A stretch of DNA of 64,000 nt from Mytilus edulis (GCF_963676685.1 NC_092349.1:21948001-22012000); one strand, 5' to 3'. Shown: positions 1 through 64,000, numbered from the stretch's first letter. Translations and numbers: made by a program. The notes: generated by a model from the letters alone, not told the origin.

Positions 1-2344
1 TAGCTTTATTTAAAGTAAGTTCAACAGGATAAATTTCATTAATATACATACTGAAGTCGTCATTATTGAGAGCCAAAATATCATCCAAATATCTAAAAGT
101 ATTATTAAATTTGTTTATCAGATGTTGTTTCGATGGGTCTTTGCTTATTTTTGTCATAAATTGTAACTCATAACAATACAAAAACAGGTCCGCAATAAGT
201 GGTGCACAGTTAGTCCCCATTGGAATTCCGATAATCTGACGATATACGGAATCACCAAAGCGAACAAAAATGTTATCTAGTAAAAATTCAAGGGCATATA
301 TAGTATCAAAGTATGTCCAATTAACATAGTTTTTTTGTTTATTGCTACTAAAAAATGACCTAAAAGAGTTTGAACATATATACTCACATTCTGATTTTTT
401 GAATGCCCATTTAATTAGGTGTGTGAATTTTTTCTTAATGAGAATGTGAGGCAATGTGGTATACAGGGTAGAAAAATCAAAACTTTGAACAGATTCAAAA
501 TCACCAATATAAGCATGCAATTTATCAAGTACTTCCAACGAGTTCTTGACACTCCAAAAGTAATTTATTCCACTATTTTCGAAGGCCTTATTTGAACAAT
601 TTATTATCAGGTTTTTAATTGTACCAAGTGTGCTGGTAAGAAGAATAGACAATTTAGTAGTTGAACAATGGCTTGAAGACGAAATAAATCTATATTTGTA
701 AGGGGTTTTGTGTAGCTTCGGAAGCCAATACATAGTTGGGACTTTCATTGTATTTGGCTCTGCTTGTAAAGCGGTGGCTAAAAGTTCATGTTTGTTACAG
801 ATTTCGTTTTCTGAAAATGGAGTCAGTTGGAATGTTGGTGAATTGGTGATTTCCTTTTTCAGAACCTCAATGTAAAATTTACGTCAAACAATAATAATAT
901 TATTAGCAGCTTTATCTGCCGGGACAAATACAAATTCCTTGGCTAGTTCTTTTAGTTTATGTTTGATACGAGAAATAGGTTTAATGTGGTTATTGTTTAT
1001 AGTAAAATGTTCTTTAAAATGTTGAATACGTATATCAACTATCTTCATTACTGAATTAAAAAAAGAGTCCAAAGATTTTTTGTCAGCTTTTTCCCGTTTT
1101 ATCCATTTCATACAGTAAGTATGGAGTGAGTCGTGGATGATATTACGACACTCATTCCAATTAATAATTGACGGGGGACGATATTTAGGTCCTTTACTGA
1201 GGAATGATTTTAACTCTCGGTCTTGAACGATGTTAAGATCTCCTGTTATAACATGGGAAATGGGTCCATAAATATATTCGGAATTACTGCAATTACATGA
1301 AGTAGGTGTATTTTCACTGATATTAGCATCTTTACACAATTGACTATAATTAAACACAAATTTTCGGGTAGATTTCTTGTAAATATAACAAATAAGAGGT
1401 AGCTCAGTATTGTCAAAATATCCAGGAATTTGTTCTTTAACAGAATGGTCGTTAAATATACCTGCAATATTTACAAAATCAAAGCCTTTATTGACATACT
1501 TAATTTTAATAAAATGTTTTTTATGATCTTCAGGGCGATCAATTTTGGGAAATAATTTAGAATAACAATATGCCATAATAATTTGAACAATTTCATACTT
1601 AGGACTGCTATATGAAATTGTGCTGCAATCCTCCAAAATTTTATTTAACTTATTAACCGGTAACGAACAGAGTTTTGTTAACAGATAATGTCTGCCGTTG
1701 TTTTTTGAAATAGAAATTAGGTCCGAAATATTGGTATGATTGGCCCGAAATTTTCTTTGATTGCGATTTGTTCTACGACCGTGAGAACGTTTTTTACGAA
1801 CAGTTTTAGAAACTATATCCAAAATGTTAATGGAATTGGTTCTAGATATATTACCAATTCCCATGATATTATCATTTAGACCGAGAGGGTAAACTGTCTG
1901 TAATCTTTTAATCCAATTTAATTCAATTATTTTCCGTGATCGTACAAACTTTGAATGCGATTCACCAGGCTGCTTATTTACTACTTCTAAAGGTTGAACT
2001 GCTAAATATTTAAAAGGATGGTTGTGGTTCTTAAGGTGTTGGTAAATGATACTTTTGAATTTATTGGGTCTTTTAAAACGATACAGATGTTCTTGTGTGC
2101 GTTTAGATAAATATCGTCCAGTTTCTCCTACGTACTGAATACCACACCCCGGTTTGTTTCATGTGAGTAAATAAATAATACTGTTTGTTTTTCAAGTTAT
2201 ATCAGTTTCAAAATTTAAAGAAAATGTGCGACCATTAAACGTGGACCTTACCGTATTGTTGGTGGAAAGACGGGGACATGTAAGTCATTTTTTGGCATGA
2301 CACTTATCGATAGAAGGGTAACCACGATTTTTATTGTTAAAAAC
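1..2344 (-). mobile_element. Penelope-like retroelement (Naiad-type, GIY-YIG endonuclease N-terminal to RT); ORF runs off the window edge and carries 4 in-frame TGA codons
   Basis: Manual minus-strand translation gives one frame from 2344 to 2 with no TAA/TAG: KCHAKK*LTCP...DIT*KTNSIIYLLT*NKPGCGIQYVGETGR...ELNWIKRLQTVYPLGLN (GIY-YIG), then VPADKAANNIIIV*RKFY, YWLPKLHK, FDFSTLYT, GIPMGTNCAPLIADLFLY, RYLDD (Penelope RT). TGAs at 2285-2287, 2192-2194, 2159-2161, 884-886. No ATG found between the upstream TAA (2345-2347) and the endonuclease. Confidence 0.95.
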
Positions 2345-3818
2345 TTATTTGTTTGTCTTGTTTATGATGAGTGTATTACAATCTAAATAAAAAAAGACTA
2401 TTAATTACTAGACATGTTACGAAAAGGTATATTCACGACGTTGAAATTGACAAATAACATATTAAATGTGGGGACTGTATCAAAACACAAAATATATTAC
2501 CTGTATACATTGAATATAATTTAAAAACTGCATTAATCCTTTAGAGGCAATTCGTATGGAACGAATATTAAATGACATTTGTACCATAAGAAATATAGGA
2601 AATTGATATTAATAAATTCCATAATATTTTTTAAGAAACTATAATGCAAAAAAATGGTGGGGGGAGGGGCACGGTCATGTAAATGCAGCAGTAGATGTAT
2701 ATGTGGGGGGAGGGGACGGAGTGTGTGAATTCTTGTGCTAGTCCTTAATAGACCTTACAAATAATCAAAGTATTATAATTCGTTTTATACCTACTCGTGA
2801 ATATATATGTAACGGTTATTTTTATATAGTTATGAAAAGCAAAGAAAGGAGTGTATGTATTTTGATCCAGTTGTTTGCCACCTAAATTTTTATCTAACAG
2901 GGTATGTTTTAAAACACTTAAAATACGATTTTTATGCAATTTTAACTTGAAACTTGTTGCATAATAGTTTTAGAAAATTTACTCACGGTCATATAGCGGC
3001 GAAGGCAAGTATTTTCTTCCTTTATTTCCTTCCAACTTTGTCTTAATTTAAACAGTTTCAGCTCAATTAGTATTTTCTTTATAAGGGGTATGTGATTGAT
3101 GATTGTTGGTTGCTTAACGTCCAGTGGCAAATATTTCATGCATGTTCAGAACGATAAGAGGTTTGTGTAAAATATGACTCACTACTCACCGGTTGAACAT
3201 CCCTGCAGAGTTCCAAAAGCATTGCATAATGACTTTGCATTTACACCTTAACTCCACCTTTTGCGGACATTGCATTCATACATAGGTTATTGTGGACAAC
3301 AGAAATCATATAAGATTTATTCGAAATGGTTTCACATATAGGACACCAAAATGATGCCCAACAGTATAATTTATTGCCTTTAATTGGACCTGGTTTGGAG
3401 TTCGATTTCCCACAGAATTTTGTCATCTTAGCGGGAAAAACATTATCCATGTCGATTTCCCCTCTTTATCCGCTACAGGCGCCATCAACTTAGAGCTAAC
3501 CACGAGCAGAAAGAAGAAAATATTAAAAAAAATTAATTTGCGTATATCAGAGTATCGGGTATATGTCACAGGAAGCTTATGGAGACAACAGACTGACGAA
3601 TCAATCAGACTGTAGAGCTTTGTGCGGGATTAGTGGAGCGACAGGTTGAACTTTGTCAGGAACTGTAATACAAAAAATAAAACTGACTAATATCTAACCA
3701 GCTTACTATGTTTATGTTATCAATCTGGAATCGAATGAACATGTATAACTCTCAGCCCTCCCTTTTCTAGCCCGCCTATTCCTCCACGCATACACTTTTC
3801 ATGTCACGATAGGCTGGA

Positions 3819-3940
3819 CAGTGGCGGATCAAATGGGAGGGGGTCCGAGGGTTGGAACCCCCTTTTTTGGACGATCAATGCATTTGAATGGGGACATATG
3901 GTTTGAAACCCCCTTTTTAAAATGGCTGGATCCGCCCCTG
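3819..3940. mobile_element. Short MITE-like element with terminal inverted repeats
   Basis: Ends CAGTGGCGGATC ... GATCCGCCCCTG (11/12 inverted match); GC-rich island in AT-rich DNA; no recognisable TSD. Confidence 0.65.
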
Positions 3941-4577
3941 CAAGCAATGATAACACAAAAGAAATTTTCATATAGGATGTTACATAATGAGACTCTAGAT
4001 AATTGTGATTTGAAGTAACCAAGAGGTGTAGAATTTAAATGTTACCTGTTTAAATCTATAATCAATGTTTTGACACCGTCCCCAAATTTAAAGTCTAATT
4101 TGTCAACCTCAAGGTCGAGAATATACCTTTTCGTAACATGTCTATTAGTATGTCATATATTATGTCAATCATGTCCAACTATATCAGATCTACAAAGTTA
4201 AAAAAAAAAGAATGTTTAATCGTTATAAAACACAAATATTGTGCAAAGGTAAATGAACGTTACATATAAAGTATGGAATATATAGTTCGACCTACTCAAA
4301 TAATCAAAAGGATGAAATGATAAGATCAATTAGACAAGTTCTTAAACTGTTATGGGAAATGAATCTCAGTTGTATGATAAATCTTGTTTATCCGCGACAA
4401 ATAATCGCAAAGTTTGTTTTTCGGCGAAAATATTTTGTGTAATGATGAATAAAATTATCAGCAGAATTTATTGATAACTGTCGTGCACATAAGTGTCTAA
4501 ATATGTGCAAGCCGAAAGGTTTTATCACTCCTATGTTAATGTGATAACATGAATTTATCTTCCAGAACTTCTGCAAA

Positions 4578-6078
4578 ATGAGAGCCTACTTCGCTATATG
4601 TGTCTTATTGATTTGTCTGTCGGGTAAGTTTGCATTACTAAAGAAAATGTCCATTTATTAAAGTCTTTATGAATATCATTTATATAGTCATGTTTATAAA
4701 TTTCCTGTTAACAATAATTTGAATTCTTCGAAAAACTAAGGATTTTCTTACCCCAGACATAGATTACCTTTGGCGCACAACATTTTAGAATTTAATTCTG
4801 AGCTTCACTGATGAGTCTTCTGTAGACCAAGCGCGCGTCTGACGTATTAAATCATAATCCTGGTACCTTTTAGAACTATTCATATTTCTTCATAAGGTTT
4901 GAACTTGTATTCTTATATCTACACTAAAGTAAGAGTACGGAAGCGTCAAAAAATATAATTAGAAACATTAGGAAATGTAGTAAGTCTGCCAATGAATAAC
5001 AAAATCTCACTTAAATCTCAGTTTCAAACTGTAGTGATAGATCATTAAACGAAACTTGTAATGTCTTTTGTAAAATTTATCATAACATTACATTGCTTTG
5101 AAAAAAGAGGTCAACTCTTCAGTCTTTTTTTTATACAATAGTGGGTGCCCGATGTTGGCGTGTGGACTCTCTTTCTGTTAAGTGTCTGGAATTGATTAGT
5201 TTGAAATATTTAGGAGCCGTTGACTATACAAGATAGGTCATATTTTTAGTGTGAACATTTGATAAGCTATTACATGTATTTTGTGAGCTAGTACGTCTAA
5301 ATGTATTTTCATAAAACAATCATTTACTTTCGTGCGTCCGTAGCCTTTATCATAATTGGTCAAAGTCAAACATTTGGAAACTAATCATATGGAATACACA
5401 TAAACACGCATATTTTTTTTTTGACGAACTCAAAAGATCAACTTCTGCATCTTCAAAGAAGAATTTAAGAACATATTTGAATAAGATTAATCACAAACCA
5501 ATCAATACAGAGCTGACGTATTTCCGTCGTTTCCTCAAACAAAACATAATATCACTTCTTAATTTTAAACTTTCTTACCTGTCATATAAGTTTTAGATAT
5601 ACTGGGTTTTGTATTAAACAATTGGATTATGCTATATCAAACACTTACGTAATCTCTCTTATGCGTCATGTGAAGATATTGCGTTCGCTGTCCTTTTACC
5701 CGTTAACTTAATTTCCGACCATCAAATCACCAATTAATGTTGTCGAAGCTTTAAATAAAACACATTTATTATCTTTCAAACAGCGATATAATAATTTCCT
5801 ATTCTGTTGATATAGCATCATCAAATGTACTATCAAATATATAGTTATAGTAAAACGTCTTTTCAATGAAAATCGTAACCTTATTTTTGTGATGTTTTAA
5901 TTAACAATTACAATATATTTTAGGTTTGGAGAATACTGATGCTGTGAAGTGCTTTAAAAGTTATTGTAGTCCTAGAGGTGATAGTTGCAGATCCGTATGT
6001 CGTTCCCATTATTGTGGCAGTAAATATCAATGTGTCGAAGGAAGGAAATGCTGCTGTGATGGTTGTAGACATAATTAA
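4578..6078 (+). CDS. Secreted 10-Cys peptide, paralog 1 (66 aa precursor; defensin/mytilin-like spacing)
   Basis: Exons 4578-4623 (G|gtaagt, phase 1) and 5924-6078 (tttag|). MRAYFAICVLLICLSGLENTDA-VKCFKSYCSPRGDSCRSVCRSHYCGSKYQCVEGRKCCCDGCRHN*. Acceptor ttccag| at 4565; possible non-coding exon 1 donor at 4249. Absent from the ORF track. Confidence 0.93.
4690..4880 (+). repeat. Degenerate hammerhead-bearing (retrozyme-type) repeat in intron of paralog 1
   Basis: CTGATGAGTCTTCTGTAGAC-CAAG-CGCGCGTCTGACGT at ~4808-4845; the GAAA core is mutated; flanks match the other copies at 16.3, 22.1 and 24.1 kb. Confidence 0.75.
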
Positions 6079-9000
6079 TAACCAGAAATAAACAGAACAT
6101 CAAATTGTGAACCGTGTAGATATAAGCATATTAAAATATTGCATAATCATGTATTATGTAAAAGAAAATTATTTGGTGAATTATTCTGATTTTTATAAAT
6201 TTCTTTTATATTGCAATTTTTTAGAAAGTTTATGTTAGTTATTGCTTGTTTTTTCAACCTCCTTAAAACCCCCAATTTTTACTCGTTTTACAGAAACTAC
6301 TACGAAGCCGAACTTATTAAGGACGTGAAACATAAAATTTAGTCAAATTGTATCAGTTTAAATATGAATTAATGCAGTAGTGAACCAGTGTACGTATCAT
6401 ATCAATCGACTACGAATAGGTTACAAAGAAAAATTAATAAAACTGAATGTATCGACAGGGTAAAATGTTTCTAGCAGTAAAAAGATGTGGTATGATTCAC
6501 AATGATACAACACATTTTAAGAGACCAAAGTCATTGAAGTTATGTTGCAACTACAGGTCACAGTACGATCGTCAACAATCAGTTAAACCCATATCACGTA
6601 GCAAGCTATATAAGTCCCCGTAAAGACTTATGCTAAACAATCCAACGGCCTGGTGTACAAAACAACAAACATAAAAACAAACATGATACCCATCAACAAG
6701 CTAAAACCATTGAAGCACAGGCTCTCTCTACTTAGAATAGGCATATACATAATTAGACTTTTAACCATGCAACAATAACACGTTAACACGTATTTAAAAG
6801 TCAGTGAAAATTATGCGTTCCTCACCCACTATGCGAATTCAAACTCAACCAAAAGGTAATAATCGGGAAATACGACATTTTAGTTGACAAATTTAGAGAA
6901 GAGAAATATATGATGGGTATCTAAAGAAATAAGTCTTGAAAACCCTGTCTTTATTAGTTGTTCTGCCTTATTACTCTGCTGGAGCAGTTTAATCAATAGA
7001 GCTCGTGCGTGTTCATGAATTGACCAAAATTACCTGTTATGTGCAGTGATTGGGTTTAAAAGTTTAATGTGTAATTGTTCTTTAGGATTCAGGTTTAAAT
7101 ACAGATTCAGGTAATAGTCTACACTGTACTTAGCTGTGTACCCAAAATGTCTACATGATATCGAGCAGTTATGGAACTTAAATCTTTCTTTGTAAACTTT
7201 ATTTTTTCAAATTGCTTCAAAATGTTTTTTTTTCAGTTTTGACATATTCTATACTAAAACTACATATCAGAGTTATTTCCGCTTCTGCATTTGACAATAG
7301 TGATGTATAATTGTAAATATCTTACCGGTTATCATAATGATCAGTTTTATATTGAATTCATATACTTTGTCCACCAATAGAAATATAAGAAGAACTTCAT
7401 ACGTCAAAGACAAGGTTTAACCTATGAGTATTTGCTTAGCTTGATTATCCATAGAAACCATAAACTTTATAGTTATATATATATATATGTGTGTGGTGAA
7501 TGAGTTATATCACCATATCCCAAACTTTATTACAGGTTAATTTAAATATAAAAGGGAGAATTTTCCAATTAGATGTCAACGTGCCCTATCAAATAAGATA
7601 TATGTGGTACGGCAAACTATTTAGCTATAATATTTTGTCGATATCTTATATGGTTTCTAAGGAGAAGCACTCGCCAGTAAACTTAATCTTGACGTACATA
7701 TATAGATCATTGAGCGAGAGTTTTGTTTTATAAACTTCAAATTGAGAAGTAGGTCAAGGTAAAATTTTACGATCTCGATTTTGACCATTTCTATCATCTC
7801 TTTTCTGGTATATAATGACTTCAATGGATCTTTTTTATTAGAATGCAGACATATTACCTTAAAAAAAAGGAATTGACATTTTGTAATGGAAAAGTGCAAA
7901 TAGCAACTTCCCTTCGTTAATATTTGAATTCGCACATAACAGTAATAGCTAGTTAAAAATGTTAAGATATATATAAACCTTTTAAGTTTCTACAATCAAA
8001 TACCTATCAAATAGTTCAACTCATCACTTGTCTACTACATAAATTATAGAAAGATATATAAAAAAAACACTCAACTGCACAAACAATTCACATAACATAA
8101 AGTCTAGAACGACAACATTGATATGTAATAAAACTGTCACTAGAAAAGAAATCCTCTTTATATTAACACTGTTGTTGATCAACCTAACCTTTCGTAATGG
8201 GAAAACAAACGTTTATGTAACAGATCCCACCTATAAATTGATAAAATTTTAATATTGTATCAACGTAATATTGATGACATTTTTACCAATTGTATCTGTT
8301 TGTTTTGTTCACAGATCGTTGTCACTATAATTAAATTTGATGCGACTGTAATGCAAGGGAGGCGTTAAGCTATCTTTATAATCAGGTTAAATCCACCATT
8401 TTCTACATAAGAAAATGCCTGTACCAAGTCAGGAATATGACAGTCGTTATCCATTCGTTTGATGTGTTTGGGCTTTTGATTTTGCCCTTTGATAAGGGAT
8501 CTTCCGTTTTGATTTTTCCTCAGACTTCAGTATTTTTGTGATTTTACTTTTTATATAAATAAGAAGTTGTGGTGTGAGTGCCAATGAAAAAACGCGCAAT
8601 GGGTATTCTCCTACGAGTATGTGTACACTTTGGCATTGTATGTTACCGGTTTTTTCTCTCGTTGATTTCAAAACGCTCAATAGAGTAGATAACGAGTTAC
8701 TCACTTTTGTAAACTGAGATCGTTTTTATTCTTTTTAATTTACTTATATGAGCTGCTGTTTGTCGGTCATTATGGAAAAACAATCATTTTATATAACACT
8801 TTCACCAAAAATGCATTTTGTATAATTTTTTCGCTATTTGGCTATGGTGTAGGCAGTTTTATTTTTTACTTTTGACTTTAAAAGTCCCTTTGGTGTCCTT
8901 CCCCTTTCTTTTGCTAAAGTATTTTTTTATGACAATCTGATGTAAATAATATAATAGGTATAGAACTCTTATAGAATATTTTTCATCATTATTTGGAAAG

Positions 9001-11448
9001 AATGGATCGGTACGGAAACTTTCAAATAAAGGACAAGGTATGATACGGGACGTTTTTGGCCCCTCTCAAAATAAGCTCATATTCATATCATTGATAGCCT
9101 TTATATAGAAACTTGAGAAAACAATGATTTTTGTATGTTCGGTCAAGGGATGGTTGCCTAGCAACGATTTTATTAAAAATCAAAATAATCTCTTATGGAC
9201 AGTATTATCTAAACAAATGAACTCAATTCCAAATGTTATTGTTTACTTTATAGGAACCTGAAGCTACGACCGAATGTTCACGTTAAATTTCAATGAATTA
9301 AAATACTTTGCAACAACCTAGCAACAAGATTGTTGCCTAGCAACAGTTCAAATTTTCGTCAGTTTTCCCTCTGGGATATCAAATAATAGCAATATTTGTA
9401 GATTTTAAAATCTAAATTGGTGTTTAGACATATATGGTTGATCAGTCATCATTATTTGTTTTGTGGATGTTGATATCAAGCATAGCAACACAAATATTTC
9501 TTAGCAACATACAAAAACTGATAATTAGAGAAATGTGAGCACAATCATATTATTGTACAAATAAAAATAAAAACAAAAAGATTACATATAAGAATACATA
9601 ACTGTTAGAAATAAAAGTAATTTCCATTGAATTTCATATCTATCAACAACCTTTCAATAAACAATATTGTGTCTAGCAACAGTTAAATAATGATTCTTTT
9701 TTTTTTAATCTCAAGCATGAGTTTTGGTAATTTTTAAAAACTTTTTTTCGCACTGTTTACACTATATTATTGATATCTTCATCAATCGTCTTTTATTAAG
9801 AGGTGTATATTTTGCAAAGCAACACAAATGTTGCTAAGCAGCTATCAATCATGTTTAAATTAAATACAACTACTATTTTCATTGTACAGATAAACACTCG
9901 TCCGATTTTCTAGTTCTGTTTAAAAGACTTGATAGAAATAAAAAAAGTCAGTTCAATTGTAACTTTTCTCAGTAACTATCATACTGACATCCAGCTAAAG
10001 CATATGCAGAAGAGAAGATTGCCATATCGACATTGTTTGCTTTACTGTAAATAATAATCATAAAATTATGTAGTTTGTGCCATTTATGGATTGATTTAAG
10101 AAAGTTAATTTAAAGTGATGATATTTTTTCATATCAGATTTCATTCATACGTTTGTACATAGTATTGGTAAGTGTCAATTTCATATTTAACCATCGGCGT
10201 TCACATACAAATAACTCATGAGTAATTCTCTTGTTGATACACTTTTATTCTAATAAATAGACTTTCACATGAACTTGTATGAGTCAGCAGTTATTGTTGA
10301 TGTTCTTTACATTAGTAATACATGTAATAACAAATTGAGTAATAAAAAAGAACTTTTAGGGGAACTTATCTTTATAAACAATAGTAAGAGTTATAAATAA
10401 AGCATAGACTGCCTTACCATTAAACTACATTTAAACACAAAGCGACTTAAAATACTATTGAAAAATGAGTAGCGGATCACAAAGTATTCTATAACAAAAG
10501 CGTGTTACTTCTAGAATTCGATTTTTATCTGTTAGGGAACTGTTAATCAATTACAGGGACATTTTAAATGCGTTACAACGATTGCAAAGTTCAGTGTTTG
10601 TCAACACTTCATATAAGGAAAATGCGTAAAAAAGGTGACCTCCATGAACTATAACATTTTTCTCTAAAACATATTATAATGCCTGATTTCTTGAAATTAA
10701 CACACAACGTCTCTGATAGATAGTTGTCACAGTTGCAAACAGTAATAACAATGTACTAGGCATAAAATATTTTACTAAAACTCTACATCTTAAATTGATA
10801 AGATATCTTAAACGTGCTTTAATAGTAAGTTACTGTTGTAACCAATAGTATTAATGGAAATTGACATTAGTTAAAAGACACACTTGTTTTATTTTTGAAA
10901 ATTATAGAAATGTGATTACATATTGAATGTGAAAACAGCACGTCTCTAAAATGACCTTCTTTCAATTTAGATTATAACAGCAATTTACATCTTATGAATT
11001 AACAATAATAGTTGCTAGGAGTTTGTTTAAATCATTCATAGACACGTTTAATGTCATTCTTCTACATATGAATCAACACTTTCTACGTCAGACATGTCAG
11101 ACTCTTCAGGAACATCTTTAGCATTGAGTATGGAACTCAAAAACTTAAAGGCAACATTAATATAATAGTGTTATTTTAAAATTCATCCTTGAAAGCCAAA
11201 TTTTCTTACTGCTGAGTGCAAGTGCACCCCAGTAGCCAGTACTTCGGTACTGGCATGAAAATACGGATTTTTTGTGTTATTAAAATTTACTGTTACAAAA
11301 TGATAGAAATTATTATAAATTAAGGAATGTATCTCCCTCATGCAAAGCTCTGATTCCTTTCACGGATTTGGCTATACTTTTAGGACCTTTTGGATTATAG
11401 CTCTTCATCTTTTATATAAGCTTTGGATTACAAATATTTTGGCCACGA

Positions 11449-11492
11449 GCATCACTGAAGAGACATGTATTGTCGAAATGCGCATCTGGTGC
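11449..11492 (+). ncRNA. Type I hammerhead ribozyme, copy 1
   Basis: Stem I GCATCA/TGGTGC; core CTGAAGA; stem II GACA-tgtat-TGTC; GAAA; palindromic stem III TGCGCA; cleavage triplet ATC (cut after 11486). Confidence 0.92.
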
Positions 11493-11798
11493 AAGAAAAT
11501 TGGTACCGTTAATTTTATTACTACCACTGGGTCGATGCTTCTGTTGGTGGACTATTAGTCCCCGAGGGTATCACCAACTAGTAGCCAGTACTTCGGTACT
11601 GGCATGAAAATACGGATTTTTTTGTGTTATTAAAATTTACTGTTACAAAATGATAGAAATTATTTTAAGTTAAGGAATGTATCACCCTCATGCAAAGCTC
11701 TGATTCCTTTCACGGATTTGGCTATACTTTTAGGACCTTTTGGATTATAGCTCTTCATCTTTTATATAAGCTTTGGATTACAAATATTTTGGCCACGA

Positions 11799-11842
11799 GC
11801 ATCACTGAAGAGACATGTATTGTCGAAATGCGCATCTGGTGC
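11799..11842 (+). ncRNA. Type I hammerhead ribozyme, copy 2
   Basis: Identical to 11449-11492. Confidence 0.92.
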
Positions 11843-12148
11843 AAGAAAATTGGTACCGTTAATTTTATTAATACCACTGGGTCGATGCCTCTGCTGGTGG
11901 ACTATAAGTCCCCGAGGGTATCACCACCCCAGTAGCCAGTACTTCGGTACTGTCATGAAAATACGGTTTTTTTGTGTTATTAAAATTTACTGTTACAAAA
12001 TGATAAAAATTATAATAAATTAAGGAATGTATCTCCCTCATGCAAAGCTCTGATTCCTTTCACGGATTTGGCTATACTTTTAGGACCTTTTGGATTATAG
12101 CTCTTCATCTTTTATATAAGCTTTGGATTACAATTATTTTGGCCACGA

Positions 12149-12192
12149 GCATCACTGAAGAGACATGTATTGTCGAAATGCGCATCTGGTGC
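12149..12192 (+). ncRNA. Type I hammerhead ribozyme, copy 3
   Basis: Identical to 11449-11492. Confidence 0.92.
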
Positions 12193-12498
12193 AAGAAAAT
12201 TGGTACCGTTAATTTTATTACTACCACTGGGTCGATGCTTCTGCTGGTGGACTATTAGTCCCCGAGGGTATCACCACCCCAGTAGCCAGTACTTCGGTAC
12301 TGGCATGAAAATACGGATTTTTTGTGTTATTAAAATTTACTGTTACAAAATGATAGAAATTATTATAAATTAAGGAATGTATCTCCCTCATGCAAAGCTC
12401 TGATTCCTTTCACGGATTTGGCTATACTTTTAGGACCTTTTGGATTATAGCTCTTCATCTTTTATATAAGCTTTGGATTACAAATATTTTGGCCACGA

Positions 12499-12542
12499 GT
12501 ATCGCTGAAGAGACATGTATTGTCGAAATGCGCATCTGGTGC
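12499..12542 (+). ncRNA. Type I hammerhead ribozyme, copy 4
   Basis: Same core; stem I 5' strand is GTATCG, two transitions that still pair with TGGTGC as G:U wobbles. Confidence 0.88.
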
Positions 12543-13161
12543 AAGAAAATTGGTACTGTTAATTTTATTAAAGTCATAAATCGATTAAGAGTTTAAAAAA
12601 AAACAATGGTAACACAGCACCTATAAGAGAAAAACAACGGAACAACAAAAACACTGAAGAGCAACAATGTTAATAGTTAAGATACTCTCTTCTCACACCT
12701 CCACAATTAATATTAGGATTCCCTTAACCTTAAGCTTGACAATGGATTTTTGGATTCCATTTCCCTCACCTATACTCCATTCCGTCTCCTCACAATATGC
12801 TTACTTGGATTCCTTCGATCAACTTTTTCAACAATACATACTCAGACTCCTTTCCCCTATCCTCCATTGTACAAAATCAGAATTGGAAAGAAAGATTATC
12901 ATAAGTATACAAATGTATATCAATATTTCAGAAGAGTTGGCCTTTTTCATGTCTTGAATAGCTTCATACAAAATGTACTTTATGACACGAGTTTACACCT
13001 TCGATAAATTACAGAAAAAGCTATCAAAATCTTCTTGAATAACAAACAGGGTTTTCTTGTCTTTGAAATTTTAACAACTTTTTGGAATTTTGGATATTTA
13101 AGTGCTCTTCAACTTTTTACTTGTTTGGCTGTCTTACTATTTTTATCTGAGCGTGACTGAT

Positions 13162-13358
13162 TAATAAATAAAGGCAAAAGTATTATACCGCTGTTCAAAA
13201 CTCGTAAATCCATGGACAAAACACAAAATCGGGGTAACAAACTAAAACTGAAGGAAACGCATTAGATATAAGAGGAGAACAACGACACAACATTAAAATG
13301 TAACACACAGAGAGAAACGGACTAAGCATTAGACAAAATCCGATGAAAATAACAAATA
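13162..13358 (-). mobile_element. 5'-truncated retroposon (SINE or LINE 3' end) with 8-bp TSD, inserted into a hammerhead core
   Basis: TGACTGAT at 13154-13161 and 13359-13366. The insert matches the dispersed repeat ending ...AACAGCGGTATACTACTGTTGCCTTTATT seen at ~13800, ~27360 and ~63450. Confidence 0.8.
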
Positions 13359-14100
13359 TGACTGATGAGTCTTAAGAAGTCGAAACACGCGTGTGGTGTA
13401 CTAAATTACAAGTCTGGTAGCTTTAATAACTATTAGCATGTGAAAATATACTATGGTATTGTTTATTTGTGTATTTCTCTGTACTGAATAATCTTGCATT
13501 TTTTTTTTTTTTGTACTGTAGTCCTGTCATGTACTTCTGTCATTTTAGTGTTATATCTAACAAAGCAATAAAAGTGCCAGGTTTGGCTAGCCACAAAACC
13601 AGGTTCAACCCTCATTTTGTTTCTTAAATGTCCTACACCAAGTCAGGAAAATGGCAGTTGTTATCTTATAGTTCGTTTCTGTGTGTTTTTACATTGTCTA
13701 TTGTTTTTGCTGCAATTCAGGGTTCTGTTGATTCGTTGATTTCCTTGGTTTTGGTTTTTAATTTAGATTTATTTTCTCTCAATCGATTTATGACTTTCGA
13801 ACAGCGGTATACTACTGTTGCCTGTATTTAAAACTAAGAATGAGACACATACATGTAGTAGTAAATCAATTCGTAATGGTGATTAATAGCTTATGAATTA
13901 TCAATGTAAGTCCTCTAAACTCTGAAACGAGTATGTTACGTTTATAAATTTTGAAATTATTATGAAACTAAGGTTTCAACTCCCTCAGGCAAAGTTGGCT
14001 TTAGATGAATTTGGCTATTTATTTTAGGTATTTTTGACATATAGCTCTTCAACGATTTTCGGTACTTATACATCTTCGGATTTCAAATGTTTGGCTTTGA

Positions 14101-14142
14101 GCGTTCCTGATGAAGGTAAATCCAGAAAAGCGCTTCGGACGC
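14101..14142 (+). ncRNA. Variant type I hammerhead ribozyme (third family)
   Basis: Stem I GCGTTC/GGACGC; CTGATGA; very weak stem II (AGGTAAATCCA); GAAA; palindrome AGCGCT; TTC cleavage triplet. Confidence 0.7.
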
Positions 14143-16135
14143 ATTAAATTATTAAACGTGCTGTTTTCTATTTTGTGCAGATTTGTGTTGGGAGCAAAAG
14201 ACGGTAAACAAATGCTATATAGTGTATCATACACGGACATGACATAAGGAACTAGTATACGCTGAGATGTACAAACATAATCCTGCTAAGCAATGGTTTT
14301 CACTACTATGAAATGTAAAGTTGGCAATCGGAAAGATTGATTTATCACATTTGTCAAACATTATTATTTAAAGTCGTCCATCTATGTCATTATAAAGAAA
14401 AAAAAAGAAAAACAAAAATAAAATAATCATGGATTACAAAGATCACAATTTTATACGCCAGACGTGCATTTCGTCTTCAAAAAGTTCATAAAGGATGCTA
14501 GAATGACGTAAAAAATAAAGTATGAAGCAGACCATATAGTTTTCGAAACAGTTATTATATGAGGGGATGGTGTGTCAGAATAAGATCCCCACACTGGTCA
14601 AAGACTGATCATACACCAAGGCTACGTACATTGACCTATAATGGTTTACTTTTTTAAAATTGTTATTTTGATTGAGAGTTGTCTCATTGGCACTCACACC
14701 ACATATTCTTATATCCATTGACACAATAATGTCGAGTAGGATAACTATTTTACAGCCAAAGCTCTAGATCTTCTATACTAAATTCAAACTTTTTAAAAAG
14801 CTTTATAACATCTGTTTTAGAATTCCATACAATGATCAAATATACTTTATACATTATTTAATAGAGTATACACACTTTAATAATCCTAGATACAATGTTT
14901 GAAAATGTTAAAGTTACAGTGAGTTTGTATCCAATCGTCCTGTTGAAAAGTGGGTTCAAACGTTGGAGGTCTTGATTTTGATTCCCGCAGAAATATTTCC
15001 ATGTTTTATTGTGTGTTCGACATTTCCGCTTAAATTTTACAGAACAAATCAAAACATGCAGAACAAAGAAACTTGGGGAAGGGGAGACCAGACTCCGATC
15101 ACCCTTGAAAGAACAAAGTAGTTGGAACGTAATTGTTTTCTCAGTTTCGAAAAAATGATGTTCTTTCAAGATTTTCAGATACCCTTATTTGATACCTGAC
15201 CGCATCCTTTTTAAAATACAATTAAGCACTTAAAAATAATTCGACTTATGGCGGTTTCTAATAACAGAGGTACAATCTAAATTGATAAGAAAAAGAAAAC
15301 CAATTCATTAACACATAAAGACGGAAAAACACGCACGGCATAAAAAAAATGGGGTGATATCTCTCGGTTTATCAAAAACGCTGTCCTGATGTTTCACCAC
15401 GTCTGACATCCATGTTTGTGTCGTGGTTAGTATAATTAAGGTTATGTCACAATCGAGGAAAAGAGGATTGAGTTACAATAATTTGAAGATATCCATCCTC
15501 ATCCGAGTCTCACATCTTTAAAAAAAAAAAAAAAGGCAATTAAACCCTCCTTGTGTCCTTAAATGTTTTCAGGAATGACTTTAAGTTAACCAACATAAGT
15601 TCCTGGTTCAATATTTTTCTTGTGATCAGCAGTCTTTTGCACATGAAATCATGATAGCAAAATTAACTCAATGAAATCTTGTATCAAATTCCATACGCAA
15701 TATTAGACATGCAGGTCGTTCTTAGTATTTTTAATTGTATTCGATTTGAATCGTCCTATTTTAATTTTTTCAAAGCTTATGCATTATAACTAACTTGTAA
15801 AAAGTAGAAATTTTATAAGTAATGAAGATGATTTGATTTCCGCTAATATGCGTGAACATTGACAAGGTTTTATCAGTTTTAGACCATGTTAAGTTAAGGT
15901 TTCTTGTACTACGTAAGAAAAAACGTATAAAATAATATATATCGTCCTCACAAATCCTGTGATCAAATTATCAAATGATGGAATACCATAACAAGTCCTC
16001 AAGCGACTGAGTTAAATTAATCAGTTTATTCATTATGCTCCTTAAATAGAAATACCACATATCCTGGACTTATGTCCGACCAATGAAAAATAACGTTGAT
16101 AGTTATATCCTTTTCCGTCTTATCTTATGTTACAC

Positions 16136-16219
16136 TATATAACAGTTTACAAGAAAAAAACTATTATAATTGTAGACGAATATCGTTTAATTTTATTATA
16201 CATTACTCAAACAAGACAG
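16136..16219 (+). promoter_or_regulatory. TATA box and putative non-coding exon 1 of paralog 2
   Basis: TATATAA at 16136-16142, preceded by TTATC (GATA-like) motifs; strong donor ACAG|GTAAGT at 16219/16220; acceptor TTGCAG| at 16894 before the ATG. Confidence 0.6.
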
Positions 16220-16454
16220 GTAAGTTTTTATCACCTTATAACTATGTTTTAGCGTTCCGATGACTGCAATTGTAGAGTTTATTCACTTTTAACTGTTTAC
16301 TGTTTACTATAAACTGTTCAATTTTTTTTCAATACTTAGGCTTTTTCTACCTAAGGAATAGATTACCTTAGCTGTATTTGACTTAACTTTTAGGAATGTT
16401 CGTCCTCAATGCTCTTCAACTTCGTACTTTATTTGTCCTCTTTTTTGGATTCGA

Positions 16455-16498
16455 ACGTCACTGATGAGTCTTTTGTAGACGAAACGCGCTTCTGGCGT
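16455..16498 (+). ncRNA. Hammerhead ribozyme (second family), near-intact, in putative intron 1 of paralog 2
   Basis: ACGTCA-CTGATGA-GTCTtttgtAGAC-GAAA-CGCGCT-TC-TGGCGT; core intact, one substitution in the CGCGCG stem III palindrome. Confidence 0.75.
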
Positions 16499-16906
16499 AG
16501 AAACAAAATTTAATCCTGGTATTCATGATAAGTTTATTTACCTGTTTTACACGAAATTACATAAAATTCATCTGTTTATGTATATTTAGACTTTTAAAGT
16601 AGTACGCCAGAAGCGTGTTTCATTGACTAACGACTCTTTAAAAGCGTAAATGAAGGCAAATGGAACAAGTTCGAATTAGACCATAGAACAGTTGTGCAAA
16701 AGTTGTCGTTAATGTCAGTCAATGTGTTTTATATGTGTAGGTAATATGTATATTTAGAGCTAAAAAAACAAAGACGGTGAAAATGTTAATATACATTTAT
16801 TTTCCATTTGATAAATTTCCGAACAAAAGCTTTGATATTGATGAACTGAAAAGTTCTTTGCTTTTATTTTACATTAATGCAATCTATCTTGCAGGACTAC
16901 TGCACA

Positions 16907-17954
16907 ATGAGAGCCTTCTGTGTCTTTTGCATCGTATTGATCTGTTTGTCAGGTAAGCTCATATCATTATCACAAAAACAATTGAAAGATATGAATGTTA
17001 ATAGATATTGCAGTTTTTCTACTATTAAAACCACGATTAAAATGTCAATGAACTCCATTTTTTGTATGGTTGCCAACGAACAAGTGTCCATGACAGAAAA
17101 ATATATCAATATCAATTGGTTGTTTAACTGAAATACTGAGATAATCATCAGACTTCCAAAAGAAATTGCATTTAAATAGCTGCATTAACTACTGTTACTG
17201 AAAACTCTTCAAGTAAGTACGAAGAGCGATGGCACACTATGGCAGGATTGCTTGATACGAACTCAAACTGGTACTTTTGTACTATTACAAGAATAATAAC
17301 CAACACAAGCTTTCAAATTTTACTCATTAAAGCCGTTAACCAACCCTTTCCGTTTTTTTTTTTATATTCAAATAAAACAAAACATTAGATGTTAACGATA
17401 TTGGCTGCTCCTGTTTTTTTTTCAGGTTTTTTTTTTTTTTTCGTTTTTTTTTTCTTCATAAGTTCCGTTCCTTATAAACTATCAATTTATAACAATCTTT
17501 TAAAAAGCTTGCTGTTCAAAAATCAGTAAAGCGAACGTCCTTCATACTGATAATATGTTCTTAAATACTGCATTTAGATACAAGCCACAAGACACATGAT
17601 ACATAATCATCAATGACAAAGCGACTTAGCATGATAACAACCCCAACCCCAACATATTATAGGAAACTCACATTCTAATTATATATATATATATATATAT
17701 ATATTGTATTATTCGATTCACCTTTTATATGAAAATCAAAATCGTAACCCGACTATTTAACTGATTATCTAATGTATAAGGAACAATATGTTATAGGTTT
17801 GGATCATACTGATGCTGCTGTTAAGTGCTTCAGTAGTTACTGTAAAAACAATGATGGTTGCAGACAGGGATGTCTCGACCATGGATGTGGCTCCAAACAT
17901 TTCTGTTCTATCAACGAAAAGAAATGTTGCTGTGATGGTTGTATGTCAGAATAA
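16907..17954 (+). CDS. Secreted 10-Cys peptide, paralog 2 (67 aa precursor)
   Basis: Exons 16907-16952 (G|gtaagc) and 17797-17954 (ttatag|). MRAFCVFCIVLICLSGLDHTDA-AVKCFSSYCKNNDGCRQGCLDHGCGSKHFCSINEKKCCCDGCMSE*. AATAAA at ~18030. Confidence 0.93.
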
Positions 17955-19884
17955 CAACAGGAAAATTTCAAATCAGAGAACGTGTTTATTTATGCATATT
18001 GAATCTGTTATATTAATCTACGATCTAATAATAAACATGATTAAATGATTCTAGCATTTTTATTTGTCGATGGATTCACGAATTAGAGTGTTGTTACTTA
18101 ACTATTATTTATCACACTTATTGAACATGATTTTTAACAGGACTGCTTTTGGTTTATTTCGTCATGCTTTTTGTTTATTTCTTCGCGCATTTGGTTTATT
18201 TGATCATAAATGCCTCGCATAAACAAATAAATGTGACCGATGTTCGGAAAAGCGTTTAGTTGTTTTCAAGAGATGACCATACGCACACATTTGATACATG
18301 AATTTTTCAATTCTTCAGATGTTTTGGATGATTTGTTTCATTAAACATTTAAGGAGAGGTCGGCTCTGCATTATTTATTCACAAAACATGTTGAATTGGT
18401 TTGGAAAAGGCATGTTAGATAAACTAAAAACCTACCAATATTCCAGTAACTAAGTTCAAAGGTTACGAATAGTGTTAAATGTGTAAATGGATGTTGTTGT
18501 CTCCTTGATATATTCCCCATTTGTAATTTTATGATTTGGGATATAACTGAAAGCTATTGAGTACAATACAATGCATGCCTTAGAACTTAATTCTATACAA
18601 GTTATTTGGTACATTAAGTGGGTTTTTTTATACAATCTATACCAGTTACAATAACGACCCATATGAGTAAATACATATCTTAACTCAAAATGTTAACGGA
18701 GTGATTCGTGCGTAACTGCAAGTTATATGTCTTGTTCACTAAATCGTTAGGCTGGTGTTCTAGTGTAGACGTTTCAATCTGTTTTGTAACCTTAAGACAC
18801 GGGTTTATCATCCAGCTAGAAAAGAAGAAATCAAAAGGCATTGACACTGCAAGTAACTGTACACATTTTCATAAACATTTTAGATCATTCAAAACAAGGT
18901 TTCTACTATAGTAATCAAAGGTAAAATAAAACAAAAATACCGAGCTCCGAATAAAATTAAAAACGAAAAGTCCCTAATGAAAATACCATTACATTGACGA
19001 CGATATATGAACTAAGCAAACAGATTGAATCGGTAGAAATGTCAAAAATAGGGGAACAGAAGTCAACATTGTGTAATATTTTCTTAATCACTGTAAAAAC
19101 ACAATTATGTCAACAAATAAAATCAAAAAGGCATATCGATAAAGCACTTTAGGCGAGAATAAAAAAAAACATTGCCATAGCACAATAACACAAAGACAGG
19201 ATATAAACTTAGCGAGCACCGTGAAATGGATATAATCCAAACTAAAATTAATTTATAAAAGACAAATTATGGAATAATAAATAGATATTAGTAGATGTGA
19301 TATGAGTGGTAATTAGACAACCTCAATTCATTCACATTTTGTAAAAGTAAACCATTGTATGTCTATGTACGATCTTCATCACGGAGCCTGCGCTCAGACC
19401 AAAAACCAAGCGATAACAGGCCCCAAAAATGACTAGTGTTAAACCATTTAAACTGGAAAACGAACAATAAATTGTATGTTAAAACAAGAAACAATATGAA
19501 CCAAATTAATAAACTACAACCACTGAACAACATATATAATTAATGTATTTGAGAGGAAAATTAACTTTTTCCGATGCTTCTGTCGTGTAAGGAAAATATA
19601 AAGTAATTATATTCCCTCCAGAATATGGATTGAAAGCTTGGTTTTACTTCTTAATCTTGCTATTACTTGACTTGGCACCAGTGTGTCCTACCACTGGAAA
19701 GGTAACCTGTTCAAACATTTGGTCAATAGTCGGTGATATAAAAATCGTCTTTCAAACTGGCTTTACTCAATTAATACACTGAGCGAATACATTTGATCTA
19801 TGACACATTGTTAACACACAACCAATTAAAAAGAGGTGAGATGTTAACCAACATCAGAAATGCAACTATAACCTTGGATTTTAA

Positions 19885-20135
19885 CTATTTACCTGATTTG
19901 TTATAACATGAGCAACACGACGGGTGCCACATGTAGTGCAGGATCTGCTTACCTTTCCGGAGCACTTGAGATCACCCTCAGATTTTGGACGGGTCCATGT
20001 TGCTTATTCTTTAGTTTTATAGTTCGGCATGTGTACTTTTGTTTGTCGGTTTGTCTTTTTCATTTTAACCATGCCGTTGTCAGTTTATTTTCGATTATTC
20101 AGTTTGACTGTCCCTCTTGTATCTTCCGTCCCTCC
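19885..20135 (+). repeat. 3' region of a Penelope-like element (dispersed copy)
   Basis: AGCAACACGACGGGTGCCACATGT...GAGATCACCC... matches the sequence downstream of the RT fragment at 29290-29580 (minus) and the copy at 28010-28150. Confidence 0.75.
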
Positions 20136-20326
20136 TTGGACAAAATGCCATTAAACAAAATATTAACATACACAGGTAAATAGAAATAACTCTGTTGTAA
20201 AGAATAATTGTAGTATGAATATATTGTTTTTAAAAAATGATCCATTTGTTGTCCATATTACGAAAATAGAAGTGAAATTTTATCGACCTACTAAATACTT
20301 TTCAAAGGTGGTATATTTAAAAACAA

Positions 20327-21655
20327 CTAGAACACACCCACGAAATCGCGGTCATTCAGAGCGTAGTTTAAAGTATGTAAAGTGTTGTTGGGAGAATTTT
20401 ATAAAATATTGAATGACTGGCGAATTTCAGCAAAAGTATCATAAGTCATAGGTCATTATTTCCAAAATTCCCAATTTTTGGTTTTCTATCAATTTCAATA
20501 TGAACATACATTTAGTATGTTATGAACATTTAAGTAAGGATCCTGTAATTCAGTGGTTGTCGTTTGTTTATGTGTTACATATTCGTTTTTCGTTCATTTT
20601 TTGTGCATAAATAAGGCCGCTTGTTTTCTGGTTTGAATTGTTTTACATTGTCAGTTCGGGGCCTTTTAAAGCTGAGTATGGGGTATGGGCTTTGCTCGTT
20701 GTTGAAGGTCGTACGGTGACCTATAGTTGTTATTTTCTGTGTCATATTGGTCTCTTGTGAAGAGTTGTCTCAACATGGCAATCATACCACATCTTCTTTT
20801 TTTTTGTAATCAATGAATTTTGTAAAAGATTTAATGACTGGAGAATTTTAGAAAAGGTATCAAAAGTTCACATGAATATTTTTAGCGCTTATCTAGAGTT
20901 GTCTCAACCGTGATGGCAATCATACCACATCTTCTTTTTTTTTGTAATCAATGAATTTTGTAAAAGATTTAATGACTGGAGAATTTTAGAAAAGGTATCA
21001 AAAGTTCACATGAATATTTTTAGCGCTTATCTGTATATTATGAACATTCACTGGAGAATTTTAGAAAAGGTATCAAAAGTTCACATGAATATTTTTAGCG
21101 CTTATCTGTATATTATGAACATTCATTACAGTAACTATATAAATATAGTGTATTTACTTTCAATTCGAAGTTTACTAATCGATTCATGGTGGTCATTGGT
21201 ATAGTATACACACGTGAGTATACAGACTCTCTCTATTTAATAAACTCTGTGACCGCCGTAGATAGTAAATTCTAAGTTTACTAATCGATCCATGGTGGTC
21301 ATTGATAGGGTATACAGACTCTCTCTATTTAATAAACTATGTGACCGCCGTAGATAGTAAACTTCAAAATGATAGCAAATAGAATTCTGAAAATACATAT
21401 GTATGTTCAAAGTATACAGAAAAACGCAAACCGGAAGTCTAATCTGACTTAAAATTTCGTCCAATGACGGGACAATATCCGGATGCCTTTTTTCTCGTTT
21501 TTCTCCCAAAATAACTCAATCTGAATAATCATATGAATGGATGACAAATGCGACTATGCACTGTACCTATAGGACACAGAGGCGTGTTGATTAATTTATT
21601 GTGGAAAGAAGAGAAGCGACACCCAAAATGAGGTCTTCTCGTTTAATAGTATAGA
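20327..21655 (-). mobile_element. Non-autonomous Helitron
   Basis: Minus-strand 5' end TCTATACTATTAAA (from 21655); 3' end hairpin CCGCGATTTCGTGG followed by GTGTGTTCTAG (to 20327); sits between A and T with no TSD; internal short tandem duplications and a nested dispersed repeat at ~20540-20800. Confidence 0.8.
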
Positions 21656-21794
21656 TGCGACGAAATATAACACACAATAACAAAGCAGTAAATAACAAAA
21701 ATGCATAACCAAGAGTATCAACAGGTCAAACCATTTGAGAGTATCCGCAGTTAATGAAAGCTTGTTAAAAGCCAAAAACAATCAATAATAAAAT

Positions 21795-22410
21795 CCTCAT
21801 TGTCAATTTCTAGATGTAAGTCAAGATATGAGGCCGACTTAATTGTATATGTTGTATCCTTTATCTCTAGTTAAATGGGATAGATGCATTCGACATAGTC
21901 ACCACATTTTAAATTATTAAGTGAAAGAACATCATCTATATAGCGGAAATTAGAGGTAAATGATATTGCTAACTTCTTAAATTTCTTCCTAAGAAGTTCC
22001 TGTATGAAGTCATCCTCATAATAATAAAGAAACAAGTCGGCAAGAAGAGGGGCACAATTCGTTCCCATTGGAATGCCGATAGTCTGTTGAAAATAGTTAT
22101 CAAAAGTACCAGGATTATAATTTAGTACGCCAGACGCGCGTTTCGTCTACATTAGACTCATCAATGACGCTCATATCAAAATAGTTATAGAGCCAAACAA
22201 TACAAAGTTGAAGAGCATAGAGGATCCAAAATTCCAAAAAGTTGTGCCAAATACGGCTAAGATAATCTATTCCTGGGACAAGAAAATCCTTAGTTTTTCG
22301 AAAAATTCAAAGTTTTGTATCAGGAAATGTATAAAAATTATCACATAATTGATATTCATGTCAACATGTCATGACAAACACGTCCTCTGAACGTAACAAA
22401 TATAACGTAC
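21795..22410 (-). mobile_element. Penelope-like RT fragment split by a hammerhead-repeat insertion (~22093-22375)
   Basis: GIPMGTNCAPLLADLFLYYYE...FRYIDDVLSLNN; upstream RT sequence (IFVTF.GRV) resumes at ~22376. The insert has minus-strand GCGTCA-TTGATGA-GTCTaatgtAGAC-GAAA-CGCGCG-TC-TGGCGT (core C to T). Confidence 0.88.
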
Positions 22411-23244
22411 GTTTGCTATTAATAAAGTATCTTTATATATAAAGATGAACGCGGATGTTTATTACATCCAAAAGAAAACAAAATTAGTTATGAAGACAAA
22501 ATCGATTTTTGTGACAATGTAAATAATATTCAAAAATTTAATTGAAATATTGATGAGATCGCTTAGTATAATACGTTTGTTAAAGGTTCCGTGAGTTAAC
22601 ATGGATCACATAAGTTATGCGTTTAGTGCAATATTACCGTAAAATTTAGGATGTTAAATACAGTTTTTAAATAAAAATTTCTACAGCCACATTTAACAAT
22701 CAAATATGTGTATCTATAAAAGAATGAATCAAATGATTTTAAAGAAAAATTTAAATGAACTGCGAGTCTGGTGCAAATACAAAATTGTAATCCTGGTTTC
22801 TATAATGAGTGTATTTACAATTTTGAAATAGACATCATCAGGGATATGAAGTATAAATTGAACTTGTTATGTATTAACTAACAGTACCTTACATGCCTTA
22901 TTGTCGATTTGCTTGGGAAAGTGCACGGTGACCTATGATGTTTTTTAATTTTTGAACATTTATCAGTACTTTTGACCGACCTTTCGCCGCTTCATATCAA
23001 AATATGTAAATATACAACACTTTCTATTATAAAATAACTGGAACTGAGTTATCTCACACAAATATTGTGTTTTTAAAGAAAATACAGAGGTGAATAAAAT
23101 AAAACACATAATTCTTTTATGTTTAGATTAAAAGTCTTCCACATGAATTAAAAAATACTCTCCAAACTTGCACATTTCATTCAAGATCTACACCAACTTC
23201 AAAATTCAATATGGTGGTAGTCACCCGATCCATCTTATGGAGGC

Positions 23245-23520
23245 ATACATAATGAAATGACAATATTAGAGACATGCATAAGGAAATGACATTATAGATG
23301 GAACATGAACGAAGAAATAACAATATTAAAGAGAAATGCAACGGAAAATGACAATATTTGTGAGAAATGCCAAAGAAAATGACAATATAAAAGAGACCTG
23401 TAAAAGGCAATGACAATATTAAAATAATATCCTGAAGGAAATAACAATATTGAAGAGACATGCAGAGAGAAAATAACAATATTGAAGAGAAAAGCAAAAG
23501 GAAATGCCACAATATCAGCA
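23245..23520 (+). repeat. Degenerate ~31-33 bp tandem repeat upstream of paralog 3
   Basis: Recurring AAATGACAATATT(G)AAGAGA.ATGCA motif, related to the 32-bp satellite at 31.2 kb. Confidence 0.8.
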
Positions 23521-23673
23521 AATTATAATAATTCAAAATGTTTTGACACCTTTGTTTATTATTTAAATACTTAGAACTAACCGCTTACCTACCTGGAAAA
23601 TTGACCCCTCCCTAAAGGAGATCATGTTACAATCCCTGTATCCTTTATCCTTTTTCCGCTACACTTTATTTAC

Positions 23674-23732
23674 TATATATAGACCATCAGATGCTACTCG
23701 TTTGTATCAACAACTTTGTTATAAAGATACAA
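23674..23732 (+). promoter_or_regulatory. TATA box and putative non-coding exon 1 of paralog 3
   Basis: TATATATA 23674-23681; donor |GTATGT at 23733; the block is conserved upstream of paralogs 4 and 5. Confidence 0.6.
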
Positions 23733-23972
23733 GTATGTTAAATGAACTTCAACTATGAAAACATGAATATCATTACATACAACTTATAGTTTTTGTCCAT
23801 CTGAATCATCTTTTCTTGATGAACTTTCTTGGTGACACAATTGTTAGGGGTCGAATTTACCTTTCGATTTAAGACAGTTGAGAATGAGTTGAATGAGTTT
23901 CCATTAACATATTCATTACAATTTGTGTTTGTTTCATCTTATTTTATTTTACAGGACTACCTTTACTGCATT

Positions 23973-25754
23973 ATGAAAGCCTATATTGGTGTTTGTTTCA
24001 TCTTATTCTGTATGACAGGTAAGTTAATTTAGCCGTACTGACAACCGTAAATGATTGTAAATATCTGAATTATTCGATATACTTGTTTTATCTTATGCAT
24101 AGATTACCTCACCCGTATTTGACACACTTTTGGAACTATGGGCCCTTAATGCTCTTCAGCTTTACACTTGTTTCGCTTTCTATCCATTTTGATATGAGCG
24201 TCAATGATGTAGACGAAACGCTCGTCTGGCCTATTTGATTACCCTTTGAAATAAAATGAATCAGAAATTCAGGATTCTAATTCATTAAATATTAAGTCAA
24301 ATTTTAAAAACGTAGCCATGTTTCATATCTTAAATGTTGTTTCCTTCGAAAACAAAACCTATTCTAACCACCTGCGTCTTCAATGGGCCTCAGGGTATAT
24401 AGATGATGTCCTCAGAGACAACAATACAAGATGGTCTGTTTATACCCGTCCGTATTGTTAGTGCTCTAGTATATGTATCATAGGCTTTTAAAATATACAC
24501 AAGACAAACTCAAGTCCAATGTTAGTAATACCTACAATTCGTTATTTGAAACACGACATGTGGTATGAAATATGTAGGAATTGTGTTGTAAATCATTTAA
24601 ATGTATGAACATCATTGTAACATTTCTAGAAGTACATTTTTGTCTGATTAAGAATTCATTTTCGAATGTTGATAAATCTGATCAGGGTAGCATGCTCTTC
24701 TTCTTCGCCTCTCTTTTCGAACCTGTTCAATTCATAACTAGGTCCAATGCTTTACATTTATTTCTATTTTCATTGCTTCGCAAAATTTGAAACATAGGAG
24801 ATAAGGCTAGTAGGCTCTATTGCAGATATTTATTTTGGGTTTGAGAACGAGATTTGCTTGATACATAGTACTTGATAGTGTTTATCTAAAATGCGACAAA
24901 ACGTACAGCTTAACCCCACAGTACGCTTTCGAATGGATATGCTTGACATGGACACGTTTGCGTTATTCATATATTACAGTATTGCGATGTGTTGTAGTTC
25001 TCAATGAATCATATATACATTAGAAACAAAGAGTCATAAAAATAGTAACCAAATCCATACTGTAAATTACGAAACATTTGATGCAGATGATTTAACTAGC
25101 ATTAATTAGTCAAGCACCCAATAACCTCATAGAGTATAAATACTAATGGTTGCTGAAATAATAAGTCTTGATCGTCAATAACATTCAACGGTACAAACTT
25201 ACAATGCAGTAACTTATGTAGGTTTCGATAAACAATATTTTGTCAGAGACTCGAGATGTTTATTTGAAATTTGATTATACAATAAACATCAAAGAGCTGA
25301 TACATTGATTAGGAACACAAATATAGTCAAACTTTGAACATGATTCATACCTGAAGGCTATACACTCTTTAGTGTCAAACATTTTAATAAATGAAATTCC
25401 ATATGATAGTAGTTCTATCTAATTCTATGACAGTAAACATAACATAGCAACTTGTGATTCCAACAGAAAGATTTAACATAATTTTGAGTTTACCAAATAT
25501 ATTGATGCAAGTATTTACATTGTGTTACTATAAATAACATTTTTTTTTTCGTTACCTGATACGTTCAAGATTGTTTTAAAAATTGTCTTATAGGATTGGA
25601 GAATACTGACGCTGCAAAAAAGTGTTTTAGTAGTGTTGACTGTGGATTCGCCATTGAAGGTTGCAGACCAGACTGTGTTAAGAAATTGTGTGTCGGTAAA
25701 GCCGAGTGCGTCGGAAATATTGAATGCTGTTGTCATGGTTGTATACTGGGATAA
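23973..25754 (+). CDS. Secreted 10-Cys peptide, paralog 3 (68 aa precursor)
   Basis: Exons 23973-24018 (G|gtaagt) and 25594-25754 (ttatag|). MKAYIGVCFILFCMTGLENTDA-AKKCFSSVDCGFAIEGCRPDCVKKLCVGKAECVGNIECCCHGCILG*. AATAAA at ~25805. Confidence 0.93.
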
Positions 25755-27844
25755 TCAGAATGAAATACAGAACAAGAAGGATGTTTATCAACGTATTTAC
25801 TCGAAATAAATAACGCAATTTGAAAATTGATTTATTCGTATTATTGTAAAAAGATAGTAACAGTCCTAATTCCATGCACAAGAAAGTGACAATTTCATAT
25901 CTTCTCTCACTTATAAACTGGTTAAGTTGTGCTATAAATCTGTCATTTCATACTGATAAGGCGACCGATAATATTACTTAACTAACAGATGTTTTAACAC
26001 AAAATTGTAAAACTTTGAAAGTTTTAGGAAAATGCACAGGAACATTTGGGGTTGACCCTCCGCCATTTTTTTCTAAATTTAAATAAAAAATATTTTGGAA
26101 ATATTCTTTGAAGTATCCTGCCTCTCAAGATTTATTTGAAAACTAATTATTTTTATATATGGTTTTTGAATTATTTTCATCTTGCAATTTATTGAAAAAA
26201 TTAAATTTTGTAAAAAAAATCAAAATCACATATATATATAATGAAAAAAAGATACTTTTCTAGATTGGTATTGTGTATTTCATTTTTATCCCTTCTTGCA
26301 ACAATTGTCACCTATAGATAATAGAGAAACCATGTGGTGTCTGTGAACTAACATAATATAATTGACGTGACAGTTTAATTTGAAAATATGGTGTTTTCTT
26401 AGTGGTGCAAGAGATAAGTTCGCTTTTTATTCAACATCATGTTGATGCAAATTCTTGGGCTTAGTTCATAGACTGGTAAATAAAAATATTTGTAATAATC
26501 AATACCACATAATTTCACAGATGCTAGGTTTTAAGTTCAGTAATTATGTTGATTGCATTTGTCCAACTTAACTTGTAATATAAGGTATAACATACGACCA
26601 GGTCTGCTCCAGTTCTTAACTTGTTCGTTAGATTATAAAGATAAATATCACCATAAGGGTAAATAAAACCACCTCGTATCTAGTCACAAAAGAGGGTAAA
26701 ACTCATGAGCATTGACATAAACATCCTTTCAACTTAGTACCATCGATCGTGTACGAAAAATTTATGTGAAGTTATAATATCTTATCGAAAATTCGAGCTG
26801 AAGGTTAAGATGGTTGTTGAAAGACAGGTAGGCCGTTTAATATCTATCTGTGACATGTATATATGTATATCATCTCAATTCTTAACTTATGTATCCTAAC
26901 CTGAACTGTCAATAAGGATAACTTTCACTGTTTGTACTTTAATTGATATTAAGTTTTACAAGAATTCAATCGGAGTATTTTTAAGCATTGTTGGTTTGAG
27001 GCCTAAAATATGTTTTGTTAATTTCGAAGAGTATCAGGATTATCTTTAATGTATTATTTAGGTGTACGAAAAAGTGTTAAGCTTACCTATTACACAACTC
27101 TCCACCAAAAACCAAACGACTTAGAAGTTGACTGTAATAGGTTGCATGTTTACCAAAGTGTTATTCAATATACAATGACCATATAACTTGGCCAATATTG
27201 TGATTACATATTTTAACTATAACCCTTGAGAACTAGATTTTAATGGATTGACAGCGCCAAATGTCATCATTTTGATAAAGAGTTGATGAATTTACCCGTT
27301 TCCCTAAGTTTTAGTTTGTTACCCCGATTTTGTTTTTTGTCCATGGATTTATGAGTTTGAACAGCGGTATACTACTGTTGCCTTTATTAATCAAGCAATG
27401 CAGCAAATAACAAGGGGAGATTTGGAATCATAAATCAAGGAAGGACACAAAAGGAACACGACGACAAGACAACACCTACAAAAAACAAAGTACATGTGTT
27501 ACTCCTGTGCTCTGCAGAAGGTTAATTATTTATCTTGCTCTTATTTCAATTGGTATACGAATGTCCTACCACAGAAAAAGGTAACCTGTCAGAAAAGTGC
27601 ATAATCCGTAGTCGAAGTCGGTTATATGAAATTGTCTATTGACTTCGGCTGTTGTCTGCTCTATGGTAAGGTTGTTGTCGCTTTGACACATTCCTCATTT
27701 CCATTCTCAATTTTATAATTAAAAAAAACTAGTAATAATATACTGAACGAAATTAGTTTGATCTATGACACAAAATAAATTTACAATTATTAACAAAGGG
27801 GATGAGATGTATAAAAAAATATACGGTAGACAACGATGGTTCAC

Positions 27845-28150
27845 ATCCCTTAGTAAATATTACGGACGCCATCACGAGTTGGTTGACCGTTATGTAATAA
27901 CCGTTTCACAGATGATATCGGAACTGTTCCTTATGTCGTCACTACAATCCCTTTTCCTTTGTTATGTATGTGACCTATCTAATTAGACTATTTACCGGAT
28001 TTGTAATAACATAAGCAACACCACGGGTGCCACATGTAGAGCAGGGTCTGGTTACCCTTCCAGAGCACCTGAGATCACAAGCAGTTTTTGCTGGGGTTCG
28101 TGTTATTTAGTCTTCAGTCATGGCGTTGTCAATTTGTTTTCGATCTATTT
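27845..28150 (+). mobile_element. Penelope-like element C-terminal and 3' fragment
   Basis: SLSKYYGRHHELVDRY matches SLRKFYGRHHELVDRF at 29.6 kb, followed by the same 3' sequence. Confidence 0.8.
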
Positions 28151-29289
28151 TGACGGAACTGAAGAGAAACGTTATTGCCACACTAGCTACTAAGCAAAGG
28201 TGGTATATATCAAAAGCAGTAACACGAGATATAAGCGAAAATAACTAAAATGCATTTCCAATAGTATCGCATTCAAAGTAACACGAAATTACGATTTGAG
28301 AGTACTGGCAGTTATTGAAAGGTAGCTAAAGCATGAAACAATTAATAATAACAACTCAAGCTTCGAAGCCTAAAATCAACTTAAATAAATAAAACGGATT
28401 TTTTGTTTTACGTCATGGATACTCAAGGACGACATGACTTGTGCAATGTCAAAATAAAAGTATCAACAAGCAGTAGGATAGTTAGGAATTAACCTGTTTG
28501 GTATATATGCATAACTCTATATATATATCAAGGGATCTCAGTATAGAAAATAAACGTGAATGTGTATTTATACATCCTTAAGAATACAAATTTAGTTTTG
28601 TTTTAATTTGTTGATGAAAAAAATCGGTACTAGTGCCAAGGTTAACAATATTCAGAGATCATATTACAACATTGATAAGATAATCTTTACTAATAAGTTC
28701 GTATAATGTTCGTTGTGTTTACACGGACCACATCATCATTACCATTATTTTTACCACTTTTTGTGCAATATTACCGTAGAATTAGGGATGTGAAATACCG
28801 ATTTTAATAAGTTTTATAGAGGAACATTTATTTAATGGTTTAAGTAATTTATGGTTACGAAATGACTTTATAATTTACCATTGATGCATTGATTATAATT
28901 GTTCAAATATATGACATCACTACATACAAGGGCATAACAAACGAGTTGGGATGTATAAACACTGTATTATGGAACCAATGAACATCACCGTCTTGGAAAT
29001 TACAAAATAGAAAGTCCCTTATCAAATGGCAAAATTAACAGCTCAAACATATCAAAAGAATGGATAACAATTGTCATATTTCTGATTTGGTACAGGCAAT
29101 TTTTCATACAACCATTTAATTAATAAAAACAAAATATTTCTTGATCATATTGTGTGGAAGTGTAGTGAAGACAGTTAACAAATCTTAACTCTCAACAGAG
29201 GTAAAAGGACCATCAAAAGCATGCATTTTATCTAAAACCTCAAACTAATTTTTAATTCTCCAAAAATAATTAATATTATTTCCATAAAA

Positions 29290-30200
29290 AAGGGACGAAA
29301 GATACCAGAGGGACAGTTAAACTCATAAATAGAAAATAAACTCACAACGCCTGGTTAAAAATAAAAAGACAAACAGATAATCAATAAAACACATGAAACA
29401 ACATAGAAAACTAAAAATAAGCAACAAGAACCACACCAAAAAATAGGGGTAATCTCAGGTGCTCGTGAAGGGTAAGCAGATCCTGCTCCATATGTGGCAC
29501 CCGTCGTGTTGCTTATGCTATTAAAAATCTGGTATATAGTCTAATTCGGTAGGTTACATTCATGAAAGGGAATGGGATTGTAGTTACGACGTAAGGAACA
29601 TATCCGATATCATTTGTAAAACGGTTATTCCAAAACGGTCAACCAACTCGTGATGGCGTCCGTAAAATTTACGAAGGGATGATTTCAACTTCACAATTTG
29701 GAACTCTAGGTTTAATAGCTTCCTTGTGAGCAGCGACCCTCTATCAGGAAAATCATTATAGGAAATGCAAGCACGGGAATATCGTATCAATTGGGAGATA
29801 CATACCCCGTATGCAGGTACTGCTGGAATGTTGCTACTTAGAAATGAAACTTTCACAATTGGAAAGCTGAAATCATCTCTTTTGTCGTAAAGCTTTGTTT
29901 TCAACCGACCCTCATTGTCAATTTCTAGATATAAGTCAAGATATGAGGCCGACTTAATTGTATTTGTTGTATCCCTTATTTTTAGTTCGATGGGATAGAT
30001 GCGTTCAACATAGTCACCAAATTTTGAATTATTTATTGAAAAAACGTCATCTATATAGCGGAAAGTAGAGTTAAAGAATATCGCTAATTTCTTATCTTCC
30101 TAAGACGTTCCTGTATGAAGTTAGCCTCATAATAATAAAGAAACAAGTCGGCAAGAAGAGGGTCACAATTGGTTCCCATTGGAATGCCGACAGTCTGTTG
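29290..30200 (-). mobile_element. 5'-truncated, frameshifted Penelope-like element (RT C-terminal half plus 3' region)
   Basis: QQTVGIPMGTNCDPLLADLFLYYYE, RYIDDV, KLYDKRDDFSFPIV...PAYGV.ISQLIRYSRAC...KFYGRHHELVDR; no endonuclease follows the RT, consistent with the N-terminal-EN group. Confidence 0.9.
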
Positions 30201-31219
30201 CAAACCAGCTTTATTACAAAAAATAATAAAAAATGTTTTGATAGTAGTAAGGAATGTTCTCAAAAGCACTGACATATTAATGGTTATGCACTTACTTGAG
30301 GCAGAGATGAATATAAAAAAGTAAAATCACAAAAATACTGAACTCCGAGGAAAATTCAAAACGGAAAATACCTATTAATTAAATGGCAAAATCAAATGAT
30401 AAAGCACATCAAACGAATGAACAGCAACTGTCATATTCCTGACTTGGTACAGGCAAATTTAGACGGTTGTGTGTGTACTTCATGTAACCGGGACATTGTT
30501 GGGACTTTCAAATATTCGGAAGAGGCTTTAAGCTGGGTAGTGGCAGTGGTATGCTTGTTTATAAATGTAGCGTACAGACCTGATTGAAGAAGATCTTATA
30601 ATTTCGTTGTGGAAAACTTCCGTGTAGTATATGAGTCACACCACCACTTTATTATTGGCTAATTTTTTCTGCCGGTTCGAGTACAAACCGCTTTTCAAGT
30701 AACTATAACACGTTATTGAGATAATTTACATCGTCAGTACCTACGATCTGTACTTTAAGGCCATTGTGTATTATTTGTGAAGTTGATACGAAATATATAT
30801 CACCATGTCTTGGTATAGTCCGATGAACTTATTTAGAAAAAGTACGATACGTTCTTTAACAAAACTCTGGTTTATCAACTTTTTGTTAAAGAACCTGGTG
30901 ACGTTTTACTAAGTCTGAGTAGCAGCTGCAAGCTCTAAAGTATCGAATGAATTGGGAAATTTGTATTTTTTCGTAGAGTACATTGTTTGGTTTCCCGTTC
31001 TTTATTTCGGAGAATCTTAACCATATGTTGCCGATATTGTTTTTAGTTGAATATCAGAGGGATTCATTTGAAAACGCATAAATTTTCTATCTAAGTAGAG
31101 AAAATGGTTCTTGAAATATATTTTATCAAATAACATTAATTAAGTTAAATTAAATATACTTTTTTTCTACAATTGAAGCTATATAATATCCATAAAAGTT
31201 TTCAATCTAGACTTTTATA

Positions 31220-32690
31220 GAGAGACGTACAAAGGGTATATGACAATATTAAAGAGACGTACAAAAGGTATAAGACAACATTGAAGAGACTTACACAAGG
31301 TATATGACGATATTGAAGAGACCTACACAAGGTATATGACGATATTAGAGTGACGTACAAACGGTATACGACGATATTGAAGACACGTACAAAGGGTATA
31401 TGACAATATTAAAGAGACGTACAAAGGGTAAATGACGATATTGAAGAGACGTACAAACGGTATATGACGATATTGAAGAGACGTACAAAGGGAATATGAC
31501 GATATTGAAGAGACCTACACAAGGTATATGACGATATTAGAGTGACGTACAAACGGTATACGACGATATTGAAGACACGTACAAAGGGTATATGACAATA
31601 TTAAAGAGACGTACAAAGGGTAAATGACGATATTGAAGAGACGTACAAACGGTATATGACGATATTGAAGAGACGTACAAAGGGAATATGACGATATTGA
31701 AGAGACGTACAACGGGTATATGACAATATTGAAGAGACGTACAAAGGGTATATGCCAATATTGAAGAGACGTACAAAGGGTATATGACAATATTGAAGAG
31801 ACGTACAAAGGGTATATGACAATATTGAAGAGACGTACAAAGGATATATGACAATATTAAAGAGACGTACAAAGGGTATATGACAATATTGAAGAGACGT
31901 ACAAAGGGTAAATGCCAATATTGAAGAGACGTACAAAGGGTATATGACAATATTGAAGAGATGTACAAAGGGTATATGACAATATTAAAGAGACGTACAA
32001 AGGGTATATGACAATATTGAAGAGAAGTACAAAGGATATATGACAATATTGAAGAGACGTGCAAAGAGTATATGATGATATTGAAGAGACGTACAAAGGG
32101 TATATGACAATATTGAAGAGACGTACAAAGGATATATGACAATATTGAAGAGACGTGCAAAGGGTAAATGACGATATTGAAGAGACGTACAAACGGTATA
32201 TGACGATATTGAAGAGACGTACACAGGGAATATGACGATATTGAAGAGACGTACAAAGGGTATATGACGATATTGAAGAGACGTACAACGGGTATATGAC
32301 AATATTGAAGAGACGTACAAAGGGTATATGCCAATATTGAAGAGACGTACAAAGGGTATATGACAATATTGAAGAGATGTACAAAGGGTATATGACAATA
32401 TTAAAGAGACGTACAAAGGGTATATGCCAATATTGAAGAGACGTACAAAGGGTATATGACAATATTGAAGAGATGTACAAAGGGTATATGACAATATTAA
32501 AGAGACGTACAAAGGGTATATGACAATATTGAAGAGAAGTACAAAGGGTATATGATGATATTGAAGAGACGTACAAAGGGTATATGACAATATTGAAGAG
32601 ACGTACAAAGAATATATGACAATATTGAAGAGACGTACAAAGGATATATGACGATATTGAAGAGAAATGTCAAAGGAAATGACAATATTG
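31220..32690 (+). repeat. 32-bp minisatellite, ~45 units, consensus GACAATATTGAAGAGACGTACAAAGGGTATAT
   Basis: Directly visible periodicity; a 192-bp (6-unit) higher-order repeat is marked by ACCTACAC at 31321 and 31513. Confidence 0.97.
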
Positions 32691-33237
32691 AAGAGATACT
32701 AGTATGCAGAAGGTCCATGACAATATCAATGTGGCTTTGGGTCTGAAATAAAATCCATATGATTTTCAAGTAATTTTGTAAGATCTAGACCAACTATTAT
32801 CTGCTACTTCAAAATCGAGCAATCTTATAGAGACATGCATCACGAAATGACAATATTGATGAGACAGGCATAAGGAAATGACATTGACTATTGTAGGGAA
32901 ATGCAGATGAAAATGACAATATTGAAGAGATATGCAAAAGGAAATGACAATCTAAAGTAGACATACACAAGGAAAGAACAATATTAATGAGGCATTCACA
33001 AAAAATAATATTGAAGAGACATGCAGATGTAAATGACAATATTAAAGAGAAAAGCAAAAGGAAATGCTACATTATCAGCAAATTACAATAATTCAAATGT
33101 TTTGACACCTTTGTTTATCATTTAAATACTTAGAACTAACCGCTTACTTAACTGGAAAACAGACCCCTCCCGAAAGGATATCGTGTAACAATTCCTATAT
33201 CCTTTATCCGTTTCCGCTTCCGCTTCACTTAATTTAC

Positions 33238-33296
33238 TATATATAGACCATTAAATGCTACTCGTCTGTATCAAGAACTTTGTGTTATAGATACAG
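33238..33296 (+). promoter_or_regulatory. TATA box and putative non-coding exon 1 of paralog 4
   Basis: TATATATA 33238-33245; donor ACAG|GTATGT at 33296/33297. Confidence 0.6.
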
Positions 33297-33616
33297 GTAT
33301 GTTAAATAAACTTTATGTTAATGCAATTACTAATATATTTAGAAACAAATTTTCTAGCTTATATCAATCCGAGTAATTTTTTCAAGATGAATTTGTTTTA
33401 CGGATATGTGATACACAAGGTTGTTAAAACCAACTGCACAATTTTTGTGAATATTCAAACTAGAAACAGAAACAAACTGCTAATGGTATATAAGCCTAAT
33501 CTTTTTATCAGACCTGTTTGGCTACTCGGTATTGTTTGAAATCCAAGTACAGTTGAATAATAGACAGTGGAAAGTGAGTTGAATGAGTTAATATAAACAT
33601 ATTCATTTCAATTAAA

Positions 33617-33877
33617 CAGGACTACCTTTGACGCATCATGAGAGCCTACATTTGTGTTTGTTTCATCTTATTTTATTTTACAGGACTACCTTTGACGCAT
33701 CATGAGAGCCTACATTGGTGTTTGTTTCATCTTATTACATATTTTACAGAACTACCTTTGATGCATCATGAGAGCCTACATCGGTGTTTGTTTCATCTTA
33801 TTTTATTTTACAGGACTACCTTTGACGCATCATGAGAGCCTACATCGGTGTTTGTTTCATCTTATTATGTTTGACAG
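33617..33877 (+). repeat. Four tandem 64-66 bp copies of the acceptor plus signal-peptide exon (paralog 4)
   Basis: ATGAGAGCCTACAT at 33638, 33702, 33768 and 33832; only the last is followed by a GT donor. Confidence 0.95.
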
Positions 33878-35449
33878 GTGAGTTAAATTATCCGTAGAGT
33901 GTTTTTCGTTTCTATATTTTATATAGATTTGACCGTTGGTTTTCCTGTTTGAATGGTTTTGCACTGGTAATTTTTAGGGCCTGTTTAAGCTTACTGTTCG
34001 GTATGAGCAAAGGCTCCATGTTGACGACCGTACATTGACCTATAATGGTTCATTTTTACAAATTTTGACTTGAATGGAGGGTTGTTTCGTTAACAATCAT
34101 ACCACATCTTCTTAGACATGTTATATCTATTGACAAAATTAACCATGATTCCCCTTTGAAACAAAGCTGATCAAATTATTCTAATTTACTACGTATGAAC
34201 ATGAAATTTATTATGTCTCCAGCATCCATATCTTATATGTTAACTGTTCGAAAGCAATTCCTATTCTAACCAACTGCGTCCTGAATCGCTCTCAGAGTAT
34301 CCTGACAGATGTCCTCAGCGTTGTTAATCACTTTTTAAAATGTATGAACATTATTGTAACAGGTTTAGTAATTTCTTTTTTGGTCCATATTCAGACTTCA
34401 TTGTCAGATTTTTATAAATGTGATCATAGTAGCATGCTCTTCTTCTTCGACTCTCTCTTTCAAACCGGTCAAATCCATAACTAGCTCCAATCTTATACAT
34501 TTGGTTATAGTTTCATTTACACTCACCAATTTCTACATATGACTTAGAGATCAGGCTGCTTAGCCCAATATATATAGATTTGCTTGTATTGTGTACTTGA
34601 TAGTCTTCATCTAAAATTTGACTTAACGACCAGCTTAACCAACAGTAAGGTTACGAATTGAATCACTTGAAATGAACACGTTTGCGCTTTTAATATATAT
34701 TACAGTGTTTTAGTTCTCAATGAGTCAAATATACATTTGAAAAAAGGACATGGAATTATAAACACCAATCCATACTTTATATTAGAAAACATTTGATGCA
34801 GATATTAACATTAATCATTTAAGTATTCCATAAGCTCGTATAACATTAATCCATGTTTTTGCTGAAATTAATCGGCACAAACTTACAATACGGTAACTGA
34901 AGCGCATTTTGATAAACAATATTTTACAGTGAAACTCGAGATCTCGAGATCTAATAATAAAAGAAACATCATAGAGCTGATACAACCGTTTATGAACATA
35001 AAAATAGTCAAAAATTTAACAGGATTCTTACCTGGGGGTTAATCAGTCTTTGATTTCACAAATTTTAATAAATGAAATTCCATATGCTAGTAGTCCTTTC
35101 TAATTTTATGACAGTAAACACTTTATAGCAACTTGTGATTCCAATGGAAAGATTCACTATTTTGATTTTACTTAATCTATTGATGTAAGTATTAACACTT
35201 TGTAAAAATAAATAACATTTCTGAATTTTTATTCGTTACCTGATACTCATAATATTGTTTTAACAATTGACTGTAATTTCTCTTATAGGATTTGAGTATA
35301 CTGACGCTGCAAAAAAGTGTTTTAGTATGGTTGACTGTGGAATCTTTGCTGGTGGTTGCAAGCCATACTGTGTTGAAAAATTATGTGTCGGTACAGCAGA
35401 ATGCGTCGGAAACATGGAGTGCTGCTGTGGAGGTTGTATATTTGGATAA
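33832..35449 (+). CDS. Secreted 10-Cys peptide, paralog 4 (68 aa precursor)
   Basis: Exons 33832-33877 (G|gtgagt) and 35289-35449. MRAYIGVCFILLCLTGFEYTDA-AKKCFSMVDCGIFAGGCKPYCVEKLCVGTAECVGNMECCCGGCIFG*. Confidence 0.9.
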
Positions 35450-35757
35450 TCAGAAGAGAAATACAGGACAAGAAGATCATTTACCAACTTATTTACCCGC
35501 AATAAATCATGCAATTTGAAAATTGTTTTATTAGTTTTAATAAAAGTGAATATATAGTAAATAAAAATAATTGAAATAATACATACATCACAGTTTCACC
35601 GATGCTTGTATTTAAGATCATTGATTATGTTGATTGTATTTATCCAATTAAACATACAATAAAAGATATTACATACAATCAGGTCTGCTCAAATTCTTGA
35701 CTAGTTCGTTAAATTCATATTTTTAGACAAACATTATCCCTACCACACATAGAAATG

Positions 35758-35965
35758 AGGGGTCTCGGTGGCCGAGTGGTCTAGTTAGTAACTACTGTAA
35801 TGAGGGCTGTGAGTTCGAACCCCGCTCGTGTGGATGCACTCGATTCCAATCTAAATTTCCAGGGTTGTCAGTTTCAATATCGAAGGTCGGTGATTTTCTC
35901 CGGGCAGTCGAAAAAGCCCAAAATTGGCACTTAAAAGGAGGGTTAAACACCAACAATCAATCAAC
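35758..35965 (+). mobile_element. tRNA-derived SINE
   Basis: A box TGGCCGAGTGG, B box GAGTTCGAACC, 3' tail ...AAACACCAACAATCAATCAA; does not close as a cloverleaf. Confidence 0.75.
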
Positions 35966-37764
35966 ACATATAAAAAAACGGTCTTACTTGGATTCAAAAC
36001 AAAAAATAATGACCAACATAGATACAATTGTCTTGTTTAAGGGACATGTTATCAATATTCTGAATACAAAACTAATTTGATTAAAACAAACTAACATAAA
36101 CAAGAATCTAGATTTTTCAAATGACAGCATAATTGTTACATTTAGCATGCTCAGGGAAACAACGGTGGTCATCGATTAATCAATCTGTACCTCTATTCAT
36201 ACAAGACTGATGTCATATGGAAGCCTCTTAAAATAATGAAAGAAATCTAGCTTTATCATTGAAATTTACTGTCCATAAAGAGGTGTACTATTACTGATTG
36301 ATTTAAAGTTAAGTGACAATGTGTATCGCATTATGAAATAATAGATACAACAGATATTTTAAGTTCTGCCTCAAATCTTACATCTGGAAAATAGAGAATG
36401 AGGGTCGATTGACACAAAATATAACGACCAAAATATGATCTTGGATTACCAACTTGGAACGTTCCATTTCAGACGCCCGTAGTACATATGTATCTCTCTG
36501 CTGGTAAATTATTTCAGACCTTGTATTTCCCATCAAGATTTTTGATAGATTGTTGTGGTTTTAAGGAAGATATGAAAATGACCAATCCAACTGGTTAAGT
36601 TTTACTCATTCCTTTGGAAATTGTATGGACAACATTACGAGTTGATTGACCATTATGGTATATATGTTTGACAGGTGGCGTCTGTAGCGTCGGATGTGTC
36701 CTAAATATTGTATCCACAATCCCGTTCTGTAGTAAAAGAGGGACGAAAGATATCAAAGGGACAGTCAAACTCATAAATCTAAAACAAACTGACAACGCCA
36801 TGGCTAAAAATGAAAAAGACAAACAGAAAAACAATAGTACACATGACACAACATAGAAAACTAAAGAATAAACAACACGAACCCCACCAAAAACTAGAGG
36901 TGATCTATCGTGTTTTATACCTTAGTATTTATCATTCGGTTATTTAGTGGGTATGAGGGTAAGGCTTTGTCAGATTGTCTTTGATTTATGATTTTTAATA
37001 TTTCTTATGTATCTCCTTTCTCTATTTTTAAGTATGCATCAAATGTCAAAATCCTATTAATAACCTGACATCTTTCGTGAAACAATTGAAAATGACCAGT
37101 CTTAAATTATCTCATTTTTGTATATGTATGAACAGAAAAAGGACGATAAAGATTTCCCATCTTTATACTAGATACCTAAATATATACTAGTATACACGAT
37201 TTATTAACTGGTTGTCTTCTTTTTTACTAAGAATCTGGCTTAAATTCTAGCTACAACTCTTTCTACCGTTTAATATGAGCTGAACAAATATGATATAATG
37301 TCGAAAAAAAAAATCTTAAAGTTTATCAAAAAATAATTTCATCATAATCATTGCAATTTTCTAGCTATAACACACATTTTTAATATTATTCAAATTTTTA
37401 ATTTACATTTAAGGCCATTTATGGAATCCTTTGAAAGTACACTATGAATAACACCCGATGTATGCACGCAAGCCACTTGATTCTTCGTGGTAGTATATCT
37501 GCCTTTCAAATTTTATTTAAGCTTTCTGGAAAGCAAAAATCGATAAACAACAGATTAACAGTCCTATATTTGTTTTTTTTGTTTGTCTGGTAGTTTTTTG
37601 TTTGGTTTCAATATATTGTGTCTAGTTGTAGGATTTAGAATCCTTTTATTTAAATCATTATCTGCACAGAAACGTTAAAATGAATACAATTCATAAGTCG
37701 TAGAGAAAAAGATTGTCATAAAGGAGGGGCGAAAGCTACCAGAGGGACATTGAAACTCATAGAT

Positions 37765-38890
37765 CGTACAAAGGGTATATGACAATATTAAAGAGACGTA
37801 CAAACGGTATATGACGATATTGAAGAGACGTACAAAGGGAATATGACGATATTGAAGAGACGTACAAAGGGTATATGACGATATTGAAGAGACGTACAAC
37901 GGGTATATGACAATATTGAAGAGACGTACAAAGGGTATATGACAATATTAAAGAGACGTACAAAGGGTATATGACAATATTGAAGAGACGTACAAAGGGT
38001 ATATGACGATATTGAAGAGACGTACAACGGGTATATGACAATATTGAAGAGACGTACAAAGGGTATATGACAATATTGAAGAGATGTACAAAGGGTATAT
38101 GACAATATTAAAGAGACGTACAAAGGGTATATGACAATATTGAAGAGACGTACAAAGGGTAAATGCCAATATTGAAGAGACGTACAAAGGGTATATGACA
38201 ATATTGAAGAGATGTACAAAGGGTATATGACAATATTAAAGAGACGTACAAAGGGTATATGACAATATTGAAGAGAAGTACAAAGGGTATATCGTCGCTG
38301 GGCTTCTAAAATGTCGTATATGACTTTTTTGGCTAAAAATACTTTTTGACACCAATGGTCTGGGCGGGAGGAAATCTTTGGTATTACAAAATAGCATACA
38401 GTTAGACCAATCAAAATGTGTGAAATAAGACATATTACAAAATTGCCAATGTCAGTTCTTTGTAAAGTTTGCTTCAAAAATGTTGTATGAAAACTTGAAA
38501 ATCGTTGTAGAATGGCTTTGGGGAAAAAATAATTGTACATTTCTTTATTTCTGTGAAAATCATTTAAGTTCTTGGATAATCCAGAAATGTCAAAGTTTTT
38601 ATTTCACTGCTATTTACAAAAATGTTCAAGTTCACATACGACATTTTGGAAGCATGCATTTTGCCAAAATTTTCAAAGCCTGTTTGTGAGATATTTTTTT
38701 CTTGAAAAAATTGTTATTTACAACATTTTAGAAGCCCAGCGACGATATGATGATATTGAAGAGACGTACAAAGGGTATATGACAATATTGAAGAGACGTA
38801 CAAAGGATATATGACAATATTGAAGAGACATACAAAGGGTATATGACGATATTGAAGAGAAATGTCAAAGGAAATGACAATATTGAAGAG
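37765..38890 (+). repeat. Second 32-bp minisatellite block, interrupted by a MITE
   Basis: Same consensus as 31220-32690. Confidence 0.95.
38293..38744. mobile_element. 452-bp MITE (non-autonomous DNA transposon)
   Basis: TIR CGTCGCTGGGCTTCTAAAATGT / ACATTTTAGAAGCCCAGCGACG, flanked by ATAT on both sides; empty site at 32550-32553 in the other duplicate. Confidence 0.92.
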
Positions 38891-39432
38891 ATACTAGTAT
38901 GCAGAAGGTCAATGACAATATCAATGTGGCTTTGGGTCTGAAATAAAATCCATATGATTTTCAAGTAATTTTGTAAGATCTAGACCAACTATTATCTGCT
39001 ACTTCAAAATCGAGCAATCTTATAGAGACATGCATCACGAAATGACAATATTGATGAGACAGGCATAAGGAAATGACATTGACTATTGTAGGGAAATGCA
39101 GATGAAAATGACAATATTGAAGAGATATGCAAAAGGAAATGACAATCTAAAGTAGACATACACAAGGAAAGAACAATATTAATGAGGCATTCAAAAAAAA
39201 TAATATTGAAGAGACATGCAGATGTAAATAACAATATTAAAGAGAAAAGCAAAAGGAAATGCCACAATATCAGCAAATTACAATAATTCAAAAGTTTTCA
39301 CACTTTTGTTTATCATTTAAATACTTACAACTAACAGCTTACTTAACTGGAAAACAGACCCCTCCCGAAAGGAGATCGTGTTACAATCCCTGTATCCTTT
39401 ATCCGTTTCCGCTTCCGCTTCACTTAATTTAC

Positions 39433-39491
39433 TATATATAGACCATTAAATGCTACTCGTCTGTATCAAGAACTTTGTGTTATAGATACAG
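39433..39491 (+). promoter_or_regulatory. TATA box and putative non-coding exon 1 of paralog 5
   Basis: Duplicate of 33238-33296; donor ACAG|GTATGT at 39491/39492. Confidence 0.6.
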
Positions 39492-39810
39492 GTATGTTAA
39501 ATAAACTTCAGGTTAATGCAATTACTAATATATTTAGAAACAGATTTTCTAACTTATATCAATCCGAGTAATTTTTTCAAGATGAATTTGTTTTACGGAT
39601 ATGTGATACACAAGGTTGTTAAAACCAACTGCACAATTTTTGTGAATATTCAAACTAGAAACAGAAACGAACTGCTAATGGTATATAAGCCTAATCATTT
39701 TATCAGACCTGTTTGGCTACTCGGTATTGTTTGAAATCCAAGTACAGTTGAATAATAGACAGTTGAAGTGAGTTGAATGAGTTAATATAAACATATTCAT
39801 TTCAATTAAA

Positions 39811-40071
39811 CAGGACTACCTTTGACGCATCATGAGAGCCTACATTTGTGTTTGTTTCATCTTATTTTATTTTACAGGACTACCTTTGACGCATCATGAG
39901 AGCCTACATTGGTGTTTGTTTCATCTTATTACATATTTTACAGAACTACCTTTGATGCATCATGAGAGCCTACATCGGTGTTTGTTTCATCTTATTTTAT
40001 TTTACAGGACTACCTTTGACGCATCATGAGAGCCTACATCGGTGTTTGTTTCATCTTATTATGTTTGACAG
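39811..40071 (+). repeat. Four tandem copies of the signal-peptide exon (paralog 5)
   Basis: Duplicate of 33617-33877; first ATG 39832, last ATG 40026. Confidence 0.95.
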
Positions 40072-41660
40072 GTGAGTTAAATTATCCGTAGAGTGTTTTT
40101 TCGTTTCTATATTTTATATAGATTTGACCGTTGGTTTTCCTGTTTGAATGGTTTTGCACTGGTAATTTTTAGGGCCTGTTTAAGCTTACTGTTCGGTATG
40201 AGCAAAGGCTCCATGTTGACGACCGTACATTGACCTATAATGGTTCATTTTTACAAATTTTGACTTGAATGGAGGGTTGTTTCGTTAACAATCATACCAC
40301 ATCTTCTTAGACATGTTATATCTATTGACAAAATTAACCATGATTCCCCTTTGAAACAAAGCTGATCAAATTATTCTAATTTACTACGTATGAACATGAA
40401 ATTTATTACGTCTCCAGCATCCATATCTTATATGTTAACTGTTCGAAAGCAATTCCTATTCTAACCAACTGCGTCCTGAATCGCTCTCAGAGTATCCTGA
40501 CAGATGTCCTCAGCGTTGTTAATCACTTTTTAAAATGTATGAACATTATTGTAACAGGTTTAGTAATTTCTTTTTTGGTCCATATTCAGATTTCATTGTC
40601 AGATTTTTATAAATGTGATCATAGTAGCATGCTCTTCTTCTTCGACTCTCTCTTTCAAACCGGTCAAATCCATAACTAGGTCCAATCCTATACATTTGGT
40701 TATAGTTTCATTTACACTCACCAATTTCTACATATGACTTAGAGATCAGGCTGCTTAGCCCAATATATATAGATTTGCTTGGTATTGTGTACTTGATAGT
40801 CTTCATCTAAAATTTGACTTAACGACCAGCTTAACCAACAGTAAGGTTACGAATTGAATCACTTGAAATGAACAAGTTTGCGCTCTTAATATATATTACA
40901 GTGTTGTAGTTCTCAATGAGTCAAATATACATTTGAAAAAAGGACATGGAATTATAAACACCAATCCATACTTTATATTAGAAAACATTTGATGCAGATA
41001 GTTTAATAAACATTAATCATTTAAGTATTCCATAAGCTCGTATAACATTAATCCATGTTTTTGCTGAAATTAATAACATTCAACGGCACAAAATTACAAT
41101 ACGGTAACTGAAGCGCATTTTGATAAACAATATTTTACAGTGAAACTCGAGATCTCGAGATCTAATAATAAAAGAAACATCATAGAGCTGATACAACCGT
41201 TTATGCACATAAAAATAGTCAAAAATTGAACAGGATTCTTACCTGGGGGTTAATCAGTCTTTGATTTCACAAATTTTAATAAATGAAATTCCATATGCTA
41301 GTAGTCCTTTCTAATTTTATGACAGTAAACATTTTATAGCAACTTGTGATTCCAATGGAAAGATTCACTATTTTGATTTTACTTAATCTATTGATGTAAG
41401 TATTAACACTTTGTAAAAATAAATAACATTTCTGAATTTTTATTCGTTACCTGATACTCACAATATTGTTTTAACAATTGACTATAATTTCTCTTATAGG
41501 ATTGGAGTATACTGACGCTGCAAAAAAGTGTTTTAGTATGGTTGACTGTGGAATCTTTGCTGGTGGTTGCAAGCCATACTGTGTTGAAAAATTATGTGTC
41601 GGTACAGCAGAATGCGTCGGAAACATGGAGTGCTGCTGTGGAGGTTGTATATTTGGATAA
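40026..41660 (+). CDS. Secreted 10-Cys peptide, paralog 5 (68 aa precursor; mature peptide identical to paralog 4)
   Basis: Exons 40026-40071 and 41500-41660. MRAYIGVCFILLCLTGLEYTDA-AKKCFSMVDCGIFAGGCKPYCVEKLCVGTAECVGNMECCCGGCIFG*. Confidence 0.9.
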
Positions 41661-41977
41661 TCAGAAGAGTAATACAGGACAAGAAGAATATTTACCAACT
41701 AATTTACCCGCAATAAATCATGCAATTTGAAAATTGTTTTATTAGTTTTTATAAAAGTGAATATATAGTAAATAAAAATAATTGAACATGTTGAAATAAT
41801 ACATACATCACACTTTCACCGATGCTTGTATTTAAGTTTATTGACTATGTTGATTGTATTTATCCAATTAAACTTGAAATAAAAGATATTACATACGATC
41901 AGGTCTGCTCAAATTCTTGACTAGTTCGTTAAATTCATATTTTATAGACAAACATTATCCCTACCACACATAGAAAT

Positions 41978-42188
41978 GAGGGGCCTCGGTGGCCGAGTGG
42001 TCTAGTTAGTAACTACTATAATCAGGGCTGTGAGTTCGAACCCCGCTCGTGTAAATGCACTCGATTCCAATCTAAATTGACCAGGGTTGTCAGTTTCAAT
42101 ATCGAAGGTCGGTGGTTTTCTCCGGGCAGTCAAAAAAGCCCAAAATTGGCACTTAATAGGAGGGTTAAACACCAACAATCAATCAACA
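41978..42188 (+). mobile_element. tRNA-derived SINE (duplicate of 35758)
   Basis: A box TGGCCGAGTGG, B box GAGTTCGAACC, CAAT tail. Confidence 0.75.
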
Positions 42189-45100
42189 CATATAAAAACG
42201 GTCTTACTTCGATTCAAAACAAAAATAATGACCAACATAGATACAATTTTCTTGTTTAAGGGACATGTTATCAATATTCTGAATACAAAACTAATTTGAT
42301 TAAAACAAACTATTCAGTGAAACTAACATAAACAAGAATCTTGATTTTTCAAATGACAGCATAATTGTTACATTTAGCATGCTCAGGGAAACAACGGTGG
42401 TCCTTGATTAATCAATCTGTCATATGGAAGCCTCTTAAAATAATGAAAGAAATCTAGCTTTATCATTGAAAATTACTGTCCATAAAGAGGTGTACTATTA
42501 CTGATTGATTTAAAGTTAAGTGACAATGTGTATCGCATTATGAAATAATAGATACAACAGATATTTTAAGTTCTGCCTCAAATCTTACATCTGGAAAATA
42601 GAGAATGAGGGTCGATTGACACAAAATATAACGACCAAAATATGATCTTGGATTACCAACTTGGGACGTTCCATTTCAGACGCCCGTAGTACATATGTAT
42701 CTCTCTGCTGGTAAATTATTTCAGAGCTTGTATTTCCCATCAAGATTTTCGATAGATTGTTGTGGTTTTAAGGAAGATATGAAAATGACCAATCCAACTG
42801 GTTAAGTTTTACTCATTCCTTTGGAAATTGTATGGACAACATTACGAGTTGATTGACCGTTATGGTATATATGTTTGACAGGTGGCGTCTGTAGCGTCGG
42901 ATGTGTCCTAAATATTGTATCCACAATCCCGTTCTGAAGTAAAAGAGGGACGAAAGATACCAAAGGGACAGTCAAACTCATAAATCTAAAACAAACTGAC
43001 AACGCCATGGCTAAAAATGAAAAAGACAAACAGAAAAACAATAGTACACATGACACAACATAGAAAACTAAAGAATAAACAACACGAACCCCACCAAAAA
43101 CTAGGGGTGATCTATCGTGTTTTATACCTTAGTATTTATCATTCGGTTATTTAGTGGGTATGAGGGTAAGGCTTTGTCAGATTGTCTTTGATTTATGATT
43201 TTTAATATTTCTTATGTATCTCCTTCCTCTGTTTTTAAGTATGCATCAAATGTCAAAATCCTATTAATAACCTGACATCTTTCGTGAAACAATTGAAAAT
43301 GACCAGTCTTAAATTATCTCATTTTTGTATATGTATGAACAGAAAAAGGACGATAAAGATTTCCCATCTTTATACTAGATACCTAAATATATACTAGTAT
43401 ACACGATTTATTAACTGGTTGTCTTCCTTTTTTACTAAGAATCTGGCTTAAATTCTAGCTACAACTCTTTCTACCGTCTAATATGAGCTGAACAAATATG
43501 ATATAATGTCGAAAAAAAATAATCTTAAAGTTTATCAAAAAATAATTTCATCATAATCATTGCAATTTTCTAGCTATAACACACATTTTTAATATTATTC
43601 AAATTTTTAATTTACATTTTAGGCCATTTATGGAATCCTTAGAAAGTACACTATGAATAACACCCGATATATGCACACAAGCCACTTGATTCTTCGTGGC
43701 AGTATATCTGCCTTTCAAATTTTCTTTAAGCTTTCTGGAAAGCAAAAATCGATAAACAACAGATTAACAGTCCTATATTTGTTTTTTTTTGTTTTTTTTT
43801 TGTCTGGTAGTTTTTTGTTTGGTTTCAATATATTGTGTCTAGTTGTAAGATTTAGAATCCTTTTATTTAAATCATTATCTGCACAGAAACGTTAAAAGGA
43901 ATACAATTTATAAGTCGTAAAGAAAAATATTGTCATGAAGGAGGGGCGAAAGATACCAGAGGGACATTGAAACTCATAGATCGTAAATAAACAGACAACG
44001 CCATGGCTGTGATGTGTATCTTACTAAATATTACAAAAACCATTATTCGATTATCTCCCTTTGTATGAATATCTATCGGATCAATGCAGCTCACATAATG
44101 ATATGATACAAAACTAACAAAAATTATGAGTGAAAGTAATCGATACTTTGTAATTCTTCAAACAATGTTTCTTTAATCTTGTCAATACCGAAACGTTGCA
44201 TTATTGTTGTTTTTCAATGTGTTAGTGGTTTTTTTTTGTACATTTGACACCCTTTTACATTTGTTTGTGAAACTTGAAATTAAAATGTGGGTTCAACATT
44301 TTTGTTATTTCGTTATTTATAAAAGAAGACGTAAATTTTGGCGCGAAATTTACATAGATATATAGGGTTAATGCTTTTTTCAACTTCTTATAATGTTCAA
44401 TCAAATGCTATGTTCTGATATACGGAAAAGACTTGAAACAAACCTAATATCTAGCATTGTACCTGTGTCATAAATGTCCTTCATTTTTACTATAACATTC
44501 TACTGAGCTATTTTTTCAATAGATGGCTATATTTTTATATACATCTATTGAGAAAGACTAAAAAACTAACGAATTATACAATATTGTATACGGAGTCCAT
44601 GCATCATGACCTATAATTGTTTACTTTTACAAATTGTGACTTGGTTGGAGAGTTGTCTCGATGGCACTCGTTCTTATATCTATTTATAGAGACACATATG
44701 TCACTATCCTTGTTGTATTAAAATACATGGAATTATTATCGAAATACTTAGTCTTTCTGGATTAGTACAACAAAATTTCCAAACAGAATCTTTGTGTATA
44801 TGGAGGAGTTTACCAGTAATAAATTGATTGCTTAAACTGAATTAAAAAGAAAAAAATAATATGTCTTACAATTCTACTTAAATCTATTTGAATAACAAGA
44901 AACTATGAATGGGCTAAAATGTAAAGTTTTTAACATTTGTAAGACAAGACAATACACGTTGAAAAGAAAATTGTCATTAAAGTCAAACACGTTCTGTTTA
45001 TCAATTGCAAATTATGTATGATTAAAAAATGAAATGTCATTTGTAAATTCTACATCAGCTACGATTCAACTGTTAACTGAATCATATTTTATGTATAAAC

Positions 45101-48100
45101 TAGGAACTTTGCAAACTCTTTATACATTAAACAAAATAATAAGATAAACACAAAAGAGGCTGGAATTAATTTACAATAAATATTCACTTCTCTGTATTAT
45201 TCACAAAACATACAAATTTAGAATGCTGTGGAACAAAATGATTTTTGCAATCTTTATCCTTCAATACTTTTTAACATACATTTTATTGAAAAAAAGACTT
45301 CAATATCTTACAGAATGTTTGGATGATAATTATGATTCCTTATTATGTTATGTTCCATGTCATACACGCGTTTTGAAGAGACATTAAACACAATTAGTTT
45401 AGACGGGTGTTTTCTTAGTTTAACAATAAAAGTACGTGGATACATGAACAATTCTACTTCTAATGAGATTCATTTACTGCATATGAATACCTATATATGA
45501 TCAAAAAAGGTGAATTCTGCAAGATAAGTTTGTGTTAAAATTTAAAAATTAAGAATTGAAAGGTCTAATGTTTTAAGTAATTGATCGGTGTTTGGGGCCA
45601 TTTTCGTTAGCAGTTAAGGAACTAGTTAAATACACTGATAAATAAGTTATAAAAAACTTACTAGAGACCGACATTACACAATATATTACTGGTTTTGTTG
45701 GTATGAGACATTGCTGACGTTCAGTGTCGGGGATTGAGCAATAATAATGCAGGTATATATAGAGGAAAAAAATATTCGGACGAAATTTGTTAATAGCAAT
45801 TTCATTTAAGTGGATGGTTACCCGATTGCATCTATTTTAATGCATTTTTGTTTCTGAAATGTTTTATATTTTGTCATATCAGGGCCTTTAATAGATATAT
45901 AACGGGGACCTACAATTCAGTTTATCTTAGTCATTTGATTTCTGTTAGATAAACAATCCCGTTGACAAATATACCACATGTTTTTATTTCGGTCAAAAAC
46001 AAAAAAAATAAACATAACATGTGATAATTGTGTATAAATGTTAAGGTATCCGATTTAAAACCAGACCAGAACTTGTGACTAGTTTCAATATAAATGACTA
46101 TTTAAAAACCTTGTAGTGTAAATATAGAATAGTTGTTTTATTGTTATGCAGTCGAGTGTAAAGAAAAAGTGCACTAATAGTGGTATTAAGAAGAGATCAG
46201 ATGTCGTGAATTTCTATTTAACTACGTTTATAAATACTTAGAAACTATAAATGGGCTAAATTAAAGTTTGTTACATTTCTAAGACAGAAATCTTACAGGA
46301 TAAAAAGGACGATGCTGTGTATTAAATCATACTTTATCTTTCCTGTATCTTTTATCGTCTTTTTCGTTTAGACCATCAGGTTCTAAATTCTGGAGTTGGT
46401 GGATCCAAAAGTTTTCTCTCCTCCTTCTCGCCGTGGTGTCCCACTCAGTTTTGATTTTCAAACGAAACATCCTTTTGAAAATGTTACTTTCCAAATCCTG
46501 TAATTTTTTTTACGATCATATATATAAAAAAGGAAGATATTGGATGATAACTCTTCACCACAGACAAAATGACACATAAATTGACAACTGTAGTTCACCG
46601 TATGGCTTCAAAAATGAGCAAAGCCAATAAAGCATAATCAAGCCACGAAAAAACAAATTTAAAACAATATTAATAATAAAAAAATGACGACCTAGTTAAT
46701 GTACAACAAAAGCAAAGACACTCATGTAATTAACACAGTGACAAACGGCAATCACTGAATTACAGGCATTTGAATTTGGACAGGTACCTACATAGAGACT
46801 TTGGCGGGAATAACTTGTTAACGGGATCCAAACACTCCTGACATTGGACAGACACAAACATGCAGAATGTGGCGGGGTTAAACATGTTAGCGGAATCCCA
46901 ACCCTCCCCTAAACTTGAAAAGTGGTACAACAGTACATCACAAGAACGAACTATCAAAATTAGTTAAAAAAAATTTTTACTTGTTAGCAACACCAAATTT
47001 AAATGTTAACTAATAAATATCTTATAGTACTCATACTAGCAGTTACTGACAGTTATATCAAAGCAAATAACAACTAAAAAAATCATGCATTCAAGACTTA
47101 ACTATCAATCAGTACACATCTACTGGATTTAGTGTCAATACGTTATCATACTTCTTTTTAACATTCATGCTAATTCAACATTCCATATTAAAAAGGGTTA
47201 ATTCTGTTACTGAAGGTCGGATGGTACTAATGAGTCCGTATAATGTTATTTATTAGACCATATCAATTGAAAGTAAACATGCCATATAATAAGTATGATA
47301 TATGTGTGAAACAAATATGTAGAAAATGTCAGATTGTCAGGGAAAAGGCTCGTTTTGGATTAAATTTGGAGTTTTTTTATGTGCGTAGCCTGTCCCTCTT
47401 TTTTGTAAACATACTCACACTGATATAATCTGTTAATTTTAAATGATTTAATGACATAGTGTCTTGAATGCAGTCAGAATAACACTAAAAACATGTCAAA
47501 CTGTTTTCTTTGAAACACATTTCTGTTTTGGACCTTTATTAAGAGTTGTTTTCTTTCTTTAAACAGAGCTGGATCGATACCTCTGCTGGTGGACTTTCAT
47601 TCCCCAAAGGTATCATCAGCTTAGTAGCCAGTACTTTGGTACTGACATAATTTGTAACATATCTCTCTAAATATATCCATTCATAAATTTCTAGATTATA
47701 AAGAAACATTATAATTCAAATCCCTCAAGTAAAGTTGACCAAAAATAGATTTGTCTGAACTTCAGGGTCGTTTCTCTCACACATCTGTTCTACTGTTCTA
47801 TTCGTATACATCCAGAGCTTTCTATGTGTGTGAACTTTTGAAAATGTAGAAAAGATGTATGATTACGTCATATCTAGAGTGATTTTAACTAACCATTTAT
47901 GATCTTTCTATTTCTTTATAGTAACATTCCTGGAGCGCCTGCATATTGAATACGTACATCTATGATGAGTTTATTTAATATATGCAATAACTTCACTATC
48001 TATTCTGAAAAGAAATTTATTTGAATGATAAAATAGGAATCAATCCGTCGTTAGTTCACCTGACACAATCAAGATATAGTTGACCGTTATGGAATATTGG

Positions 48101-48849
48101 TACAGATGAAAACAGATCCGACAGATATGTCATCTTTTCCTTGATTTTGATATATATGTATTTTGTAGATGGTTATGATTACACTTGCAGATCACCTGAG
48201 ATTTTTACGGTTTTTGTGTAAGCATTTTGTTTCCGTAGGCGAGGTATTTATCACTGTCGCAGTCAATACCACTGTCCTACGAGCAGTCCATGTATCACGA
48301 TAATGACCAGTTCTTCAGTAACTATTATGGTTATTACATTGAGAAAACATGTTTTGAAAATTCTCATAAAATCAAATTGTTCAAAGCTAACTTGAGTTAT
48401 TTTATAAGTCATATAGGAAAGAATGAAGTCCATCAGTCAAAGTGAAAACTATAGGCGCTCCCATTCATTACAGAGCAAACTTTCAGTAAATGAATACAAA
48501 ATCAACTTTTCTATAATTTTATAATTAACGAAAACATATGGTAAACTATTATACAACTTCGATAGGAAATTGAAAACCGGAAAATGTTTTTCAAAGCGAC
48601 ATCTCTCTTATCAGTGAAACCACACCCCATCGGTCATTAACATGCTGATATCCGTAAATGACCTGTTTTCTGGTCCTTTTTTTTTTCTGTAAATAAACTA
48701 TCAAAATTGTTACTCAAGAATAAAGAATGTTATGTATCCATTTGTTATCAAATAAGAGTAGCTTTTTCTTAACAGATATGAAACAATCATCAGTATAATT
48801 TACTAGTTAATATTATAGTCAGTTTACATGATAGTACGAATGAGTAAGC

Positions 48850-51149
48850 CTGAAAATTGGCTGATTTAAGTCAATCATGTTTTGTTAAATGCTATGATAT
48901 CGAAAGTGAAAAAGTATATTTTGATAAACTATTTTCTAAATGTGTCGCGGGAAAAAATGAAAACAAAACTTCAGGATGCTCTTTCTGTATTTATCTTCAT
49001 CAGTAACACTTATAGCCAAATATTCCAAAGTACTGACATTTACTCTAAAGCAAATTATTGATATAACTAAATTTTTCATTTAAATAACAGATCATAATAA
49101 CAAATTATTTGTTCGTGCAAAAGCTGTGTACGAAATATGATCAAATCTCATTTTATGCTGGTACCTTTATGAATACAGGTATGGATTCAACAAAAGTGAA
49201 GGTAGGTAACTGAATAAGTATTTTTTAGGTAAAAATACGATTATATTATGTTACAAATTAAGAAGGCGTTTTTTAGAACATAACTTTTTTTTAAATCTTT
49301 GTTGTTGTTGGTGGATTAGGGAAAATTTGTGTAAGCAGTTTGATTTTAGTGTATATTTGTATTTAGTAACCAGTTTAGGTCCATCTCCGGGTGAGGTATT
49401 TTCTTATTGAAGACTTATTGTGGCATTCGCCTGTTATCTGCTCCTTGTCCTGGTTGTTGTTTCTTTGACATACTCCCCATTTCCATCTTAAATTTTATAT
49501 GATCGATTGGTGGTTTTTTGTTTGTAGGTTAACTTGTATTTTTTGTTTTTATTCAAGGGGATTGATAGAATATTGTCAATTGCTCTGAGTAATATTTTAG
49601 AATACTAACCTTCTATACAAAAGTCAATATCTTGATTATTCTGAAGCAGCTTACAAATATTTCTTCTAGATAATCAGTAATTGAGAGCATTTGTTAGCAA
49701 ATAATAATGTATTGCCTCGCTAGTTCATGTGTTCGTGCTGCCCTTATTTTTTTTTATTTTTTTTTTTTTGCATGTAAATCATTCCATTTATGGAACACCA
49801 CATACAATGTATGTGCAATAATGCTTGAATTATTTCTGAAAATTGGCTGATTAAAGTCAATCATGTTTTGTTAAATGCTATGATATCGAAAGTGAAAAAG
49901 TATATTTTGATAAACTATTTTCTAAATGTGTCGCGGGAAAAAATGAAAACAAAACTTCAGGTGTCGGAAGCTCTTTCTGTATTTATCTTCATCAGTAACA
50001 CTTATAGCCAAATATTCCAAAGTAATGACATTTACTCTAAAGCAAATTATTGATATAACTAAAATGATACTGATTTGTAACTTTTTTTTACGATAACATG
50101 GAAATGAATCTGGTAACATTACTCATACAATAAATTGTAAAGATTTTATGCTTATTTTGTGTTGTGTTCGTTGTTGTCCTTGATTTGTAACACACTTACA
50201 AATTTCACAATACATGACCTCATATGTTTAATATTTAGTAGCTTATCAATTTCAAATCCTTTTGATATTTTTTGGTAATCTATAGGCTTTTAATCAATTC
50301 CGAGAAATGGTCTTTTTAAATTTCCATATTTGGTTAACAATAAATCACTCCTATCAAATGACTGGTTTAACAGGTTGATTTTTCATTTAAATAACCGATC
50401 ATAATAACACATTATTTGTTCGTGCAAAAGCTGTGTACGAAATATGATCAAATCTTATTTTATGCTGGTACCTTTATGAATACAGGTATGGATTCAACAA
50501 AAGTGAAGGTAGGTAACTGAATAAGTATTTTTTAGGTAAAAATACGATTATATTATGTTACAAATTAAGAAGGCGTTTTTTAGAACATAATTTTTTTTTT
50601 TAAATCTTTGTTGTTGTTGGTGGATTAGGGAAAATTTGTGTAAGCAGTTTGATTTTGGTGTATATTTGTATTTAGTAACCAGTTTAGGTCCATCTCCGGG
50701 TGAGGTATTTTCTTATTGAAGACCTATTGTGGCATTCGGCTGTTATCTGCTCCTTGTCCTGGTTGTTGTTTCTTTGACATACTCCCCATTTCCATCTTAA
50801 ATTTTATATGATCGATTGGTGGTTTTTTGTTTGTAGGTTAACTTGTATTTTTTGTGTTTTTATTTAAGGGGATGGATAGAATATTGTCAATTGCTCTGAG
50901 TAATATTTTAGAATACTAACCTTCTATACAAAAGTCAATATCTTGATTATTCTGAAGCAGGTTACGAATATTTCTTCTAGATAATCAGTAATTGCGAGCA
51001 TTTTTTAGGAAATAATAATGTATTGCCTCGCTAGTTCATGTGTTCGTGATGTCCTTATTTTTTTTTTTTTTTTTTTTTTTTTTGCATGTAAATCATATCA
51101 TTTATGGAACACCACATACAATGTATGTGCAATAATGCTTGAATTATTT
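48850..51149 (+). repeat. Tandem duplication: ~1.0 kb copy (48850-49834) and ~1.3 kb copy (49836-51149)
   Basis: Both start CTGAAAATTGGCTGATT and end AATAATGCTTGAATTATTT; ~315 bp (50064-50378) is present only in the second copy. Confidence 0.92.
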
Positions 51150-52229
51150 ACGACACGTTATTAACATCGGAGACCACAGGAAGGGCTCCTGTCTATATGA
51201 TGTCTAGAATGTATATAAATTATATATGTCATTAAAAGACTTGATTCAAAGAAATGTGACAATTTTACTGCCAATAGGATCAATTGCGATTGTTAAGGGG
51301 TTTTTGTACCAACATTAAACAGTTCATGTAGACATGCATATTTTCATATAAGTCTAAAGTATCTCTATTTTCAATGATGGATATTTTGACCGTTTTGATG
51401 AATGTCTGACTTTTCAAATTAGAAGCCACGTACCTTTGATAACTATTGACACCACTGAGTTGATGCCACAGCTGGTGGACGTTTCACCGGTCTAGTAGTC
51501 TGCACCTCAGTGTTCACATGAATATCAAATATATGGTCATTTTTTTTATAAATCTGCTGATTGCAGAAGTATGAATTATTAAGGCCTACATAGGATTGCC
51601 TTATCCCAGGCAAAGATTACATAGCCATATTTTGCACAAATGTTTGGAATTTTGGGTCCTCCATCCTCTTCAACTTAATGCGTGTTTGGCTTTCTAACTT
51701 TTTATGATCTGAGTGTTACTGATTAGTCTTATAAAGACGAATATCTAGTCCGGCGTAGCAAATTATAAGTCTGGTACATATGATAACAAATTGTACTTTA
51801 TCATTAATTTAAGTTTGTTTTTTAAATATATTGTAGGAGATATCAGTATCAATAACATTGTTTGGTTTAGCTACACTATTTCTTCACAAAGTACTTGAAC
51901 TATGGTCACGGACGGAAACAATTGGTGAAAAGACCGACGAAAGGTTGTATTATAGGATTTCTCTAATTCTTCGTCAATTTATCCCTTTCTGCACCCATTG
52001 TATAAAAAAAAATTAATCAACGTGTGGTTCGTTTGTTCTCAGTTCTTCATTGGTTAAAATCCGATTATGACATCGAATAGTCTTTTTTTCCTATGAATTT
52101 CCTATTGTGACGGCATGAAAAAAGGCGACCATGCCTGATGACGTCACATAGAAAGAACACATCTTTTTGCAGATCAGTCGCAAAGAAGCAATAAGTTTGC
52201 TTGCGTATTGATTGAAAATCATTAGAGAA

Positions 52230-52392
52230 ACAGATTCCACCACCAAATCTCGTGTAATACGATATTTATCCACTCTCGACAGTTAAATTTTAAATATTTA
52301 AAACGCTCGGCGAGCCTCGCGTTTTAAATTTGAAAATTTAACTGTCTCGAGTGGATAAATATCGTATTACACTCAATTCAGTGGTAGAATCT
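52230..52392. repeat. Long imperfect palindrome (hairpin)
   Basis: GTGTAATACGATATTTATCCACTC...TTTAAAACGC [TCGGCGAGCCTC] GCGTTTTAAA...GAGTGGATAAATATCGTATTACAC; outer AGATTCCACCAC/GTGGTAGAATCT. Confidence 0.9.
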
Positions 52393-52922
52393 ATATTTAT
52401 ACAATACATTGATAAACGGTCGTTTAGAAATGTTCTACCGTAGAAAAGAATTTGGACAGTAATTCTAACATGTTTCCAACCTAGAGAACAGATTATTACC
52501 TTTTACTCTATTACTGCATCTGAGAGGTCAACAATAAAACACATTTTCAACAAATTTATGACAATTTATTCTGATAGTTCTAAGAGAAATTAGAGCTGAT
52601 CCCAACTGTATGAAGGAGTTTCTGAGAGGAATTTGAAATGAATAATTAGAGTTAATTGATTATATTGAAATGGTATAATAATGCCAACTTAATTCTAGCT
52701 AATTTGTCCTTGTTCTATACTGAAGGACTTAAGAAACGCAACACACATTTGGTATTATTTTTTTTTTATCAAATCATGATTGATCCTCATCGAACTACTA
52801 TGCTTGAATGCATACTTCTTTTCAATGTTTAGATCAATTTGATATCTGACTTACATGAGATTTTTGAACATATCGATTTTTTTCTAAATAGCACGATTTT
52901 TTTAAGCGACATTTGGAAATCA

Positions 52923-55900
52923 ATATGACCTGAAATACATTCAAGCTTGCGTTTAATTCACATATTGTAAAGAAAACCAACACAAACCAAACATCTTCCT
53001 TAATATCATGTAGCATTTTGTAAGGAATATTAAAGCATGTATAGGATGGAGAGTTGTCTCATTGACACTCATACCACATCTTTCTATATCTACATAGATC
53101 CATTAATTTCGGTTAAATTTCGTCGCAGTATTGACGTTGAACCGATTGGCAGTAAAACTGATATATTTTATTAATCACTTTAATAACGACCAAAACCAAA
53201 TACTTTAAACAAAAAAGGGCATTACTACAGTAACGTGTTTTAGGATTTTTTTCTCTCAGCAAAGTGAATGATTCTGTAAAAATTGTGGCTTAAAGATATG
53301 CTTAACAGTACAAAGGAAACGTTTATTATCTCTAGTTTAATTAACTATATCCTGTTTAACGATTTGTACTAATTTGAGACCTCTATTGAAGCAAAACTAT
53401 AGTTTTTTCTAATGATGGTACAACTCTTCAACCAGACATGCAAAAGCAGTCTGGACTACCAAAACTGTGAGAAAAAGTAAAGACACAAAAATACTGAACT
53501 CTGAGAAAAATTTAAAAGTTATCAAAGAAATCTTCAAACTCATGATTGAAAAGTAGTTATATATTACATGTTTATGTGGTCCATTCGAAAACTTAACTGA
53601 CATCATCCCGAGTTCTGTTTTCCTCACAGAAAAAGTGAGAATCTATATTGAATTAGAACTTCCACTTAATTTGTACATACATGAGCAACGCAACGGATGT
53701 GTAACAAGTTGTATGTATTTTTTCGGATCACTTGGTGTTGTTCGTTTTGTTCGTTCTTTAGTTTTCATGCAAAGTTTTTATAAACTGTTGTTATGTCTCT
53801 TGTCGTTTTCCGTTCATTATAATAGCGTTGTCTGTTTGCCTTCGATTCATGTTTCATTCCTTTGATATCGTCCGTCTTACTTTTAACCTTTCTTTATTTG
53901 GACCCATAAAAAAATCAAAGAACAATGTCCTGCACACTGGTCAAACTTAACCATTATGGGGAAATCCAATATTGTTTGTTTATGAATAAAGTATGCTTAA
54001 TTTGTTTTATAAACGTTTAACGAGGCATATTGAATTAAACTGCAATCCTTCATGCAAATTCAAATTGAACAACGCATATCCCTATAATTGTCATTAAGTA
54101 CGGACACATTTTGTATATCTGTCGTAAAGGTAATAAGTTTGAAAATAACAAGTTGATCAAAATATGAGACGTCATGCAATCATCAATCTCAAACCAACTG
54201 AGATATGTAGCCTACATAAGCCGATATCAATTGGAAGTTAACCAGGAATAGAAATATTTGTTTACGACAATGTTTGCATGTCACTAATAATACAATATTT
54301 CGCAACTAATTGAGAAGAAACCTCTCAATTTAAACTAGGTTAGTGCCGCTCAAGCTGCAGTTTGCTAGGTTTTCTACTATAGTATAGTATGGTGCCTAGG
54401 TTTTTTTTTCAGGCCAATATCTGATAAAATTAAGTAATTCGTGGACGATAAATATTTGTCGGTCAATGTTTATATGTTTTCTTTCTAATTAATTTTGTTT
54501 TTCAAGGAAATTCACTGTTATTTCGCGATTACCTCACGAATAAAGGAGCAAGTTGATCCGACGGTCACAAAGGATTCCGAATGTTTAAGATTAATGTTTA
54601 AAGATTTGTATGTAATTATAAATGCTTGGTAAAATCTAAATACGATTAAGTTGTGTAACATTATCGTTTTTTCCTGTTTCTCAACCATTTTGTGAAAAGT
54701 CTTAAATCATTTGGGGTTTTCTGCGCTGTGTTGTCGTTTTCTAACAAATTTCCCGAAAAACACGAAGTTGCATGGGATGAACGTCACGGACATTAACGGT
54801 GATAATGTGATACCATTTCGGAAGCAGTGAATGAAGGTTCGTTTATCAGACCGCCTAGGAATTCTTATGTCAACAAACATAGTAATCCTTTCATAGCCTT
54901 CTGAATTTTTTGAATGTTTTTGAACTGTTATATTCAAGTAATATTATATACAAGTATATGATAAAAGATAATATTACCACCTTAAAATTTATTAATGCAG
55001 TATCATACCTTGACCGTAGTTGAATCCATAATATCTTATTCTAAATTTAAGCGAAATGACATATGAATTTATACGATTTTGAAATAGCATTGTTCCAATA
55101 ATACATGTTCAATTATTGTTAATATGACCTGATTTTAAATGGAAATCTAGTGAATCATATCAAAAAGTCAATCTATAACCACATATGGTAAATAAAAGCC
55201 CTATTTCCTGGAATCAATAGCTGGTATCTCGCCAAAGATTATGAAAGGATTTCTTTTTGATATTTTGCCCAACTTTTAATACGTATACGATCAACTAATG
55301 TGAGTGACATATATATTGTTGCAAACTAGGTTGACAAATACTTTATAAAAAATAAACACAAATTTAAACACTTTAAGATATTGTCTGTTTATTAAATATA
55401 TATATATATATATATATTTATATACAACTCATATATATATATATATATACAACTCGTCTAAACATCAACCCAACAATGTTAGATCTGTAAATTTGCTTTC
55501 GCAAATTTTTGGTTCTTCCCTCGCCGGGATTCGAACCCATGCTACTGTGATATCGTGACACCAAATCGCCTGCACTGCAGCCGTCCCGCTAGACCACACG
55601 ACCACCTGGGCTCTCAAAAAAAGAGCTTTCGGTGGGCATGTGTTACCTTTCCACGTCAGTTTTAATCTAGCGGCGTACTACAGTACATGATATATAAGGC
55701 ATGAAGATGTTATTGTTACAGATCAGCTAAATTATCTATAGTAAAGGATCCTACAAATTAATGTAAGATACAGTCACAGAAAATAATTATATTCATGAGT
55801 ACGTCTGAGTCAGTGACAACCCTACAACAGATGTATACATCGGATCGCCATCAATGATGGTGATACATGGCTGTGTACATAATGTATATACAACTCGTCT

Positions 55901-58121
55901 AAACATCAACCCAACAATGTTAGATCTGTAAATTTGCTTTCGATAATTGAACATGTATTATTGGAACAATGCTATTGCAAAATCGTATAAATTCATATGT
56001 CATTTCGCTTAAATTTAGAATAAGATATTATGGATTCAACTACGGTCAAGGTATGATACTGCATTAATAAATTTTAAGGTGGTAATATTATCTTTTATCA
56101 TATACTTGTATATAATATTACTTGAATATAACAGTTCAAAAACATTCAAAAAATTCAGAAGGCTATGAAAGGATTACTATGTTTGTTGACATAAGAATTC
56201 CTAGGCGGTCTGATAAACGAACCTTCATTCACTGCTTCCGAAATGTTATCACATTATCACCGTTAATGTCCGTGACGTTCATCCCATGCAACTTCGTGTT
56301 TTTTGGGAAATTTGTTAGAAAACGACAACACAGCGCAGAAAACCCCAAATGATTTAAGACTTTTCACAAAATGGTTGAGAAACAGGAAAAAACGAAAATG
56401 TTACACAACTTAATCGTATTTAGATTTTACCAAGCATTTATAATTATATACAAATCTTTAAACATTCGGAATCCTTTGTGACCGTCGGATCAACTTGCTC
56501 CTTTATTCGTGAGGTAATCGCGAAATAACAGTGAATTTCCTTGAAAAACAAAATTAATTAGAAAGAAAACATATAAACATTGACCGACAAATATTTATCG
56601 TCCACGAATTACTTAATTTTATCAGAAATTGGCCTGAAAAAAAACCTAGGCACCATACTATACTATAGTAGAAAACCTAGCAAACTGCAGCTTGAGCGGC
56701 ACTAACCTAGTTTAAATTGAGAGGTTTCTTCTCAATTAGTTGCGAAATATTGTATTATTAGTGACATGCAAACATTGTCGTAAACAAATATTTCTATTCC
56801 TGGTTAACTTCCAATTGATATCGGCTTATGTAGGCTACATATCTCAGTTGGTTTGAGATTGATGATTGCATGACGTCTCATATTTTGATCAACTTGTTAT
56901 TTTCAAACTTATTACCTTTACGACAGATATACAAAATGTGTCCGTACTTAATGACAATTATAGGGATATGCGTTGTTCAATTTGAATTTGCATGAAGGAT
57001 TGCAGTTTAATTCAATATGCCTCGTTAAACGTTTATAAAACAAATTAAGCATACTTTATTCATAAACAAACAATATTGGATTTCCCCATAATGGTTAAGT
57101 TTGACCAGTGTGCAGGACATTGTTCTTTGATTTTTTTATGGGTCCAAATAAAGAAAGGTTAAAAGTAAGACGGACGATATCAAAGGAATGAAACATGAAT
57201 CGAAGGCAAACAGACAACGCTATTATAATGAACGGGAAACGACAAGAGACATAACAACAGTTTATAAAAACTTTGCATGAAAACTAAAGAACGAACAAAA
57301 CGAACAACACCAAGTGATCCGAAAAAATACATACAACTTGTTACACATCCGTTGCGTTGCTCATGCATGTACAAATTAAGTGGAAGTTCTAATTCAATAT
57401 AGATTCTCACTTTTTCTGTGAGGAAAACAGAACTCGGGATGATGTCAGTTAAGTTTTCGAATGGACCACATAAACATGTAATATATAACTACTTTTCAAT
57501 CATGAGTTTGAAGATTTCTTTGATAACTTTTGAATTTTTCTCAGAGTTCAGTATTTTTGTGTCTTTACTTTTCTCACAGTTTTGGTAGTCCAGACTGCTT
57601 TTGCATGTCTGGTTGAAGAGTTGTACCATCATTAGAAAAAACTATAGTTTTGCTTCAATAGAGGTCTCAAATTAGTACAAATCGTTAAACAGGATATAGT
57701 TAATTAAACTAGAGATAATAAACGTTTCCTTTGTACTGTTAAGCATATCTTTAAGCCACAATTTTTACAGAATCATTCACTTTGCTGAGAGAAAAAAATC
57801 CTAAAACACGTTACTGTAGTAATGCCCTTTTTTGTTTAAAGTATTTGGTTTTGGTCGTTATTAAAGTGATTAATAAAATATATCAGTTTTACTGCCAATC
57901 GGTTCAACGTCAATACTGCGACGAAATTTAACCGAAATTAATGGATCTATGTAGATATAGAAAGATGTGGTATGAGTGTCAATGAGACAACTCTCCATCC
58001 TATACATGCTTTAATATTCCTTACAAAATGCTACATGATTTTAAGGAAGATGTTTGGTTTGTGTTGGTTTTCTTTACAATATGTGAATTAAACGCAAGCT
58101 TGAATATATTTCAGGTCATAT
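52923..58121. repeat. Large inverted repeat: arms 52923-55116 and 55943-58121, spacer 826 bp
   Basis: Mirror ORF pairs in the track (53635+/57180-, 54707-/56122+); reverse-complement match checked at both ends. Confidence 0.96.
55446..55615 (-). mobile_element. tRNA-derived SINE in the spacer of the inverted repeat
   Basis: Minus strand GAGCCCAGGTGGTCGTGTGGTCTAGCG...GGGTTCGAATCCCGGCGAGGG (A and B boxes), running into (TA)n; its 3' ~56 bp is repeated at 55886-55942. Confidence 0.75.
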
Positions 58122-59444
58122 CAGTATCAATTTCTGTTGGTGTTACCACATTGTTTCTTTATAAAGAATTTAGAGCACGAATACAGAATGGTAAAAGAAA
58201 TGAAAAAACACTCAAAAGGTTGTATTATTGAAATTATAGACTTTATTGAAAACCAATAGATAATTGCGCCCATACGAATTAATGTTTTGACATATAAAAC
58301 ACGACATCAACTGGTATATCATTGAATTGATACAGGACATCTTAAACCTGTTAATATAACTAGACTGGGCCATATGTTATAGAATTTGTCCAGAATCTTC
58401 ATTCGGTTTTGTAGTTTAAAAGAAATTGTCAAAATTGCCGACATGGCTAAAAATAGATCAAAGTGGTAGAATGCAAGTTTTTGTAATAAATCAGTATTCT
58501 GCCTGGTTGATGTAGGAGATACCTTCTTCAAATCCCACAAGCGATTCGATTCAAATTGAGCAAAGTAGACTATGGATGGAACAAATGATCTAAAAATGTG
58601 GTTTGGGTAAATATATGCTCCGGTTAAGGTTACTGTGTGTGGGGGGACACTCACTAAAAAAAATGTGTAATAGGAAATAACTTTCAAAGAATATTTTCCA
58701 ATTAACCAGGATCAATGGGCAAAACTCAACTTTTCTGTAAAAACATATCAAAATTTTAACTGTCATGGTACGAAGCAAAAGTAAAATGCTAGTTTGACGG
58801 AATAAAAAAATCAGAACAAATTTGAAAGGTTGTTCAACCAAAAATATTGCAAAACGTTTAGTTAATCAAAAATAATTAAGTGAAACGAAGTCATAAAAAA
58901 TTCAAATTATAATGGTCTTTCCTCCGCAAAGGTAAAATGCCCTAATTATTGACTTCATTGTGTATGTCATATATATATATTTTCACATAAAGTAGGGGAT
59001 AATTAAGTTTCTTTTAGGAATCAAAGCTAGCAGATAGACAAGACATTATAATGTAAATATGATATTGTTACTATTTCAGAACATGATTCTTTATTCTTTA
59101 TGATTTGTCTATTATTTTTTGTTATATGTATGTAAGCCCCTTTTTATTGTAATATATGTATTGGTTTGCCTTCTTTTTTACTTTTCGTAATTTCTTTAGT
59201 TATTATTCTCTATTATGTTAAAAAAAAATTACCCAGAACCTATGCTGCAGAATGTTCAATATATACGAAACAAACATTTTTGCAATGCTACAGATGTGAT
59301 GTGAATTATTTATCTTGTCAATTTCTTTACTGTCTTTAACGGTGAACTGGAAACAAACGTATTCTAGTATTTCTAAGTTACAAGTTTGTTTATTATGTGT
59401 TAAAACATGTTCAAAGAAGACAATTGTTCTTGTCTTACAGATCA

Positions 59445-62400
59445 ATGTGTGGAACGGATCATTTTGTCATTTCCAAAGATTCAGTAACTGAAGGTAGCGT
59501 CGTCTTAAAATGCACAGATTCCCAAAAAGTATGTCAGGTCTATGAAGTAAATTACAATCCTTCAACATTGATAACCAAAGATTGTAAGTGTACGATAACA
59601 GGTTTAAAACCAAACACTGACTATGAGTTTAAAGTTCTACACATTGACTCTGATCGAAACCTTTGGCCTTGCAAAGAAACACCAATTTCCATTACGACGT
59701 TAAAATCGGCTGAGGAAGATATAGAGGAAAAGTCAGACGAAATTAACCAGAGACGAAAGTTGGTGTGGGAACATCCTTCAGAATCCATTTATATTGGAAA
59801 ATTCGGCAAAATAGTAAAAAAAGAATATGGTAAGGTAACTTATAAATTAACTACTAACCTCGAATTTTTCAAATTCTACGAATTGTATTCCCCATCAATA
59901 CATAAGGTAAGCATAATTTAGGAAATTGCCGGCCGTTCTTTCTTTTTTATATTTTACTTGAGCGTACATGATTACAAAACACAAATCTTTTAGAAATATG
60001 GCTCACTAAATTTAAGCCGTTAACAGGTTCTTTGATTAGTTTATGATAGTTAATATCAATCTGATTTTTTTTAGATTATAAATGGGTTGTTATGGTATTA
60101 AGGTTAACGATCAACGACGAAGACGGACACGTAGTAATGCAAACTCGCTTGACCCTTTTGGTATCATATAGGTTGACAAAAATGGTTTCATTGTGGTAAA
60201 TGCATATTAAAAAGAAGAGTCTATGAACTTTTGCGGACAATGATTATTTCCTACTGCTGGTTAACAGGAAGTAATTAAAGGTGAATGGCGCCACGTAGAT
60301 GGTATACCCGTCATGATAAGCAGAAGTAAAACAAAGTACCGGTGACCTGGTTAAAAGAAAACCGAATTGAAATAGTGAAAAATGAGTGTTGGTCATTGAT
60401 GTAGAAATAGCGAGAAATTTGGAGAAAATTTTGACATGCAACATTTTCTGTGCAAAATTAATCAAGCAGTGATCTGCATTCATACTATTTGGACAATTCC
60501 GAAATCGTTGAGTACCCTTAAAAAATGTTATTTTCTTTAAAAAAAGAAAAGATGCGACAATATATGCAATTTCATTCACATCCATAGTTGTTGATGGATC
60601 AACATTTGACAGTTTTATCAACGGATCTTTTATAATGTAAACGCAGAACCCAAAAAGGCTACCATTGTCGCCAATGTAAACAATAACTTAAATTTAACCT
60701 GCAGGATGTCACATTTCTGTTTTGTCAGGTATAATTTACTTCTAGCTGAAACAATATTAAGGGACTGGATCCAGTAATATAGGAAGAGGCATTGGGGGTT
60801 TACATACGATATTGATCCATTTAAATATGATTTATTGAAGCTATCATATAGGCCACTTGTCTATTTATATAAAGATGATTTTTTCATATGTAGCATTCAA
60901 TATATTCATAATAGATACTAGGATTACATTTTGTATTTACTACAGACGCGCGTTTTGTCTACAAAAGACTCATCAATGACGCTCGATTTCAAAAACGTTT
61001 AAAAGGCCAAATAAAGTACGAAGGCGAAAACAATTGTGGACCAGTCCATTGCGGTTGGTCATGTCAATCACATTTGATTTTCGTAAATTTTTTTGTTATA
61101 AATTAGGCCTTAAGTTTTGATTTTGATTGAATTGTTTCATATTTTGTATTTCTAGGTTTTATATAGTAGATAACTAAGTATGTTTTTTTTTCTTAATTTG
61201 TAAGGTCGTACAGTTGCATGTAATTGCTGATTTGTTTGAACTTTTGTATATTGCTGTCTAATTGACAATAATACCACCTTTTTGTATATTCCTGTCTTTT
61301 TTTTTTTAATTTCACGATCTACTTGAATCACAGGCAAATCAAGGAATGATGACAACACTGAAGAAAAGACGATCTTAATCTATGGACCAGATGAATCACA
61401 TACAAATGCTGTCATAGATGGGATTATGAATTTTATTTTTGGTGTCTCAGCTGAGGATGACTACAGATTCTCATTGGTAAATACATCAAGTAAAGGTCAA
61501 ATGATGGATCAGTTGAGATTAACATTTATTGATTTTTAACTTAAATCTACTTTTATTTAGGCTGTAGAATAACAGTTCACACCAAGATAAAAGTGATATA
61601 TAGCTATTTTTAATACATATAATGTTAGTTACATATTTGATTCTTCAGATTAAAGAAAAAAAGCATCGAAATTGATTTTCTATGTGAATACGGACGCATT
61701 TTATATAAAATCTTAATAAATGGTTTCATTTTAATACGTATAAAATACATTTTTGTATATTGTTCAACTAAAATGATGATAAGAATTATTGTGGGTTTTT
61801 TTTGCAGGAAAACGATGAAAAAACATCTGTCACAATTTTGAAAGTTTTTCCGACGGACAAAAGCCGAATTTTGTACACGTTGAACATAGTTGGTGTGAAT
61901 TCAACTATTGCGATTGAAAACGTTGATATACTTTCGACTGATCTTGAAAGTCATGAAATAACATCACTGAACTCCTTTTGTTTTGTCATGAAAAATTTGA
62001 TCCCTTTAACATGTGGGAAAAATCTGGCAAAGTTTGTGAACGTCTTTAATACATGTGTGGACAATGCTCAAGGTTTTCATGATCCCAAAAGTATGTTTTC
62101 AATCCCATTTCACAATTCTGGAATGAGTTCAAACGTGGACGGTACTTATCCGCGACAAATAAATGTATGTCTAAGCCGATACAAGCAAAACAGCTTTGTT
62201 ACTGTTTTCGAGGAATTGGAACAATCCATTAAACAGCCCGTGAACAATGTATTAAATGTACACTTGCTGCAGAGAAAAATCGATGAGAATATTCAGAAAC
62301 TAGAAATAACTAAGGCAAAAGTCACTTCATACAAAGAAAAAATTGAAAAGAAAATTGAAAATATACAAGAAGACAAGGTTTTCTTTCTGGTTCAAAGTCA

Positions 62401-62929
62401 ACGCTCGTGTAATTCTAACTGCAAATATGCAAAATATGAAAATGCGTATACTCTACAAACAGGTAGTAACACCATACTTAGCCTCCTTTGCAAATGCACA
62501 CAAGTATGTCACATGAACTGCGGGGTGCACAAATACGAATTACAAAAATGCAACAAGTTCAAAGAAACGGAACAACAAAGAAAAGAAAGAAAAGAAAGAA
62601 AAGAAAGAAAAGAAAGAAAAGAAAGAAAAGAAAGTATAGGATGCTCAAAATGCAATTGTAGCGTAGAGAAGCATAAACTTGGAAATATAAGTAAATTTGC
62701 GAATGAAATAAAGTTTTTTAATGAAGTTACTGAAAGTGCCAAAACACTAGAAGGAATTATAAAAAATGATTTCAATGATTTAAAAAAACAAAAGACAATT
62801 TCAAATCCCAAAGATGGCTTCGATTTAAGTGTCATTGTAGTTGAATTTGGAGACCACACGAATCTAGAGCTGGAAGATAGTCGTCAAATTTTCTTATTGA
62901 GATCGAACGAAGAACTGATCACCGACTAA
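59445..62929 (+). CDS. FN3-like domain + degenerate septin/AIG-like P-loop GTPase + coiled coil + Cys/His-rich protein (5' end uncertain)
   Basis: Exons 59441-59829 (TITGLKPNTDYEFKV, FN3 motif; phase 1), 61334-61476 (KTILIYGPDESHTNAVIDGIMNFIFGVSAEDDYRFSL; phase 0), 61808-62929 (coiled coil, then CKCTQVCHMNC...CSKCNCSVEKH). Splice phases are mutually consistent; upstream exons are possible. Confidence 0.78.
62579..62632 (+). repeat. Coding 9-bp repeat (AGAAAAGAA)6 encoding (RKE)6
   Basis: Six perfect units within the last exon. Confidence 0.95.
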
Positions 62930-64000
62930 GAACTGGATTAAAATCCGATTTTTAGAAATTTATTTGTGACGTCACATCTGTGGCGTTGATACAGTCGTGT
63001 GACAGACAGCTCGTGGTTATATTGTGCTGTTTTGTATCTTGTTCTATGTTGTTGTATGTGTTCGTTGATATTCTGTTCTTAGCATATCGAAATGTACCTA
63101 TTTCATGAATGTTTTGGCATGTATTTGTACTGTATTCCTGTTATTCCTGTCATGTAATGTTGTCAATTTAGTTGTATATTTAACAACGCATAAAAGTACG
63201 AGTATTGGCTAGCCACAAAGCAGGTTCTACCCACCATGTTTTCTTAACATGTCCAGTACCATGTCAGGAAAATGGCAGTTGTTATCTTAAAGTTCGTTTC
63301 TATGGGTGATGCATTGTCGTTTGATTTGGTTGCACTTCAGTGTTTTTGTTGTTTCGTTGTTTCCCTCTTATAATTGATGTGTTGATCTGTTTCTCTTGCT
63401 TATAGTTTGTAACCGGATTTGTTTGCCCTCAATCGACTGATGAATTTGGAACAGCGATATACTACTGTTTCCTTTATTTAACTAAAGAAATACATTTAGA
63501 GCTTTTCGTGAACACAATATGAATTATAATTTTTTTCACTATCCTGTATTAATATTTATTAACATAACATTAATAATGTGTTTTGTGATTAATTGTCTCC
63601 TAGATTTTTGTGTGTATATAGTTAATTTTTACCCTTACCAAATCATTAACCATCCAAGGTTAATATATACTTTGTTTTCGGATAAATATACTTTATACAT
63701 TGATATCATTGATATGACATAATGGTAATTTATCAGTTTTTTGAAACTTCAAGACAATGTATAAACCCTTGAACATCTGCGAAATCAGAATCGTCTACAT
63801 AATTATGTACGCCTAATTCAGTAAACATATCTCACATTATGATATGTATCTTTTCTTTTTTTATATACATATGAAGCCTGAAACGGAGATTTGAGGATTA
63901 AAATTATTTGTAATTTTTGTATCTTGAGTGACCACATATTAGAGATTTACAATAAGTGCCAACCCGCGTCCGACTACGATTTATAGTAAGATATTTTAAA

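Follow-up and report, generated by a model that had tools for sequence, protein, structure and literature searches.

The window, i.e., the whole stretch of 64,000 nucleotides of Mytilus edulis DNA which we analyzed, carries five genes for small peptides with ten cysteines. On balance we consider it probable that the locus represents a real gene family, that one of its genes (G4), for which we show expression, and its relatives encode peptides with a CS-alpha-beta fold, and that the family is distinct from the families named so far.

We reconstructed every gene model from the DNA itself. All five genes (G1 to G5) are located on the plus strand in the same orientation and consist of two coding exons each (Table 1). 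The original prediction had placed five co-oriented genes at these positions, each with a 46-nt signal-peptide exon, a phase 1 intron and a second exon of 155–161 nt, and the rebuilt models agree with it in all these points. The introns have GT donors and pyrimidine-rich AG acceptors and interrupt the 16th codon (Gly) after its first nucleotide (1+2). The precursors start with M-R/K-A and contain a hydrophobic core in a 22-aa leader with T-D-A at its end. The mature parts comprise 44, 45, 46, 46, and 46 aa with exactly ten cysteines each, and the predicted framework C-x4/5-C-x5/6-C-x3-C-x4-C-x5-C-x5/6-CCC-x2-C was recovered in five of five translations. The entire mature peptide is encoded by one exon and the stop codon is found three residues past the last cysteine, leaving no C-terminal extension.

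Table 1. Coordinates of the five genes and of the repeated regions, counted from the first nucleotide of the window
Feature	Position	Strand	Remarks
G1 signal-peptide exon	4578..4623	+	ATG + 15 codons + 1 nt; GT donor at 4624
G1 second coding exon	5924..6078	+	155 nt; mature 44-aa 10-Cys peptide 5944-6075
G2 signal-peptide exon	16907..16952	+	
G2 second coding exon	17797..17954	+	158 nt; mature 45-aa peptide 17817-17951
G3 signal-peptide exon	23973..24018	+	begins M-K-A
G3 second coding exon	25594..25754	+	161 nt; mature 46-aa peptide 25614-25751
Tandem duplication with G4 and G5	32550..43917	+	5.2-kb blocks 32550-37700 and 38745-43917, identity 96.8%
Four-unit tandem array upstream in G4	33616..33878	+	64-bp units
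G4 signal-peptide exon	33832..33877	+	last unit of array; junction confirmed by RNA contigs
G4 second coding exon	35289..35449	+	161 nt; mature 46-aa peptide 35309-35446
Four-unit array upstream of G5, as in G4	39810..40072	+	last unit = G5 exon 1 (40026-40071)
G5 signal-peptide exon	40026..40071	+	last unit of four-unit array
G5 second coding exon	41500..41660	+	161 nt; mature 46-aa peptide 41520-41657

Spliced transcripts were demonstrated for the G4/G5 type only. When RNA data were searched for junction reads, as had been proposed with the original prediction, the exact exon 1–exon 2 junction of G4 (33877|35289) across a GT..AG intron was present in contigs from two studies, namely a 412-nt contig of run X1 (depth 380) and a 368-nt contig of run X4 (depth 52). 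The coding part of these contigs is identical to G4, and the 3′ UTR extends to at least 35616. The G5 precursor differs from that of G4 by a single residue located in the leader, and both genes lie in a tandem duplication. By our own estimate the identity of the two blocks fits the range of allelic divergence in mussels, and therefore either G4 or G5 could be an assembly duplicate. Each unit of the array upstream in G4 combines an ATG with an acceptor-like site and a sequence similar to a signal exon; a GT donor follows the last unit alone, and it is this unit that serves as exon 1. An RNA contig covers 33794–33875 in unspliced form.

As a five-gene cluster the locus had been delimited too narrowly. 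The five genes stand, yet the cluster is larger, with at least eight family genes on the plus strand within ~120 kb of C6, the chromosome of the window. Three of these members flank the window at 15 and 38 kb upstream and at 17 kb downstream. A chance origin of the five open reading frames can be excluded because one 10-Cys framework is common to all of them, because a profile built from the five genes finds this exon in the genome at no fewer than 17 loci (E values between 1e-19 and 1e-2) and because pairs of paralogues show dN/dS values of 0.2–0.8. The family is under purifying selection, and 9–10 cysteines are invariant. Relatives with a named organism come from M. galloprovincialis, M. edulis, M. 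californianus, and M. trossulus only, and all are annotated as hypothetical or uncharacterized proteins. The closest annotated relative of G2, the hypothetical protein VDI03103.1 of M. galloprovincialis, shares the splice structure and is identical to the downstream paralogue, not to G2.

The mature peptides are predicted to adopt a CS-alpha-beta fold (defensin or scorpion-toxin-like), the scaffold which had been proposed from the cysteine spacing. AlphaFold models of two independently modelled members which are 46% identical, G1 (pLDDT 85; E2-5 H14-21 E24-31 E35-41) and G3 (pLDDT 71; E7-12 H24-29 E36-39 E43-49 in exon-peptide numbering), were built on shallow alignments of 12–21 sequences and both show a beta-alpha-beta-beta order with a regular helix packed against a three-stranded sheet. 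The C-x3-C motif sits in the predicted helix (residues 14–21 of G1 and 24–29 of the G3 exon peptide), and the cysteine triplet, including its first and third cysteine, in the last predicted strand. By far most of the structural neighbors are scorpion toxins, drosomycin and plant defensins. The best one, 6aty, has a Z-score of 5.8, the maximum and yet less than the tool states as comfortable for small proteins, and an rmsd of 1.3 Å over 38/38 residues (Foldseek TM 0.71/0.80); it is followed by Ts1, CsE-v2, AmmTx3, drosomycin and plant defensins, and by mytilin at Z 2.2. A Z-score of at least 2 was reached by just 54 of 48,161 chains, the majority of them CS-alpha-beta proteins, and with the G1 model the first eight VIA matches belong without exception to this group. 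Weak hints from sequence comparison all agree with it: alpha-KTx toxins were matched at E 1.3–2.7, which is not significant, and the Atlas gave Toxin_5, Defensin_2, and ASABF clusters at 0.77–0.79.

For both models the best structural matches are scorpion alpha-KTx and long-chain sodium-channel toxins (6aty, 6ay7, 1npi, 1jza, 6ggz), with rmsd values of 1.3–2.2 Å over 37–42 residues and 19–32% identity, mostly due to cysteines. These toxins are, however, arthropod venom proteins with three to four disulfides and without a significant sequence match to the mussel peptides. Drosomycin and the plant defensins (Z 3.0–3.8) share the beta-alpha-beta-beta topology and an N-terminal strand which is tied into the sheet by a disulfide.

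The arrangement of the disulfides can be approached through relatives with two domains. In their domain 1 Asp replaces Cys1 and Ser replaces the middle cysteine of the triplet (Cys8), the other eight cysteines being kept, and in domain 2 both Cys1 and Cys8 are present. Cys1 and Cys8 are jointly missing from domain 1 in P0007, in P0010 and in seven more members of the cluster of P0010, a co-loss which probably goes back to a single evolutionary event. Because both are lost together in these tandem-domain relatives, the sequences support a fifth disulfide Cys1–Cys8, as had been suggested for the N-terminal cysteine and the middle one of the triplet. MGD-1 and MGD-2 are CS-alpha-beta peptides with eight cysteines and four disulfides; they come from the same host genus, are likewise secreted after removal of a signal peptide, and have in common with the new family the motifs C-x3-C (helix) and C-x-C-x2-C (end). 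Of the ten cysteines of the new family, eight fit the disulfide plan of MGD-1, which would give Cys2–Cys6, Cys3–Cys7, Cys4–Cys9, and Cys5–Cys10, and the fifth bond would run from Cys1 in the N-terminal strand to Cys8 on the outer face. We infer this disulfide map. In contrast to MGD-1 and MGD-2, the new peptides have an extra N-terminal strand bearing Cys1 and an extra cysteine within C-x-C. In drosomycin and the plant defensins with four disulfides the N-terminal cysteine pairs with the last cysteine, whereas in the new family the co-loss pattern favors pairing with the middle cysteine of the triplet; in five-disulfide plant defensins such as Petunia PhD1 the extra bond is found elsewhere. 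A cysteine filling C-x-C is also known from mytilid CS-alpha-beta peptides, the CCC mytilins of Perna (Greco et al. 2020, PMC7168163), in which the middle cysteine was modelled facing away from the helix. Those peptides have nine cysteines, the middle one being unpaired with proposed intermolecular bonds (PMC7168163), whereas the extra N-terminal cysteine of the new family gives an even number.

By sequence the family belongs neither to MGD, mytilin or myticin nor to WAP. For 11 members, P0004 among them, no Pfam match was obtained at E<=10, WAP included. Genome-wide searches with PF01097 (Defensin_2) gave matches on C4, C7, and C2 and those with PF10690 (Myticin-prepro) gave loci on C10, C1, C12, and C11 only, in neither case on C6. 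With profiles from the same genome hhalign yielded probabilities of 0.2% for myticin, 0.4% for mytilin (six mytilin-type sequences) and 0.7% for MGD defensin. We rejected a myticin identity on the basis of the missing PF10690 match, the hhalign value, the ten instead of eight cysteines and the absence of a C-terminal extension. Mytilins are encoded by four-exon genes and carry an anionic extension at the C-terminus (PMC7168163); the missing extension, the mature peptide in one exon and the hhalign value spoke against this identity, also with regard to the Perna CCC mytilins. An MGD or Defensin_2 identity was discarded on the Pfam and hhalign results and the location on C6 versus C4 and C7; here, too, the new family lacks the C-terminal extension. 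The original claim that these peptides do not belong to an 8-Cys mussel family is therefore borne out.

It could still be argued that the genes form a divergent subfamily of mytilins, myticins or MGD defensins with two cysteines gained. The C-x3-C ... C-x-C-x2-C skeleton is common to them, the start C-F-x-S-Y-C of G1 and G2 resembles the myticin start C-T-S-Y-Y/W-C, the CCC motif already occurs in Perna mytilins, and mytilin 2eem aligns with 37% identity over 30 residues (Z 2.2). We regard such a descent as very unlikely in view of the hhalign values below 1% against all three same-genome profiles, of family models that recover their own genes on C10, C1, C4, and C7 and none on C6, and of the differing gene and precursor structure (PMC7168163). 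A relationship to WAP-type (four-disulfide-core) protease inhibitors or crustin-like proteins is suggested by UniRef, which calls the paralogue A0A8B6GUE8 (P0004) a "WAP domain-containing protein", and in our own reading of the pattern the C-x5-C-x5-CC spacing is like the WAP core. Yet PF00095 matched none of the 11 members, not even P0004, both models have a regular helix on a three-stranded sheet, and no WAP, elafin, or SLPI chain is among the structural neighbors listed from the 48,161 chains compared. We rejected a WAP identity, and this relationship has hardly any probability left.

Liu et al. 2022 are said to have described three subfamilies of myticofensins in Mytilus coruscus, and DeMartini et al. 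2017 reportedly described mfp-16 to mfp-19, Cys-rich proteins in the byssus cuticle of M. californianus. That our family is one of these and thus already described seems rather improbable to us, though it has to be taken seriously. Myticofensins are recently named peptides of the same genus and were reported to comprise three separate families of CS-alpha-beta peptides resembling defensins (PMC10138031), and putative Cys-rich proteins forming a family were reported from the cuticle gland (PMC7018715). Furthermore, the C4 paralogues P0006 and P0024 contain a region of 56–72 aa with 15–16 mol% Tyr and 16–21 mol% Lys which resembles foot proteins. This region is, however, absent from all five peptides of the window. 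The single myticofensin qPCR primer that could be tested, Mc-myticofensin-R, matches an 8-Cys MGD-like gene on C7 with 0 mismatches and has no match in the window, and the published fragment B3-beta, with a loop of seven residues and without a CCC motif, is not matched in this genome. No named homologue was found in protein collections of 5.8 and 1.84 billion sequences or in the literature compared, in which this primer and fragment B3-beta stood for the myticofensins. In agreement with the original prediction the family is apparently unnamed within this scope and adds to the rich peptide repertoire of mussels.

In our reading the region belongs to a tandem gene cluster for a family of small secreted peptides which is confined to Mytilus. 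Each gene is expected to give rise to a precursor of ~66–68 aa, from which a 22-aa signal peptide would be removed by a presumed cut after T-D-A to release the 44–46 aa peptide, and this is predicted to fold as a CS-alpha-beta domain with the added N-terminal strand. The most likely function would be that of an extracellular host-defence effector with a specific target, like the defensins which bind lipid II or membrane lipids; for a role in defence as such we would put the chances slightly below even. A simple disruption of membranes by cationic charge is the less likely mode, since G1 alone is strongly cationic (net charge of the mature peptide ~ +5.8, the other four between −0.3 and +0.9).

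The peptides might instead use the same fold as specific ligands that are not antimicrobial, such as signalling peptides, modulators of ion channels, or deterrents of a toxin-like kind. Such a use of the fold has precedents in brazzein, in the SCR/LURE peptides of plants and in scorpion toxins, the nearest structural neighbors are potassium- and sodium-channel toxins, G2–G5 are near neutral, and G3–G5 are also rather hydrophobic (GRAVY +0.4 to +0.7). In addition, the last two residues of some C5 paralogues are G-K, which could signal amidation as it does in bioactive peptides. Nevertheless, a common fold is no proof of common function, G1 is cationic, and the other CS-alpha-beta families of mussels, animals not known to be venomous, act in host defence (PMC7168163, PMC7356231). 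We consider this alternative unlikely. More far-reaching, and doubtful in its entirety, is the reading of an undescribed mytilid-restricted family with a new type of fifth disulfide, whose members are mostly uncharged specific binders and whose paralogues were recruited into other secretions. If true, the new bond would join the added N-terminal strand to a normally solvent-facing residue inside C-x-C, the mostly uncharged members would be specific binders and not membrane-active AMPs, and tandem duplication of domains as well as fusion to a DOPA-type Tyr/Lys-rich region would have brought paralogues into other secretions, e.g., the byssus coating.

Two further observations concern the individual members. 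Membrane-active AMPs do not usually have the near-neutral charge shown by four of the five peptides, and the signal exon is better conserved than the mature exon, with 90% versus 76% identity between G3 and G4 and 77% versus 69% between G1 and G2.

A pattern scan of the whole window in all six frames found the framework C-x3-C-x4-C-x5-C-x5/6-CCC-x2-C in exactly five ORFs, all of them on the forward strand, and 5′ of each ORF there is a 46-nt exon which starts with ATG and is followed by GT (genes G1–G5, see table). After joining of the exons by script the frames remained open and gave precursors of 66–68 amino acids, and every gene has a phase-1 intron between its two exons. The leader has 22 residues (M-R/K-A, a hydrophobic core and a T-D-A end) and the mature part 44–46 residues with ten cysteines; there is neither a pro-region nor an extension, and five disulfides are proposed within these 44–46 residues. 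The original prediction of five co-oriented genes with a 46-nt signal exon, a phase-1 intron and a 10-Cys peptide was correct to the base when the models were rebuilt. The joined precursors were used for translation within the script alone; searches and folds took exon 2 or the mature part. The splice model of the family is independently supported by the annotated models VDI03103.1, VDI12287.1 and VDI68790.1, since these show the same leader organization. Outside the cluster, an ORF at 59397-59921 matches the fibronectin type III domain (E 1.3e-5); it probably belongs, as an exon, to a different gene further downstream.

Coordinates of the 10-Cys peptide genes and of associated features (window positions unless a chromosome is given)
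Feature	Position	Strand	Description
G1	4578-4623 + 5924-6078	+	signal exon + second coding exon
G2	16907-16952 + 17797-17954	+	signal exon + second coding exon
G3	23973-24018 + 25594-25754	+	signal exon + second coding exon
G4	33832-33877 + 35289-35449	+	signal exon + second coding exon
G5	40026-40071 + 41500-41660	+	signal exon + second coding exon
64-bp unit, four copies, before G4	33616-33878	+	acceptor-like site, ATG and signal-exon sequence per unit
64-bp unit, four copies, before G5	39810-40072	+	same make-up as array before G4
Acceptor-like sites before start codons	4560-4577, 16889-16906, 23955-23972, 33814-33831		
32-bp minisatellite arrays	31221-32696, 37765-38292, 38745-38891		upstream of G4 (46 copies) and G5 (16 copies)
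62-bp array related to the 32-bp minisatellite	23254-23515		before G3
MGD-like defensin exon matching primer	C7:5179845-5179958		loci L055 / L060

RNA reads were checked at G4, since G5 reads would align to it as well, and statements on expression refer to the G4/G5 type. A 412-nt contig of run X1 (depth 380) spans 33794-33875 and 35287-35616, and a 368-nt contig of run X4, which comes from another study, has the same junction (depth 52). Both omit 1411 nt with GT..AG ends, exactly the predicted intron of G4, and because the read depth in this intron is close to zero except at 33908-34138 the contigs represent spliced RNA. The original prediction had proposed junction reads as a check, and the splice between exons 1 and 2 of G4 is thus present in both runs. 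The X1 contig differs from the window at four positions, all in the 3′ UTR, and therefore encodes the G4 peptide. The genes form a real family, whose G4/G5 type is spliced and expressed. In the intron segment 33908-34138 itself the depth is very high in each of the four runs, loose ends are numerous and the base differences are consistent; the segment looks like a dispersed repeat that is transcribed elsewhere and not like a part of the gene.

In the 64-bp arrays before G4 and G5 a GT donor follows the last copy only. The X1 contig begins inside the third copy before G4 and runs through the last acceptor-like site, and short X4 contigs span 33643-33736, so that the 5′ UTR of G4 seems to contain upstream out-of-frame ATGs. 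A pyrimidine-rich acceptor-like site ending in CAG lies 12–18 nt 5′ of every start codon, and in VDI03102.1 (M. galloprovincialis, partial) and CAG2217620.1 (M. edulis, fused) the residues E-N-C-T stand in frame right before the start methionine. Together these features suggest that at least some of the genes have an additional non-coding exon further 5′.

G4 and G5 sit in a 5.2-kb tandem block with 96.8% identity, which could stem from a recent duplication or consist of two alleles assembled in tandem. The minisatellite arrays and the 62-bp array are placed 0.5–2.6 kb 5′ of signal exons. Elsewhere in the window, positions 11225-12571 hold 3.8 copies of a 350-nt unit with 96% identity; a whole-window scan at gathering thresholds gave no Rfam family there, hammerhead ribozymes included.

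The peptides are predicted, in our view with good likelihood, to adopt the cysteine-stabilised alpha-beta (CS-alpha-beta) fold. AlphaFold2 gave the order strand-helix-strand-strand for the exon-2 peptide of G3 (12-row alignment, pLDDT 71) as well as for the mature peptide of G1 (46% identical to G3; 21-row alignment, pLDDT 85), and in both models the helix holds the C-x3-C motif and the last strand the cysteine triplet. In an all-against-all structural search with the G1 model 54 of 48,161 chains reached Z>=2. Scorpion toxins and a centipede CS-alpha-beta toxin fill the first eight places, with 6aty as best neighbour (Z 5.8, rmsd 1.3 Å, 38/38 residues), next come drosomycin, plant defensins and the SCR-type chain of the plant receptor complex 5gyy, and further neighbours are copsin, eurocin, termicin, heliomicin and mytilin. 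The G3 model retrieved the same families at Z 3.3–4.2. Foldseek aligned the G1 model with 6aty (TM-scores 0.71/0.80) and with agitoxin 2 (0.67/0.75), although its E-values were never significant. Structure prediction and Foldseek had been proposed as a check on the defensin scaffold, and both models with their neighbours agree with it. A sequence search of the PDB found no match with the larger alignment and only alpha-KTx toxins, all at E>1, with the smaller one; the ESM Atlas returned only sub-threshold leads (0.77–0.79).

On this scaffold a fifth disulfide had been predicted between the extra N-terminal cysteine (Cys1) and the cysteine that fills the C-x-C motif (Cys8, the middle of the triplet). 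Two unnamed ENA/Logan ORFs, P0007 and P0010, agree with this pairing. In both, an 8-Cys domain is followed directly by a 10-Cys domain, and the P0010 cluster has seven near-identical members which are also two-domain. According to the MAFFT alignment domain 1 has Asp at Cys1 and Ser at the middle triplet cysteine and keeps the other eight, which are spaced like those of a four-disulfide MGD-type defensin (MGD, 8-Cys mussel defensin); domain 2 has all ten. A Cys1-Cys8 bond predicts just this joint absence and presence, whereas with the alternative pairing Cys1-Cys10 plus Cys5-Cys8 the loss of Cys1 and Cys8 would require the remaining cysteines to re-pair. In Perna mytilins the middle cysteine of the CCC motif was modelled facing away from the helix (Greco et al., PMC7168163), the side on which an added edge strand would lie, so that the geometry fits as well. 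This evidence is indirect and probably goes back to a single evolutionary event, and on it we somewhat favour a strand-to-strand Cys1-Cys8 disulfide. As P0007 and P0010 match this genome weakly (E 0.006) they probably come from another species. Adjacent 8-Cys and 10-Cys domains in one protein are a natural experiment on adding a disulfide to the defensin fold. The family would be a new variety of CS-alpha-beta peptides, with ten cysteines and a probable new strand-to-strand disulfide.

The family had been predicted to be distinct from the 8-Cys mussel families, and this holds. At E<=10 none of 11 members had a Pfam match, and a single-sequence search with G1 gave no match. Genome-wide, the Pfam profile Myticin-prepro located myticin and mytilin genes on chromosomes C10, C1 and C12 and Defensin_2 located defensins on C4, C7 and C2, neither having a match on the window's chromosome C6; exons elsewhere in this genome encode peptides which we take to be myticin A and mytilin B. 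Profile–profile comparison (hhalign) with profiles from the same genome gave probabilities of 0.2% for myticin, 0.4% for mytilin and 0.7% for MGD. Because of these values below 1% and the Pfam placements off C6 we rejected membership in the three families; they share the fold class with G1–G5 but not sequence membership, and G1–G5 have no extension. The UniRef label 'WAP domain-containing protein' of one paralogue was also rejected, having neither a Pfam match nor support from the models; no WAP-type chain was among the listed structural neighbours of the G1 and G3 models.

The family had further been put forward as a candidate for an undescribed one. It appears unnamed, there being no named relative in two protein collections, and we consider it rather unlikely that a name already exists; the comparison with myticofensin covered one qPCR primer and one published fragment. 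Myticofensin (Liu et al. 2022) is cited in PMC10138031, a survey of the known mussel peptide families, as three new CS-alpha-beta defensin-like families. The qPCR primer 'Mc myticofensin' (PMC11898675) fits with 0 mismatches a gene at C7:5.18 Mb that encodes an MGD-like 8-Cys peptide and is probably the orthologue of one myticofensin; the window contains no site for it at <=3 mismatches. B3-beta, the sole fragment in print, lacks the CCC motif and has a 7-residue loop. The primer-matched and B3-beta myticofensins, at least, would thus belong to a different family; subfamilies A and C stay candidate names. The 15-aa B3-beta fragment, too short for such a search, had no match in the 1.37-Gb genome. 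A second lead points to the byssus. In the paralogues on C4 (L015 / L029, C4:55009500; P0006, P0024), of which M. californianus and M. edulis have orthologues, an insert of 56–72 aa (15–16 mol% Tyr, 16–21 mol% Lys) separates the signal peptide from an 11-Cys form of the domain, and this region resembles DOPA-type mussel foot proteins. PMC7018715 mentions mfp-16 to mfp-19 as a Cys-rich cuticle-gland protein family, and a link between the C4 paralogues and Cys-rich byssus cuticle proteins is possible.

A profile of the exon-2 peptides found at least 17 loci in the 1.37-Gb assembly, in which the window occupies C6:21948001-22012000. Besides the five window genes, three members on C6 have the same strand as G1–G5 (C6:21909615, 21933055, 22029088) and one, 0.8 Mb away, the opposite strand; the others are on C5 (three), C9 and C4 (two each) and C10 (one). 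Two members have the same sequence as proteins of M. galloprovincialis, which together with the exons for myticin A and mytilin B points to a Mytilus of the galloprovincialis/edulis complex. Every relative with an organism name in two very large protein collections belongs to one of four Mytilus species and is labelled hypothetical or uncharacterised; a small number of unnamed ORFs from metagenomes or Logan matched as well, and among named matches the family appears restricted to Mytilus. These collections yielded no spliced model of the G3, G4 or G5 type, and of G4 only the unspliced exon-2 ORF P0001 was present; gene prediction can therefore miss such small two-exon peptide genes, as this family illustrates. 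Paralogue pairs have dN/dS values of 0.21–0.79, and 9–10 cysteines are invariant across the family. The signal exon is better kept than the mature exon (90% vs 76% identity for G3/G4, 77% vs 69% for G1/G2), as is usual for secreted effector families.

Mussels withstand infections lethal to other bivalves, and antibiotic leads are sought among their cysteine-rich peptides. A host-defence effector would be the single most likely role, at slightly less than even chances, given the predicted fold and the secretion signal, the expansion of the genes in tandem, their restriction to one lineage and the many other defence peptides that mussels have. The mature peptide of G1 is cationic (+5.8), G2–G5 are near-neutral and G3–G5 rather hydrophobic, which speaks for the binding of a specific target rather than for an attack on membranes driven by charge; the same properties are also compatible with toxin-like, signalling or structural roles, which these peptides may have instead. 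An extra multigene CS-alpha-beta family, with members from strongly cationic to neutral, would enlarge the mussel peptide repertoire; its scaffold is very compact and probably also very stable, and the family is well worth study at the bench. The field's view of mussel immunity would be unchanged, one family being added to the known pattern without surprise.

The three C5 paralogues (L007, L009, L033; C5:44.76-45.23 Mb) end in G-Y-G-K or H-G-K, which could be a C-terminal amidation signal, and two of them have CCC-x-C in place of CCC-x2-C.
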